A DNA stretch of 64,000 nt from Trichodelitschia bisporula (Eukaryota). Location of the stretch: positions 1,178,001-1,242,000 of the forward strand of contig ML996688.1 of NCBI GenBank assembly GCA_010356995.1, written 5' to 3'. How positions within the stretch are numbered: position 1 is the stretch's first letter; the number at the start of each line of letters is the position of its first letter. Made by a program: the position numbers and the translations under genes. The notes below the pieces were generated by a model. The model saw nothing but the letters and a program-made list of their open reading frames with translations. It was not told the DNA's origin and did not search any database. This document shows positions 1-64,000 of the stretch, one piece after another.

Positions 1-402
1 TCTCAGAATGGCAAACTCCTGATCCAGGTTGTGCGACCAGACATCTCTCGCACGAGCACTTGGTTGGGCGAGGGCATTCGCAGCAATCGTAGCGGCCTGT
101 TGTACTTGCAGTGAGGCTCCATGTGCAAAGCTCATCTGTGCAGCATGACTGGCGAGTCCTGTACCGCCTCCACCAAGCCCACCGACTCCCCCAAACATCG
201 GAGGACCTGCGCTTCCTGACTGAGGTGCGAATATGTTATTCGGTGTACCTGCGCCGAAGCCAGGATGTCCAGGAAGACTGTGCATTTGCAGATTTGAGTT
301 TGGATGTTGCGGGTGTGACGCCTGGTGTAACGACTGTTGGTTTATGTGGGCGAAAGGGTTGGAGACATTTTGCGCTGGATAGCGCGACGCCTGGGGAGGC
401 AT
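1..402 (-). CDS. CAF1: CCR4-NOT deadenylase subunit Caf1/Pop2 (CNOT7), 5' part; runs off the window edge
   Basis: Minus strand from ATG at 402 reads MPPQASRYPAQNVSNPFAH...GGGGTGLASHAAQMSFAHGA...RARDVWSHNLDQEFAILR. This matches the fungal Caf1 N-terminus and the 'RDVW..NL.QE..ILR' start of the CAF1 domain. Not in the ORF track because it is truncated. Confidence 0.85.
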   Translation of the reverse strand, partial: MPPQASRYPAQNVSNPFAHINQQSLHQASHPQHPNSNLQMHSLPGHPGFGAGTPNNIFAPQSGSAGPPMFGGVGGLGGGGTGLASHAAQMSFAHGASLQVQQAATIAANALAQPSARARDVWSHNLDQEFAILR

Positions 403-964
403 CGTGCGAATCGGTAAGGCGAACGCCTTGTAAACGAAGAGACGCCCGAAGCGCGTAGAGCAATAGCGCCTAAGATGCGAACGATATCGCTAGACTGTCG
501 GACTAAGGATACTGTTGTATCAAACAATAGTGAGGATGGCGCGGGGATCTGCGCGACGTAAGAGATGGTGGCGGGGGGGGATGCGGTGGATCGGGTCAGC
601 ACTCGAAAGGAGGGAAAGGAGCCTTGTCGGAAGCTGAGAGTTAAGGCGTTGATGTAAAGAGAAGTAGCTGCTGGAAGCTGCTGACGTGCTGGTGGGGGGT
701 AAATGCGTGGAAGGTGTTTTGGTGTTGTTGCGGAGACAGTAGGAGCTTTGGCAAGCCCTGGATGCTACATGCCAAGAGACCCCGGATACACGGGTTGTTC
801 CGACGGCTTTGGTGGCTGGCCGTCTTCAACGGAGCATCACCACTAGGCACTGCTTACTGGAGCTCCAGTCGTAAGTCTCGCAACCTTCACTCTGCTTACG
901 CAGCACGTAAGTGTAACTTCTGCTCCACTTGCTACTTAAACTTATCCTCTTTATAGGCACCGCA

Positions 965-1275
965 ATGGCTCCCAACCTCACTGGATTCGACCCCAAAAAG
1001 TTCGCAGCTGCCGCAGGGCAACCAGCAAACGACCCGTGGCGGAGAGCGTAAGTGCCGATGATCCTGCTACACCTTTTGCGCATCTCTGACAGTGTAATAG
1101 GGAGGCATGGCGCTACACCGGCCCTTTTAACCGCTTCAACCGCTTCCGCCGTTCCTTCCCCGGCCTCGGAATCGGCGCTGCGGCTTTTGGCATTTACTAT
1201 GCCTATGATACCCTCGTCGCGCAAGACGATCATAGTCACGGCCATGGTGGTGAGCACAGCAGCACGGGCCATTGA
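965..1275 (+). CDS. NADH:ubiquinone oxidoreductase B12 subunit (NDUFB3-like), 2 exons
   Basis: MAPNLTGFDPKKFAAAAGQPANDPWRRA, intron 1048-1100 (GTAAGT...TAG), then EAWRYTGPFNRFNRFRRSFPGLGIGAAAFGIY...HGHGGEH. The DPW.R.EAWRY and FPG.G.G motifs are typical of this subunit. Confidence 0.85.
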
Positions 1276-1993
1276 TGACGTGCCAAGGGCATACGGCGTT
1301 TGGGTGGGCTCTTATCACGTCAAAACGTGTGTACATAGGTGACAAGGTCGTCTGGTGAAGGGAATAGATTCCGATCAAACCGAAGTTGCCTGACTGCTGC
1401 GGTGCGCACCTATGCTTCGTCTTCTCGAGCATCGAGATGTGGTCGGGGTACGGTGAGGATTGAGCGGTATGGCCTCAAGCCCCGTCGTAGCCACGAGTAT
1501 TCTACTATGAAGCCATTCTTGGTGATACGCCATATGGCATAGTTCCTCTGCCGGTGATGTGAGCCGGCTCGGTGACAACACCTCTCCTTTCACATGCCCC
1601 CATGCTTCTTGCTATAAATTTCACAGGAGACCTTAAGGTGGACATATGAAGACTCATTATTCGAGATACTATTTTTTGTAAGAAAGCGTCTACCCTTACT
1701 CTACAGGACATAATACTCTAGGCTTCATTTGTTGTCCTCACAAGTCGCAGGAGACACGCTTGGGGCTTCTGAACCCGATTTGGCTAAGCGCGACTTGGCA
1801 CACCAAGCCACTTATCAAAGCGGAGTGCGGAACGCTTCCATCTCAAACCGGTTGCCCGCTTTCAATGTGTTGAGAGCCATCTGATTCTACCACAATTCTC
1901 GGTAGTGTTCGTCGACTTGTAGCTCTGTCTACAGCTCTGCCATATCCAACCTCAACACAGCATGCCAAACTTTGCGACTCACCAACCAACGAC

Positions 1994-3118
1994 ATGTCGC
2001 GAATCGTGCCGCCAGTCGATGGCAAGGCGCCGAATCCCGTTCTCTCCAAGGCTGTGATTGAGGGCGTTTCTGGCTTTACAGCTGGAGCAATCACCACTTT
2101 GACTATGCACCCGCTCGATGTCCTCAAAACTCGACTTCAATGTATGTATCCTTCTTCCGCTGATTTCCGCTTTTAATCCCTTCAAGTGAATACTCAGAAG
2201 CCGCAGCTAGGCACATCTTTCCGCATCCTGCGCCAGATTGTTCACACTGAAGGCAACTTTCGGGCGCTCTACAGAGGACTAATGCCTAACTTTGCTGGTA
2301 ACTCCATCAGCTGGTCGCTGTACTTTCTCTGGTATGTCCAGTGTATTGGAGATTCGCCGCAGACCTGATGTCATACAGGTATGATAAAATCAAGACTAGA
2401 GTCCAGACTTTTCGCGGCGACGAAAAGCTTAGCATGAGTGATTACCTTCTCTCCTCGGCGAGCGCTGGTATGTTGCTTTCCGTATGGCGATGATATAAAT
2501 TCACATTCCAAGGAACATTGACTGCAATCTTCACAAATCCCATCTGGGTCGTCAAGACCCGTATGCTGTCTTCCGGTCGAAATGCCCCGGGTGCGTACCG
2601 TAGCATGTCTCATGGTCTTCGTGAGATCGTGCGCACTGAGGGCGTTCGCGGCTTCTGGCGGGGACTGATTCCCTCTCTCTTCGGGATATCCCATGGCGCT
2701 GTCCAGTTTGCTGCCTACGAGATGTTCAAGAACAAGCGCGCAGCAGATCTCGGAAGCCCGAAGCTAAACAACTGGGATATCTTGATCTCGAGCGGCGCAT
2801 CCAAGATCGTCGCCGGAAGCGTGACGTACCCCTACCAGGTCGTCAAGGTTCGACTGCAGTCATATGAGGCGAAGACCAATTATCTCGGGGTCATCGATGT
2901 CCTAGGCAAGATCTGGAAACACGAAGGCGTGATGGGCTTCTACAAAGGGTACGTCTGGTTTCCAGTGACTTACGTGGCTGATATATCTGGACAGTCTAGG
3001 TCCAAACCTGGTACGCGTCCTGCCATCGACTTGTGTTACTTTTCTCGTCTACGAGAACATGAAGACGTCCTTACCGATGGCGTACGATCATCTGATAGGC
3101 ACTAGCCTCGATACGTAG
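1994..3118 (+). CDS. FLX1: Mitochondrial carrier (SLC25), FAD/folate carrier FLX1-like, multi-exon
   Basis: Three carrier repeats (HPLDVLKTRLQ, NPIWVVKTRM, YPYQVVKVRLQ) plus LYRGLMPN...SW.LYF and GLGPNLVRVLPSTCVTFLVYEN after splicing. Stop TAG at 3116-3118. Confidence 0.8.
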
Positions 3119-3446
3119 TCATGGAAGGATAATTCTCAGTGGAAATTCGAGATTCTGCCTTCCAATACTCGGCCAATTATAAGATGTGCCCCGCACCTTC
3201 ATGCGTGACCACATTGGTGCTCTCCTTGCAGATGTGGCGTTCTGGGGCTGAAAGCTGAAGCCAAGGGGTAGCACAGCCTCTGATGCTTGAGGCCGCGACG
3301 GCGGCAACAGCGTCTCTGTCGTAAATAAGAACGACGTTGAAGCTAAGCATTTGCCAACACTTTCGGCACTGGAAGACCAGTCTCGCATTGAAAACCATTC
3401 GTCGTCTTCGGCCCGGCTTACATAAGCACACCAAGGCTGAGTCAAG

Positions 3447-6271
3447 ATGAGTGCGCCGCCGTCTGGCCATCCAGACGTCCTTTCCCATTCCGGCTTTTCG
3501 AGCTGGATCTCAAGTTTCACGCCTGCCTCTCCTCCCCCGACTAATGTGCCGGCTGAGCTGCCGGCAGGCAATCATGCCGTAACTGCAGAGTTGCCGGCCG
3601 AGCCGGTCGACCCGCAGGAACTCCCTGCACCACACCGGACTGGACAAGCCGCGCAAAGCATTCCACAGGAGTTAGACTCCAATGCCGTCATTCAAGGCGC
3701 GCACAACGTCCCACAGGAGTTAGACGCCAATGTCGTCATTCAAGGGGCTCAAGGTGGAGCAGGAACGCAGCAAGTGGTGAGCGCATGTGACTCCAAGGCA
3801 TCTATTAACCGCATGCTAAGTCGTGAATCCAGATTGCGAGGCCGCCTCCGCCTCCCAAGGCTCCCGAGTCTACCGGGCCAGCGCAAGAGCTCGAATCACC
3901 GGTCGACGACAAGCGCGGTCGGACGCAAGGACGAGATGGCAGCGTCATGTTGAATATCGCTGGACTACGTCAAGACGACAAGATACGGAAAGATCGTCTT
4001 CAACTTCGTGTTGCGCGGGACATCACGCTTCTCAAAATCAATGAACTAATCCGGAGCAAAGGTAAGAACCAGTCTCCACTGTCAACCTCGCTGAACCGAA
4101 CCCCAGGTTGTGAGCCGATCCTCGGTGTCTCTTCAAATGACAAGGTCATCTACGGCGTGCGGGGATTGTCTATCCCGTGTCCCGTTCTTGTCACCGATGG
4201 CCCGTCGAACTACTGCATCGATACCGGTCTCCGTATCAATATCGACGAACCTGTCAATGTCTTTCTCTCACGCCTGTCTTTCGTCGTAACCTGCGAGGAC
4301 AACGTGCTGCGCTTCAACAACTCAGACCTAAAAGTCAGCTTCCATCGCACGCTGCGTATCCCCGAGGACGCAAAAACGCACAGCCTGCCAGCTAGTCTCG
4401 GTCGCTTCCCGCTCAACAACATCGCCCCGTACGCGGGAAAGCTGAAGGCAAGCGGGTTACAGGCCATGGCGGCCAAAGGCGGCGTCTTTTTCCCCATGTA
4501 TCAGCGCGAAGCCATGTGGATTTCGTTTGAAAATGGACTGTATCAGAATTTCCAAGTGAAGCTCTTCGTTGGGGGCGTCAATGCCATCTCCGGGCTCCGG
4601 TTCAATGCCGCTATTGGTCCAGGCTCGAAGCAGGACTACATGGTTGTCCCGCCGCAGAAGTGGCTGGACGGCATTGTCGCAGGCTCGGACACCGTGCGGC
4701 AATTTGTTGCTATGCCCATCGGGTCTGGCTATTCAATTGAAAAGCAGGTGACCGGGCGCGAGGACCTAGGTGGACTGCAGCTCCAAATCACACCTGAAAA
4801 GGGACACAGCCTCCAGTTGACGCGCGTTAAGGATGGAAACACACTGCCCGCTGGGTCGCCACGGGAACACGGGTTTCAGGCCGGACAGGACATATATCTT
4901 CGCGAGGCTCACGGTATTCCCATCCAAAGACGAGATGTTGCGCATTTCAAGTCACTGTCTAAGGCTGCATGGGGCTCATCACCGCAGTGGAGGTACAGTA
5001 CCGGCCGACCGGCACTCCTGCGGGAAATCGATACGGGTGATACGAACTTCGATTCCGCCCCTGAGATCTCCCTGAAGGCTATCTACAAGATTCGACTCAC
5101 GATTTGCTACGGACTCTTTGGCCGGAAAAAACTCGATGCCGGTGAATACTACCCTTGGACATACTTCTCTGAGATCCTACACGGCGATCTCGAAATCAAC
5201 GGTTTACCACTGGGAAACTACGACTGGTTTCACCTCAACAAGCCGATAGAAACAGATGTGATGCAGACGCTCCAAGCTTTCACCTCCGAGCCTACCCTCG
5301 AACTCCGTACCCGGCCTCGAAAAGAAGACTCCGCCTCCTACCTCAAGCTGACGGGCGCCGCCATCCTTCTCCTGGCCGCCGCGCCCTTGCTCCTCTGCTT
5401 CTACGCACTAACATGCTGCAACACCCGCGGCCGCCGAGGGACCAAAGCCAACGATGCCGCGCCCATGCAAACAATGGAGAACTCGTTCCAAGGATCCCCA
5501 GACGGGTGGCATGGGTACAACAACGACTACGGAAACTACGGAACCTACGGTGGTCCAGAGCATGCCCCCGGCGCCAACTACTCCGCACCACAGCCCGACC
5601 CGACCCCCCCATCGGCAGCCTGGGACATGGGCATCGCAGCCGGAGGCCGTCTAGCACAGCGCATCCTCGCCGACCCAGCCCCCCAGCGCTCCTGGGCCGT
5701 GCCCCTAACCACACTCGTCAACATCCAGATCCTCAACAGCGTCGCCTTCGAGAGCTTAACCGGGATGCTCGCGCCGCCGACGCCCATCACCGTCGCCTCG
5801 TACCTAGAGGCCGGATATCCGTTCTACCGCGCCTACGGCGAGAAGAGCGCTGAGACGTGGACCGGGGCTGCGGCGTTTGAGATCGTGCGGAGTGTGAGTG
5901 AGCTTGATGAGCAGGGGGGTGTGGGGACGGGGACGGATGTGAGCCGCGCGCGGAATGTGGCGTGTGTGGTGTGTACGCGGGCGTTGTGTGATTGCATGTA
6001 AGTGGCCTGGGATGTGTGTGGTGGTGATGGGTGCTAACGGAGTAGTCTACGGCCTTGCAATCATGCGTTTTGCGGCGAGTGTGTCCGTACCCGTATGACG
6101 AGTGCGCGTGTTATTAGCTGTGCGGTGTGTGGGCAGAGGGCGCAGCAGTGCTTGGGGTTTGCGGGTCCGATGAATTTGCCTGGTCAGGAGGTGGTGGATG
6201 TTTCGAATGCGCAGGTCATTACGCTTGGTGGGCTCGGAACAGCTGAGAAGGCTTCGGCGGCGCGCATTTGA
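3447..6271 (+). CDS. Uncharacterised conserved-domain protein with a hydrophobic segment and C-terminal C3HC4 RING finger, 3 exons
   Basis: 684-aa central ORF (SFHRTLRIPED, GGVFFPMYQREAMWISF, QDYMVVPPQKWLDGI, VRQFVAMPIGSGYSIE). Splicing of an intron near 5998-6045 gives CVVC...CILRPCNHAFCGEC...CAVC. The 5' exon at 3447 joins in frame through an intron at about 3777-3832. Confidence 0.7.
3663..3755 (+). repeat. 48-nt tandem duplication in coding sequence (PQELDSNAVIQGAHNV / PQELDANVVIQGAQ)
   Basis: Two near-identical copies of ccacaggagttagac.ccaatg.cgtcattcaagg. Confidence 0.8.
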
Positions 6272-6737
6272 TGGGCTTTCCTTGCTGGGGATTACGGTGG
6301 CTATGGGCATGAGTATCGTGAGCTGATGTATCTAATGATTTGTCTCATCTAGCAATTGTGGTCAAGCCAGGCGCTTGTATAAAAGCACACAGAATATAGA
6401 TGCAGCAACGGAGTAACTAAGAAGAAAGCAGCGACTGAATCTCATTGATACCGCACATTCATGGCCCACCGTGTCCCCGCAGACAAAAGAGTCGCTCGAA
6501 GTGAGACAAAACGCAGATACACCATTGTTCTCTCAAGCGGTATCAATACGCCATGTACCTTCCCTCTCGCTTATATGTCTATTTTCCTAAACTAAAGGCT
6601 AACCTTCACGAAAGTCGGCCCCATCGGCGTACTCAATACTGTGCCCAAAGGCCATTACATGAAACCGGAGCTTACCGCAGGTACTCAGAATTGTGAGCCC
6701 GTCGGCCACCTAATTCTCAGTAGGGATGTTTGTGAGA

Positions 6738-6791
6738 GAGATCAAATATATCCGTACTGAGAAGCAGGTGGCCGACGGGCTCACAAAGGCT
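6738..6791 (+). mobile_element. Ty1/copia RNase H C-terminal relic
   Basis: Translates to EIKYIRTEKQVADGLTKA, matching the copia pol end motif 'YI.T..Q.AD.LTK'. No rest of pol and no LTRs seen. Confidence 0.55.
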
Positions 6792-7308
6792 CGATATTTT
6801 TCGGTCTATGCAGACGTGGAAGCTATCACGGAAGACCCAAAAAGCAAGTTTTCGACTCGAAACTTTGATTTTCATGCTTCATGTGACGCAGCTGCCACGT
6901 CCGCATAGACCTAAAGGGCCCAAATCGGATACAGTTTGAGGAATGCTCAGTACAGCCTTCGCTGGACTGTATATCGCAAGTTGTGGTTTTGTCGAAGTCT
7001 TGGCATCCTTTATGATGTGATCGGAGTTGCGAGGGTCTTGAGAGCAGAATATTGGGACAGCGGAGTGGTTCAGGTATGCAGCGGTGCAGTTTTTGGAGCG
7101 TCAGACCGACGGATATTATGGTTGTGTGTGATGGTTCTGGGAGTGGGAAGTGGAAGGAAGACTTGAGGTCGTTGGTGGCTCCGGAGATCGGCGCCGAGCT
7201 TCCGACGACGGGGATGGCGTAGCATCATTTTTGGAGAGTCCAGCGGTCACCGCTGGCGACCGTCAATTTCGACTTCACGACCAACACCTCCACCTCCCCA
7301 CCTCCACC

Positions 7309-8285
7309 ATGGCTGCTCCCGCATACTGGAGGTCGCCGTTTAGCATCGTGAAGCGGTTACGGGTCAGCTCTACCTCAAGTCTTCAATTGAATGCGTATAC
7401 TGACTGACGAGCAGATATCTCCCTCCACACAACTGCAATCGCGATGTCAGCGAGCAGGTCTTGCGGACATCTCAAACAATGACCAACTCAAAATCTCGCC
7501 CTCGAACAACACTCCTGAGTACTTGCTAACTCGCCTTTTGCAACCCACGGCTAACCCTCGCAGGACATTAACGCCGGAAGAGCTGGAGAAGCTACCAGTG
7601 TAGGCACGCCCAATCCAACCCCACTCCACCTGTCCTAACAATCTGCAGCGGCTTGCGCAATATATCCCAAAAAGTCCGCGACACGGTGCTCAGCATGCCG
7701 CTTCCCATGAGCGTCCAAGCAGCCTACCTCCGACCTATGCGCCGGCCCTCGACCCTCGGGCTCCCCGTCTGCGACCTACAGCTCCGCTCATATTCGATAC
7801 GCAATCTCGAGTTCTTCGCCGACTTTGCACTGCGCGCTGCATACTACCTAGGCCTTCCGGCGAAAGGCCCCGTTCCGCTGCCGCGCATCACAGAGCGATG
7901 GACGGTACCACGCTCCAACTTCGTGCACAAGAAGTCGCAGGAGAACTTTGAGCGCATCACTCTGCGCCGCCTTATCCAGATTCAGGACGGTCATCCTGAC
8001 GTCGTGCAGTGTTGGCTCGGATACCTGGAGCGTCGATCATATCACGGTATTGGCATGAAGGCGAATGTCTGGGAATGGGAGGGCCTGAAGGTTGGCAAGC
8101 GCATGGATGAGCAGGCGAAACAGGCAGACCAGGCCATACAAGACAAGTGGGGTAATTTCGGTGTGAGGGTGAATGCGGCAACGGCGGAGAAGATGGAGAA
8201 GTTGCTGAGCGGCAAGGCGTTCTCGCAGCAGCCGCGGCCTATGGAAGCCTTCATCCGCGAGCCAATCGAGATCAAGAGGGGGTAG
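7309..8285 (+). CDS. RSM10: Mitochondrial ribosomal protein S10 (uS10m), multi-exon
   Basis: CDLQLRSYSIRNLEFFADFALRAAYYLGLPAKGPVPLPRITERWTVPRSNFVHKKSQENFERITLRRLIQI. The N-terminal exon MAAPAYWRSPFSIVKRLR resembles a mitochondrial presequence. Confidence 0.9.
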
Positions 8286-9132
8286 ATGCGCGGCGATTAG
8301 GAGGCTTTGTATTCCTCTCAGCTCCGTAATGTGCATTCGAGGCCGACTGCTCCTGCGCGTGGACTCCGACAATGCTGTCCGTACCGCGCCATGAAAACTG
8401 GAGAAGCCGCGTTAGCACCTGCCTTGGACATGTACCGATATTTTCCAATAGCCGCACCAATGGGGGAATTGGAATATTCCCAACCTCAAATGACAAGGGC
8501 CATTCGATACCAAGTTCCCGCATTTGACGCATACTAGGTAAACGCAGACGCGCATTCGTCACCATTTTTTTATCTGCTTGATTGGGCCTGTACATTAATC
8601 ATCTGAGTTGTCGCCTAACGTCTCGCCAAAGCACATATTTAGCCTCGCGCAAGTCTTCAGATTATGCGCCTCAGCCTTGGCCCGCTACTATTCCCCATCC
8701 TCCGGACATCAGCGCGCCACTCCTCCGGCGACGCGGGCGCATGCAGATCTTCTGCAGTCCAACGGCCCGGCCCTTGGCCTTTTTTGCCCTTTCCGCCCGC
8801 ACGTTTTCTGCGGCAAGCTTGTAGGTAGCCCGCTTTGTCCGGAGCCTACTGTACTCCCTCTCCGTCCCGCCCTCCCCGCGGGGCAAGGCGTCCGGAGTAA
8901 TGGTCGCGTACCCGTATGGGTCGTTCGCGGGCCGGGCGGGTGACAGGCGGGACCGCTTGCGTTCGAGCGTTATTACGCCATGGGCGCGGGCGTGCCATAG
9001 TAAGTGCTTGGTGTACGCGTGCTGAGTCGTTGAACTGCTAAGTCCAAGTCCTCGAAATACCGCTTTCGTTGTCGAGTATCATCAATTTCACGAGTGAGTT
9101 TGGCAGAAGTTGTGGAGTGGAGTGTGAGATTG

Positions 9133-9882
9133 ATGATGGCAGTGTATCCCAAAACACAGCCCTACACGCCCTACCACGACACTACGGACGAGGAAGCCTC
9201 CGTCCACGGCGAAGACGCCGCCTTCCTCGAGAAGCCCGGGAATGGGAAGAAGGCACTGCCGCCGAGTCGTGTTGTCCGCGTTGCGCGCACTGTTTTCTCT
9301 CTCGCTACGCTCACTTGCTTCCTGAGCGCTGTGACCGCCGCTACGGTCCTCACGCTCTTCATCCAAAGCCAGCACCACTGGGGCATCGCGACGTCCATGC
9401 TTCAATTCCGCAACCCCGCCGCCAACGACTTGGCCAGCTACACTGCTTTGCAGAGCTACCACTGCGGGAGCACACCCGCCGAAGCGCGGGCCCTGGGATG
9501 CGTATTCGACGTCATGAGCTTCGCATGGACGCCGCCCGCATGCTACGACCAGTCCGTCTCCGCCGCCGTGATCGAGGCGCAGGGCCCGTGGGTGTTCTAC
9601 CTAGACCACAACGCCACGCAACCGATCCCCGATAGCTTGGAGGCGCTGAGCAGCGAGGTAGTCGTGTGGACGGAGCATAGTTATCACGTTGCGCATTGTC
9701 TTTACGCGTGGGAGCGGATTCACCGGGCGTATTTGAGTGTTGAGAAGCTGTTGCCGGCGGAGGTGGGGAATGTGAATCATACGCTGCATTGTGTGGGGCT
9801 TTTGAATGGGGAGCAGAGTGAGAAGAAGACGGTTAATGCGATTGCGTATATGGTGTTTGATTCTTGTGTGGATTTGAATTAG
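9133..9882 (+). CDS. UstYa/DUF3328-like oxidase A (single exon, type II membrane anchor, two HxxHC motifs)
   Basis: TM segment VFSLATLTCFLSAVTAATVLTLFI, then CGSTPAEARALGCVFDVMSFAWTPPAC, and HVAHC and HTLHC. First ATG at 9133; the ORF track start at 9094 is GTG. Confidence 0.75.
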   Translation: MMAVYPKTQPYTPYHDTTDEEASVHGEDAAFLEKPGNGKKALPPSRVVRVARTVFSLATLTCFLSAVTAATVLTLFIQSQHHWGIATSMLQFRNPAANDLASYTALQSYHCGSTPAEARALGCVFDVMSFAWTPPACYDQSVSAAVIEAQGPWVFYLDHNATQPIPDSLEALSSEVVVWTEHSYHVAHCLYAWERIHRAYLSVEKLLPAEVGNVNHTLHCVGLLNGEQSEKKTVNAIAYMVFDSCVDLN

Positions 9883-11724
9883 GGGGGTGGGGAAGGGGAG
9901 GATGGGAGGATAGATTGGAACTGGGATTTGAACGGAGCAGACAGACTATCATGAATGAATACGAGCATAATGAACCGAGAAGCGTATCGGCGACGTCTTT
10001 CACGCTCATAGAAGCAAAAGCTTCTTTCCTCATCCTCCTTCAAAGTGCACAACCGTCCTCACAGCCGCCCTGCCTCCCGCAGCCCTCCATCCCAGCACCC
10101 AGCTCTCCTCCACTCCCCCACCCCCCCCCCCAAAACCAACCCGTCAAACGTTCCACAACATCATAGCAACCACGTTATCCCCCAAGCCATCCAGCCGTGT
10201 CACGTTACATCGCAGCCCACCCGCCATACGTACATCCATCGACAAGGCCGTTGAGGAATCGAACCCCGGCCATCGCCCACGTTACACAACATATGCCGTG
10301 CGCGCCCCCATCGCAACGACGTTGCACTCAGGCACCGGTGACCCGCGGGGAAGACTCGCCCGATGATCGGCAGTAACATCCGCACGGGTATCAGCGCGAT
10401 GAAGCGCGGCGTCGGTAAGGCTAAAGCTTTTTTGTTGCTTCTTTGTTAAGGCGTGCCGGCGAGCACGGATGATGTTTGATCGCGGCTCTCCCGCAGCCAC
10501 CCGTGCGCCTCTCTGGCCCGTCCCGGGCCGGGCGGGAAGAAATGGCCGATGCCGATCGTCGTGTGTGGCGCCGAAGGTCTTAGCTCCGGATGAGGGGCTT
10601 CGATGGACTTCATTCCGACGTCTACTGTAACCTCACTTCAATGTTCAGCTCTCTTCACCGTTACCAGTGCAACTCGCGGACTCTCAGCCCTCCAGTCCAA
10701 GATTCCCACTCGTCCCGCTGCATCCTTCCTCCCCCATCCCGGTACTTCCCCAAACCTGCACCCCCCAGCACAGCAAGCAGACGCTAGCCACGTGTCCCGT
10801 CGAGAACCACACCTCCGAACACAGGACGCAAAGCTTGCCTTCACCCAGTCTTCCAAGTCTATCGGCGAGTAAACACCGCGCCGTTGAAAGGGCCCACCAG
10901 CAGCAAACTTGTCCCAGCTCCGGAGGCGGACGCGAATTGGTCAATTCCACATTCAAAAACACGCAAAGCTCGGCCGTTCATGCACTGCTCTGACCCCGCA
11001 TAGAAGATTACGACGAGTTGCTGCCAATGGCCCCGCTGAAAACATCCGAACGGTCAGAGCTCTCCCCGCCGCATATACGCTCCGCGGTCGTTCACCCCGC
11101 ACCTTCTTGCCTAACTACTGGGGCAGCACAACGGCCGTCCCACCGGCCAATCCCCCACCCACCGCCACAGACCATAAGCCGGCGGCGGCGTGCATATCGT
11201 GCCCACAAAGGCCGATATATCGGGCGTTGCACAGCTGCCGGGGGCCGTTGCGATCGGATTGCATTTCTTGCACCTTCTATCTGACCGTTCGAAGCCAGTA
11301 TGCGGAAGAGGTACGGGCTAAGATGTGCTATGTACATGATGGGCTCCCGCCGGCGTATGCTGTGAGCCTGTATATGCGGCCCCGCCGAGGCCCCGGAATA
11401 TCGCTCCCCGCCCACTCCGTCTGCCGCGCGTTCTGTGCCGACGACCGTGCTGGCTTGTGTCACCACACCACTGATAGTGCTAACAGCGCCATTTGCGAAT
11501 CGTTTGCTTCTCGCGAAATCCGAGAAGGATCCCATGATCTCCTCGCGACACCGTCCTCCCCCTCCCCCAGCCCACCAGCAAATGCTCCACCGTCCATCCA
11601 AACGCCAAACATGCCATCCAATTCCTGACCCAATGATCCTCCCAGAAGCCGTCCATGCATCCCCCCATCCACCCATCCGTCCGTCCGTCCCGCCCATACC
11701 CATCCCACCATGCAGTAGCCCCGC

Positions 11725-13650
11725 CTACCACCCCCCACCCCCACCAATCTCCTCCCTCAACGACCGCAGCAACAACCCCGCCGCCCGCTCCTTCCCATCC
11801 CTCCCAGCAGCTCCAATCAACTTCTCCGCCCATCGCTCCAAGCCGCCAACAACGCCCTTCCCGCGCTCCATCTCGGCGCGCACCACCGCCTCCAGCACAC
11901 CCCCGCAACTCTCTTCCCCCTCAACCTCAAACTCGCCAATCGCAACCCCGACCCTCCTCCCCTCCCCGGGCTCGGTCGGTGAACTGGGCGCACTGCTCGT
12001 CACACTCCCCGCCGAGCCCGCCAGTGCCGCGCCACGCCCCCGCAGGGTCATGTAGCACGAAAACACCTGCTGCACGATAAGCACGCAGGCGAGGAACAAG
12101 CTCGGACTGCTCGCGACCCCGCTGAGACATGCCGGGCACGCGAGGTAGCTGCTAACCGTCAACAGCCCGCGCCGCGCAACCAGAAGCGCGCTGTCCAGCG
12201 GTGATCCCGCGCCCCGCAGGCTGTGCAGCTCGGCAATGATGTGCAGCGACAGCGGGTCGCACAGGCAGCTCGGCTGCTGCTGATGCTGGTGCTGCGGGGG
12301 AGCCGCGAGGGTGGTGGGCGGTGAGGCGTGCGGTGGCGCTTGGGCTAGGACAAGCATATTGCTGCCCGTGAATAGCCGCGGTGATACGGCATCGTCGGGT
12401 GCGAGGGGGCCGTGCAAGGTGTCGTCCAGCATGGGAGGCGCGGCGATGGCCGTGGGTGTTCCGGTGAGATAGGACTCCGACTGCGTGAACCAGCCGAAGT
12501 CGTCGATGTCCAGGCCTAGATCTGCGGAGGGGGGGTAGTCGAGTTTGCGGGCGTCGTTGCTAGGCGCTGGGGAGGGGGAGGGTGGGCCAGCGTGTTGATT
12601 GGGGGGCGGATAGTACGGGGGGAGGAGGGGCTCGGCGGGGAGAAGTTCCGAAGAATCGCGCGGTGGAGGCGGCGCGTGGTACGTCGTGTTTAGGTGCAGG
12701 CCCATATCGCTGCTAGTAGGACCCGGATGGCGACTTAGCGGTCCGGTGTGAATACTCGTGGGACCACTGTGGTCGGTTGCCATACGTTTCGCCTGATGGT
12801 CAGCCTTCTCGTCGGCACGCTGCAGGACAGAGGACGCGTACCAGAGGGAGAGCGCCGTCGGAGGAGCGCTTGCGAGGACTTGTGCTGAGGTGGCGCGGGT
12901 CGAAGTGGTGATTTGAATCGGCTGGAGCTGTTAGCTACGGTGCGAGATGTGACTGACATGTCCACCATGCTTGGTGCGAGGAGAGGTCGAAGAAGCATAT
13001 GGGGGAGCATGGGACGTAGCATGTTCGATCATATGAGAGTAAAGACTCACCGGGAGCAATCGCCGTCTGCTGCTCGCTCTCCTGCGGCGTCTTCAGCCGC
13101 TTCACCTTGTTCTTGCTGCCCTTTGGCTTGCCGAGCGGCTTGCCCGTGCTGTACGTGCAAGCGCTGTTGTTGCGCTGGCAGCGTTCACAAGTTGGGCGTT
13201 CGCCGGAGCAGCGGACTTTACAGCGGTAGCACTGGCGAGGTAAGTAAGCGCAAGAAAATGGGCGTGGAGAAGATGAGGTTTGTGAAGAGGAGTGGGAGGA
13301 TATGTGACGAGACGGGAAGGGACGTGCTGGGCCGTGGTGGTTCCTGCCGTGGTAGTGATGTTGTGCCCAGCCCCATGCATCGTGAAAAACAGCGGAGCAC
13401 CGCATCACACCGCAACCACCGCCACAAGACCAACAACCGGCCCAGAAAGCAATAAAAAAGGAGGCGCCGAACTCACTTGGTCACAAGCAGTGCAAATGTG
13501 GCCGGAGGACTCCTTTCGAACATGGCCGCGGCGCTGTGTCGCCGAACCGGAGCCCGAAGCTGTTGACGAGTCGGTTGTCGAGACCGTGATGCCAGTATTA
13601 GGCGCCGAGCTGGGCCCCGAAGAGGAGCTGGCTCCGGCGGTGCCGTTCAT
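11725..13650 (-). CDS. Zn(II)2Cys6 transcription factor with AflR-like C-terminal region, 4 exons
   Basis: Splicing 13477 to 13231 gives CTACDQCYRCKVRCSGERPTCERCQRNNSACTYSTGKPLGKPKGSKNK, a complete six-Cys cluster. Two further introns join it to ORF 11725-12783 (CLCDPLSL...LDSALLVARRG...YLACPAC...VAIGEFEV). Confidence 0.85.
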
Positions 13651-16600
13651 CGTAGCTGGAGAATTCGCGGTGCGTGGTGGAAGGTGTCGTGCAGGACTCA
13701 GAGTCAAATCGCGCGGGACGACGCACGGCTTCGGAGGTTGATGTTAAGTACTCTTGCTTCTGGGTTGGGTTCCGTCGCTGGTTTTCTAGCCTCGAGACCG
13801 GGCTCTTGCTGCTTGTTAAGCTGCTTGCGCGATGCGGGGGAGGGGTGAGGCCGAGGACGGAGACGGCGTGGTGGGGTGCGGAGCTGGGAGAGTGGAGAGA
13901 GCTGGTGGGGATGGGAGGGGAGTGAGCTCTCTTGGTTGGACAACTTTTGGAGTAGCAGTTGAGGTGATGCGGTCGCCTGGTTGGGTTGTGTGGCTTGGAT
14001 AGCCAGGCTGGATGCGAGGCTAGGGGTGGGTGGATGGGGGTGGAGAGATGGGAGGGATGCGAGGAGATGGGATTGGTGAGAGAGAAGAAAGAAACAGAGG
14101 AGAGAAGAGAGAGATAGCGGGGAAGCAAAGCAGAATAATGGAGGAAGAGGAGGCGGCGGACAGGCCACCACCAAACACCAAACACCAAACAGCCACAGCT
14201 TCTTCCTCTTCCTGATCCATTTCTAACCACTCTCGTCCGCTCGCCTCCACCTTTTCCCCCGCCCAGTTCTCCCCCACTATCACGGAATTGCGAGATCGCG
14301 CATGGTCCACCGTCCAACGTGGCACTAAGGTCTTGCAGCTTGCTGCACAGGACTGATACGCCGAAGAAGGCAGTCCAGATGCACCGAAGGGAAATACCGA
14401 TATGCTTCTCCCTCGTCCCGTAAGTAGTACGAGATGCTCCCAAGGCCTTCCCACAACAGGCACATGCCCCTCTCACCACCGATCGACCGCCATCAATCGC
14501 GATGATAACCCATCAGGCTATCAAAGCCCACCCTCGGCCCTAAGCTCTAACCTATCCCCCCCCCCCCTCTCCCCCGGAGGTACGTAGAAGGAAACAATCT
14601 CACCATCTCTCCAATCCCGTTCCTCGGACCTTCTCCCGCCTCGGCGAAAGCTCCAAACCACGCACCCACCCGTCCGCGCCCGGCCCGTCCCCCAGCATCA
14701 AGCAGGCAATTAGCATAGAAGCAAGCAAAGTGGAGAACGGAGCGGAGCGCCTCGTCAGCGTGTGCCGTGGTCCGGGGACGGCGAAAGGGTGGGGGAAGCG
14801 GATGGCGTTTGGCTCAGAGGCTTCAGCTTCGGGCGCGAGCTGGTGCGGGCGCTGGCGTTGCTGGCGGGCGGGCTGTTCGGAGGGGCACGAGGTGACGGGG
14901 GAGGGGGCGCGGGAAGGGAAGGGGTGGTGAATAGCGGTGATGGGAGAATGGAGTGGTTGGAGTGGTTGAGTGGTGATGGCGTCTCGTTTGGCGTGCGCCC
15001 ATTCGCCAATTGCACGAACGCCCTTGATAGTTCTGCAGCGTGTCGCCGGATCGGGGGCCTGGATGCCTTCGGATCGCCGGTGTCCGCTCTCGCCTGGGCT
15101 CCTCCGAGTTGGCCGGTTGCGAGTTGCTGGTTGTCTCGCACGCCGGTTCGCCATGCGCTTCCACGCCGTTACCTGATGCCGTCTTTTGTGGCCTTTTGAA
15201 GATGCGTGTCATAGAGGTAAGACTCCCTCTCGTCATATCATGTCCCGAGCTCGCCACGGCTAGAACTAGTCGGTCGATCAGTCAGAAAAAGCGTTTCAAG
15301 CGAAGGGAGTATCCGCCCTTCCCGCAATGGGGGCCCGTGAATGACATGTGGAAATACGGTAGACACCACCGTTGCGTCTATCGCGGGTGATCTTAGCCTC
15401 CGTCTCAGCCAATTACTATGCATCCCCGGCGGGTGCGTATCGCGCACACGTAATACTTGACCGTGCGGCCTACGCGCGGGAGTGCCGCTCGTCTGTTGAG
15501 CGGCAGCAACGCAGATTGGCCGAAGGGAAACGCACACCCAGAGAACTCGTGATGGTACTGGCTCTGGATGCCATTCCGTTCCCGAGCACTCGTAACTGTA
15601 CCTTCAGCAATCGGACGCAAAATAGCACTCGCTCCCTTAATCGCGCGCATCCCAGTTAGTACTCTGCTCTCCTCGCTCTCCCTCGCTCTTTCACGACTCC
15701 GATCTCGCTTCCACGCCGTCTCAACCACTCATCCGCGCGCCACGGACCACCACCGCCTCCAAAATCCCCCTCCACCACCCGCTATACCGGACCCCAATTC
15801 GCAAGTCTCCTCGCTTTCCGCGTCAAGACGGCAAGATCACACATCAGAGCATATACCAAGGCAATCAATCCCGCACCCAGCAAGCGCAGCCACTCGCGCG
15901 GTACTACTGCAGGGAATTCAACTCGAAGGCCAACACACACGACAGCCATGCAGACAACCGCCATCATCCCAGCACCCGACATGTGCGGGCTGATGCGCCA
16001 TTGTCTCTGCTCGCTGCCACCCTACCGAATGCCTCGTGCATCCTGCATCCTGCCTGCTGCGTTTGATGCTGCTACGCTTGCAACTGTGGAGTGGCGTCGA
16101 GTCGCTGCCCTGTCTACCATTTACCTTCGCGTCTCTTTCTCCCGAGTTCTACCGCCGTTGCGATTCTGCGATCATATGCAGGCTGCTCGAGCCTGTGCTA
16201 GCCAGAACGAACGAAGTAGACGCGCTACAATCACTCCCACCGCGAACTACGGATGTAGATGTCGCGGTGTTTGTGAACGCTTCCCACATGTACAGTAGTT
16301 TGCGTCGTCGGAGCTCCCCGGCCCCACCCAACCCCGCATCTCCCTCAACTGAGACTCCGGTCAGCGAGGCTGAAGCGGGGTGGATGCCTCTTGCGCAAGC
16401 GCAGCCAAAGGCGCACATCCAGCCTCCAAAACCGGCCATACCGAGTTCGTAACGGAATAAGCGTACGTTCCATGGTAAGACATACCGCGCGCCCGCTCCG
16501 TACCGCTCCGGCACGACTCGTGCATTACCCCAAAGCAGCTAATTATCCGCTCTAATCGCTTGCCGCAGTGCGCTCGTACCCAGACGGATACGCGGTCAGA

Positions 16601-19288
16601 GTTTACCGCCCCAACGGGGAGGGAAGAAGCAAGGTGAGAGAGAAAATGGTGAAATGCGGTGAAAAGGCAAAATGGTAGGGAACATGGTGCGGGTTTGCGC
16701 GCGGAAGCAAGGGCCAAGCGGGGGCGGCGGCAGGCCTGCGGCTTATCTATCTTACCGCGCTCTTGCACCAAACCAGACACGCGATACAGGCCTCTCCGCT
16801 GTCTTGGGTCGTCGAAAAGCTTGCGACACCCGCCCGACCGGCTGAATGGTTGGAGGGTCGAGGGGTAGTTAGCAGGGGTGTGTTGGTCGCCAAGAGTTAG
16901 GTGCTGGGGGCGTTGAGCAGATGCGCGCCAAGGGGAAGTGGGTGAGCCATGTGAGGACGGGATAGGATGATCGAATAGAAATTCGGGTGAGATGTGCTTG
17001 GTGAGTGGGTGGGTGGGCAACCCGTGAGAAATGGAGATGCGAGGTGAATTGGTGATTCGATGTCCGAGGTACTGACAAAAAACGGCCGGTGGTTGTTCAT
17101 GCTGAAAGAAGTTGGAGGGGACGTGTGACGGATCGGCAATCTGAGATTCGATGCCTGCTGCTGAGGAAAAGTGGAGGAGGTGTGAAGAGGAATACTGGAT
17201 GTGTGCCGCTCTTTATGCCCTCATTGGACCCGAGGCGTCCGCTTGAAGGAAGAGGAGGAAGAGATCCAAAATGCCACCCACCCCGGTCGATCTGTCCGTT
17301 CGCAACCCAGGCTCGATGGCCCAGTGCCTCACCATGGAATGCTGCAAGGTGTCAGATCGGCCTGCCTTTCTTGTATCAAGCAGCTCAACCCCTGAGGGCT
17401 CGAGGACAGCACACCCTCAAGGCACCGATGGGGCGGGGGGCCGTGGGCGGCAACGCGGTGGAACCGTCGAACCGTGGGCCGGCCCGTAGGGCTTGTCGGG
17501 TTCGGCGGGCGTTCGCAAGAGATGTGATTCGCGTTACGAGCGATTGGCAGCCGCGAAGGGAGAAGAGCTGCACCCTGAGAGAAGCTGCACTTCGATGCGG
17601 CCGCAGTGGCCGCGGCCCACTCCACCAGCATTCCCCGCCATCGGAAAAGCTTTCTAGCAGGCCATCTCTGTCCGTCAGATAATTCAGCGCACAACACTCA
17701 GTCACTCACCTCAAACACACAGCCGACCGCGCCAAACGCCTTTGCCGACTCTTCCCACCGCGGCTGACAGTAGTAAACCCCATCAGAGTTAGCGACCACC
17801 CAAAACAGCCCCCCGCATCCCACCCACTCATGCCCATCTCCAGTCCCACGGCCACCCCTCCCCCTCCCCGGTACGACTAGCCCGCCGGGCCTGCCGAGTC
17901 AAGGAGACACGCGCCCGCAGTTGCACAGCCGCCCGAGACAAGCAACGATTGGTGGCCGCGGCGCCTCTCAGCAAGTCGGCCACAGACACACGGCGTTTGG
18001 GAGGCCGCTCACCGAGCAGTAGCCGAGCGCGAGCGTGATGCGCAGCGGTCATCCCTGTGACGCTGCGGCTCGTGGCCTATCGGGACCTTTCGCGACGTTC
18101 CACCAGCCCGTTTCCATTCTTCGGAACTGGCGTGGCGCCCCAAGTACAGACTGAGGAAAGCGCCGCTTCGTGGATTCATGGATAGCGGGGAGAGGGGAGG
18201 TTGAGTGGGTTGTCGTAACCGCTTTCTTGAGCATGTCTACGGATGTAGGCTTGGAGGAGGAAGATAAAAGGGAGAAGCGAGCGGGAAGCAAGCGAGAAGA
18301 AGCGATGTAATGAGGTGAGGTGCCTGTCGTATTTCTGGGGATTATTGGGGACTGGGAAGGAGCTTTGGCTTGAGCGTGATGGTGTGGGGAAGGAGGGAGA
18401 GAGTGGGGCATACGGTATTGTGTGCTTTGCCTCTCTGGTCGCTCTTACTTTCGGCACCCAAGTTGGAAGGAGAAAGGGACCTGCTAAGCCCAGATCACAA
18501 TATTTTCCTATCTGTTGGCACAACAAAGAGAAGGCGCGCCAAACCTCTTCTGCTGGAGTTGAAGTGAGACCTGAGACCTTTTACAAGATGCATCATCATT
18601 CCTTCCTTACCCCGCAAATACCGGTATCCGATCATATCATATCTCCATGACCTACTACCGAACCTACTGATGTACTACGTATATCCCGCGGTATGTTAGC
18701 AGTAACCAGTAAAACAGAAAACTAAGGACGTCGATACCGACCAGGTCCCAGTTCCCCGTTGACGAATTTCGTCTCCAGCGCCTCAGGAAAACCCAAGGGA
18801 AGGGCTCTCAGACCTCTTCGCGCCCTGGCCCTGGGAGAGTTGCTCGTCGTTTATTGGCTTCCCACCGTCCGTTTATGCAAACTCCCGCGCTTCGGGCGGA
18901 TGATTGGCGCGGCCAAACTGCAACGCACCACATTTGTGTCGCCATGCCGTTTCCTTCAATCTCACCTTTTCTCTCTCTCAACCTTTCCCACTTTCATCAT
19001 TCTCCCTTCTCTCGTCTCCCTGCTGCGTCTCTGCATATCTGCATCTCTGGCTGCATCAAACGTACGCCAACCGCCCTCCCCCCTACCCCGCTCTCTCAGT
19101 CCTCTTTTCTCCACCTTCGTCGTACCTCGAAGGAAGCGATTAACGCGAACCGCCAGTCTGGGTGAGAGATCCAGAGGGGCGACATACGGAACACACTCCA
19201 CCTGATCCTCACTGCTCTGCATATTCCACTTTCCGCTTCACCTCACCCCCCCCAAAATATCAAACCACCCTTACTCGACCATCTGCAG

Positions 19289-20362
19289 GTGCATCAACTG
19301 AACGCCTCACCACCCTCCATTCCTCAAACCCCTCCACACCCCCCTTCTTACCCTCGATGCCGTGCCTTATACTTGTCCCCTCCTTGTCCTTATCGACCGT
19401 GTAGGACGCAACTATCATCTCTCCTGGTATATTCTCCCCTTTCGTCCATCTCTCTCCCAACAGACGCAACCCCTTATCCTTCCATCACTTCCTTCCCCGC
19501 AATCGTCTTCCCCTCTCCACCAATTGTTTCCGCCATCGCTCCTTCCATACCCCCTACCCCCCTCCATTCCCCTGTCATAGATTTTGCGGCACAGCCGATG
19601 TGTAGTCCCGTATTCATCGTGTCGTCGCAGCAGAACACAGCAGAAGATTCCACGACAGCACCAACCGAATCCGCGCCGACGTCTTATCCCTACTGGGAAT
19701 CACCGCAACAGCTGTGGCCGCAGTGGCCTCTGCACTACTTTGGTACTCCGTACGCCCCCGAATCCGCTCAAGGACGCATATGCACCATAGCTCCTCGCAT
19801 GAGCGGATGCACCTGCTTCGCCTCCGCGTTGCAGGTCTCTGAGCAGCTCCACCGCACAGAGGCCGCCCTTGCCTCAACTGCCTTCGACCATGTCCTCAAT
19901 GTTGCCCGTCACGCCAGTGCCGTGTGCCGTCAGTACGCCGCCTGTCCGCTGTGCGCCGACCCTTCCTACTTCCCGCTCTACGTCATCATTCTGCGCAAGG
20001 CTGCCGCCTGTTACTCGCACCTGATCCAGGCGGCCTCTCCCGCCGGCGCCTCTCCCGGCACCGCGTCCACGGCCTCGGGCGTATCCGCCTCTTCGTCTGG
20101 CCAGGGAGCCCACACCAGCCGGGTCCGCATCGGCGCCTTTGAGGTTGATGCTCCGCTCGACGATCACACACGCGCGCTGATTCTGCGGACCGAGGTTCGT
20201 CGCGCGGCTGAGGCGGCCTGTGCGTTGGAGACGGTTCTGGGGCCTGGAAGTCCGAAGGCGGCGGCGCACCGCGACGAGACGGCGTTGATGTATCAGCGTG
20301 GACTCGTGGGAGCACTGCGGGAAGAGATTGGAGCGCTGGAAGGGGTGTTGCAGTCAATATGA
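19289..20362 (+). CDS. AflR-like C-terminal domain protein, putative regulator; true start uncertain (first in-frame ATG at 19598)
   Basis: CTCFASALQ...FDHVLNVARHASAVCRQYAACPLC...RVRIGAFEVD parallels the C-terminus of the neighbouring Zn2Cys6 factor. I found no Zn2Cys6 exon upstream. Confidence 0.65.
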   Translation: MHQLNASPPSIPQTPPHPPSYPRCRALYLSPPCPYRPCRTQLSSLLVYSPLSSISLPTDATPYPSITSFPAIVFPSPPIVSAIAPSIPPTPLHSPVIDFAAQPMCSPVFIVSSQQNTAEDSTTAPTESAPTSYPYWESPQQLWPQWPLHYFGTPYAPESAQGRICTIAPRMSGCTCFASALQVSEQLHRTEAALASTAFDHVLNVARHASAVCRQYAACPLCADPSYFPLYVIILRKAAACYSHLIQAASPAGASPGTASTASGVSASSSGQGAHTSRVRIGAFEVDAPLDDHTRALILRTEVRRAAEAACALETVLGPGSPKAAAHRDETALMYQRGLVGALREEIGALEGVLQSI

Positions 20363-21101
20363 AGAGGAGATGGTTGATGGGTTGTCGTTGAATTTAAGCG
20401 TGGGTCCCGTGGCGGCCATTGGTTGGCCGCGCGCTTGCGGCACAGCAGGGCGCGGGTAGGATGAAGGTTCCAGAGGCAGGGGCCGCTGGAACGGGCGTTG
20501 GGCAGACTTTTTGCAACTTGGGATTGGACTTGACGCAGTCAGTGGCGTTTGTGGATGGTGCGGTTTGTGTAACCGTTGTTAGTGCGGGGCGAAGGGGGGG
20601 GGGGGGTAAGTTGAAGAAGGGATGGTCAGAAGGAGTGGGACACATATATACCCCCGCGTTTTTTGACCAGGCGTGTGTTTGCATGGGCTGCGAGTATATA
20701 TATTGGACCAGGGTGTATCCGGTTTATGGGAGTGTTTGGTGCCTCTTTTTTTCTTGGACGATGCACTGGGGTTTCTTCTTTCTTGGGTGCTAGTTACTGG
20801 TCTCGTTTTGGATTTGTTGGACCGTTGGAGCGCTGGACCGCTGGACCATTGGGCTGTTAGACCGTTGGACTGTTTGGAAGTGTTGCACTTTGCTACAACT
20901 GGCTAATTCGTTCTTCTGCACAAGGTGTTGGTCCCGAGCACTTGGGTGGCCGATCCCTAGGTGCGGCACAGCATACTCTACGGTAGAGCATGCAGCAAGC
21001 GAACGAGTGGGCACTCTGCTTTCGGAAATTGCTTACGGAATAAACTATACACGGTCCACTACACGCATAACTCCCCGGCCTTTGCCCTGCCTTTGCTCAA
21101 C

Positions 21102-22086
21102 TTAGGGCGGCACAAAGTGCATTTCCTTGCCGCCAAACTGCCACGCATCGTTGTCCCGCGCCCCTTCGAGCCAGCTATACATCTGGTCGAAATTCTTGCA
21201 CACGTGCGGCACACCCAACTGTGAGCTTCCTCCGGGCAGATCCTCGCCGGCCAGCGCCATGTCACCTCCGCAGAGGAGCACCTGTCGCACGTAGTCAATG
21301 CAGTGATCCATATGCTCGGTGGAGTGGCCCGGTGGGGCGAGCTGGAGAGCGAGAAGGTCATATTCCGACATTATTTCGTACTAACGAGAGAATGTTAGCA
21401 GAGAGAGAAGTGGGGGGTTGCACCTGTGGAGGGGTAAAGTGGGACTTTGTTGTTGAGAGAGAAGGGGCAGGTGAGGTGGTTCGGGAAGGGATTCTCACCA
21501 GACAGTGTAGGGCGTGCATCATTGACGTCCCAAGACTCTTGCCACCATTGTACACCACCGGCTTGGGAAGCTTATACTTCGCAATATCGTCCTCCGTCAC
21601 CGCAACGTAGCCTTGTCCCGCTATCGACCCATCAGAAGCACATCGCACCGTCGGACACCATGACTTACGTGGCAACAGACCCATCCAGGCATCACGAGCC
21701 TCTCGCAAGCTCGCCTCGCTGGTGTGATTCGAAACGAACTGCGGATGCGAACTGAACACCACCGTCTCCGTCGAGAAATTTGGCACAAAGCCCGTTACAT
21801 CGTCCATCAGTCCTGGTGCTTCGTGCAGCGTCGGTCGTTGTTGTCGAATGACCACAAGGACTAGCACGGCTAGCAGTGCTGCATCGAGGAGGAATAGCCA
21901 TGGCGAGCGGGTGCGGGAGCAGCGTCGTCGGCGTGTCCGCTTTTCGTTGTGCGTGGGCAACATGGGCGAGGTATCCTCTTCCTCTTCAGCTATGGTAGAG
22001 GTGGACGACCCGCTGATGGACGGCCAAGGCACTTCTTCCATCAGGGCCGTCTTCTCGTACGTGCTTAGGTCAACTGAGGGAGGCAT
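21102..22086 (-). CDS. UstYa/DUF3328 oxidase C (canonical), 3 exons: 22086-21669, 21620-21499, 21380-21102
   Basis: TM LFLLDAALLAVLVLVVI; W.GLLPPGQGYV; SMMHALHCL; HMDHCIDYVRQVLLCGGDMAL; HVCKNFDQ. These are the hallmark DUF3328 motifs. Introns are GTAAGT...ATAG and GTGAGA...TTAG with a CTAAC branch site. Confidence 0.9.
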
Positions 22087-22945
22087 GGGTAGGATGAGCG
22101 ACTGGGTAGCGTCTGCGAGGTGGAGGCGGGCGGCGAGGAGGGAGAATGGGCGTGTACGAGGGGGACGGGGCATCAGGTTTGGGGATGGGGAGGGTGGATG
22201 GAGTGGATGGGGTCTGGTCAGGAGTGAGTCTCTTCGTGTGTGAGTAGCATTATGTTCGTAACCCCTCCCTTGACTGATGGCGACTGACCTCCGAAGCAGG
22301 CCATCGTGATCTCCACTTACACCGTCGGGAGCAGGCATACTTCGGACGCGAACACGCTGGCGCCGAAATATCATGCTGTACAACCGAATCTTGTGCGACA
22401 TCCGGGCTTGTCTCCGTACCGACCTCCGGCCTTAGCCTCGTTCCGACATATCCACGGCTCCGCGCGCTAATGCACGGCGGATGAAAACGCAATATGCAGG
22501 TTTCTGCAGCTGCTCTCCACAACCTGCTACTCCACATTTTGCTACTCGGCGCGTTGGGCACTGGAGATGCATCGTTCTCCACTACGTACTATCCAGTACC
22601 TACTCTGTACTGCGAACTCCGCCATAGCGTTACTCCGCACAAACCACCTCCAAAGCGCATGACGCCGTTCCTGTCCGCAGTGCGCCATTCGCTCTCCGCC
22701 AAATTGCCATTCGGCAGTCATAGGCCCTTCGATCTAACCTCCCATGTATCATACACCCCAGACCGGTCACCAGCGCCCTTATAAGCCTTGGTCACGCCAC
22801 GATCCAGGGCACAGCAGCAGTGACAGACAGGCAGCCTCGCACAAGACCCGATTTTTCTCATTCTTCAACGGCTTGGAATCCGTTTTGCCCGGTGCAGCTA
22901 CTTACTTTTTGATCGAATCTTTCCGACCTTTACCCCCTGTTCATC

Positions 22946-24002
22946 ATGAAGTTCACCAACGTTGCGGCCCTTGCGGCGCTCCTGACTGGTGCCACGGCTC
23001 TGCCGGTTGCTGAGGGTCAGTTTTTCTGAGATCGTGCTTAGTTACGGGAAGCTGACAAGTCTAGCTGATCCTATCTTCGCTCGCGTCGATAAGCGCGATC
23101 CCATCTTTGCCCGCGTCGATAAGCGCGACCCCATCTTCGCGCGTGTCGACAAGCGCGATCCCATCTTCGCGCGTGTCGATAAGCGCGAGGCTGAACCGAT
23201 CTTCGCTCGTGTCGACAAGCGCGAGGCCGAGGCCGAGCCCATCTTCGCCCGTGTCGACAAGCGCGACCCTATCTTCGCCCGCGTTGACAAGCGCGACCCG
23301 ATCTTCGCCCGCGTTGACAAGCGCGACCCGATCTTCGCCCGTGTTGACAAGCGCGAGGCTGAGCCGATCTTTGCTCGCGTCGACAAGCGCGACCCCATCT
23401 TCGCCCGTGTGGACAAGCGGGAAGCCGACCCCATCTTCGCCCGCGTTGACAAGCGCGAGGCTGAGCCGATNNNNNNNNNNCGCGTCGACAAGCGCGACCC
23501 CATCTTCGCCCGTGTGGACAAGCGGGAAGCCGACCCCATCTTCGCCCGCGTTGACAAGCGCGAGGCTGAGCCGATCTTCGCCCGCGTCGACAAGCGCGAC
23601 CCCATCTTCGCCCGTGTGGACAAGCGGGAAGCCGACCCCATCTTCGCCCGCGTTGACAAGCGGGAAGCCGACCCTATCTTTGCCCGCGTTGACAAGCGTG
23701 AGGCCGACCCCATCTTCGCTCGCGTCGATAAGCGCGAGGCCGACCCCATCTTTGCCCGTGTGGACAAGCGCGAGGCTGAGCCTATCTTTGCCCGCGTCGA
23801 CAAGCGCGAGGCCGACCCCATCTTCGCTCGTGTTGACAAGCGCGACCCCATCTTTGCCCGTGTGGACAAGCGCGAGGCTGAGCCGATCTTTGCCCGCGTC
23901 GACAAGCGCGAGGCCGACCCCATCTTCGCTCGCGTTGACAAGCGCGACCCCATCTTCGCTCGCGTGGACAAGCGCGACCCCATCTTCGCGCGCGTGGACT
24001 AA
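22946..24002 (+). CDS. Secreted Kex2-processed repeat protein; putative RiPP precursor with repeated core IFARVD. Exons 22946-23015 and 23065-24002
   Basis: Exon 1 is MKFTNVAALAALLTGATALPVAE (signal peptide). A 49-nt intron (GTCAGT...GCTGAC...CTAG) follows, then A-DPIFARVDKR and repeats of (EA)0-2[DE]PIFARVDKR ending DPIFARVD-stop. 27 complete units plus one interrupted by a 10-N gap. Confidence 0.93.
23067..23999 (+). repeat. Coding tandem array of 30/36/42-nt units
   Basis: Units vary at synonymous positions and in the number of EA dipeptides. Assembly gap at 23471-23480. Confidence 0.95.
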
Positions 24003-24809
24003 ACGCGCCCACACCCGCCAGCCCGACAGCTCGGGACGGCCGACAGCGGAGGAACTTTTGCGCGCCGCGGTTCTGCAGGTGGTTGCGGCCTGTGGTTTGG
24101 AGGTGAGGTGAGGTGAGGTTGGCGCGTTGACAGGGGGTGGGATTTGACGTCAACGGCTGGAACGCGTGGGGCTTTTGCGCTTTTCTGGTTGTGGTTAGGG
24201 GGGTTCTTGCCGCTGGGTGCGGGGCATTTCGCGGGGTTGCTGGGGGACGCCCTAGCAATTGAAGGGGGCGCGGTTTACGAGTAATGGGGTTTCGTTTTAG
24301 TCTACACGACGTAGTTTTTTTTAGGTGTGTGATGAATTTATGAGGACGGTCCTTTTTTTTGTGAGCATTCTGCGCTTTTTGCATGATGGGTGAGGGTGAC
24401 TTACTTGTGCTTTGCCTGTGCCTTTGACAACTGATGAGATTTGAGGGCAGAGCGTTGAGTTCGTGGTTGCCTTTCATGAAGCGGTAGCTGAGATGTGTCG
24501 AAATGATGACTTCCTTGTAAGGTATTGAGAATTGAAGTTCGATCTATCGAATTCTTCCTTGGAATGGCCATTGAGAATGATAATATGAAATTTCGACACT
24601 GAGAGTGCCATGTCATCGTCAAACCTTCGAGTCCCTCTGCCCATGTCATTCAAACCCGCATCAAGTGCAAGCCAGATAGGTACAATTCACAAGGTACACA
24701 AAGCTTCAAAAAAACCAAACATATATTGCTCATGACGTACAAACTGTCCTCTGATGCCAAAAAAAAGCTCAAACCTCCAAATCAAGCCTCAAACCCCCAG
24801 TCCAGCCCC

Positions 24810-25586
24810 TCAGTTACACGACGGAAAATCGACATGCAAGCGCGTGGTAACCATCTCCAGCGGCACACTCGTATTCATAAAAACCCTCGAACACAGCTCC
24901 GTATGCTCAATACTCGCCAGATTCGCATCCATCCGCCACCCCCTCTGCCAAGCGCGATGCATCGCCTTCCAGCCGTACACACAGTGCGTCACGAAATACC
25001 GGCGCGTCGTCCAGCTCACGACCCCGGCTTCGGAAATCTCCTCCTCGGTCATCCGGCGCCCGCTGGGGTCCGGGGAGCTGTAGAATTCCCACGGCCCTTC
25101 GAGCATGAAGGACTCGTGCAGGTCGGCGTCGAAACATTCCTGCGCTTGCCACGCCATGCTCATGACGTCGAAGACGCAGCCTGCGGCGCGGGCGGAGGTG
25201 GCGGTTAGGCCGCAGGGGTGTTTGAAGGAGCGCTGGGCGCGAGGAGAGGGTTTGAGACTATTGACCTTGGCGCCGATTTGGCCGAGGAGGTCGACGGTGT
25301 GGAAGGTTAGGCCGAAGATGAGGCCGATGGTTGTGAGGAAGGTAAGGATGCCGAGGATTTTGATGCCGAAGACGACGCGTCGGGTGCGGGAGCTGCGGCG
25401 CGGGAGGGGGAGCTCCATGTCCATGTCTTCTTCGTCGGAGGGTTCTTTGCGGTGGAGGGGGGTGTAGGAGGGGGGGTTTGAGGGACTGGAGTCGGAAGAA
25501 GATTTGGAGGCCATGAGAGGGGTGTATGAGGGGCTTGAGAAGGTGGTCTTGGGGCGGAGGAAGGAGGGGAGTGTGAGGGTGGGCAT
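24810..25586 (-). CDS. UstYa/DUF3328-like protein B (single exon), paralog of A with degenerate HxxHC motifs
   Basis: TM IKILGILTFLTTIGLIFGLTF; CGLTATSARAAGCVFDVMSMAWQAQEC aligns with A; GPWEFY. The motif positions read FVTHC and HTELC. Confidence 0.7.
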   Translation of the reverse strand: MPTLTLPSFLRPKTTFSSPSYTPLMASKSSSDSSPSNPPSYTPLHRKEPSDEEDMDMELPLPRRSSRTRRVVFGIKILGILTFLTTIGLIFGLTFHTVDLLGQIGAKVNSLKPSPRAQRSFKHPCGLTATSARAAGCVFDVMSMAWQAQECFDADLHESFMLEGPWEFYSSPDPSGRRMTEEEISEAGVVSWTTRRYFVTHCVYGWKAMHRAWQRGWRMDANLASIEHTELCSRVFMNTSVPLEMVTTRLHVDFPSCN

Positions 25587-26412
25587 ATGTGCGGTTGCTC
25601 GGGGGGGTTTATGGGTCTGTTGTCATGGTGGGGGATACATATCTTTCGCCTCTATCTTTGCTCTGCTCCGCTCTGCTCCGCAGGATACGACTGCTCCTCG
25701 CGCGGATATCTCGGTGCTTGCAATATGCAGTACATGGCGCCCGGCCGTCAGCCGTGAAGCGCGAGATAGGAAGCATGAAGGAAGACGTATGGTGCAAATA
25801 TCGGCCTTGGCTGGGCTTCAACCGCCGGAATTCGATGCCAGCGCGTAGGGCCGGATGGTGAACTAGTGTGGGGTGTGGGATGGGAGCAGATTGGATGTTG
25901 TGGAGTGCTTTGCGGCGGCCCGTTGGGCGGGGCGGGAGGGGCGGGAAGGGCAAAGTTCCGGAGTTATGTGGCGCTACTCGTATTTGGTGGGGTGGGAGTG
26001 GGGGCGCGTTACCCGTAAGTGGGAGGTGGACGACAATTGCTCCGGAAATTCAGACCGCGAGTAGATTTGCATTCCCTTGCATCGCTAACGTCGTCGGGGG
26101 ATGCACGACGATATGCCCGTCCTTTTGGCGGATTGGATGATGATTGTGCGCTTGGCGGAGGTGCAGGCGATGTCGGGTTGGAGGCCGGGATGAGGTCGGG
26201 ATGATGGACATGGAAGGTTTTTTTTCGTGAGAGCTGCTCTTCTCTCTTGCTCCTCGAAGCTTTCTCCTTTCTGCTTCTTTGTCCTACAATCAAGGCTGAC
26301 GTGCTAGTTACAGTCCCTTTCAACCCACTTTACGCGCTCTCTACCCGTGATGCTCATTCCTCAGTCCCCACCATAGCCAACCTCTAGAGCGCAACCGGCT
26401 CCCATAGCGGCC

Positions 26413-28144
26413 ATGGCCCAAGCCTTCCGCTTTCCCCGCAGTCCCAAATCCCCCACTATCGTCCGCTCATCCTCTTGGAAAAGCCAGAGTCATGAACTCA
26501 GCAGTCCCTCCAGCTCGAGCAGCCCATTACCTACAATCGACGAGGAGCCGCGCCTCAGTGCTCTCCGCCTCATCGTCTTGACATGTAGCGTAGGCGGGTT
26601 CGTACCTCGTCCCTAGCTTCCGCTCCTCAGCTCACATTAGCAGTCTTCAACTCGTCTGGGCAACTATCATGTCCAATGGCACGGCACGTGCTCTCCTCCT
26701 CTCCATCTTTCCCCTGTATCATTATACTTTAGCTAACCCTACCAGCCCTTCCTCCTAACCCTCGGCCTCCCGGACTCCCTCACAGCATTCGTTTGGGTCG
26801 CCGCCCCCCTCTGCGGCGTCCTAGTCCAGCCCTCCGTCGGCATCCTCAGCGACGCATGCCAGCTGCGCTGGGGCCGGAGACGGCCATTCATCGCCGCCGG
26901 TGCCGCGGGCGTTGTAGTTAGCATGCTGGGACTGGCAAGCACACGCACCGTACTGCATACCGTACTCGGCGCTATGGGCGCCAACATCCACGGTGGTGGA
27001 GTGCGGACGGTTGTAATCCTGAGTGCGGTAGGGTGGTTGTGGCTGCTCAACTTCTTCATCCAGCCCCTGCAAGCCGGGATCCGCGCGCTGATCGTCGAGA
27101 ACTGTCCCGCGGCACAGCAGACACAGGCGTCCGCATGGGCGAGCCGTGTCACGGGGGTTGGGAACGTGGTCGGTTACTTTTTCGGGTATGTGCCTGTGGA
27201 CACGGTGTGGCCCGGCTTGGGCGTGAGCCAGTTTACGTGGTTGAGTCTTGTGGCGGCCGTGTGTCTTACCACCACGGTGGTAGTGACGTGCTTGTGTGTC
27301 CGGGAGCGGGATCCCAGGGAGCTTCCGCTGCCGCCGGGGGGTGGGAAGTCTCCGAGGGAGATGTGGAGGTATATTGTGTGGAGTGCGCGGACGATGCCAA
27401 GTGAGGTGAGGAGGGTGTGTATGGTGCAGTTTTTTGCGTGGATGGGGTGGTTTCCTTATTTGTTTTACATCACGAGGTAAGCCGGCCGATATCGGCATTG
27501 CACAAGTCGCTAACGCGCGCAGCTACATCGGCGACCTGTATGCCGCCCCCATCCTCGCTCGCCAGCCGCACATGTCCTCCACCAAACTGGCGGCCGTGAT
27601 AGAAGATGCAGTCCGGCTCGGCAGCCTCGGCAGTCTGATTTTCAGCCTCGTGGCCCTGGGCACTAACATCCTGCTCCCACGTCTCGTCTCCGACAAACCA
27701 GGCGCGCGACTATCTTTACCACGTGCCTGGGCCCTGTCCCACGCCATCTTCTCCCTCTGCATGTTCAGCACCCTACTAGTACACACCCGCCTCGGCGCAA
27801 CCCTCGTCGCCGCCGTCGTGGGCGTAGCCTGGGCCACCACGCTCTGGGTCCCCTTCAGCATCATCGGGTCCGCGATAGCAGAGCGACAAGCCCGAGGCGC
27901 CGCGGTGCTGCGTGACGGACAGCTCGGCCTTGAGCCGGCGGCGCAGGAGCAAGCGGGCGCGATCATGGGGCTGCACAACTGTGCGATTTCGGCGCCGCAG
28001 ATACTCGCCGCGCTGGTGAGTGGGGCTATCTTTTGGGCGGCGCCGAAGGTGGGGAGTGCGGATGGGATTGGGTGGGTGTTGAGGGGGGCGGGCGGGGCGG
28101 GACTGGTGGCAGCGTGGTTGGCTTGGGGGATGGATGAGAGTTGA
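26413..28144 (+). CDS. MFS/GPH sucrose-H+ symporter-like (SUT1/SLC45 family) transporter, multi-exon
   Basis: VWVAAPLCGVLVQPSVGILSD...WGRRRPFI, QAGIRALIVE, VQFFAWMGWFPYLFYIT, AGAIMGLHNCAISAPQI. Confidence 0.85.
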
Positions 28145-28852
28145 GGTGAGGTGGAGGGGAAGGAATGAAAGTGATATCTGCTGTCCCCCCGATGTTCGGC
28201 GGTTGCTCCGTGCAAGGCTGAGATTTACCTCTTGATGCCCGTTAGTCCCCGGCCCGGCTGTTCTGGCCCCTCGGTTATGGGCCGCACTAATGACACTTCC
28301 CGATGACCGAGTGTCGGCCCGACGGCGCGTTACGGGCTTGAATTAGCAAAATCGGCATCGTCGGCGCTACGTATCCCGTCATTATCCCGCCCCCACATTT
28401 TACTCTACAGCCCACAGTCACAACCACGCAGCACCTTATCCTCACTATCAAAAAGCCACGCTCAATCTCACGGAACCATTTCCGCAGTATAATAAACCCG
28501 CTCCGACCTCCGAGCCCCGGACCCCAGATACGGTACTTACCGTTGAAGCCCACAGCCCCGCAGTCCCCACTATCCCCAATCCGGCAGTCCTATCCTGCAC
28601 GCCTAGCCCTGCCCATTGCGGGCACCCAACGCGTTCCCCACTTCCGCCACGAGATAGAGATAGCGATAACAAGTGCGGGGGACGAATTACGCGCGACAAT
28701 GTGATCGAGGATGATGTGGGATCGATGATAAAAGCTGTCGCGGTCCGTGGTGCAGCTCGTGGATCCCAATTGCCCTGCGCGCCTTCGTCTCAACGCGTTT
28801 CGCTCCTTCCTCCTCGTTCACCTTACAATAAACTCCATTCCGCTCGACGATC

Positions 28853-31055
28853 ATGGCCGCGGTCGCTGACCGTCTGACGCAGGTTGCGGCGCACCTGCTC
28901 CCGCAACCACCGCACCCTCACGACCCGCTATCAGGAGCGGAGATCCGCAAAGCAGTCGAAATCGTCCGGTCCGCACACCCAGGCCTCTTCTTCAACGCCG
29001 TGACGCTATGGGAGCCGCGCAAAGCGGCGATGCAAGCCTGGCTCGCAGCCCCGAACACCGCGCCGCGACCGCACCGCGTAGCGGATGTTGTTGCCATTGG
29101 GCGGGGCAGCAAGGTGTACGATGGTGTTGTGGACCTCACGACCGGGGAGATTGTGTCGTGGGAGCTGACGGAGGGCGTGCAGCCGCTGATCACGATGGAG
29201 GATTTGCAGATTGTGGAGAGCGTGGTGAGGCGCGATCCGAAGGTCATTGAGCAGTGTGGGATCATTGGGATTTCGCCGGAGGATATGCACAAGGTGTATT
29301 GCGACCGTGGGTGCTCCCTCCCGTTCCCCCTTCGTGGTGCTAATGGCCGCAGCGTGGACAATCGGCTTCGACGACCGCTTCGGCAGCAACGTGCGCCTGC
29401 AGCAGGCACTCATGTACTACCGCCCGCACGTCGACGACAGCCAGTACACGTACCCGCTCGACTTCTGCCCGATCTACAACGCCGACACACAGGAGATTAT
29501 CCACATCGACGTGCCACCGGTGCGGCGACCGCTCAACAAGGCCCCGCCGAACAACTACCACGCGGCGGCGATCGAGGCCGAGGGCGGGTTCCGCACTGAT
29601 CTCAAGCCCATCCACATTACGCAGCCCGAGGGCGTGAGTTTCAGTGTCGAGGGCCGAGTGGTCAAGTGGGTGAACTGGAAGGTGCATGTTGGGTTTAATT
29701 ACCGCGAGGGTCTGGTGCTGAGCAATATCACGTTCAATGATAAGGGGGAGGAGAGGCCGGTGTTTTGGCGCTTGTCGCTTGCGGAGATGGTGGTGCCGTA
29801 TGGGAATCCGGAGCATCCGCATCAGCGGAAGCATGCGTTTGATTTGGGCGAGTATGGCGGGGGGTACATGACGAACAGTCTCAGCCTGGGGTGTGATTGC
29901 AAGGGCGCGATCCACTACATGGATGCGGATTTCGTGAACCGGGCGGGCGAGCCGCAGACGATCAAGAATGCTATCTGCATCCACGAGGAGGATTCGGGCA
30001 TCCTATTCAAGCACGTAAGTGTCTCCGCGTCCCTTCAGTCCGAAGCATATAGCCTAACATTCCCAGACCGATTTCCGCGACGAAACCGTCACAGTAACCC
30101 GCGGCCGCAAGCTCATCATCTCGCACATCTTCACAGCCGCCAACTACGAATACTGCGTCTACTGGATCCTCCACCTCGACGGCACAGTCCAGCTCGAAAT
30201 CAAGCTCACCGGCATCCTCAACACCTACGCCATGAACCCCGGCGAAGACACCAAAGGGTGGGGCACAGAAGTCTACCCCGGCGTCAATGCACACAACCAC
30301 CAGCACCTCTTCTGCCTGCGCGTCGACCCGCAAATCGACGGGCCGTCCAACTCCGTCTTCCAAGTCGATGCCGTGCCCAGCGCCGCCCCCGTCGGTAGCC
30401 CGGAGAATTACTACGGCAATGCCTTCTTCGCACAGAAGACGCGGCTGGAGACGGCGGGTGCGTCGGCCTGCCAGTACGACGGCAACACGAGCCGCAGCTG
30501 GGACATCGCCAACGAGGCGAAGATCAACCCCTACAGCAAGAAGCCCGTCAGCTACAAGCTGGTCAGCCGGGACGTGCCGCCGCTGCTGCCCAAGGAAGGC
30601 AGCCTGGTGTGGAAGCGCGCCGGGTTCGCGCGGGCCGCCGTGCACGTCACCAAATGTACGTTCCCTCCCCCTCCCCCAAAGTACCAAACTAACAACCCCC
30701 AGACGACGACTCCCAAATCCACCCTGCGGGCCGGCACGTCCCACAAACCAGCGGCGAACCCTCAATGGGTCTGCCCGCCTGGATCGCCGCGAACCCAGCC
30801 GCGAACATCGCGAACGAGGACATCGTCCTGTGGCACACGTTCGGGCTGACGCATTTCCCGGCGCCCGAGGACTTTCCCGTCATGCCGGCGGAGCCGATGA
30901 CGCTGCTGCTGCGGCCGCGGAACTTTTTCACGCGGAACCCGTGTCTGGATATTAAGCCTTCGTACTCGAGTTCGCCGAGTGGGGCGAAGGCGACCGGGGT
31001 TGTGGATCGGGAGAGTAAGTTGGCGTTTACGGATAAGGGGTGTGGGAAGTGCTAG
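28853..31055 (+). CDS. Copper amine oxidase (TPQ-dependent), probably peroxisomal, 4 exons
   Basis: HDPLS..EI; AFDLGEYGGG; LGCDCKG; TPQ consensus TAANYEY (about 30133-30153); HNHQHLF; THFPAPEDFPVMP. N-terminal RLTQVAAHL fits PTS2 (RL-x5-HL). Confidence 0.93.
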
Positions 31056-31142
31056 ACTTTTGGGTGCCAGTATATGGTTGATGGGGTGATGGATGGGTTT
31101 AGGTAAAATGTTTCGCGGTGCCTGTATTTTGCTGTATGTTGC

Positions 31143-31213
31143 TGTACGATTTGTATGACCTGTATGACCTGTATGACCTGTATGACCTGTATAACCTCTA
31201 TGACCTGTATGAT
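31143..31213 (+). repeat. 9-nt tandem repeat (TGTATGACC)n downstream of the amine oxidase
   Basis: About 7-8 slightly degenerate copies seen directly. Confidence 0.85.
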
Positions 31214-31436
31214 GCTGCTGTCTCGTCTTTAAGTCAGTCAAGGCAAAGGATATCAGTTCCAGGCAGGCGCATCCCGTTCAGTGCTCCTGTCGTTCACAGT
31301 TACTCGCACCCATCCTGCCCCGCTCCTCTACTCTTTCTCCAGCCACCCATCATTCGACTTAAAACTCGCGTTGCCTTCTGTCCAGTCTTCCACCTACCCA
31401 CTCACATCGCTACACACTCACATCAAATACACCATC

Positions 31437-31811
31437 ATGCCTGCACCCCCTACTATATTGGACCTATTCCAAGCTCTCGGAGCCATGACATTCCGGCCGA
31501 TCCCTTTCGACGGGATTCAAAACCGAGACGTGGAAGCCTACGTCCTGCAATGTCAGATCGCAGCGATGCCCGCGATGACCATGATCGCCCACAATACCTT
31601 TTTTCCCCAGGACAAACAACGCATAATGCTTGCGCAGGTCGAGGCTGTCACCCTGGCGAACCACCTGACAGGTGCAGCTAAAGAGTGGTACGACCGCCTG
31701 CCGGCAGGGACGAAACGCCGCTGCATAGAGCTTCTGAAGGCCATGAAGGCTGAGTTTTCTGGCCCGGAGGTGGGACACACTGGCTCCGAGGGTACTGCGA
31801 CGAATGGCTAG
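31437..31811 (+). mobile_element. Retrotransposon gag (capsid)-like short ORF or relic
   Basis: FDGIQNRDVEAYV...LANHLTGAAKEWYDRLP...ELLKAMKAEF resembles the Ty3/gypsy gag pattern F.G...DV / L.G.A..WY..L / L...F. No pol or LTR nearby. Confidence 0.55.
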
Positions 31812-32400
31812 AACTACTTGGTGGGTAGTGTGGTAGGTCATAGCGACAATCCGCAAGGACCAGCAGCTCCAACAAAGGGATGCCCGTAGGCACTCGCGAG
31901 TATGTCGAATACGGGGCGAAAAGGTGGGCAGATCAGCTTCATCCAACGACGCAAGCGGCATTTCAGGTACTGACATCTGTGCAGTTTCAGAAACCGTTGC
32001 AGCAGCTTCTGAGTAGTGTTTATGGTGGTGAGCAGCGATGAGGGTCTCGTTATCAGTTGTATGTTACCCAAATCATCGGTTCATTTGCCGGTTCGATGTC
32101 GGCGACTCCAACAGGTGTTCAACGAATGTGAGGCGAAGCGAAATCTGACAACCAGCAAAAGAAAGGCCCATCGCTCCGGATAACAAGTTGACTTTTAGTT
32201 CTAGAACGGAAGCCCTCCTGCCATACTGTTATAGAATTCATATTCACCGTTCCTCCCCTTGAAGTTGGTCATCGGAGGAGGTTATTCGGAAAAGAGTGAT
32301 CCCGGTCCTTCTATCCCCGCTTCAAACGACCATCGCGGGGTTACATCCAACCCCGCAGTAAGCAACAAGAATTCAAAGCGAAGTCTTCCCACACGTAAAC

Positions 32401-33643
32401 ATGGACGACGGAAAACCCTCCCCGGCTCTCTATCAACGCTGCACCGAGACAGCCCTCTACTTGCGCCAGGCTCTCCCACAAGAGCTACACAACCCCAAAA
32501 TCGCCATCGTGTGCGGCTCCGGCCTAGGAGGGCTTGTAGACGCGATAGACGAGTCGCCGCGCATCGAGACGGCCTATGCCAACATCCCCAATTTTCCCGT
32601 GAGCACTGGTACGTCCGCCGCGGGCATGCTCCGGGCTTAGATGAGAGTATTGAAGCCTTGAAACCGCAGTTCAGGGCCATGCGGGTAAAATGGTGTTTGG
32701 CACGATTGGGCCCGCGAAAACGCCTGTCGTTCTCCTCGTCGGACGCGCTCAGTAGGTTGCTTCGGTTACTAGTCGGTGTCTGGCTGCTTATGGCCAGCGT
32801 AGTTTCTATGAAGGCTACACAATGGAAATCGTCACCTTCGCGACCCGCGTGTGCAAACTGCTCGGTGTGGAAGCCATCCTTGGTGCGTCTATCTCACAGT
32901 GAGTGAAACGACCTGACCCGTCTCAGTCACCAATGCCGCCGGTGGCTTGAACCCGGACTATTCAGTCGGGGACATTGTGCTGCTCAACGACGTAAGGCTG
33001 CCGCTCTACCCGACCTCGTTCTAAACCTGCAGCATCTCAACCTCGCCGGGCTCGTCGGTATCAATCCCCTCCGCGGCCCCAACCATGGCGACTTCGGCGT
33101 GCGCTTCCCGCCCCTCTCCGACGCGTACGATCTTGAGTTCCGCCGGCTTGCGCACCGTGCGTGGAAGCGTCTTGGGCTCTCGGACGGTGGGCGGCGGATG
33201 TACGAGGGGACGTATGCGTTTGTTGCGGGGCCGAGGTAAGCCGGTGGACCTGTGTGGAATGGGACTGATGTCGTTAGCTACGAGACGCGCGCTGAGTGCC
33301 GCATGCTGCGCATGTTGGGGGCGGATGTCGTGGGCATGTCGTCGGTGCCGGAGATTGTCGTCGCGCGACACTCGGGGATCCGCGTGCTGGCTTTCAGCTT
33401 GGTTACCAATAAGGCTGTGCTGGAGTCAGTTGTGCAGGGCGACGATCCGCAGGTGCAGGATATGAGTCCTAAGGAGCTGGAGGAATTCCTTGCTCAGGGA
33501 AGGGCTAATCATGAGGAAGTATTGGAGGCTGGGAAGAGTGCGGCGGCGGATATGCTGGTATGTGCACTGCTCTCTTGTTTCGAGTGGTAGCTAACTTGGA
33601 GTAGCGGCTGGTTAAGACGATTCTCTCCGATCTGTATAGTTGA
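32401..33643 (+). CDS. PNP1: Purine nucleoside phosphorylase, multi-exon
   Basis: [40 protein letters not shown](S)[29 protein letters not shown]. Confidence 0.92.
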
Positions 33644-35628
33644 AAGACAGGGCATCTTGTGAGTTCAAGGTTAGTCGAAGAAGTATCAGACGAAGAAACT
33701 AGACTTCGTGCTCCATTAGAGTCACGAGCTGGATGGTGTGGAAGGAAGTTACCGAGAACAATCAGACAACACCACAGCTTTCTCGAGCTTTGCACTTGTG
33801 ACTATCCTCCGAACCTCCGGCCCCCAACAGTTGAGCTTGAGAGCCATGATCCGGGCATATGAGACAACAGACCATTAAGCCATGTATGGCACCAAGGCAT
33901 CATACTTATCATTTGAAGGAATATATCACTCTTAGGAAGGGACGTGTCAGTGGAAGTCGCACATGTAATGTACGCACGACTGGAGGCAGGCACATGTAGA
34001 AGGAAGGAAGGAGCATGGGAGAAAACTTGCCACATCGTGTACTTAGTATCGAGCGTCTCTTCACTCTTTCCTCTCCTAGTCTTTTACCGACCTTGCACTT
34101 CATATCATGGCCGTTGTACGCATCAAGCCGATACTTCCTTTAAGCCATACATGGAAGCTCTGCTGCAGGGAGCTTTGAAGCGATGTGTGCTCTGGGACCG
34201 TTGCATTGCTCTGTCGGAGAGCATTGCTTTGCGAGAAGTGGAAGTGGAGTAACTTTCTTCGAAGTAGATGGGTTGAAATCACGTTATCAGAAGCCTGTCG
34301 AGCGCGATGTACTCAAGTAAGGTACCACCCGATGGCCCCCAAGCTGACCGTACCGATTATCCGTCTCCAGTTAGACCGGACGGGCGTACCCGTGGAGGAG
34401 AGATAAGCGCAGAATATAAACAACCAGGAATAGAAGGAAGCTTCATCACGAGTCAAGTCCGAGTCCAGCCCGACGATCACGCTCATCCCAAAGCAGCAAC
34501 CCGAATCCGGCAATCCTCCCCAAGCGCGCCCGTCCTCCGCCCGCCCATCGGCCCGTATTCAACGCCAATCCCTCCCCGGAACGATATTCCAGCCCAATCC
34601 TACGTTCCTAAAAAGTCTAGAAGCTCGAGCTAGCCGATAAACCCCCCCCGCCGCCGCGCAAACCCCTCAGGGGTACACCAGCCCGCCCGCAGCACGGCAT
34701 CCCTGCACACATATCCCGGGTCCCGAACTTCATGCCATCTACATGAAACATCCACACCTGCCCACGGCCCTCACCACGCTCCCAACGCAAAGCTTGACCC
34801 CCACTTCACCGGCCCAGTAAGCAGCTATGCGTATCTTCTATCCGCATAACCGCGACCCCGTACCTGCGCCAGCACGTCTGACCCCGCACCCGGTCAGATA
34901 AGCGCCCTCATCTCCGGCCTGGTCCTCGGCCCGCACCCGTTATGCTCCTTCCCAACTCTAAACGCCAGCGGGGATTCCGAGCCCGCACAATGCGCGCAGA
35001 GCGAGTCACCGCCAGCACAGCCGCGGTGCCAAATTCAGAGCGGAGCACTCGGTGTGCTGAGTCAAACGGCGCAAATCATCGTGATCCGCCGCCCCGCATG
35101 CAACCTCCGCCGCCGCACCTTCTCCGCGCGTTCCAGAGCACGCGTGAGGACTCGCCTTGACCGCGCCGGCCAGTTTGCCAGATCCAGGGTCCAAGCAGAG
35201 CAGGGGAGCGCGGCCCGGCACCCTAAGCCGTTCACGCACCCGAGTCCTAGCCACTTGCCCTTCCCGGCGCCGCATCCCTGCGCATATCGCGGCGGCACGC
35301 GGGGCAACGGTCGCGCGTGGGCGGCGCGCGTGCGGAGGGCGCTGGCCTAACGTGCAAGCGGGAGTGGCGTGCTTTGCCCTGACATGGTGGCGTGCGGGTC
35401 GGGCTCGATGGGGAATGTGGAGGGGGTTGAGGGCGGAATGGGAAGCTGGGTGAGGGTGATCGGTGAAGAGGAAGGGTATTTTCGGTATGCGCTGCGGAGA
35501 GGGGGAGGGAGGAGGAGGAATACGCCTCAGCGTATATAACGGTCGCGTCTAACGCCTACATCGTCATCAAGCCAGTCCTCTCCAGCCTCATTCTTCAGTC
35601 CAGTCCAGCCTCCAGTCCTACCGCCACG

Positions 35629-36893
35629 ATGCTCACCATCCAAGCCCTCCTCACCCTCGTCCCCTTCGTCCTCGCGGCCCCGCTCATCCAGCCCCGCGCC
35701 GCAGAAACCATTCCCGGGAAATACATCGTCGTCCTGAAGCCCAACGGCCCGAGCGCGGGCGAGATCTTCGCTGACCTGGCGGGCGGCGCGCTGGCCTCCG
35801 TGCGCCGCGAGCGCACCTACGACCTCGGCGGGTTCAAGGGCTTTGCGGCCAGCCTGAGCGATGCGCAGGTCGAGGCTTTGAAGGGTGACTCCAAGGTGCG
35901 CTGCCCACCCCCTGGCTCTTGACATCCCCCGTGCTAATAGCGACAGGTGGCCTACATCGAAGCCGACGGTATCGCCCATACCCAAGCCGCCATCACCCAG
36001 TCCGACGCACCCTGGGGCCTGGGCCGCATCAGCCACCGCTCCAAGGGCGTGAGCGACTACGCGTACGACACGAGCGCGGGCGAGGGCACGTGCGCCTACA
36101 TCGTGGACACCGGGATCTATGCCGAGCATCCCGAATTCGAAGGGCGGGCGACGTTCGTCAAAGACGTGGCGGGCAGCGCGACGACGGACGACAACGGACA
36201 CGGCACGCACGTGGCCGGCACGATTGGGAGCCGCAGCTATGGTGTCGCTAAGAAGACGAAGTTGTATGGGATTAAGGTGCTGGATAGCTCGGGGAGCGGG
36301 GCGTGGAGTGATATTGTCACCGGGATTCAGCTGGCGGTTAGCCATAGCAAGACGCAGAGTTGTCCGAAGGGGGTGGTTGTGAATATGAGCCTTGGGGGCG
36401 GGAAGCAGCAGAGTGTTAACGATGCGGTGGCGGCGGCGGTCGATGCAGGCCTTTTCTTTGCCGTGGCGGCGGGGAATGATGGTCAGGACTTCAGCTCGAC
36501 GAGCCCGGCTTCGGAGCCCAAGGCGTTTGCCGTCGGCGCGAGCGATGTCAACGACAAGCTGGCCAGCTTCAGCAACTACGGGCGCACCCTCGGTGTCATC
36601 GCCCCCGGTGTTAATGTTCTGTCGACTTGGAACGACGGCGGTAACGTGAGTATCCCGATCGAGCGGGTTCCTGGACGGCTTGTTAACGGGCGCAGAACAC
36701 CATCTCCGGCACCTCGATGGCCACGCCGCACGTCGCCGGCCTCGGCGCCTACCTGCTCGGCCTGTCGGGCCCGCTGACCCCCGCGCAGCTCAAGAGCAAG
36801 ATCCAGAGCAGCGCCACCTCGGGCGCCATCAGCATTACCTACCCCGCGTCGCTGGGCACGCCGAACAAGCTGGCCTACAACGGCATTTCCTAG
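35629..36893 (+). CDS. Secreted subtilisin-like serine protease (S8A, proteinase K type) with I9 propeptide, 3 exons
   Basis: Signal peptide; IPGKYIVVLK; APWGLGRISH; catalytic DTG, HGTHVAGT and SGTSMATPHVAG. TATA-like TATATAA at about 35533. Confidence 0.93.
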
Positions 36894-37067
36894 GTTCGAA
36901 GTCCTAAAGGAGAGAAAGTGCGTCTGCCATAGGTACATAATGTTGCGAGAGGGGGTCATTTTCATCGCATAGGGTAGCTGTTTTTGGGTACGGTTTGAGA
37001 TTTGGATTTTCGGATGTTGCGTAGAATGGGTAGTATTTTTTATACATACAAGTCTCGATTGGTATCT

Positions 37068-37194
37068 CTAATTCTTGCCTCGTCCCCTTCGTCGCCGCTT
37101 TTCGCCCTGAGGGTGGGGTTGCATTATCTCGAATCGCATCTGCACGCCTCCGCCTGGGGGTCCCGGGGGTGGCTGGTGGATGTGTTGCTGTACC

Positions 37195-37226
<32 letters not shown>

Positions 37227-40200
37227 TTGTGGCTGATGCGGTTGATGCTGCGGCTGATGCTGCCCTTGCTGCTGTGCCTGGTGTTGTTGCTGTTGCTGTG
37301 ACTGATGTCCAAAAGCCGGCAAGAGCTGCGGACCGCCTACCTGGGGTGGCGCCGGTGCCAGCGGTGGAAGATGATGTGAAGGGGACTGCATATGCGGTGG
37401 CATCTGCATCTGCATCCCTCCATGCATACCATGCTGCATCTGGTGGGGGTGGGGCATGAGCGGATGCATATGCGGAAATGGTTGACCCGGTTGGCCCTGG
37501 GGATACGGGCTCTGCGGATGCTGATTTTGGGAATGTGGGCCGTGTGGATGTTGTTGGCCTTGCGGATGTTGGCCCTGGGGATGCGGGCTTTGGGGGTGCT
37601 GGCTTTGGGGGTGCTGGCCTTGGGGATATTGGCTTTGGGGATGCTGGCCTTGGTGATGTGGGCTCTGAGGCGGTTGGCCCTGTTGATGGTGGTGATAGGG
37701 TCCAGGAGCATGGTGGATGAACGTATGCTGCTGCTGCTGTTGTATCTCCTTTTGCTGCTGCATGCCAAACTCCATAGGCCGTCCGGCGGACTGGAGCTGC
37801 GCCAGGGGGTGGTGATCCTGCACCTGTCCACCTGGCATATGCCCCGACGGCGCGAGAGGCGCAAGCGCGCGGCCGGGCGGGGGAGCGGGCGGGGGAGGGG
37901 CGGAGGGAGGTCGGAAGGAGGACACGCCTGGGTAGCGGGAGGCGAGGGGGGGGAAGGAGCCGGACTTGGAGTGGGTGTGCGAGGGGTGGACGTGGTGTTG
38001 GGGATGAGGAGGCGGGTGGTGGGTTGTGGGACTGGCTGCTGGGAGGATGGTTGTGAAGTTGGCCTGGGGGGGAGGGGGTTGGGACTGAGAGGCTGGATCT
38101 GGCGGTTGGTAGTTCAGGATACGTTTGAGTGGCGAGCTGCGCTTGCGGGACTGGAGAGCGATGGGCGCTTGTTGAGGGGTGCGGGCGGGGCCCGAGGCGG
38201 GGTGCGGACCACCATTGGCAGGTTGTATGGGCGGAAGAGGGGCGAGGGCCGGGCCGGAGATGACGAAGGGGTGAGAACCGGGAGTAGCCGTATGAGGGGA
38301 GGGTTGGTTGGCATCATTGGGATTCCAGAATTGCGGGCGGGGCATCGGGTTGGCAGCAGCCTGCTGCTGCTCCGCGATGCGGTTAGCTTCCTGCTGGGCG
38401 AGGAGCTTCTTGCGCTCCTCATTTTGCTTCGCCTTGCGCGCAGCCCACCACTCCGTCATGCTTTGCGAGCGCTTTTCCGACTTGACCCGTTTACTCTTCT
38501 TGTCTGCATCTGCTGTCTCAGCGGCACCGGCGGCACCGTTGGCTTCAGAAGCAGGAGCCTGTGGCTTAGGCGGAGGCAGATTCGAGTGGATAAAGCGAGG
38601 CAATTGATTCGGCTGCGACTGGGGCTCGCTCCGCGCACCCAACGGGCCCGTTGACTTGGTGCACAGTGAGGTCGGTTGCGAAGACGGGTTGTACATGAGC
38701 GCGGCATCGAGGCTGGCTGTGTTACTGGGCGCAGGGCTTGGAACACTTGGAGGGACACTGGCTGTCGTGCTGGCGACGGCGCTGGAATTTGCACCGTCTG
38801 GAGGAGGCGGTGGCTTCTTCCGCGGTCCCTTCTTGATGCCAGCATCGGATCGAGGCTGTAGGTTCTTGCTTCCGGGCGGCCGTCCTCTTCGCTTCGGTTG
38901 ATCTGCCGGCTTCTCGCCTTCACTTCCGGTACTGGCAGCGGTGCTTTCTTCGCGAAGCTGTTTAATTTTGTGGTGCATTATCGCCTTCTCTGCAGCCGAA
39001 GGCCGGCCCCGCTTCTTCTGCGGCGGAGCTTCGGTATCCGGTGTGTTGACTTCCAAAGTCCGTTTCCTCCCCCGACCGCTTTTGGTTTCGGATCTGCCGT
39101 CATATCTCAGAACGGCCTTGCGCGTCCTCTTCCGACCCGTCTCAGTACCAGCTTCTTCTTCCGTCGCTTCACCCAAAGCATCACGCGCGCGACGCTGCCG
39201 CAATTCTCGACCACCAACGGTGTCAGAACGGCCGCGCCTTTGCCGGAAAGGGTCCTGGTGCCCGGGGGGCTTCTTGGCATCAAAGACATAGCCATAGAGG
39301 TCTGCTTCCTTCATATCTTCGTAAACTTGCGGGTCAATGGGCACACGACCCCCAGTAGCAGCCTTCTTCGGCGGATTGGCATGCGGGGCAGTCCGCGCGT
39401 CCAGAATCAGGTACTCGTCTTGCCAGGCTCTGAGCGCTTCCTGAGCGTTCACCGCGATGCGGTACAAGATGTGCGTGCTACGTGCCGACGGTGGTAGTTT
39501 CGTCAGCGCCCGCACAAAATCCTGCGGATCCGGCAGCGGCGCAAAACGCGTCTTGACGATGAAGTCGGCGGCATCGTCACATTCGCCTTCGGCTGGTGTC
39601 GGCGGACGATCGAGGAATGGGGGTGGAAACTCAGAGTCGGACAAATCACCCTCGTCGATGATCTCGCGGGGGCCCCTAACCTCTTCGTTCTGCGGCGTCT
39701 GAATCTCATCGGTGTGGCCGTCGCCATCTGAGTCCGACTCCGACTCCGACTCAGAGTCGTCCTCACTACGCCGAGCACGTGACTGGGGTCCTGAGCGGCT
39801 CTGGCCACGGGGACTGGGCTTTGCGGGCGATGCTGTAGGTGTGCTAGTCGCAGAATTGAAAGAGTTTCCTAGAGAGGAGCGGGGAATCAACTTCTTGACG
39901 ATGCCGCGCTGCGGTGGCGGCTGGTAAAATCCGCGCCTGGGTGGTTCGACGAGGACTTCCTCGACCACTTCGACCAGGTCCTCACCGCCGGGACCCTTCA
40001 ACCGTGGACCATGTGGCTTTTGGTCGTCATCGACGGAAAGTTGCCTGGACGTCTTCGAAGACTCGGTGTTAACGTTGTCGCTTGCATTTTCGCTCTGCTG
40101 GTCCCCGTCCCGGATCAGGACCCAATGCTCGGCACCCAGCCCGGAAATCACCAGCATGGGTGATTCCCACGTTGCGCGCACGACCTCCTCTTCGTCGCCA

Positions 40201-40406
40201 TTTGCAATAAACTGCGAGGGATTGCGAGTTGAGGTCTGCGCTGCCCGGGTTAGCTTTCGCGCCGAAGTGGGTTGCGGCGATTTTGCGACGCGGCCACCAG
40301 CGGTTGAGGCGGCGGGATTGGTGGCAGCAGCGCGCGCAGGCGTTGTGGTGGAGCTGTTGCTGCTGCTCGGGGTACCGCTACCGCCGCCGCGCCGGCGGGT
40401 GCGCAT
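37068..40406 (-). CDS. Large low-complexity protein with AT-hook-like motifs and a Q/H/P-rich tail; function unknown
   Basis: 1112-aa ORF with KKRGRP and KRRGRPPGSKN motifs, QHPQS/QHPQG pentapeptide repeats and poly-Q. A short 5' intron is possible. Confidence 0.7.
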
Positions 40407-41367
40407 CGCTGATAGAAGGGAGAGAAAAATTTCAGAGATGGTCTATGGCGACGGCCAGTAGATCATCAAATGGTGACAGCGATGGAAATTTGCATCAAGG
40501 AAAACAGGAAGAGAAGGGAAAAGATGTAGATGGGGGGGGGGGGACAAGGGTGTGTGGGACGAGACTAAGGTCAGACGTTGCGGGCGTTGAGCGGTTTTAA
40601 AGCACTGAGGACAAGATGGTCAAAGTACAGTAGCAAAGCTATGCTCGGCAACGGAGACAAGACGAGACAGCCTCTCAAGAGAGAGAGAGAGAGGCGAGAG
40701 AGAGGCCGTGACTAGCCTTTTTTTTGACTTGACAGGTGACGGGTGGAGGGAAGAACAGAAGAAGAACTGGAGGTGAATTCAATGGAGGCTTTGGGGTATC
40801 AGACTTTTCTGCCTCAAAACGCAAGAAACCAAATGCTGAGAAGGACGAAGGGAGGGAGGGGGGAGGAAGATGGGAAGGAAAGGAGCAGGTTGCTTGTGAG
40901 ATGGTTTTGTCGTGAAAGATGCTCAGAAGCTCGGTGGTGGCTGTTCTGCTTTGACCTGCTTTCAACTCTTTCCACCCATCCCTTCCACTAACACTTCTTT
41001 CCCCCAATCAAAATACGGATGTACATCGTTAATTGCGCGCCACACTTCTTCAGACTGCGCCCCATATCTCAGGGCCACCCCAAAAGCCTCATGGCCGTCC
41101 CTGGCCGCAAAAACCCTTGGACGGGGCGGCCATGACTTTTTTAGGTGGCTCTCGATCTTCGCGCTTGCCGCCTCACCGTTGCCTCGGAGCCTTGTTGCCA
41201 TTCACTACCTTACATTCCAGGCACTCGAGAGGCACTCACAAGGCGCCAAGGCATCCATTATCAGCAACCGCCGCCCGCCTCCTTGGCCCCACCTCACCTG
41301 TTGACCGATGGTTCGCATAAGCTATCGTCCCAACCCCCTCCAGGCAACAACCCAAGCAAACAAAATC

Positions 41368-43042
41368 ATGGCGCAGAAAAAGGCCCTCACAGACGAGGAG
41401 CTCCTCGCCCAACTGGAAATCGGCACCGGCGGCGCTCCTTCCAAATCGTCCATCAACAAAGCAGCCCGTGCACCCGCCGGCAAGTCCGCCAGCGGCCACA
41501 ACAACGACGACCCCCTCGCCGACCTCGCCAGTCTCGAAAGCCTGGCTAAATCAAAACCTGTTAGCCGCCCCAACACACCGAAACTGACTGCTGGCCGTAC
41601 GTCGCGCGAGATGGCGACTCCGACTAGCAGTGCTCGCACTAGCGAGGACAAACAGCGTCCTGCTCCGCGTAAGTCCGGTGAGAGTGCGCGCTCGTTTCAC
41701 CAAGCCTTGACGCCGGCGAGCGAGGACGAGGATGAGAGTTCCGAGGAGGAGGACGATGACGACGAGGAGGAGGAAGAGGAAGAGGAGCAGCCTGCGGTCA
41801 AGGAGAAACCTCCGCCCAAAGAGCAGCCAAAGCCTCAATCCGCGCCGGAGCCTCAGCCCGCGCAGCAGCAGAGCGGCGGATGGTGGGGTGGAATTTTCGC
41901 TACGGCCACAGCCACAGCCAGCGCGGCAGTCAAGCAAGCCGAAGCAGCAGTCAAGGAAATCCAGAAGAACGAAGAGGCTCTCAAATGGGCAGAACAAGTC
42001 CGCGGCAACGTCGGCGCCCTGCGCGGTCTCGGTACCCCCCCCCCCCCATCTCGTATCCTACAAACATGACGAAAACCAGAACTAACCCCCAATCATAGGC
42101 GACGAACTGCGCTCCCGCGCAATCCCCACCTTCACCAACATCCTTCATACCATCGCCCCCCCCATCTCCCAGCACGAACGCCTCCAAATCCACACCACCC
42201 ACGACTTCGCCGGCTACCCCTCCCTCGACCGCACCGTCTACACCACCTTCTCCCGCGTCATGGCCCAAGTCGAAGGCGGCGACCTGCTCGTCCTCCAGCG
42301 CGGCTCCGAATCCACCGCCCGCCGCAACTCCACCGGAGCCGCCCCGGCCTCCACCAGCGCCTGGTCCGACGGGCCCTGGTGGCGCGACGCCCGCTCCCGC
42401 CGCAATCTCAGCATCGTCGATGGCCTGAACGAGGGCACCAAGCTTGCGCGCGCGGCGGCCGAATCCCACGCCGCGGAGCTCTACGCAGCGCACGGCGGTC
42501 TCGAGGCTGCTACCCGCGCCGCCGGCCAGCTTGCCAGCGAGACCAATCCCGTGCGCAGCAGCGACATCTTCCTCGCGCTGCAGGCGGTCGGGTACATCGT
42601 GCGGGACGACGAGCTCTTCGCCGGGAGCGCCGCCGACGCAACGCCGACTGAGGGCGGCGTCCAGGCTGAGGCAGCACACGACGCGCTCGTCGCCTTCGCC
42701 ATCTATCTGCACGACCCGGTGCACGGAATCAACTTCGGGGCCGTGACGCAGGGAGTTCCGCGGCGGTGGTGCGAGTGGATGGACGCCGGTGGCTCGGATG
42801 GCGAGGAACTCGGCATCGGCGAGGTCCCGGCGGAGATACGCGAGATAGTGGGCAGCGGCGGCGTCGATCCGCGCGAGTGGGTTGCCGAGTGGCTCGAGGA
42901 TGTGATCAGTCTGGGAGTCGGGATTGTGGCGCAGCGGTACGTGGCGCGGCGGATGGGTGTTGGAGAGGGGGGCATTGGGCGCGGCAAGGGGAGGGCGGAG
43001 GTGCTGGAGGCGGGGGCGGGGGAGATGGCGCGCGCGATCTAG
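41368..43042 (+). CDS. MTC1: Maintenance of telomere capping protein 1 (Mtc1-like), 2 exons
   Basis: TDEELLAQL; GGWWGGIF...ASAAVKQAE; FTNILHTIAPPISQHERLQIHTTHD; FSRVMAQVEGGDLL; EWVAEWLED.ISL.VGIVAQRYVARRMG. Confidence 0.8.
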
Positions 43043-43595
43043 GCGCGGTTACAGTATGAAATGGCGTTTAGGGGTGAGTGTCAGTCCGGTTAGTCTACGT
43101 TGAAGCGCAAGCGAGAATTATGAAGCCGTGAAAGTGTCTTGATTGTGGTATCTCCCGTTTGCCTAACGCCCTACGCCGTCGTACGCCGAACGCCTACACT
43201 AAGTGCTCCGTGTTCTGCTTTAGGTCCCCGTGTACTCAGTAGTGCGCGTGGGCCACCGCCTTAGGTAACCCTCTGGAGTGTAGCTGGCTGGATACTGACA
43301 TCTGTTCGGATTCCGACATGGGCCCGGGCGATACACACACCAGTTCGGACGCTGACATGGGAATGCCTCTGCCACTGCATCCGTCGTCGTCTTCTTCTCC
43401 ACCGTCTCCTCCGTCGTCTTCTTCTCCGCCGTCTTCTTCTTCTTCTTCTTCTTCGGCTTTTCTCCCCCCTTTGGCTTCTCTCCCTCCGTCTTCTTCTCTC
43501 CCTCCTGCTCCCTCTTCCGCTTCTTCACCTTCTTCTCCGTCTTTTCCTCCCCCTCTCCCTCCTTCTTCTCCTCACCCTATATACCGTCAGCGGAG

Positions 43596-44028
43596 TCAGA
43601 GAGAGACGTCCTTCTTCTTCTTCACCCCATCCTTCTTCGGCTTCTTCTGCTTCTCCTTCGCCGCTCCCTCCTTCGCAGCCTCTTCCTTCTTCGACTTCTT
43701 CCCACCCTCAAGTATCTCAAGATGTCCCGCCCGCTCCGCCAAAGCGCGCTCCGTCAAGCCCGTAAGACCAGAAGAATGCTTCTGCACATCATCAGCATTA
43801 CCCACCACCCACAATCGGCCACAACATACCTGAACAAGCTTCTTCTTCTTGATAAGCAGCGGCTTCTTAGGCTTGATGATGCGCGAGCCGCGGCGCTTGA
43901 GCGGCGCAAGGGCCCTAGTTTAAAGCGTTAGCGGCGCGGTCGGAGGGGTCGGGGGGTCGAGGGGGGTCGAGGAGTAATACGTACTTTGGCTTTTGCCCAG
44001 TGGTCTTTTTTAGCATGCCTTGCGGCAT
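43596..44028 (-). CDS. Small basic protein, UPF0390/Leydig-cell-tumor-10kDa-like; 3' end uncertain
   Basis: MPQGMLKK, intron, [20 protein letters not shown], intron, [28 protein letters not shown]. Confidence 0.7.
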
Positions 44029-45784
44029 TGTGGCGGTTTTTAGGGCGTTGCGTGGTTTTGGGTGAGGAATTGGAGAGGTTGTGTGGATGTGGATGTGGAG
44101 TGGTGAGAATGTGGGGACGGGCTGCGCGCGGTAGTAGGAAAGTTTTTGGAGGTGTGGGCTTGGCAGAGGCTGGATTCTAGACGCGCTGTGGACTACGAGA
44201 CGCGTGGGAGACGCGCTCTGGACGCCTAGACGCGTTGTGGGCACCGCACGCCGTGCGTCGCGCGCCTACGGTAGATCGAGGGCGGATCGCGGAGGCAAAA
44301 AAAGGTGAATTCCCCGACCACGCTTTGGCACTTTGGGGGAGAGAATCAAGAAGGCGCAGAGTAAGAAGATGAGATGAGAGAACAGCCGGACTCTTTTTTT
44401 CATTTCGCACATCTAGGCAGCTCACTTCTTGCAGATTTACATCGGCCTTGTCATCCACACGCCCGTCCATGGCCCGCTATCCTTGTCAACCCGGAAATAC
44501 ATCCGTATGCTGTCTCGTAACACGACGACCCTGTTGATGTCCGATGGCGACGGTACGCCAATTGGCGCTAGAAATACTCTGCTGCTCGAGCGCATCGCGA
44601 GCTACCCAGAGTAAAACAACCAATCCGAAGACGCGCTCTTGCCAAGCACTAGGTTGTACCATGCTAAAAGTGCACCAGAACGCCAGCCTTGCGCATCTCG
44701 TCTACCCAGAAAGTATGCGACAGCGCAAAAAAATCGAAGATGGCGTAGAAACTGTGAAACTCAGTTGTTAGCCAGTATTTCTCAAGTGGCAATACGGAGA
44801 GCGTCTAAAATACACACTTCAGCTTCGCAAACCACCGTCGGTACTACTTCTCAATATGGGCTCGGTGCGAATTGAACAGAGAGGGGTGCGCTCGGGAAGA
44901 TTTTGTGCCAGAAAGGTTGGAGATCCAGCGTATCGTACGTTCATAAGAGTGCTGCGAGTTCTGGCAGCTTCTATGCTGGAACTGCATCGTTGGTTTGATT
45001 CGGGATCGACGGCTTTGACGAAAGAAGCTTTTTTGGTGACCATCGGGTGGCCATCTCCTCTGGCCGACGGCGGCGATGGACATGAATGTATACAACCCAT
45101 CGTTTGAATCAGGTTGGTTATGGTTCTCGAGGTGGGGGGCGGCGGACACACTATATATGACCGGAAGGGTGCTAAATATCCTTTTCTTGCCAGACAGAGC
45201 ACCTTGATTGGCTGTGATACTAGGGAAAAAAGTTACGCGAGCCAATCGATATCTTGGGCGACAATTGCCATGATATCACCCTCTCCAGATTTCCCCGCCA
45301 AACTTCTCCATGTCTCCTATCAAGCGATCAACCTTCTGTCCAACCAGCCCATAAAGACCTCTCCAAGTTCGGCTTGAGATTTTAGCATTTTTCATCGCAT
45401 TTCCTCCAGGGGCCAAGGAAGTGTACGAGTATTCTGCAAGGTACGACTTCATCGTCTTTTGCCCGGTCATGTAGCGTGTCTGTGCGCTTACACTGTGGAG
45501 GCCTTGAGCTCTTCGCGTTTAGGCAGGAAGCGGCGACGGCCATTCCAGCCGCATTTTTACCCGAGTGAGATCGATTTCCTGCACCCTTCTGTCCAAGTTC
45601 TGCTTGAGATGTTAGAATTGGGTCCGTATGGCGGTCAGGGCGTGCACCGTGGTTGTAGCGTACACAGAGGTGACAGCTGCGGCAATCGTGGGCTTATCAA
45701 CCAACCCTCCAAACATCTTCTATTGGGAGGCAAGAACAAGGTTTAAACTACCCCTCATATTCCCGGCAGGCCGTAACTGGGCTG

Positions 45785-46644
45785 NNNNNNNNNNNNNNNN
45801 NNNNNNNNNNNNNNNNNNNNNNNNNNNNNNNNNNNNNNNNNNNNNNNNNNNNNNNNNNNNNNNNNNNNNNNNNNNNNNNNNNNNNNNNNNNNNNNNNNNN
45901 NNNNNNNNNNNNNNNNNNNNNNNNNNNNNNNNNNNNNNNNNNNNNNNNNNNNNNNNNNNNNNNNNNNNNNNNNNNNNNNNNNNNNNNNNNNNNNNNNNNN
46001 NNNNNNNNNNNNNNNNNNNNNNNNNNNNNNNNNNNNNNNNNNNNNNNNNNNNNNNNNNNNNNNNNNNNNNNNNNNNNNNNNNNNNNNNNNNNNNNNNNNN
46101 NNNNNNNNNNNNNNNNNNNNNNNNNNNNNNNNNNNNNNNNNNNNNNNNNNNNNNNNNNNNNNNNNNNNNNNNNNNNNNNNNNNNNNNNNNNNNNNNNNNN
46201 NNNNNNNNNNNNNNNNNNNNNNNNNNNNNNNNNNNNNNNNNNNNNNNNNNNNNNNNNNNNNNNNNNNNNNNNNNNNNNNNNNNNNNNNNNNNNNNNNNNN
46301 NNNNNNNNNNNNNNNNNNNNNNNNNNNNNNNNNNNNNNNNNNNNNNNNNNNNNNNNNNNNNNNNNNNNNNNNNNNNNNNNNNNNNNNNNNNNNNNNNNNN
46401 NNNNNNNNNNNNNNNNNNNNNNNNNNNNNNNNNNNNNNNNNNNNNNNNNNNNNNNNNNNNNNNNNNNNNNNNNNNNNNNNNNNNNNNNNNNNNNNNNNNN
46501 NNNNNNNNNNNNNNNNNNNNNNNNNNNNNNNNNNNNNNNNNNNNNNNNNNNNNNNNNNNNNNNNNNNNNNNNNNNNNNNNNNNNNNNNNNNNNNNNNNNN
46601 NNNNNNNNNNNNNNNNNNNNNNNNNNNNNNNNNNNNNNNNNNNN
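45785..46644. other. Assembly gap (860 N)
   Basis: Run of N. Confidence 1.
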
Positions 46645-47323
46645 CCCCTTCTCAACCCACCACACCCCCGAGTCCAGCGATGCCGAATCCGCCGCTCCGA
46701 GCACAACAGCAGGCGGACTAAGCACCACCGCCGCCACCCTCGCCGCCGCGCGCGCCGCGCATGCGCTCCCGCGCGCCCGTCCCGCGGTGCCGACGTACGA
46801 GTACTACGGCTTCGCGCTGTACGTCGCGTCCAGCTTCGCGTTCGGGATGTACGTGCTGTGGGCCTTCCTCCCCTCGCCTTTTCTGCACCGCCTCGGGCTG
46901 CATTACTATCCGAATCGGTGGTGGGCGCTGGCAGTGCCGGCGTGGCTGGTTGTGTTGGTGGTGTACATCTACGTTGCGCTTGCGAGTTATAATACGGGGT
47001 ATATGACGCTGCCGATGGGGAGCATTGAGGGGGTGGTGGATGAGGCGGCGCAGATTGCGGGGGTGGAGGGTGGGGTGGTGCGGAGGGAGAAGAGGAAGGG
47101 ACGGGAGCGGAAGGAGGTGGGGAGTCAGCGGATATGGCCGGTTTGGAGGGAGGAGGAGGTGGATTGGGTAGGGTTGTGGAATGAGGGGACGGATGCGGTG
47201 CTTGATGTTCCCATCGGTGGCGTATGTCAGATCTTATATGGCGCGGGAAGGCAGCATAGAGAAGGGGAGTTCGAGTACGGGCCAATACTCACACGACAAG
47301 ATCGGTCAGTAGATGCATCATAG
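46645..47323 (+). CDS. GPI19: GPI-GlcNAc transferase subunit PIG-P (Gpi19); 5' end lost in the gap
   Basis: PTYEYYGFALY...YVLWAFLP...LGLHYYPNRWWALAVP...TDAVLDVPIGGVCQILYG. The frame is open back to the gap. Confidence 0.88.
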
Positions 47324-47502
47324 ACGGCTGCTGGATCTAGTGCAAGATCATGGTGGTTACCTTGCTGCTTATATATCCCACTGCGATGAATTGTTACATG
47401 TTGAACGAAGGATTCTACCCGCCCCATACTCCGTGGTTCCAATCCAAGACCGGAAAACGCCGAGTCTAAAGCACATCTAGGATATAGGAGGAAATAAGTA
47501 CA

Positions 47503-49413
47503 CTACTCTTCGTCTTCCTCAGCGCTCCCAACACGACTGGCCAGGTACGCCGCCCCAATCGCACACAACCCGCCAAACCGCAGACACCACGCCACACTTT
47601 CATCCCCGGGCACACCACGCGGTTTCTGTAGCACCTTGAATATGACACTACTAATCAGCGTGGCAATCACCTGCGGCGCCGAGATGGCCACATTGTGAAT
47701 GCCGAGCACCACGCCCGCCTGGTCCGCGGCATCATCTTCTCCAGCTGCCAGGAGCGCCCCGTCGCGCGTGGGTGGGGCACGCAAACGCCCGCGGCGGATG
47801 GCATCGCGCCGACTGATTTCGGCAGAGATAAGCGCAAAGGGGACCCACTGCGTTACAGCCCAGGGGATGCCGATGAGCGCGACCAGGAAGCTTGCTGAGC
47901 CTACGCCGCGGACGACGAAGGTAAGCCACATACAGACGGTGAAGAGGAGGTGGGAGATAAGCCAGGTGCGGCGTATGGTGAGGGAGGGGATGCGGAGGCG
48001 ACTGAGGACGGCGCGCATGGTCGTGTTAAAGCGCTCGAGAGTAGGTGCTTGACGCGAAGGGTGGATAGAGTTGTTCCAGTGAGAAGAGGCGGAGGCGGTG
48101 GGCGTAAGGGGTGTGGTGGGAATAGGTGTCGGAACGGGCGTCTCGTAGGTTGGGGTGATGATAAAAGGAAGGAACACGCTAGCGAGGAAGGTGGTTATGG
48201 CGAAGGCGAACAATGCTCTCGAGCCACGTCGTGTGCCTTGCTCCCACAGCCTGTTCACCTCCTCTTCGGACATGTTGGGATTCTCTTCGAAGAAGGGCTC
48301 GACGTAGATCTCAGCGATGTAAGTAGTAGTGTAAAAGAGGAAAGGGAACCAGCCGAGCCACGCCATAAACTGCACCTGACATACTTTGACGATCTGCGGA
48401 GGCAGGCGACGAACAGCGTGAAGGAGATCCTTCCAGAACGAAAGGATGCCCTGCATTGCAATCGGTTCACCCTCCGTCGTCGGATCGCGTTCCTGGATGG
48501 TCGCACAGCTGATGGTCACCGTCGCGGCCATGAAGATGGATGCGATCGCGCAGAGACCCTTAAACTGCGTTTGGCCCAGAAATGGGAACAGTTTGGGCAG
48601 ATTGATCGTGCCACACAGCATACCGATAATATTTCCGACGCCGTTCATCCGGGAAACCCAAGCATTCGCAGTTTCTTGTTGGTGGGGTGGAGCGCAGTCG
48701 ACAATGAACGCTCGGAGTGCGGCTTGAACTACACAAAAACTCAGGACTAGCTTCCAACTGCTGGACGAGGACTACTCACAGACGTTGATAGCAAAGTCCA
48801 AGATGTATATGGCTAATGTCGCAAATGCCATAACCGTAATAGCGACGCCTCTCGACTCGCGATCCACACCGAATATACCGAGGAACCCGCCCACAATCTC
48901 CCTAGTCCATGCCAGAATCATCAACGCCAACACTGTGCCGATGGTGCCGCCGACGATATAGGGACGACGCTTCCCCCAGCGGATCCGAGACCTGTCGCTT
49001 TTGATACCAACCACCGGTTGAACCAGCACGCCGGTTAGAGGGCCGGCGATCCAAACGAGCGCAAGGAGCGCTTTGTTGAGTCCGAGCGAAATGAGATATG
49101 GTGAACCATTCGACATCTCCACCGCCCAGCCCATCTGCAGACCAATACCGCCCAACGTGAGCAAGAACATAAACCAGCTACTCTTGCTTTCCAGGTGCCT
49201 GTTTGCTTGCCAGTCATCGTCAGACAGCTGTGACGGGACTTTCGACGGCGAGCGAACGTCGGCTGAGCTGCGCGGACTGAGCAGAGGAGATTGCTCGTTT
49301 GCATCGCCATCGTTCGATCTTCGAATCATCGTAGGACGGTGGCCTTTAGGCGTCATGTTTGGACTTCTCGCGCCGTCTCCGGGCGGAGTAGAGGGACCAG
49401 CTTTGTCGGCCAT
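47503..49413 (-). CDS. General alpha-glucoside/sucrose permease (SUT1-like), 2 exons
   Basis: GLQMGWAVEMSNGSPYL, WIAGPLTGVLVQPVVGIKSD...WGKRRPYI, QFMAWLGWFPFLFYTTTY, AGVVLGIHNVAISAPQV. Confidence 0.88.
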
Positions 49414-50333
49414 CTTGAAGCGCTGAGCAGTTGATGTTTGACGGTTCTTTATGTTCGCACTGAATGTATCAGGGGGTGTGGAGTGGCTTAGAGTCGCTCG
49501 TGCGCGTTATGCGTGTCCATTGCCAGCGCGTCACGCGTAAACGAGCAGCTGACGATGACTGGATGTTGTGTGAAGCAGGCGCCAATGTGAGGACGAAAGG
49601 AGCGAACGTCCGGTAACCTGTTCACCTGTCGGATACGGCGACGTAGAATGCAGTGGATGATACCCCAAACTATAATTTCGATGACCAACGTGTACTGTGA
49701 TGTGTGGTGAAGGTGATGCAGCAGGTCTTAGCGGTGTCGTGGAGGTTACACAAAGTCTCAGCTAGGCCACGATGACGTCCTTGACACCTCGGGGAGCTTG
49801 AGCCACTAGCGTCGTGCGGTTAAGTAAGGGGCGCTGTGGCTGACTGCCGAAAGCTGTGGCTTCGCTTGACTGCTGATTTGCCTTGCTTCAAGCTTGCTGC
49901 GCCCAAGGGGCCTCCCCCAATCATTTTGCGGGGGGAGCCGTTGGCCGGCGCGGCGCTGGGGATAGTCCGGGAACTTCAACTCCAAACCCTCCCAAAGGAC
50001 AACTATCCCCTCCACTCACAACACTCTAGCAAATCCCCCATCAACATCCTCGTCCTACACACCACTACCCCATCTCACATCTCCTTTGCCAGGCGCATCT
50101 CATCGAAGGCGGCCCTGTTCAACTGGCTCGCCGATCCCGATCCATCTGCACAGTAGGGCGCAAGCTCAGCCAGCCGCCAATCCAGAGCCTCCTGCACGCC
50201 CGACACCGGTCCGAACCGACGAGAATCCTGCACCGCCCCCGCCAGATCACCGAGAGCAAACGCTGTATTTGCAGAAAATTCCCCACACGCGACCGCCTCC
50301 CGCTCATGCGGGCTGCGTGCCGATACAGGCATC

Positions 50334-52608
50334 ATGGCGCTCGCTAGAGATGCAGTCCTTGCTCTTATGAGTGCGTCCCCAAGCCCGATCCCCGGAGATT
50401 CCTGCTAATATACCCCACCAGAGCGACAGACAGACGCAGACCCCGATGGTCAGTCTAGCATGCCACCACCCTCGTTAAAATGACATTCCTGATCAAGGAG
50501 CATATAGAACCCGACGCGTCTCAACGAGAGATTTCGACATCATGGTCGCTCTTCATTCTCATCCTGCTGCTCATCGTGGCACTTTTTGCCAGCTACATCC
50601 TCCAGACTAGAAAGATCCAGGCGGTGCACGAGACGGTCATGTCAATATTTGCTGGTACGGCCCCTACCAGACCGAGCTCCGGATTTCGAAACTTTGGATG
50701 CAGGCTTCGATGATTCCAGCGCTTGGTTGGTCCCGTTGTGACCGGATGGCTTACTTTATCAGGTATGGTCATTGGCCTGGTATTGCGGTTAGCAGCGTCG
50801 AACGCCGTCTTAAGCAATGTCAGTTTCGACTATCAAATGTTCTTTAATCTCCTCCTCCCGCCGATCATCCTCGCTTCCGGCTTCGAGCTTCACCAGGTAT
50901 GGATAGTCGCTACGAGTACGGCAGTATGCTGATTGCGCAGGGTAACTTCTTTCGAAACATCGGAGCTATCCTTACGTTCGCCTTTGCTGGGACGTTCATA
51001 TCTGCCTGCGTACTAGGGTTTATCCTATACATCTGGACGCGGCTGAATCTGGATGGCGTGAACATCAACTTTGTCGAGGCCATGTCGGTTGGTGCCACCC
51101 TTTCGGCTACAGACCCAGTGACGATTCTTGCCATTTTCAACACCTACAAAGTGGACCCGAAGCTCTATACCATCATCTTCGGCGAATCCATCCTGAACGA
51201 TGCGATCGCCATTGTGCTCTTCGAGACGGCGCAAAAGTACAAAGAAACATCAAACACGTTGACGGCTTGGAGCCTTGTTGAAAGTGTCGGCATCTTCTTC
51301 CTCGTATTTTTTGGGAGCTTGGTGATCGGCCTCATCGTCGGCATGGCAACGTCACTCATGCTTAAGTTCTCCCATGTACGACGGTTTCCCAAGACAGAAA
51401 GCTGCATCATCATCCTCATTGCATACGCGAGCTATTTTTTCTCCAACGCTATCCACATGTCAGGTTGGTATCCCCGCTAGGTGTATGGCTTCGCTAACTC
51501 TCCAGGCATCGTATCTCTTCTGTTCTGTGGCATCTGCATGAAGCATTACGCATACCATAACATGTCGCGCCGCACACAGCTGACGACCAAGTTCGTCTTC
51601 CAGGTTACGGCGCAACTTTCGGAGAATTTCATCTTCATCTATCTGGGGCTTTCGCTCTTCACAGAATCCAGCTTGGTCTTCAAGCCGCTGTTCATTCTCA
51701 TGTCTGTCGTAGGGATCTGTGTCGCACGCTGGTGTGCCGTCTTTCCCCTCTCACGCCTTATCAACTCCTTCCTCCGCTACCGGGCTCGGCGGCGCGGTAA
51801 CCCCGGGTCAGCTGAAGAGATTCCATACTCCCACCAGGTCATGCTCTTTTGGGCTGGGCTGCGCGGTGCTGTTGGGGTAGCTCTCGCAGCCGGTCTTACT
51901 GGGCCCAACGGCTACGTGCTTCGCGCCACAGTTCTGGTAGTTGTTGTGCTGACAGTCATCATTTTCGGTGGTACTACGGCCCGTATGCTCGAGATTCTCA
52001 ACATTCGCACTGGCGTCGTGGAGGAAGTCGACTCTGATGACGAGTTCGATATTGAGTACATCAGCAGCTCTCGTCAAGCGAACGGGGACGGTATCATGTT
52101 CGTACGCAAGGGCGGTGCCGCCATCGGCCATATTCCCCGCCCATCGGCTAATGGCCTTGCCCTCGAGCTGGATACACAGCGCGCTATAAGGGGCGAAAAC
52201 GGAACCTACTCATCTGGCACCAGCCCGAACGGACGATCGCCATCGCGGCGCAACTCATCGCGCAAGATCGATGCCTCCTCCCAGGGCCTGCTCTCGGGTG
52301 CTGACGAAGGTAGCACAACGGACTACGACGAGGACGGTACGGATTTGGACCTCCCGCCTGCGGCACGTCGGCCGACAAGCAGCGCGCCCGAGGAGTCGAT
52401 AGTGTATCCGACCTCGGGCAGCCGCGTGGAAGTTGGGCGGGCGGATCATGCGCCTAGCAGTCAGAGCCGGTTGGCAGGTGCGACGGGTGCGATAAGTCAG
52501 TTGATATCGGGGCTGAGCGAGGATCCAGCAGACGCATTCCGGCAGATTGACGAGAACTTCATTAAGCCTCGGCTGCTGCTAGATCCGAACAACGGGCATG
52601 GAGTCTAG
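50334..52608 (+). CDS. NHX1: Endosomal Na+(K+)/H+ exchanger, multi-exon; start approximate
   Basis: FFNLLLPPIIL.SG.EL, GNFFRNIG.ILTFAFAGT, SATDPVTILAIF, FGESILNDA, WAGLRGAVGVALA. Confidence 0.9.
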
Positions 52609-53167
52609 GCTTCTGGGAGCTGGTTTGGATGGAGTTTGGGATGATTATGGATGCATTTGTGTCGCGTGTGTGGGTAGCGTGGATGGAATAGTGCATTCCT
52701 CGCGCGGGGTATGGCGTCTGTTAGGAAAAGATCCTGCTTTTTGATACCCTGTGCCTTTCAAGATGTGACTGTTGCTTGGTAAAAGGCGGTGTTGGGCCAA
52801 GTAGAACCGGGCATGAAATGGAATGCTCCTTCCTTTCTGTCTTATGCTTCAACCCCGCCCGATAGCCATTACCACTACCGTTTCTCTTGAGATCACACTT
52901 AATTTTGCAGTTCCATAAAAGGCGTTATTAGAAGCGAGTGCTATCCAGGGTGCCCATTTGGATTACCTTAAGCTCAACACCAAATCTAACCGGATCCGCG
53001 CAAAGCATTTTCGTGATGTCATGTGACCGCAGGGCTACCTTCCACTTCAGATCCTCAAACTGCACGACCATAAGCCACGACGAGTTGGATATATTCCGCT
53101 GCTCGTAATACCTTTTTATCCTTTTTAACGCTTAGATCTCGTGTGCTGCCACAGGGCACCCTTCAAA

Positions 53168-54731
53168 ATGGTGAATATCACAGAAAAGATCAAGGAGTGA
53201 GCCCCACCTGTATCTCGCCCGCGATCAGGACTAAGCATCATGCAGGATTGAGGATGAGATGCGTCGGACGCAGAGTATGCACCCTTCCGCAAAAAGTGTA
53301 TGGCAGCTAACCAGTCGCAGAGAACAAGGCCACTGGTGCGCTAGCAGGACTTTGCATCTACTCCCGCATATTTTAACAATTCTACAGAATACCATCTCGG
53401 CTTGTTGAAAGGGTACTACACCCGACGTCACCTTTTCTTGCATCTTTACGCGCCAGCAAGCTAATACCCATCACCAGAAAACTCGCCCGCCTTCGTGCCC
53501 AACTTCTTGAGCCCGGCCCCGGCAGCGGAGGTGCCGCGGGCACAGGTTTTGACGTCAGCAAGAGTGGTGACGCGCGGATTGCGCTGGTTGGTTTCCCGTC
53601 GGTTGGGAAGTCTACATTCCTGTCCAAGATCACCAAGACCAAATCCGAGGTCGCGGCGTACGCTTTCACGACTCTCACGGCCATTCCGGGAGTGCTGGAG
53701 TATGGCGGCGCAGAGATTCAAGTGCTTGACTTGCCTGGGATTATTGAGGGAGCGGCGGAAGGTAAGGGGCGTGGACGGCAGGTTATTAGTGCGGCGAAGG
53801 TGAGCGGTGCTCGGTGTAGGTGGGGCCGTGATGATGGCTGATGGCGAGCAGACGAGCGACCTCATCCTCATGATTCTCGATGCTACGAAGCGCGCGGAGC
53901 AACGGGCACTTTTGGAGGCGGAATTGGAAGCCGTGGGAATACGGCTGAACCGAGAGGTGCCGTAGGTCTCTCTATATCACGGCATTGCCAGGCCCAAGCT
54001 CACAAGTGCAGTAACATCTACCTCAAAGTCAAGAAGGCCGGCGGCATGAAGATCAGCTTCCAGAACCCGCCTAAGAATCTCGACGAGAAGATGGTGTACA
54101 ATATCCTCCGCGACTACAAGATCCTCAACTGCGAGGTGCTGGTCCGGGACGAAAACGGTGGGTCTCTTCTTGCCCCTTTTTGCGGAGTTGAGCTAATGGG
54201 TCAGCCACGGTCGACGACTTCATCGATGTCATCATGAAGGACCACCGGAAATACATCAAGTGGTAGGTATCTCGTGCCTTGCAAGGTATTTAACGCTAAC
54301 TGTTCCGCCAGCCTTTACGTCTACAACAAAATCGACTCAGTAAGCCTCGAATTCCTCGACAAGCTCGCGCGCGAACCGCACACCGTCGTCATGAGCTGCG
54401 AGCTCGACCTCGGGATTCAAGACGTGGTCGAGCGGTGCTGGAAAGAGCTGCAGCTGATGCGCGTGTACACGAAGCGGTATGTGCCCGTTTGTCTCATTTG
54501 CTGCTGGTCTAACCGCCGCACAGGAAAGGCATCGACCCGGACTTCTCCGAAGCACTAATCGTGCGCTCCAACTCGACCATCGAAGATGTGTGCGACCAGA
54601 TCCATCGCACGCTGAAGGAGACGTTCAAGTACGCTCTCGTGTGGGGTGCGAGTGCCCGACATGTGCCGCAGCGGGTTGGCTTGTCACATGTGATTGCAGA
54701 TGAGGATGTGGTGTCAATTGTGACGAAGTAG
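53168..54731 (+). CDS. RBG2: Developmentally regulated GTP-binding protein 2 (DRG2/Rbg2), many small exons
   Basis: [67 protein letters not shown]-terminal TGS domain ([16 protein letters not shown]). Confidence 0.88.
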
Positions 54732-56586
54732 AGACAGTAATCCGTAAAGCTCGATGAATGAATATGTTGTCCTGCTCCTGTTCGAGTGCGTAATCATCGT
54801 CGTTGATATTCAAAGTACATCAGCTCTCTTTTGATCCGTGTCGACTAGCCCTTCGAAGATATCATCTCAACAAAGGCACGCTTTTCGACAAATGCTTCAG
54901 CGCGACCACCTGCGCTGTGAAGACCTTGCCACCTTCCAGTTGTCGCCAGGCAGCTCAAGGCAGCAGCTACTTTGCAGCCGCCAAGCCCGCTCCGAGTAGC
55001 CCGCCGGAGTGCGGTTGCCCACCAAAACTTTCCGGATAATTTATTTTCCGAGCACGTGCAGTGGTCTGTGCACCTGCTCCCTCAGGATATAAAAGCTGGC
55101 ACTCTCTCCTTCCAAACCTCTTCTTCTTTTCTTCAGCTCTCTTTGCCTTTGGCTTAGATCAAGTGTAGTATCTGTTCTTTTCAGTTTAATCTCTGAAACG
55201 ACTCTACGGAGTCACTTCAAGATTAATCTTATTTTTGTCACTCGCTGGCCTGGCCTCTGTGCTTGCGCATGTCGGCCGGCACTGTGTCGCTCCTATTGCA
55301 CTATCTGGAGCTGACGCGAACACCCTTTTTCATCGTCCTTTTCGGCTTGTCCGGGAGGTGGAAGAAGAAGTCTTCACTTTCAAAGGTTCTCTTGACGGTT
55401 CCAGTCTAAACGCTATCGGGTTGCTGTTATGTGGTCCTCTCGATATTCGCCACTTGGAAGGGTCTGCTCTCGCTCCCAGTGCCCGTATCGTGAATCACGC
55501 CTTCCCATGATCAAGACATGGGCCATGAGACTGCTCTGCGACGCAAGCAATATGCATGCTACCCTACCAACGTACCCATCTTTCCAGACGAAGAAGCTTA
55601 ACCGTTCCTCCCACCCCCAGCTCATACTTTCCGACCATCCCATCGCATGTCTACCCGCCACCTTCTTCGTCGAGCCGCCCTTTGAAGCCGCGAACAACTT
55701 TGGAAAGAGTGAACCAAGAACGGGGCCCCCCTCGCTACTGCTAGTTCGCGTCGGTTCAGGCGGTATGGCATTCTTGCCTTCGTTCACTCGGTCAGGCGAC
55801 GACAACCTCTGGCTTCTCGCATATACGGTACAAGTGGAGGGACGCCGCCTAGAACTACATTAGCTGTGAAGAGAAGTTGACGATGAATCATTGTCGAGTG
55901 TCCTTGTTCACGGGCGCCAGGCGTGAAATCACATGGTGGTCGAGTTTCTCAGTCTACAACGCTGACCGGAGTCCTTATGGCTTCGTCAAAGTCAAACAGA
56001 ACTCCAATTCAAACACCATGCCCCATAAAGCATGCTCCCATAATCTATGTTCTAACGTCTGCATCAGTCCGATGCCTAAGCCGACATCATGCCATGGCGA
56101 TTAACCGTATAGCCCGCCTCGCTAAACCACTGCCTGCCCCCTATGCCGTTGTGTCCACCTTGGGTCGGCATCTGCATAAACATGCCCGCCATTTTCTCTG
56201 CGGCAGCCATCGAGTCGCGATACCTCTCTCTGTTCTCCCAATCGTACTGCGCCGCAACCCCCGACTGCTGCCAATCATCATATTTGAGCCGGCGTCGCTC
56301 ACCTTCGGGCGTCTGCCGCGCCCACACGGCTGGCACGCAGAGCCCGGGGAATGTCGGACCGAAGGGCGTACGCGCAAACCGTGCTTCCACGACATTGAAC
56401 ATAGCGCCGTACTGGAACCACGGGAAGAGATGGTGAAAGACGTCCCATGGGTACACTTCGTAGCACCAGCTCGAGACGTCGAAGAAGGCGTAGACGTAGG
56501 GGCATGTGAACCTCGCGAGAACCTACGGGAACCAAATTTTTTAGCACAAAGGTCATAGGTGATGGATGATAGTAATAGCGAGGATG

Positions 56587-58251
56587 TTAGGACGTGGTCT
56601 TGCCCCGTACATTCCAAGCCGGGAACTGTGGCAGGTCCGGATCGTTCAGCCTACTCTTCGTTAGAATAATCGACAAAGTAAGCACTGGTAACTCACTCCA
56701 AAACCTCGAAGTCAAGGTACGGGTACAGCTTCGTCTCGTGCCGCCGGTAAAGACGCATGAATTTCTCGTTCGGCACGTGGATGGCCTGTGGGCCGCGATC
56801 GATCATATCTTGCATAATACGTGGGGCGCAGTACAAGGGGTCGAAGACGAGGAGGTTGCGAGTGCCGTCCCTCATTCTCTCGAGACCGATAATTGTCATC
56901 GAATGGCAGGGGCGTTGGAGATAGATGGGAGGCTTGAGCGTAGTAACAACCTTGTTCAGGTCATGCGGAGCACTACTGCGGAAGTAATCCTCCACCCAGT
57001 CGAGGAGACGTTGGTGAGCATATCGGCCATGCTGGTCGCCAAATGTGCGAGCCATAACCTTGATGTCCATGTAGTGGTAAAGTGCGAGAGCCTAGAATCA
57101 TGGTCAGAGGGTACCCTTAGCAACCGCCCTGAACTCACCTCCATGGTACCAATCCATTTCCGAGTCCCCAAGAGCTGGCCAATCTCTGCACGGCTCGTTT
57201 CACAGATCCCCTGATCCCAGGCCTTTTCGATCCAGTCTTGCAACTGCAAGACACCCGGAGTACGCCCTGGAAACTTCTCGTAGCCGGGAGCCTTCGCCCC
57301 CTGGATGTAGGAGACCTGCATTTGAAGGTTGCGGAAGCCACAGAAGCCGCCCTCGTTCTTTGCCTTGCCAATCTGAAGCACACTGGGGTGGCAGTAGTAG
57401 GCGGTACGGACCCTCGGATCAAGGGCTGAGAGACGAGAGAGGATGGGAAGAACGCCCGATGTTTCGCCTTCGACCACCTCCTGGACAGTGTACCGACCGT
57501 CACGACCAAGCTTCTTGATCTGCCGCATCGGCGGGCCATCTTCGAGCTGCTTGAAGAGCCACGCTGGCATCCGGTCCTCGTACGCATAAGGACCTAGCTC
57601 GGAAGCCTGCTCTTGAGTTAGCGCACCGTCTGCGCATTCTTTGAGACGTACCCCAAGCCTTGATCCATTGCGCAGACTCTTAGAGGGCCGACCCTGGCTC
57701 ATGTTTGCTACCCAGAAGAGAAATTTGCGGCCTAATCCAATCCGGTTATTGTTCTCCTTTCCCGCAGGAGAGTGTCGCTTGACTCGTCTGCGGTGTGATG
57801 AATGAGTATGGCTGGGGGAGCGGATCTTCTTATGTTTAGTCGATGACCGTGATGGCGAAGATGATGAATGAGCTGTATGCAATGCCGATAGATCTTTCGC
57901 TTTGCTCCGTGAAGGTGTTGGCTGATGGTTTTGTTCCTGGAATGTGACATCCTCGGCCTCGTGGAGATCCAGGTGCTCGTTGATATCCCCCAGCAGGAGC
58001 TGCTCGCCGCAGCCTTCTTCGGGACAGAGCGCATACTGATTATTGGCGTCCATGGAAGTTTCGTCCTGGGGCTGCTGTTCCTTCATGTCCTCTTCGTACC
58101 CAGGTAGGCTAGCAGTAGAAGGTGTGGCGGGCTCGTCGTCACGGACAACGAAGGGGGAGTCGTCAGTGTGAGCCTCCTCGACGTGGAGGGTGAGGGCATA
58201 TGGGTCCGGCAGTCTCTGGCCACAAATCGGACAAGGCTCAACGTCAACCAT
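56587..58251 (-). CDS. Peptidase C78 family (ZUFSP/Mug105-like deubiquitinase) with N-terminal zinc fingers, multi-exon
   Basis: CPIC...LHVEEAH and CPEEGCGE...EHLDLH zinc-finger-like motifs; GGFCGFRNLQM (catalytic Cys); LQDWIEKAWDQG; GTRKWIGT; HSMTIIG; LLVFDP. Confidence 0.82.
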
Positions 58252-59063
58252 GGTGGAAAGATGAACAGTTTGCACCGCTCCATGCAGTATTTGGAGGATC
58301 TAGCCTAAGGTCGAAGGTAAATCACGCAAGACGCTCACAGTTGAGAGAAGCAGCTCGGAAAGTCAAGAGTGTTGGAGCATCAGCAGAGCATGCTTGGCAA
58401 AACCATAAAGCGCAACAAACATAACTTTCAACAGGCAGCAAAGCAGCAAGGAGCAAAGCAGCAAGCAGCAGGTGGACGGCACGATATGCTGGCAAAGTGA
58501 GTATGGTGCTGACAAGTCTTGTTGGTTTGCGTGGACGGCCAACGAACCAGTCAGTCACTGACCCCCATCGTACAGCTGTCACGTGTAATGCCCGTTTTCA
58601 CGGCAACAACGCTGGAGACAAAACATTAACTCTGTAAATGCTCCGCCGACCCTCGCAGCGGGACCTGTTAACTCTAACCGCCCCAACTCCGGCCGACTAC
58701 GATGGGAAAGTGCTAAATACAACATGCAAAGATCATCGTTCGCCTTCGTGTCAAATGATACCTGACGACAGCAGTTGAGCTGCATCAACCGCATGACCCC
58801 TCCTCGTCTGCGTGATGTTCGTTGCATATGAAGGGCTTCAGATGCAAAACCGAGGTCATGCCGACGAGACCCATAGGACGAAGAATTACACCCCTCAGAT
58901 ATGCTCCCGCGCCTCCAAGGAAAAAAACGCAAGATTATAACCAAATAGAGGCCTCGGGTCGGGAGGGTGTATCTAAACGTGAAGGCGCGAAGTGCGCAAG
59001 AACAGAGCTGAGCGGAGTGAGAAGGCTAGCAGCTAAACACAGAGGACGTGACATTGTTACGGA

Positions 59064-62000
59064 TTATATCCCCTCGACATCACTGATGGCAAGCCCTTGA
59101 GCCTCAGCTCCATGGCCGTTCGTGTGACCGTACTCGGCCTTTTCTTGTTGCGCGATGGCTTGCGCTGAAACGATCTCAGCCAGGCGCCTCAGGCGGGGTA
59201 TTTGGAGCCCTGCATCGGTCAGTCGTCTGGATACACTGTGAGCTTAAAGTCCTTACATGAGGGAGTGTACGTCTCGAGAGCCGTGATCACCCGCGGTTCC
59301 GCAATCTCGTACGGACCACTGTCCTCCATGTCTACGGCAGTGAGAAGCAAGACATCGCTCTTCTCAGTGACCCTGGAAGCTACTGCCTTCATGATCTCGC
59401 CGTTGATGGGCTGCTCATAGTCCGCAACTAGGTACTGGTTGAGAAGCTTTTGGATCTGATTTGGCGAAAGCCTGAAACTTGTAAGCACTTGTCTACCAAG
59501 CTCACGGCCACTACTTACATCCAGCAAATATCTTGAATGATTTCGATGTCATTCAGAGTGGCCTTCTTCAGCTGCAGAAGCTTCGTTGCTTGCTGTGATA
59601 TCGTCAGCAATAAAGCCGCGGATGTTTGGGGATACTCACCATGAGATGCTCGAGCTGCAGAGTGCCTTCTGGCATGTCATGACTCTTGCACCATTCCTCG
59701 ATCCGGGTGATGTTGTAGTTGATCTGCAGGCCGCGCTTCCAGGACAGGAAGTTACGACGCATGAGTAGATCATTGAACGCCGTGACACCCACAAGCCTCA
59801 AGAGCTCGGTTACTGTCTGCGTAATGATAGAATCCTCTAGGTAGTACGCCTTCATCGCCCGGTAGACGTTGTTCAACAAGCTCAGAAGGTTGTCCATGCT
59901 GTACGCCGGAGTGCTGCTCGAAGCGAGGAGCTTCCCAAGGAATCTGTTGCCCTCGTTCGTGACGAAACCGGGAAGTGACTGCGACTCAATAATTGCAGGC
60001 ACGATCATTTTGTGCAGCTTCTTCTTGAGCACCTTCATCCAAGTGTGGTAGATGTTGAACTCAAGACTTTCGAGATCGTGCTTGACGATCTCGAGAAGAC
60101 GGTCGTACTCGTAGTTGTCCGTCTTTTGCTGCTCGTACCAATCTTCCGCGAGGAAGACGAAGGAGAGCATTTCGTGCACGTTGGACAGCCAGAACGCACC
60201 TGGGTTGATGGCTTCATCGCCGTCGTGCTGCATCACCTCTTGCTGAATAGACTGCATGACATTTGCGAGGAAGCGCTCGGACTCCTTGACGAAGCCATTG
60301 TTCCACATCTCAGAGGTGACCAGATTGATGAGGTATGCTGGGAAGAGGACCTCCTTGTCGCTGGGCGGCGGTGTGCCACTAGGCAGTGGGATCTTCAGAT
60401 TCTTGATAAGACCCACGGTAACCTCCTCGTTGAGGCCCTCCTCATCAGAGAGAAGGCTTTCGAGCTCTATCTCAACGTTATCATGGCTGGGACTAAACGT
60501 AGAGCCAGAAAGATTTGGCCGGTGTGCTGTCGAAGTGACAGCCATAGAAACGGGACGAGGGTTGTATGTACCGCTGTAGCGATCTGTAGAGATCTGTTCC
60601 GCGCCCGCGCTTCGCCGCTTCGGTCGCTTAGAAGACACCAAGTTGATAAGGCCGTTGATGGGCGCATGGGCAGCGTTACCATTGGTAAGCTCCCCATTGA
60701 GCGGCCCTTGCTGCTTGAGCCGCTCCAGCTGATCTTGCAGGTCGGCCAGCTGTGCTCGTAGAGACACCTTTTCGCTTTCTTGGTGGCTGTTGCGTTGCTT
60801 GACTGCATTGAGTTCCTGGGTGGTCTCCTTCAAAGACTGTCGCAAAGCTTTCTCCTCTTCCTGTAAGCGCCGCATGTTAGCCGAGCTCTCCTCGTAATTT
60901 TGCTGGAGACGCTTGTAATCGTCTTCCATCGCGCTTAACCGTGCCGCATTGATGCCAGCCTGATTAGCTTCCGCCTGGAGTTCCTTTGCGCGTTGCTCGA
61001 GGGCGTTATGACGAGACTTCCACGACTTGAGCTGCCCTTCGTAGTTCTGAACTTGGTTCTGCAGCTCCTTGTTCTGCTGTTTCATCGAACCCAGTGACTG
61101 GGTCAATTCTACAACCTTGTTCTCCAGCTTGTACGAAATCTGCTTCAGGTCGCGGGCCTCTTCACGCTTGACCTTGTAGTCGCGCCGGGCAATCCGTCCT
61201 CTCGACAGACTCTGAATGAGGACCACCTTCCGGCGGTATTGGCGCCAGGATTTCAGCTGCTTCCTAGATCGCCAGTTGCGCTGAATCATCCGAGCAGCAT
61301 TGCCAACGCGAGTATCGAGGATATGCTTCCGGCACAAATAGCCCTTCGCGGTTGCTTGGAACAGGATGACGTTGTTCCGAACCTCGATGTACCTCTTCCG
61401 CTCCTTCGATCCGCGCCAGAAGCACTGGATGGTGGTAGCAGCCTTGGTCTTCCGGGCGTCCTCGGCCTTTGCACGAGCCATGTACGCTCGAGACAACGCT
61501 TGCAGTTCGATAATGGATGCGCGCGCCTCAAGGTATTTGCGGCGGTAGTATTTGCAGCGAAGATTTTTCTGGATCATGATGGCTGCGGAATTCAGTCGAG
61601 CCGTGCGCAGATTCTCCAGGAAGGCAAGCATGCCGGCACGGAAGAAGATTTTCGTCAAGCCCAACTGGTACTTGTCGGCGCCGACGTTTTTTCCAGATCC
61701 AAGCGCTCTGCTGAGGATAGCATCCGCCATTTCGCGGATCTCTGGGGTCCAATGAGCCGAAGGAACGAGCATGTAGTAACGGAGCGCAAATTCTTCGTAA
61801 GTCCATCGTGTGGGGTACCCAGCACAGCTGATCCGGACGGTCTCGAGCACACCACAAGCGCGAAGTTGGCTCAAGACCATAGGGCCCTCGAATTTCCAAG
61901 CTTCCTTGCCCTCGTTTGGTTTGATACAGCGAATGTAATGCACATCCGTCGAGTTAATGGTGTTCATCAGCTCGATGAGGGACGACTTGAAGATGCCACC

Positions 62001-64000
62001 GAGGGTTGGCTTGCGGTTGACAGCACCTACCCTACGTCCGGACGCAGCAATGGCGCCAGTCCGCTGGCTCATGTTGGCGCTGTCTTTTTCACGGGCAGCA
62101 ATGGAGACCTCGAGAACCTCAGTCAAGAAGCGATTGGACGATGCCCTGAGAACTTCCAAATGCTCGTCAGGAACAGTGTCCCGATTCTTCTCAATGAAGC
62201 CATCAGACTCGTAGGTGACGTCGATAGCATAATGGCAGACAGTGAAGGACGACTTGCCAAAGCGCGGCTTCTTGTAGAACTTCTGCTTGTCTCCGGCAAA
62301 GTTGTGGTGCAACTTGTTGACGAATTGCTCGTCGGATCCCATGGGCAGGCGAGACTCTTCATCGAGCAAGGCAAGAACACCCATCTTGCCTTCGATGAGA
62401 TCAATACAAGGCTGGTTGTCGGAGAAGTCGATGAATGTCCAGTCAATCTGTTCGCGTAGATATTCCTCCTGTTCGAGCTTGAAAACGTGCTGATTGAATT
62501 CCTGCTGCAGCTTCTCATTGGCGTAGTTGATGCAAAACTGCTCGAACGAGTTCTTGGCGAAATGCTCGAAGCCATAGATATCAAGAACGCCAATGAAGGA
62601 GTGTGCATGACTCAAGACTTCGTCGGTGGCAAGGCTGCTGTTGATCACATCCACAAGCCAGTCAAAGAGACTGGAGTAAATGTACTTGGCGACGGAATCC
62701 CGTACCACTATAGCCTGCTGCTGGGTGAGGTTAGACATGATTTTTTCGCCACGCGTAACCAGCTGTTTCTTGACCGTCCATTTGGCGAAGTCGCTTGCAT
62801 CGATTCCAAGCAACTGGCAGGCTTTCACCAACGATGGCTCGTTGGCAGGAAGGACAGAATCCGTGCGGGTTGCTGTGATCTTGATATTGCCCATGTGGAG
62901 AAGAGCAGCCAGGAGACGGAATATCTGTGATTGCTTTTCCGAAGGAACTCCAATTGTGGTGAGGGAAACCCGAGTGGCATCAAATTCAGCCTTATCATCA
63001 ACACCGTCGATGACGGGCGCGCTACCCTGGTTGAGGTAGCTGAATTCGGTTACCGGCATCAGGCCCAGTTCCTCCCGCTCTGCATCGGTAGCGCCGGCAA
63101 CGAGCTGGTAGAAGATGTGGTAATTGCGTTCCTTCAGGGGTTGAAAGACTAATCTCGACCGCTCCAACAGGTATGTCCGGATCTTCGCTCCGATGATGTC
63201 CGTGTTCTTGTTGAACATAATCTCGATGTACTTGCCAAATCGGGAGGAGTTGTCGTTACGGGTTGTTTTCGCGTTACCGAACGCTTCCATGATGGGATTC
63301 GTCGCCAGGATCTGCCTTTCTGTATCACTCATCCCCTCCGCCTTGCCTACCGACCGTTTGCCAGGGTGATCGGGGGACTCTCGCGTGGCGAAGTAGCGCA
63401 TGATGTACTTTGCGCTAACGGTTTTTCCAGCACCGGACTCACCGGAGACAACAATGGTCTGGTTACGGTCATCGCGAAGCATGTCGCTAGATTAATGGTC
63501 AGTCTCTGTGATTCCGGCAGGGGTTGGAGGAACCTACGAAAAGGCTTCCTCCGCAATTGCAAACAGATGTGGTGCTTGCGATGACCGATGCTTCCCGGCG
63601 TACACCTGGACCATTCCAGGCACGTACAAGGAGTCCACCTTTGCAAAAGGGTTGGTAGCTATGAGGACAATGCCAGAGTATGTATAGATCTCCTTCTGAG
63701 CATAGCGGAGCTTGATTGCCTGCAGGACTACATGTGGCGTAAGCTTCCGTCTCCAACCATTGCACGGTTAGAGTACATACCGGCAGGCTCGTTGAGATGC
63801 GAAAGGTTGGTCAGATCATCGCTGGCTTCCAACATGGTCGGGTTCATCAGCGGTGGAAGGGAGTTGGTCCGGTCCTTTTCGAGGGTCGCTAGGTCGGTGG
63901 TGATGGTTTTCGACTGCAGGATCATTCAGTTAGTCTTGCTCGTCTGCAGAAGGCCATGCGATAAGGCGTAGACAATACCTCTCCGTTAACCAGCTCGAAC
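59064..64000 (-). CDS. MYO2: Class V myosin; 5' end beyond the window
   Basis: GESGAGKT P-loop, NDNSSRFGKY, DIYGFE, IQ repeats, coiled coil, DIL domain (SWKRGLQINYNITRIEEW). Stop TAA at 59064-59066. Confidence 0.96.

What the first reader, a model, noticed from the sequence alone, without database searches (positions are those of the whole stretch)
9133..28144. Candidate dikaritin-type fungal RiPP gene cluster with an IFARVD core
Seen in sequence: a signal-peptide, KR-delimited repeat precursor; three HxxHC/DUF3328-type genes; two AflR-like regulators; and a transporter. All lie within 19 kb with no recognisable housekeeping gene among them. Established: a repeat precursor plus UstYa/DUF3328 genes defines dikaritin clusters (ustiloxin, phomopsin, asperipin-2a, victorin). 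Inference: this cluster makes an oxidatively modified, possibly macrocyclic peptide. Its core matches none of the cores I know (YAIG, YVIPID, FYYTGY, GLKLAF), so the product may be undescribed.
Basis: partly seen in the sequence, partly recalled or inferred. Interest (0 to 1): 0.92.

Follow-up and report, generated by a model that had tools for sequence, protein, structure and literature searches.

The report
Conserved fungal peptide cluster, IFARVD core
A dung fungus carries an expressed gene cluster, also present in a related fungus, that encodes 28 copies of the peptide IFARVD beside copper-oxidase-like enzymes, so it probably makes an undescribed modified peptide of the ustiloxin/victorin kind.

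Summary
At 22946-24002 (+) a spliced gene encodes a signal-like leader and 28 KR-delimited units with an invariant PIFARVD core. Of these, 27 are intact and one is cut by a 10-N gap.

The core is under strong selection. 42 copies in two organisms occur in 33 DNA versions, and every difference is synonymous.

- One canonical UstYa/DUF3328 gene is present (PF11807, 68.8 bits).
- Two paralogues belong to a family with no Pfam assignment. They carry an HxxHC...HxxHC signature and are only remotely UstYa-like. One of them lacks two of the four histidines in both organisms.
- One regulator is a true Zn2Cys6 protein. The second "regulator" is a paralogue of it without a DNA-binding domain.
- The transporter is an MFS_2 protein.

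RNA contigs show that all seven genes are transcribed and spliced. A metagenome contig carries the same six genes in the same order, with the identical core.

Best reading: a UstYa-type (dikaritin-like) RiPP cluster of Trichodelitschia bisporula that makes an oxidised IFARVD hexapeptide. No product was observed. The kind is known; the core and the second enzyme family look new.

The parts
9093..9882 (+). Gene A. A 246-aa single-pass membrane protein (P0001) with a lumenal domain carrying HVAHC...HTLHC. It belongs to a family with no Pfam assignment (the 'A/F family'). The CDS is 9093 joined to 9143-9882, and the intron 9094-9142 splits the ATG.
   Evidence: - RNA joint 9093>9143; sequence read.
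- P0001 is 100% identical and has no Pfam domain.
- Alignment A1 shows invariant Cys and His positions.
- AF2 model: mean pLDDT 79.7, with both motifs on neighbouring helices.
11725..13650 (-). Cluster regulator (TF1), about 500 aa. It has a Zn2Cys6 binuclear cluster and a weakly AflR-like C-terminal region. Introns: 12793-12841, 12922-13050, 13232-13476.
   Evidence: - PF00172 at 26.1 bits; PF08493 only 14.3 bits.
- RNA joints, canonical splice ends, spliced translation.
- 42% identical orthologue in L003.
13651..19156 (.). Spacer that is not conserved in the orthologous locus. No ORF here has a Pfam match. It carries low-depth spliced transcripts with introns of both polarities, part of which join to gene C as 5' exons.
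   Evidence: - 0 Pfam hits.
- No tblastn match to L003, where the same interval is about 2.1 kb.
- RNA joints 17665>17710 (- polarity) and 17787>17844, 18689>18744, 19061>19157 (+ polarity).
19799..20362 (+). Gene C, 187 aa from its first in-frame ATG after splicing. It is a paralogue of TF1's C-terminal region and has no DNA-binding domain. Upstream spliced exons (17844-19426) carry no Zn cluster.
   Evidence: - 28% identity to the TF1 C-terminus, E 2e-7.
- PF08493 at 20.2 bits, below the cut-off of 24.
- No Zn2Cys6 pattern in any frame.
- 64% identical in L003 and 34% in L019.
21102..22173 (-). Gene D, a canonical UstYa/DUF3328 oxidase of 301 aa (P0039). It has a membrane anchor and the motifs HALHC...HMDHC. 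Introns: 21381-21498 and 21621-21668.
   Evidence: - PF11807 at 68.8 bits, covering 2-218 of 220 model positions.
- Named 'Oxidase ustYa' by UniRef and assigned to Trichodelitschia bisporula by NCBI.
- RNA joints.
- AF2 model.
22946..24002 (+). Precursor gene E. It encodes a signal-like leader, then 28 units of (X-Ala/X-Pro dipeptides)-IFARVD-KR. Intron 23016-23064. A 10-N gap lies at 23471-23480.
   Evidence: - Sequence, repeat arrays and translation.
- RNA joint.
- 27 intact units in 22 DNA versions, all differences synonymous.
- Orthologue in L003 with the same intron phase.
24810..25586 (-). Gene F, 258 aa, an A/F-family paralogue. One histidine of each HxxHC is replaced (FVTHC, HTELC). 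No intron.
   Evidence: - 33% identity to A.
- The same degenerate motifs occur in the L003 orthologue.
- A continuous RNA contig covers 24759-25901.
- Tree placement.
26413..28144 (+). Gene G, an MFS_2-type transporter of 525 aa, head-to-head with F. Introns: 26598-26643, 26684-26745 (GC-AG) and 27477-27522.
   Evidence: - PF13347 at 28.5 bits; protein-atlas neighbours are MFS_2 clusters.
- RNA joints.
- The same head-to-head pairing with an F-clade gene is seen in L015 and L038.
28853..31055 (+). Copper amine oxidase gene directly downstream. Its membership of the cluster is not supported.
   Evidence: - Pfam N2, N3 and catalytic domains.
- No copper amine oxidase match in any of the 38 related loci. 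L003 ends before this position.

Best explanation
This is a UstYa-type (dikaritin-like) ribosomal peptide cluster of the dothideomycete Trichodelitschia bisporula.

**Proposed pathway**
1. The precursor enters the secretory pathway through its N-terminal signal sequence.
2. It consists only of core, KR and X-Ala/X-Pro dipeptides. A Kex2-type protease cuts after each KR, a Ste13-type dipeptidyl aminopeptidase removes the spacer dipeptides, and a Kex1-type carboxypeptidase removes KR.
3. This yields up to 28 copies of the hexapeptide IFARVD per precursor molecule.
4. Before or after cleavage, membrane-anchored lumenal oxidases modify unactivated C-H bonds of the core by hydroxylation, desaturation and/or a side-chain cross-link. 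The likeliest targets are Phe2 and the branched residues Ile1 and Val5. The oxidases are the canonical DUF3328 enzyme D and the remotely related protein A. F may act as a half-site partner.
5. The Zn2Cys6 protein drives expression. Gene C, which lacks a DNA-binding domain, modulates it. The MFS_2 transporter moves the product or an intermediate.

**Shown:** gene content, splicing, transcription, conservation of order, and purifying selection on the core.

**Inferred:** every processing and chemical step, and the roles of A, F, C and G.
For: **Precursor anatomy**
- The spacers are DP, EADP, EAEP and EAEAEP, and the leader ends LP-VA-EA-DP after a signal-like A-T-A.

**Selection on the core**
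- 27 units in the window and 15 in L003 make 42 copies in 33 DNA versions.
- The polymorphic sites are 6 of 21 in the window and 8 of 21 in L003. All are synonymous and there is no residue change.
- By contrast, 47 of 63 possible single-base changes to the unit would alter a residue.

**Enzymes**
- D is a full-length PF11807 protein at 68.8 bits.
- DUF3328 enzymes are membrane-anchored, lumenal, dimeric binuclear-copper oxygenases that use HxxHC(x)nHxxHC (PMC12435403, abstract and passages).
- A carries both motifs. It aligns to a UstYa profile across both (hhalign 62.5%, E 7.3e-5; cross-HMM scores up to 24.5 bits).
- A's model has the same strand-helix(HxxHC)-loop-helix(HxxHC)-strand layout as the model of D.

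**Orthologous cluster in L003**
- Same six genes, same order and orientation. Enzymes are 42-64% identical while the core is identical, and the precursor intron has the same phase.

**Recurrence of the A/F family**
- A/F genes lie next to PF11807-like genes in 8 of 26 distinct metagenome locus groups.
- They lie next to other tandem-repeat peptide genes in 5 of 26 groups.
- About 228 kb were examined in all. A survey gives about 5.3 Kex2-repeat genes per ascomycete strain (PMC7329392, passage). My rough estimate, assuming genomes of tens of Mb, is well under one such gene expected by chance.

**Transcription**
- Spliced RNA contigs cover all seven genes in both runs of one sample.
Against: - No metabolite has been seen.
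- The core has no Tyr, the residue cross-linked in ustiloxin, phomopsin and asperipin-2a. No tyrosinase, methyltransferase or P450 was found among the scanned ORFs.
- The spacers are exactly those of alpha-factor-type unmodified peptides.
- A and F fail PF11807. The profile match to UstYa is only moderate and rests on 54 columns around the motifs.
- F lacks two of the four histidines, and all of them were essential in CctR.
- The RNA data are assembled contigs of one sample, so they cannot show co-regulation.
- Conservation of the transporter in L003 could not be checked. The locus ends 685 bp after F, and the rest of the contig could not be fetched.
- No shared promoter 8-mer was found.
Confidence: 0.72

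Rival explanations
1. The precursor is an ordinary Kex2-processed repeat protein. It releases a linear, unmodified IFARVD signal peptide of the pheromone or hormone kind, and the neighbouring oxidase-like genes act on something else.
For: - Apart from the presumed signal sequence, every non-core residue is KR or an X-Ala/X-Pro dipeptide. This is the alpha-factor processing grammar (Kex2/Ste13/Kex1 roles recalled; STE13 dipeptides in fungal repeat proteins are mentioned in PMC7329392).
- 78% of surveyed Kex2-repeat proteins have no DUF3328 neighbour.
- The core has no Tyr.
Against: - The precursor lies between D and F in both organisms.
- Five different repeat precursors sit beside A/F-family genes.
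- Precursors annotated as pheromones almost never have DUF3328 neighbours: 3 exceptions in the survey.
- There is no MF_alpha Pfam match.
- A 6-residue peptide differs from the known ascomycete alpha-pheromones, which are longer and Trp-containing (recalled).
Confidence: 0.13
2. The cluster is real but decaying or silent for product formation in this fungus. F is a dead enzyme and gene C is a truncated regulator remnant.
For: - F lacks two copper-ligand histidines.
- C has no DNA-binding domain.
- A 5.5-kb non-conserved spacer interrupts the cluster.
Against: - Both features are conserved in L003. F is 56% identical with the same substitutions, and C is 64% identical.
- All reading frames are intact and all genes are transcribed and spliced.
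- Every one of the 27 readable core copies is intact.
Confidence: 0.08
3. The repeat protein is a structural secreted or cell-wall protein that is not cut into peptides.
For: Tandem-repeat secreted proteins are common in fungi (general knowledge). No proteolysis has been shown here.
Against: - A dibasic KR follows every unit.
- The spacers vary in length (DP to EAEAEP) while the heptapeptide never varies across 42 copies. This is the pattern expected if the released peptide, not the polymer, is selected.
Confidence: 0.03

Closest known systems
Asperipin-2a cluster of Aspergillus flavus (aprA precursor, aprY DUF3328 oxidase, aprT transporter, aprR reductase)
   Same: - A small cluster built from a Kex2-repeat precursor with a hexapeptide core, a DUF3328 oxidase and a transporter.
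- No tyrosinase or methyltransferase (PMC6514808, passages).
   Different: - The asperipin core FYYTGY is cross-linked through Tyr side chains; IFARVD has no Tyr.
- This cluster adds two A/F-family proteins, a Zn2Cys6 regulator and a paralogue of it without a DNA-binding domain.
- It has no reductase.
Ustiloxin and phomopsin clusters (UstA/UstYa/UstYb/UstQ; PhomA/PhomYa-e/PhomQ/PhomM)
   Same: - Signal peptide, KR-delimited multi-core precursor, UstYa-family oxidase(s), zinc-finger regulator and transporter (PMC6514808; PMC12048977).
   Different: - Those cores (YAIG, YVIPID) start with Tyr and need a tyrosinase. Neither feature is present here.
- The UstA flanks need proteases that are still unknown. 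Here every flank is KR or an X-Ala/X-Pro dipeptide.
Victorin cluster of Cochliobolus victoriae (core GLKLAF)
   Same: - A dothideomycete, a Tyr-less hexapeptide core with Phe, and DUF3328-dependent chemistry.
- Victorin is cyclised between the Phe side chain and an internal Leu (PMC9233826, passage).
- A copper amine oxidase (VicK) acts in that pathway (recalled from the abstract of Kessler et al. 2020; the paper was not held). One lies next to this cluster.
   Different: - The core is different, and there is no evidence for chlorination.
- The amine oxidase here is not seen in any related locus, and the N-terminus would be Ile, not Gly.
- No sequence comparison with the Vic proteins was possible.
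DUF3328 copper oxygenases (CctR; also ApnU and AprY)
   Same: - N-terminal disordered tail, one transmembrane helix and a lumenal domain.
- HxxHC(x)nHxxHC on two adjacent helices, plus conserved Cys (PMC12435403).
- D and A both show this layout in AF2 models.
   Different: - A and F do not match PF11807.
- They carry an extra conserved N-terminal module (CGSTPxEARxxGCxFDxxxxAWxPxxC) that is absent from the UstYa consensus.
- F keeps only one His per motif.
Yeast alpha-factor and other Kex2-processed repeat proteins
   Same: KR sites followed by Glu-Ala or Asp-Pro type dipeptides, with many identical copies per precursor (PMC7329392).
   Different: - Alpha-factor-type precursors are not accompanied by DUF3328 genes.
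- There is no MF_alpha Pfam match.

Membership tests
Dikaritin / UstYa-type fungal RiPP cluster | [quoted passage not shown] | tested here: met
   28 KR-delimited units follow a hydrophobic leader. The signal peptide is judged from the sequence only; no predictor was run.
Dikaritin / UstYa-type fungal RiPP cluster | A DUF3328/UstYa protein with two HxxHC motifs beside the precursor. This is the class-defining enzyme in the definition quoted in PMC12048977. | tested here: met
   Gene D / P0039 scores 68.8 bits on PF11807 against a cut-off of 25. It has HALHC and HMDHC and starts 773 bp from the precursor start, divergently oriented.
Dikaritin / UstYa-type fungal RiPP cluster | Tyrosinase and methyltransferase genes (the older five-gene definition quoted in PMC12048977) | tested here: not met
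   Neither gave a Pfam hit among the 29 ORFs or the 120 ORFs, which cover 9.9-36.5 kb. Later definitions no longer require them.
Dikaritin / UstYa-type fungal RiPP cluster | Transporter and zinc-finger regulator in the cluster | tested here: met
   MFS_2 at 28.5 bits and Zn_clus at 26.1 bits.
Dikaritin / UstYa-type fungal RiPP cluster | Product with an oxidative side-chain cross-link | not testable with these tools
   No chemistry is available. The core lacks Tyr. In the survey, about a third of DUF3328-linked repeat sequences (34.4%) also lack Tyr.
Pfam PF11807 (UstYa / DUF3328), asked for genes A and F | Score at or above the gathering threshold of 25 bits | tested here: not met
   A and F give no PF11807 hit at E <= 10. 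6 of 31 family members give weak hits, the best at E 0.0056.
DUF3328 superfamily in the wide sense, asked for genes A and F | HxxHC(x)nHxxHC on two adjacent helices of a lumenal domain behind one transmembrane helix | tested here: inconclusive
   - A has both motifs, on helices 179-198 and 211-222.
- hhalign to UstYa gives 62.5% probability and E 7.3e-5.
- The atlas' first named neighbour is a UstYa cluster at rank 18, score 0.85.
- F has FxxHC and HxxLC.
- Copper binding was not tested.
AflR family (PF08493), asked for both regulator genes | Score at or above the gathering threshold of 24 bits, plus a Zn2Cys6 domain | tested here: not met
   TF1 scores 14.3 bits and gene C 19.8-20.2 bits. Only TF1 has a Zn2Cys6 cluster.
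Alpha-factor-type mating pheromone precursor | MF_alpha Pfam domains or similarity to known ascomycete pheromones, and no DUF3328 neighbour | tested here: not met
   No MF_alpha match at E <= 1. A DUF3328 gene is directly adjacent.

The most novel reading that the evidence does not exclude
The A/F proteins are a second branch of the binuclear-copper DUF3328 superfamily that Pfam does not recognise. This branch marks, on its own, a hidden set of fungal ribosomal-peptide clusters that DUF3328-based genome mining misses. Two of the five repeat precursors found beside A/F genes (cores DIESVD and N[V/L]TLR) have no canonical UstYa gene in the sequence available, and DIESVD has no aromatic residue. 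Within the IFARVD cluster, F is a conserved half-site member that works as a heterodimer partner of A or D rather than as an enzyme in its own right.
Probability: 0.35. Interest if true: 0.75.

Novelty: new variant of a known kind. Interest (0 to 1): 0.6.

Why it matters
UstYa-type peptides include tubulin poisons (ustiloxins, phomopsins) and a host-selective plant toxin (victorin), yet only a handful of the predicted clusters have a known product. This one is a clean candidate for three reasons.
- It is small.
- It is transcribed in a sample for which RNA data exist.
- It is conserved with an identical core in a second organism, and its precursor can be processed entirely by general secretory proteases.

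It also points to a family of HxxHC proteins that Pfam does not capture and that recurs beside repeat-peptide genes. If these are copper oxygenases like DUF3328, searches keyed on PF11807 undercount fungal ribosomal peptide clusters. The conserved member lacking two histidines would then offer a natural test of how the two-copper site works.

Tried and rejected
- **Precursor homologues in the 5.8-billion-protein collection.** Two searches timed out. A search restricted to the first four units found no protein of 185-592 aa at E <= 1e-3, not even the window's own. The gene therefore seems to be uncalled, or called in a shorter form. This is no evidence that the core is rare.
- **Whole genome.** Not held. 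The rest of the L003 contig could not be reached, so conservation of the transporter and the amine oxidase is untested.
- **Sequencing runs.** No listed holder is on record as RNA. Two runs labelled 'RNA?' proved to be RNA by their spliced contigs. Contig depths were not used to rank genes.
- **Solved-structure searches with the model of A.** Foldseek gave 0 matches at E <= 1e-3. The wide VIA-align search gave nothing at Z >= 5, and its top rows covered only the transmembrane helix.
- **Shared promoter words.** No 8-mer is present in at least 3 window and at least 3 L003 cluster promoters, and the AflR-type TCGN5CGA motif is not enriched.
- **Further repeat precursors in the larger loci.** A KR-spacing heuristic and a reading of the L038 ORFs found none.
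- **A-F heterodimer prediction.** The queue was full each time and it never ran.
- **Victorin paper.** PMC7533671 is not held, and a second paper did not mention the amine oxidase. The VicK parallel is therefore recalled.
- **Earlier findings of this scan.** Nothing relevant.

Full report
**What is in the sequence**

Positions 23067-23977 hold tandem arrays of period 30, 36, 42 and 102. Read on the + strand, with the intron 23016-23064 removed, the gene 22946-24002 encodes MKFTNVAALAALLTGATALPVAEA followed by 28 units, each ending in KR except the last, which ends at the stop.

The units break down as follows:
- 11 are DPIFARVDKR.
- 8 are EADPIFARVDKR.
- 5 are EAEPIFARVDKR.
- 1 is EAEAEPIFARVDKR.
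- 1 is attached to the leader.
- 1 is the terminal DPIFARVD.
- 1 is interrupted by a 10-N gap at 23471-23480, so the copy number is a minimum.

Everything outside the core is KR or an X-Ala/X-Pro dipeptide. This includes the stretch LP-VA-EA-DP that would follow signal-peptide cleavage after A-T-A. The signal peptide is read from the sequence; no predictor was run.

From established knowledge of yeast alpha-factor maturation (recalled), Kex2 cuts after KR, Ste13 removes X-Ala/X-Pro dipeptides and Kex1 trims the C-terminal basic residues.

**More than chance**

- The 27 intact PIFARVD units occur in 22 different DNA versions. All 6 polymorphic sites are third codon positions and all are synonymous.
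- With the 15 units of the orthologous locus L003 there are 42 copies in 33 DNA versions and no amino-acid change.
- 47 of 63 possible single-base changes to the unit would alter a residue.
- The spacers vary in length; the heptapeptide does not. So selection acts on the released peptide.

**Gene models and organism**

Two runs of one sample, labelled 'RNA?', are RNA. Their contigs carry 15 joints that the DNA run lacks. 14 of these have GT..AG ends on one strand or the other, and one is GC..AG.

With these introns the genes are:

| Gene | Coordinates | Strand | Product |
|---|---|---|---|
| A | 9093 + 9143-9882 | + | 246 aa; the ATG is split by the intron |
| TF1 | 11725-13650 | - | about 500 aa |
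| C | conserved part 19799-20362 | + | 187 aa |
| D | 21102-22173 | - | 301 aa |
| E (precursor) | 22946-24002 | + | 335 aa with the gap |
| F | 24810-25586 | - | 258 aa |
| G | 26413-28144 | + | 525 aa |

The database proteins P0001 (A) and P0039 (D) agree with them. NCBI labels P0039 as a hypothetical protein of Trichodelitschia bisporula and UniRef names it 'Oxidase ustYa'. Both proteins lie on the same 1.9-Mb contig.

All seven genes are covered by RNA contigs. This shows transcription in one sample, not co-regulation, and contig depth cannot rank genes.

**Family assignments**

- **D** is a full-length UstYa/DUF3328 protein: PF11807 at 68.8 bits against a cut-off of 25, covering model positions 2-218 of 220, with HALHC and HMDHC.
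- **A and F** are paralogues (33% identity, E 1e-23) with no Pfam match, even at E <= 10.
- **TF1** has a Zn2Cys6 cluster (26.1 bits) that an intron splits. Its AflR match is 14.3 bits, well below the cut-off of 24.
- **C** matches the AflR model at 19.8-20.2 bits, also below the cut-off. It is a paralogue of TF1's C-terminal region (28% identity, E 2e-7). It has no Zn cluster in any frame, here or in L003.
- **G** is an MFS_2 transporter.
- No tyrosinase, methyltransferase, P450 or peptidase was found between A and G.
- The 5.5 kb between TF1 and C has no Pfam match and no counterpart in L003.

**The A/F family**

A search with A found 38 relatives at E <= 1e-3. None has a precomputed Pfam domain. 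The named ones are from Verruconis, Tothia, Venturia and Aaosphaeria, all Dothideomycetes.

The alignment of 31 members shows:
- a cytosolic tail, one transmembrane helix and a lumenal domain;
- an invariant CG...A....C.FD.....W....C module;
- Y-H-x-x-H-C and H-T-x-H-C motifs;
- a conserved N-A-T sequon.

Evidence on the relation to UstYa:
- Scanned one by one, 6 of 31 members touch PF11807 weakly, the best at E 0.0056.
- A UstYa alignment was built from 46 of the best 150 relatives of D listed by the representative search, which counted 913 at E <= 1e-3. Against it, hhalign gives 62.5% probability and E 7.3e-5 over 54 columns that put both HxxHC motifs in register.
- Cross-searches with the two HMMs give up to 20.5 and 24.5 bits.
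- Some metagenome members score 17-27 bits on the UstYa model as well.
- The AF2 model of A (mean pLDDT 79.7, above 90 over most of 110-246) places the motifs three and two residues into helices 179-198 and 211-222, with a strand before and strands after.
- The model of D has the same local order: strand 195-199, helices 201-220 and 230-247, strand 267-271.
- This is the arrangement described for the copper enzyme CctR (PMC12435403, abstract and passages).
- The protein atlas lists 17 unnamed ascomycete clusters before the first named one, a cluster in which 28% of members carry UstYa, at score 0.85. That is a lead only.
- No solved structure resembles the lumenal domain.

I read A/F as a distant branch of the DUF3328 superfamily, with moderate confidence. 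It does not pass Pfam membership.

**F is special**

Among 49 A/F sequences from the loci and the window, every sequence in which the position could be read has HxxHC at the first motif and HxxHC at the second. The only exceptions are F of the window and its L003 orthologue, which both have FxxHC and HxxLC.

In CctR every His and Cys of the motif was essential, and the enzyme works as a disulfide-linked dimer. A conserved half-site paralogue therefore suggests a partner or regulatory subunit. This is inference. The complex prediction that might have tested it never got into the queue.

**The same cluster elsewhere**

A metagenome scan with the A alignment returned 38 loci, which fall into 26 groups at 95% DNA identity.

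L003 (a 20.9-kb stretch of contig Ga0335072_10000603) compares with the window as follows:

| Gene | Position in L003 | Strand | Identity to the window |
|---|---|---|---|
| A | 10001-10853 | + | 49% |
| TF1 | 13163-11688 | - | 42% |
| C | 15314-15889 | + | 64% |
| D | 17264-16313 | - | 48% and 74% in two pieces |
| Precursor | 17959-18498 | + | 15 PIFARVD units |
| F | 20168-19455 | - | 56% |

- The order and orientation are the same as in the window.
- Its precursor has the leader MKFANVAVIASLVAAVTALPVAE and an intron in the same codon phase.
- The upstream flank is syntenic too: a mitochondrial carrier at 69% and ribosomal protein S10 at 66% identity.
- The phosphorylase gene of window 32.2-33.6 kb lies outside the cluster in L003. 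This puts the right border of the window's cluster before 32.2 kb.
- L003 ends 685 bp after F, so the transporter and the amine oxidase could not be compared.

**Recurrence of the module**

- A/F genes lie beside UstYa-type ORFs in 8 of 26 groups: L003, L005/7, L010, L011, L013/14, L021/22, L024/25 and L038.
- They lie beside tandem-repeat peptide genes in 5 of 26 groups: L003; L005/7 with nine AGFPEWIKKR units; L013 with DDTYYYLR-type units; L015/19 with DIESVDKR; and L026 with N[V/L]TLR(R).
- Only 15 groups have a member of 5 kb or more, and about 228 kb were examined in all.
- No control set of random fungal loci was available. The comparison with a published density of about 5.3 Kex2-repeat genes per ascomycete strain (PMC7329392, passage) is a rough estimate.
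- In a 49-row tree, A sits in a 16-row clade (support 95/97). F and its orthologue (100/98) are sister to the L015 and L038 copies (99/95).
- These are exactly the members that sit head-to-head with an MFS_2 transporter: window, L015 and L038, which is 3 of 3 with flank available. This supports G as a cluster member.
- The window holds a second MFS_2 paralogue at 47.5-49.5 kb that is about as similar to the L015 and L038 transporters. Orthology of G is therefore not settled.
- L015 and L019 overlap. Together they read transporter, F-like gene, DIESVD precursor, C-like gene. This is the window's order without D, and with C in the other orientation.

**Comparison with what is known**

- By the current definition quoted in PMC12048977 (passages), a DUF3328 protein with two HxxHC motifs beside a signal-peptide, Kex2-repeat precursor defines a dikaritin-type cluster. 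Both features are met.
- The older five-gene definition (tyrosinase, methyltransferase) is not met.
- The closest characterised layout is the four-gene asperipin-2a cluster (PMC6514808, passages).
- The closest chemistry precedent for a Tyr-less core is victorin, which is cyclised through a Phe side chain (PMC9233826, passage).
- A copper amine oxidase lies directly after G (28853-31055). One acts in victorin maturation (recalled; the paper was not held).
- None of the 38 related loci has such a gene, and the N-terminus here would be Ile. I do not count it as a cluster member.

**Novelty searches**

- 'IFARVD' occurs in 0 of about 8.4 million full texts.
- It occurs in none of the 3 held supplement files of the Kex2-repeat survey.
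- The 21 papers naming Trichodelitschia are, by their titles and abstract openings, on taxonomy, ecology or genome surveys; none is on ribosomal peptides (listing only).
- Searches for 'HXXHC' and for UstYa with sequence similarity networks turned up no description of an A/F-like family.
- Supplements of bioRxiv preprints and papers in subscription journals were not visible. These include the Nagano 2016 and Kessler & Chooi 2022 surveys, which could list this core or family.

**Verdict**

This is a UstYa-type ribosomal peptide cluster, expressed, conserved with an identical core in a second organism, and without a known product.

It is one of many predicted clusters of a known kind, so the interest is moderate rather than very high. 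Four features lift it above the ordinary:
- the precursor, which general secretory proteases can process completely;
- the second HxxHC family, which Pfam does not recognise and which recurs beside repeat precursors;
- the conserved half-site member F;
- the regulator paralogue without a DNA-binding domain.

Noticed in passing
window 9093/9143-9144: The start codon of gene A is assembled by splicing. The A at 9093 is the last base of exon 1 and TG opens exon 2 after the 49-nt intron 9094-9142. The unspliced ATGs at 9133 and 9136 lie inside the intron.
   Followed up: yes
window 23471-23480: A 10-N assembly gap lies inside the repeat array, so the number of IFARVD units (28) is a minimum. No protein of 185-592 aa matching the repeats is in the 5.8-billion-protein collection, so the gene may be uncalled in the public annotation.
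   Followed up: partly
window 13651-19156: A 5.5-kb stretch between the regulator and gene C. It has no Pfam match and no counterpart in the orthologous locus. It is covered by low-depth RNA contigs whose introns have opposite polarities (17666-17709 on -, 17788-17843 on +).
   Followed up: partly
window 26684-26745: One intron of the transporter has GC..AG ends instead of GT..AG. It is supported by RNA contigs of both runs.
   Followed up: no
window 47506-49506 (-): A second MFS_2-type transporter paralogue. It is about as similar to the transporters of loci L015 and L038 (39-49% identity) as the cluster's own transporter is.
   Followed up: no
window 45785-46644 and 44000-48000: An 860-N assembly gap inside a block of lower G+C (0.41-0.47, against 0.52-0.63 in the other 2-kb windows).
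   Followed up: no
window 35467-36774 (+): A subtilisin-like protease (Inhibitor_I9 plus Peptidase_S8) lies about 7 kb beyond the transporter. It is separated from the cluster by genes that sit outside the cluster in L003. A subtilase (KexB) belongs to the epichloecyclin cluster (PMC10540207), but nothing links this one to the IFARVD genes.
   Followed up: partly
window 32235-33587 (+) versus L003 6871-7924: The PNP_UDP_1 phosphorylase gene lies downstream of the cluster in the window. In L003 it lies inverted and upstream, between the mitochondrial carrier and ribosomal S10 genes. The two organisms therefore differ by a rearrangement around the cluster.
   Followed up: partly
L005 4580-5005 (= L007 11897-12322); L013 6656-7102 (-); L019 1292-1546 (-); L026 1-291 (-): Four other tandem-repeat peptide genes lie beside A/F-family genes in metagenome contigs:
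- nine AGFPEWIKKR units behind a signal-like leader;
- DDTYYYLR-type units;
- nine DIESVDK(K)R units;
- N[V/L]TLR(R) units, cut by the contig end.
   Followed up: partly
L024 / L025, 900-10500: Three A/F-family paralogues and a UstYa-type gene lie within 10 kb. No repeat precursor was detected by the simple word-count and KR-spacing screens.
   Followed up: partly
window 31055-31228: A short simple-sequence repeat just after the copper amine oxidase gene. It reads LYDLYD... in one frame.
   Followed up: no

What the first reader, a model, noticed from the sequence alone, without database searches (positions are those of the whole stretch)
22946..24002. Every precursor unit collapses to one hexapeptide through Kex2/Kex1/Ste13-type processing
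Seen: spacers are only DP, EA-DP, EA-EP or EA-EA-EP. The segment after the likely signal cleavage (ATA|) is LP-VA-EA-DP. All are X-Ala or X-Pro dipeptides, and the last unit ends VD-stop without KR. Established: Kex2 cuts after KR, Kex1 trims basic residues, and Ste13-type dipeptidyl aminopeptidase removes X-A/X-P. Inference: each precursor yields about 28 identical IFARVD peptides using only housekeeping Golgi proteases, which could explain why no dedicated peptidase lies inside the cluster. The ORF track misses the real signal-peptide exon.
Basis: partly seen in the sequence, partly recalled or inferred. Interest (0 to 1): 0.8.

Follow-up and report, generated by a model that had tools for sequence, protein, structure and literature searches.

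The report
Fungal multi-copy IFARVD peptide precursor
This fungal gene encodes a secreted protein made of about 28 copies of the six-residue peptide IFARVD, set between cut sites like those of the yeast mating pheromone, and it sits in a conserved gene cluster with an oxidase that probably modifies the released peptide.

Summary
The gene is 22946-24002 (+), with a 49-nt intron at 23016-23064. It encodes 335 aa: a signal-like N-terminus, LP-VA-EA-DP, then 28 units of spacer-IFARVD-KR. The spacers are only DP, EADP, EAEP and EAEAEP. The last unit ends VD-stop. One unit is broken by a 10-N gap, so the true copy number is uncertain.

Contigs of two cDNA-like runs (one sample) skip exactly this intron. 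Two DNA runs keep it.

Two metagenome contigs carry orthologous precursors (17 and 26 units). Their neighbour proteins are 49-74% identical to the window's. The core, the LPVAEADP segment and the KR-less last unit are the same. All spacers, including new ones (EAEADP, EAEAEAEP, DAEADP), still parse as X-Ala/X-Pro.

Of 70 readable cores, 69 are IFARVD. All seven synonymous sites vary.

The conserved block is: two Zn-cluster regulators, a UstYa oxidase divergent from the precursor, two paralogs of a large family without a Pfam model that carries two HxxHC motifs, and an MFS transporter. No peptidase domain was found in it. The adjacent copper amine oxidase is not syntenic.

The processing reading passed every sequence-level test I could run. 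The secreted product is probably a UstYa-modified IFARVD. This is a new member of a known kind: Kex2-processed repeat precursor in a dikaritin-type cluster.

The parts
22946..23015 (+). Exon 1 of the precursor gene: residues 1-23 plus one base. Signal-like peptide MKFTNVAALAALLTGATA (22946-22999), then LPVAE.
   Evidence: An RNA-like contig covers it and joins it to exon 2.
23016..23064 (+). 49-nt intron (GT..AG, branch-like CTGAC) that splits the Ala codon after LPVAE.
   Evidence: contigs of X3 and X4 skip 49 nt with GT..AG ends; DNA runs X1 and X2 do not. The intron is at the same place (58 nt) in L001 and L002.
23065..24002 (+). Exon 2: 28 units of (X-Ala/X-Pro spacer)-IFARVD-KR. The last unit ends IFARVD-stop. 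A higher-order 102-nt (three-unit) repeat runs through it.
23471..23480 (.). 10-N run inside unit 13: an assembly gap or masked stretch of unknown true length.
   Evidence: The frame gives four X where three residues are expected.
21102..22173 (-). UstYa (DUF3328) family oxidase gene, divergent from the precursor. Exons 22173-21669, 21620-21499, 21380-21102. Motifs HALHC and HMDHC.
   Evidence: Pfam PF11807 at 8.2e-19, 68.8 bits for the database protein P0015. Last exon alone 7.6e-11. Both introns are skipped in X3/X4 contigs. Ortholog in L001 at 49-74% identity.
24810..25586 (-). Single-pass membrane protein, convergent with the precursor. It belongs to a large family with two HxxHC motifs and no Pfam model. 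Here the motifs are degenerate (FVTHC, HTELC).
   Evidence: Ortholog in L001 (57%) and L002 (57%) in the same convergent position.
9133..9882 (+). Second paralog of the same family, with both HxxHC motifs intact (YHVAHC, NHTLHC). It marks the far end of the syntenic block.
   Evidence: Ortholog in L001 17652-18446 (48%).
26737..28141 (+). MFS transporter gene (at least two exons).
   Evidence: Pfam MFS_2 at 7.4e-07. Ortholog in L001 at 49-57% identity.
19166..20359 (+). AflR-like regulator (weak Pfam match), syntenic.
   Evidence: PF08493, E 0.0016, below cut-off. 65% identity to L001 12468-13205.
11728..13480 (-). Zn(2)-Cys(6) transcription factor, syntenic.
   Evidence: Pfam Zn_clus at 9.6e-06. 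45-49% identity to L001 15341-16681.

Best explanation
This is the precursor gene of a Kex2-processed repeat protein (KEP). It serves a small, conserved UstYa-type (dikaritin-class) peptide cluster in a Dothideomycete, probably Trichodelitschia bisporula.

Proposed path. The spliced mRNA encodes a signal peptide that is cut after ...ATA. In the late Golgi, Kex2 cuts after each Lys-Arg. A Kex1-type carboxypeptidase removes the Lys-Arg. A Ste13-type dipeptidyl aminopeptidase removes the X-Ala/X-Pro dipeptides (LP-VA-EA-DP at the front; DP, EA-DP, EA-EP or EA-EA-EP between units) and stops at Ile-Phe. Each molecule therefore gives about 28 copies of one backbone, IFARVD.

The membrane-anchored UstYa oxidase next door then modifies this backbone oxidatively, by cross-linking, hydroxylation or desaturation. 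One or both paralogs of the two-HxxHC family may take part. This could happen before or after cutting. The product leaves by exocytosis and/or the MFS transporter, under the two Zn-cluster regulators.

Shown here: gene structure, splicing, repeat pattern, purifying selection on the peptide, synteny.

Inferred: which proteases act, that UstYa acts on this peptide, and the chemistry of the product.
For: Repeat anatomy and KR-less last unit.

Splicing of exactly 23016-23064, and of two introns in the UstYa gene, in cDNA-like contigs of X3/X4 but not in DNA runs X1/X2.

Orthologous precursors: L001 has 224 aa and 17 units; L002 has 330 aa and 26 units. Both have the same leader ...VTA|LPVAEADP, the same core and the same IFARVD-stop end. 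Every spacer type parses as X-A/X-P.

Selection: 69 of 70 readable cores are IFARVD. Seven synonymous sites vary against one non-synonymous change, present once.

Synteny, window versus L001, same order and orientation: paralog 2, Zn2Cys6, AflR-like, UstYa, precursor, paralog 1, MFS, at 45-74% protein identity.

UstYa membership: PF11807, 68.8 bits against a cut-off of 25.

No peptidase domain in the block.

Established knowledge, read as passages: Kex2/Kex1/Ste13 roles and the XA/XP signature in PMC6339444 and PMC9769878. DUF3328 genes are enriched next to KEP genes, on average 3.09 genes away, and pheromone KEPs almost never have them, in PMC7329392.
Against: No peptide or mass evidence exists.

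Runs X3/X4 are one sample of one study, are labelled RNA only as a guess, and are contigs, so they say nothing on expression level.

The core has no Tyr, the residue that the characterised ustiloxin, phomopsin and asperipin cross-links use (PMC7329392 passages). No known UstYa chemistry can therefore be assigned.

Pro before Ile is invariant in 71 of 71 units. Ste13 alone does not require this, so Pro, and likewise the C-terminal Val-Asp, might be recognition elements or part of a longer product.

The paralog next to the precursor has lost one His in each HxxHC motif and may be inactive.

A search with the repeat region found no related proteins in a 5.8-billion-protein collection. That search is weak on repetitive sequence.

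Only two related loci could be read, and they resemble each other closely.
Confidence: 0.6

Rival explanations
1. The plain linear hexapeptide IFARVD is the final secreted product, acting as a hormone-like, pheromone-like or defence peptide made as yeast alpha-factor is made. The UstYa gene and the other neighbours act on something else.
For: The precursor has the full alpha-factor-type pattern: KR, then X-A/X-P, with a KR-less last unit. Le Marquer et al. (PMC6339444, passages) state that the STE13 signature is absent from the ustiloxin, phomopsin and epichloecyclin precursors, and propose that KEPs with it release unmodified peptide hormones. The core has no Tyr.
Against: UstYa is the immediate divergent neighbour. 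This arrangement, with the whole block, is kept in L001 at 49-74% protein identity. The UstYa gene appears as spliced transcript contigs in the same runs that hold the spliced precursor. In Umemura's survey 98.6-100% of pheromone-type KEPs lack a DUF3328 neighbour, and DUF3328 genes peak at the position next to KEP genes (PMC7329392).
Confidence: 0.17
2. The released unit has other borders. It may be an octapeptide [D/E]P-IFARVD, if the aminopeptidase removes only X-Ala. Or it may be a shorter core, such as the first four or five residues, with Val-Asp serving only as Kex2 P4-P3 context or as an enzyme recognition follower that is later removed, as Ile-Asp is in ustiloxin.
For: The last spacer dipeptide is X-Pro in 71 of 71 units in three loci. 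This is tighter than the X-A/X-P rule needs. In UstA the YAIG core is flanked by conserved ED and KR motifs (the intervening Ile-Asp is my recollection, not in the passages read), and the proteases that trim these flanks are unknown (PMC6514808, passages).
Against: All three precursors end exactly at ...IFARVD-stop. The front segment LPVAEADP and the varying (EA)n lengths make sense only if the dipeptides are stripped. DPP-IV-type enzymes, the family of Ste13, accept X-Pro (stated in PMC6339444).
Confidence: 0.15
3. It is a victorin-like pathway in which the adjacent copper amine oxidase (28853-31055, +) oxidises the peptide's amino group.
For: A complete copper amine oxidase (Pfam N2, N3 and catalytic domains, E to 1.6e-63) lies directly after the MFS gene. 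Victorin comes from another Dothideomycete and has a Tyr-free hexapeptide core, and its cluster includes such an oxidase. This rests on my recollection of Kessler et al. 2020, which is not held in the library.
Against: The oxidase is absent from the 5.7 kb beyond the MFS gene in L001. An unrelated ORF, an aldehyde dehydrogenase and a deaminase lie there instead. Its N-terminus (MAAVADRLTQ...) is not signal-like. IFARVD has no N-terminal Gly and no Lys once KR is removed.
Confidence: 0.05
4. It is the alpha-type mating pheromone precursor of this fungus.
For: Same precursor architecture and processing signature.
Against: The repeat-frame ORF gave no match to MF_alpha families, only two spurious sub-threshold hits. 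The hexapeptide has no Trp, Cys or Gly-Gln-Pro features of Pezizomycotina pheromones (recalled; example motifs in PMC6339444). It has 17-28 copies, against a reported maximum of 16 for pheromones. A UstYa gene is next door.
Confidence: 0.03

Closest known systems
Yeast alpha-factor precursor (MFalpha1) and other KEPs with a STE13 signature (Le Marquer 2019, PMC6339444; Vogt 2022, PMC9769878)
   Same: Signal peptide; tandem identical peptides; KR after each unit; X-Ala/X-Pro dipeptides in front of each unit; predicted Kex2, Kex1 and Ste13 processing. A last unit without KR is recalled for MFalpha1.
   Different: No long glycosylated pro-region; the signal peptide runs straight into four dipeptides. 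The peptide has 6 residues. There are 17-28 copies. A UstYa oxidase gene is the immediate neighbour, and pheromone KEPs almost never have one (PMC7329392).
Asperipin-2a cluster of Aspergillus flavus (aprA, aprY, aprT, aprR; described in PMC6514808, passages)
   Same: Minimal cluster: multi-core KEP precursor with a hexapeptide core, one UstYa-family oxidase and a transporter. No tyrosinase and no peptidase.
   Different: The core FYYTGY is Tyr-rich and cross-linked through Tyr. Here there is no Tyr, no reductase, two extra membrane proteins with two HxxHC motifs, and two regulators.
Ustiloxin and phomopsin (dikaritin) clusters (UstA/UstYa/UstYb/UstQ; PhomA/PhomYa-e/PhomQ)
   Same: KEP precursor plus UstYa-family genes. 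The unit ends in an aliphatic residue, then Asp-Lys-Arg (partly recalled).
   Different: Those need a tyrosinase, and dikaritin clusters often carry S41 peptidases. The proteases that trim the ustiloxin flanks are unknown (PMC6514808). Here the flanks are fully explained by housekeeping enzymes, and no tyrosinase or peptidase was found in the block.
Victorin cluster of Cochliobolus victoriae (Kessler 2020; recalled, plus passages in PMC9233826)
   Same: Dothideomycete; hexapeptide core without Tyr but with Phe; UstYa-family enzyme; a copper amine oxidase nearby.
   Different: The oxidase here is not syntenic and has no signal peptide. The core has no N-terminal Gly. There is one compact cluster rather than loosely linked genes.

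Membership tests
Kex2-processed repeat protein (KEP) | N-terminal signal peptide for the secretory pathway | tested here: inconclusive
   The layout is MK + 16 hydrophobic or small residues + A-x-A|LP. The site after residue 18 obeys the (-3,-1) rule in all three orthologs. No SignalP run was possible.
Kex2-processed repeat protein (KEP) | Several near-identical short peptides separated by dibasic (KR) Kex2 sites | tested here: met
   27 KR sites and 28 units; 17 and 26 units in L001 and L002.
KEP with STE13 signature (alpha-factor type) | X-Ala or X-Pro dipeptide(s) directly after each KR | tested here: met
   71 of 71 units in three loci; 7 inter-unit spacer types plus the leader segment all parse.
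Dikaritin-class (UstYa-dependent) RiPP cluster | UstYa/DUF3328 gene with two HxxHC motifs close to the precursor gene | tested here: met
   PF11807 at 68.8 bits (cut-off 25), with HALHC and HMDHC. The start codons are 773 bp apart and divergent. The arrangement is syntenic in L001.
Dikaritin-class (UstYa-dependent) RiPP cluster | Cyclic, side-chain cross-linked product (Tyr ether bridge in the characterised members) | not testable with these tools
   The core has no Tyr. The chemistry is unknown and needs MS/NMR.
Ustiloxin/phomopsin subtype | Tyrosinase (UstQ/PhomQ) and S41 peptidase in the cluster | tested here: not met
   No Tyrosinase or Peptidase_S41 hit among 118 + 94 ORFs.
Alpha-type mating pheromone precursor | MF_alpha-type domains or pheromone-like peptide; no DUF3328 neighbour | tested here: not met
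   No MF_alpha hit. UstYa is adjacent. The peptide is a hexamer without Trp or Cys.
Victorin-type pathway | Copper amine oxidase as a conserved cluster member acting on an N-terminal Gly | tested here: not met
   The oxidase is present in the window but absent from the syntenic locus L001. It has no signal peptide. The core starts with Ile.

The most novel reading that the evidence does not exclude
IFARVD is the backbone of an undescribed, Tyr-free class of UstYa-made fungal peptide. Its precursor has been reduced so that housekeeping Golgi enzymes alone define both ends of the core. The large family with two HxxHC motifs and no Pfam model (2335 cluster representatives) supplies a second, so far unrecognised, kind of tailoring or scaffold protein in such clusters.
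Probability: 0.3. Interest if true: 0.6.

Novelty: new member of a known kind. Interest (0 to 1): 0.4.

Why it matters
For ustiloxin-type peptides, which proteases trim the flanks of the core is still open (PMC6514808, passages). Core borders usually cannot be read from the sequence. Here the whole non-core part of a UstYa-associated precursor consists of a signal peptide, X-Ala/X-Pro dipeptides and Lys-Arg, and this holds across species. That gives a clean natural test case with exact predicted masses: 720.404 for [M+H]+ of the plain hexapeptide. It can be used to ask whether Kex2, Kex1 and Ste13 suffice, and what a single UstYa enzyme does to a Tyr-free core. The family with two HxxHC motifs found beside it could improve genome mining for fungal ribosomal peptides, since Pfam misses it.

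Tried and rejected
Searching 5.8 billion proteins with the repeat region (23067-23999) gave no hit at E <= 1e-3 among 8000 scored candidates. Repetitive queries are handled poorly, so this says little.

'IFARVD' in the paper library gave 0 papers. It was also absent from the held supplements of PMC7329392, PMC6339444 and PMC9632046. 'Trichodelitschia' is not in Umemura's strain tables.

No whole genome is held, so Kex2, Kex1 and Ste13 homologs, a canonical pheromone gene and other precursor copies could not be looked for.

The victorin paper is not held. One literature search was wasted on ambiguous terms.

The look-up of sequencing runs listed no holder on record as RNA. X3 and X4 are RNA only by guess, and are judged cDNA-like from the three skipped GT..AG introns.

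The idea that the membrane protein at 24810-25586 is a UstYa homolog was tested. Pfam gave nothing. hhalign gave 7.7% (A1 vs P0015), 20% (A2 vs A3) and 13% (A4 vs A3). Both HxxHC motifs align in register, but homology is not established.

No solved structure exists for UstYa or for the two-HxxHC family.

L003 and L011, short contigs with relatives of the membrane protein, show no KR repeats in the little flank they have. L005-L007, L012 and L013, which hold distant family members with 10 kb flanks, show no KEP-like array by my simple scan.

Earlier findings of the scan: nothing for this genome, and only bacterial repeat proteins by words.

My first automatic intron finder for L001/L002 chose wrong donors. 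It was replaced by a stricter pattern.

Full report
WHAT IS THERE

Reading 22700-24300 and splicing by script gives a gene on the + strand:
- ATG at 22946
- exon 1 at 22946-23015
- a 49-nt intron at 23016-23064 (GTCAGT ... CTGAC ... TAG)
- exon 2 at 23065-24002

Without splicing, the frame stops after 27 codons. The spliced product has 335 residues. It begins MKFTNVAALAALLTGATA, then LPVAEADP, then the first IFARVD-KR, followed by 27 further units.

The inter-unit spacers are DP (12), EADP (8), EAEP (6) and EAEAEP (1). The last unit ends IFARVD-stop with no KR. One EAEP unit is interrupted by ten N (23471-23480). The N run gives one codon too many for a single unit, so it stands for a gap of unknown length and 28 is an estimate.

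Tandem Repeats Finder sees periods of 30, 36 and 42 nt and a 102-nt three-unit super-repeat. No second array lies in the window. The mechanical ORF list begins the repeat frame at a GTG inside exon 1 and so lacks the signal peptide.

IS THE INTRON REAL?

Four public runs hold this DNA. Laid on 20900-23130, the contigs of X1 and X2 (DNA, possibly the source assembly) are collinear. The contigs of X3 and X4 (one sample, one study, 'RNA' only by guess) skip 49 nt with GT..AG ends at exactly 23016-23064.

X3 and X4 also skip two introns on the minus strand, 21381-21498 and 21621-21668, in the neighbouring gene. Three clean GT..AG deletions that the DNA runs lack mean these contigs come from spliced RNA. 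Contigs say nothing on expression level or transcript ends.

SELECTION AND RELATIVES

The 27 readable cores in the window use 18 DNA spellings.

The convergent neighbour gene (24810-25586, -) gave 14 homologs at 51-61% identity, counting the window's own protein. An alignment of them was used to fetch DNA from metagenome contigs. This returned 15 loci.

Two of the loci, L001 (18.9 kb) and L002 (3.5 kb), hold a 56-57% homolog with enough flank on the correct side. Both carry, in the same convergent position, an orthologous precursor.

After splicing by a strict donor/acceptor pattern:
- L001 encodes 224 aa with 17 units: 16 IFARVD and one IFARAD.
- L002 encodes 330 aa with 26 units, all IFARVD.

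Both start MKFA(N/S)VAVI(A/V)SLVAAVTA-LPVAEADP. Both have the first intron in the same codon. Both end IFARVD-stop. Their spacers are DP, EADP, EAEADP, EAEAEP, EAEAEAEP and DAEADP, and all parse as X-Ala/X-Pro dipeptides.

Over the three loci, 69 of 70 readable cores are IFARVD. Variation is seen at seven synonymous sites and at one non-synonymous site, in a single copy. So the peptide, not the DNA, is what is conserved.

The final spacer dipeptide is X-Pro in 71 of 71 units.

Two short loci gave nothing within their limited flank (L003, L011).

THE N-TERMINUS

No signal-peptide predictor is available here. A rule check shows a charged start, a 16-residue hydrophobic or small stretch, and several sites allowed by the (-3,-1) rule. 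Only the cut after residue 18 (TA|LP) is allowed in all three orthologs and also leaves a string that parses into X-Pro/X-Ala dipeptides (LP-VA-EA-DP).

THE NEIGHBOURHOOD

Pfam was run on 118 ORFs of 120 aa or more between 6 and 44 kb. It was also run on 94 ORFs of 70-119 aa between 9 and 28.9 kb, with targeted scans.

- Divergent from the precursor lies a UstYa/DUF3328 gene. Its database protein P0015 has 301 aa, matches PF11807 at 8.2e-19 (68.8 bits) and carries the motifs HALHC and HMDHC.
- NCBI names P0015 as a hypothetical protein of Trichodelitschia bisporula, a Dothideomycete. That is therefore the likely source of the window.
- Also present are a Zn2Cys6 factor (11728-13480, -), an AflR-like factor (19166-20359, +), an MFS transporter (26737-28141, +) and a copper amine oxidase (28853-31055, +).
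- Further off lies an I9+S8 subtilase (35467-36774, +). It has no kexin P-domain hit.

tblastn of L001 ORFs on the window and Pfam on L001 show one syntenic block with the same order and orientations: membrane-protein paralog 2 (9133-9882), Zn2Cys6, AflR-like, UstYa, precursor, membrane-protein paralog 1, MFS. Protein identity is 45-74%.

The block ends there. Beyond the MFS gene, L001 has an unrelated ORF, an aldehyde dehydrogenase and a deaminase, and no amine oxidase. The oxidase also lacks a signal-like N-terminus. I therefore do not count it as part of the system. The resemblance to victorin rests on recall, because the paper is not held, and it is superficial.

No peptidase domain was found inside the block.

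HOW IT MOST LIKELY WORKS

The roles of Kex2 (cuts after KR), Kex1 (removes the basic residues) and Ste13 (removes XA/XP dipeptides) are established. They are described for KEPs in PMC6339444 and PMC9769878 (passages). The latter also detected Ste13-type products by peptidomics in mushrooms.

Applied here, they reduce every unit, including the first (after signal peptidase) and the last (no KR), to IFARVD. Trimming stops because Ile-Phe is not an X-Ala/X-Pro pair.

The comparative data support this. The length and composition of the spacers drift between loci, but the dipeptide pattern does not.

PMC6339444 states that the STE13 signature is absent from the ustiloxin, phomopsin and epichloecyclin precursors. 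PMC7329392 (passages) reports three things:
- DUF3328 genes peak right next to KEP genes.
- Pheromone-type KEPs almost never have them.
- 17 of 76 KEPs related to Basidiomycota STE13-signature KEPs do have them.

So the combination seen here is uncommon but not unprecedented.

UstYa is the conserved divergent neighbour, and its spliced transcript contigs are in the same runs as those of the precursor. I therefore think IFARVD is a backbone that is oxidatively modified, not the end product (0.6 against 0.17 for the plain peptide).

Which modification occurs cannot be said. The core has no Tyr, and UstYa-family enzymes are credited with cyclisation, hydroxylation, chlorination, desaturation and transacylation (PMC10880069, passages).

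The invariant Pro and the Val-Asp before KR leave room for different product borders (0.15).

WHAT IS NEW

The peptide and cluster are not in the searched literature or supplements. The kind of system is known: a KEP precursor in a dikaritin-type cluster.

The useful twist is that the precursor needs no cluster-encoded peptidase, which fits the absence of one. For ustiloxin, the trimming proteases are still unknown (PMC6514808, passages).

SIDE FINDING

The two membrane-protein paralogs belong to a large family. A profile search of 1.84 billion representatives gave 2335 hits at E <= 1e-3, 1847 at <= 1e-10 and 416 at <= 1e-30.

Of 138 members scanned (136 from the 150 best hits listed, plus the two window paralogs), none reaches a Pfam family above threshold. 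Seven touch UstYa weakly, the best at 6.6e-4.

The family consensus has two HxxHC motifs and a CG...GC.FD.MS..W.P.CYD block.
- The 9-kb paralog keeps both motifs.
- The paralog beside the precursor, and its 13 close homologs, have F..HC and H..LC instead.

Family members sit next to true UstYa genes in L012/L013 (with a tyrosinase) and in L014.

Profile-profile comparison with UstYa aligns both motifs in register, but at only 13-20% probability. Kinship is suggested, not shown. No structure is solved for either family.

VERDICT

- Observation: confirmed.
- Processing interpretation: supported by every sequence-level test, but biochemically untested.
- Likely end product: a modified IFARVD.
- Novelty: new member of a known kind.
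- Interest: moderate.

Noticed in passing
window 24810-25586 (-) and 9133-9882 (+); L001 8069-8902 and 17652-18446; L012 9725-10720; L014 1111-1626: A large Ascomycota family of single-pass membrane proteins with two HxxHC motifs and no Pfam model (2335 cluster representatives at E<=1e-3). Two paralogs lie in this cluster, one with degenerate motifs. Members lie next to true UstYa genes in three other loci. Kinship to UstYa is suggested by motif register but not supported statistically (hhalign 13-20%).
   Followed up: partly
window 28853-31055 (+): A complete copper amine oxidase lies directly after the MFS gene. It has no signal-like N-terminus and is absent from the syntenic locus L001, so it is probably not part of the peptide cluster despite the resemblance to victorin.
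   Followed up: yes
window 23471-23480: A ten-N run inside the repeat array gives one codon too many for one unit. It is probably a gap of unknown size, so the array may be longer than assembled.
   Followed up: partly
L001 9500-10700 (-), L002 1100-3000 (-): The orthologous precursors have extra introns inside the repeat array: one in L001 and three in L002, one of them with a GC donor. Each lies in the same codon position (KR-E|A) as intron 1. This suggests that array growth copied a segment that included the intron.
   Followed up: partly
window 22297-22945: The cDNA-like contig that holds the spliced precursor starts about 646 nt upstream of the ATG. It nearly abuts the UstYa transcript contig, which ends at 22189-22253. 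Either the leader is long and carries upstream ORFs, or divergent transcripts overlap. Contigs cannot tell which.
   Followed up: no
window 22020-22110 region of UstYa and 25400-25440 of the membrane protein (protein N-termini): Both membrane proteins share a short acidic-Met-Leu-Pro ... Arg-rich motif just before the membrane helix. This was the only stretch hhalign aligned. It may be a sorting signal.
   Followed up: no
window 37071-40442 (-): A 1124-codon open frame with no Pfam match contains 6-, 9-, 15- and 45-nt tandem repeats (37186-37688).
   Followed up: no
window 45785-46644 and 44000-48000: An 860-N run lies within a stretch of low G+C (0.41-0.47, against about 0.58 elsewhere). A second MFS paralog lies at 47530-49143 (-), 28-39% identical to the L001 MFS.
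   Followed up: no
window 13500-19700: About 6 kb between the two regulators has no counterpart in L001 (2 kb there) and no Pfam hit. It may be a lineage-specific insertion or unannotated genes.
   Followed up: partly
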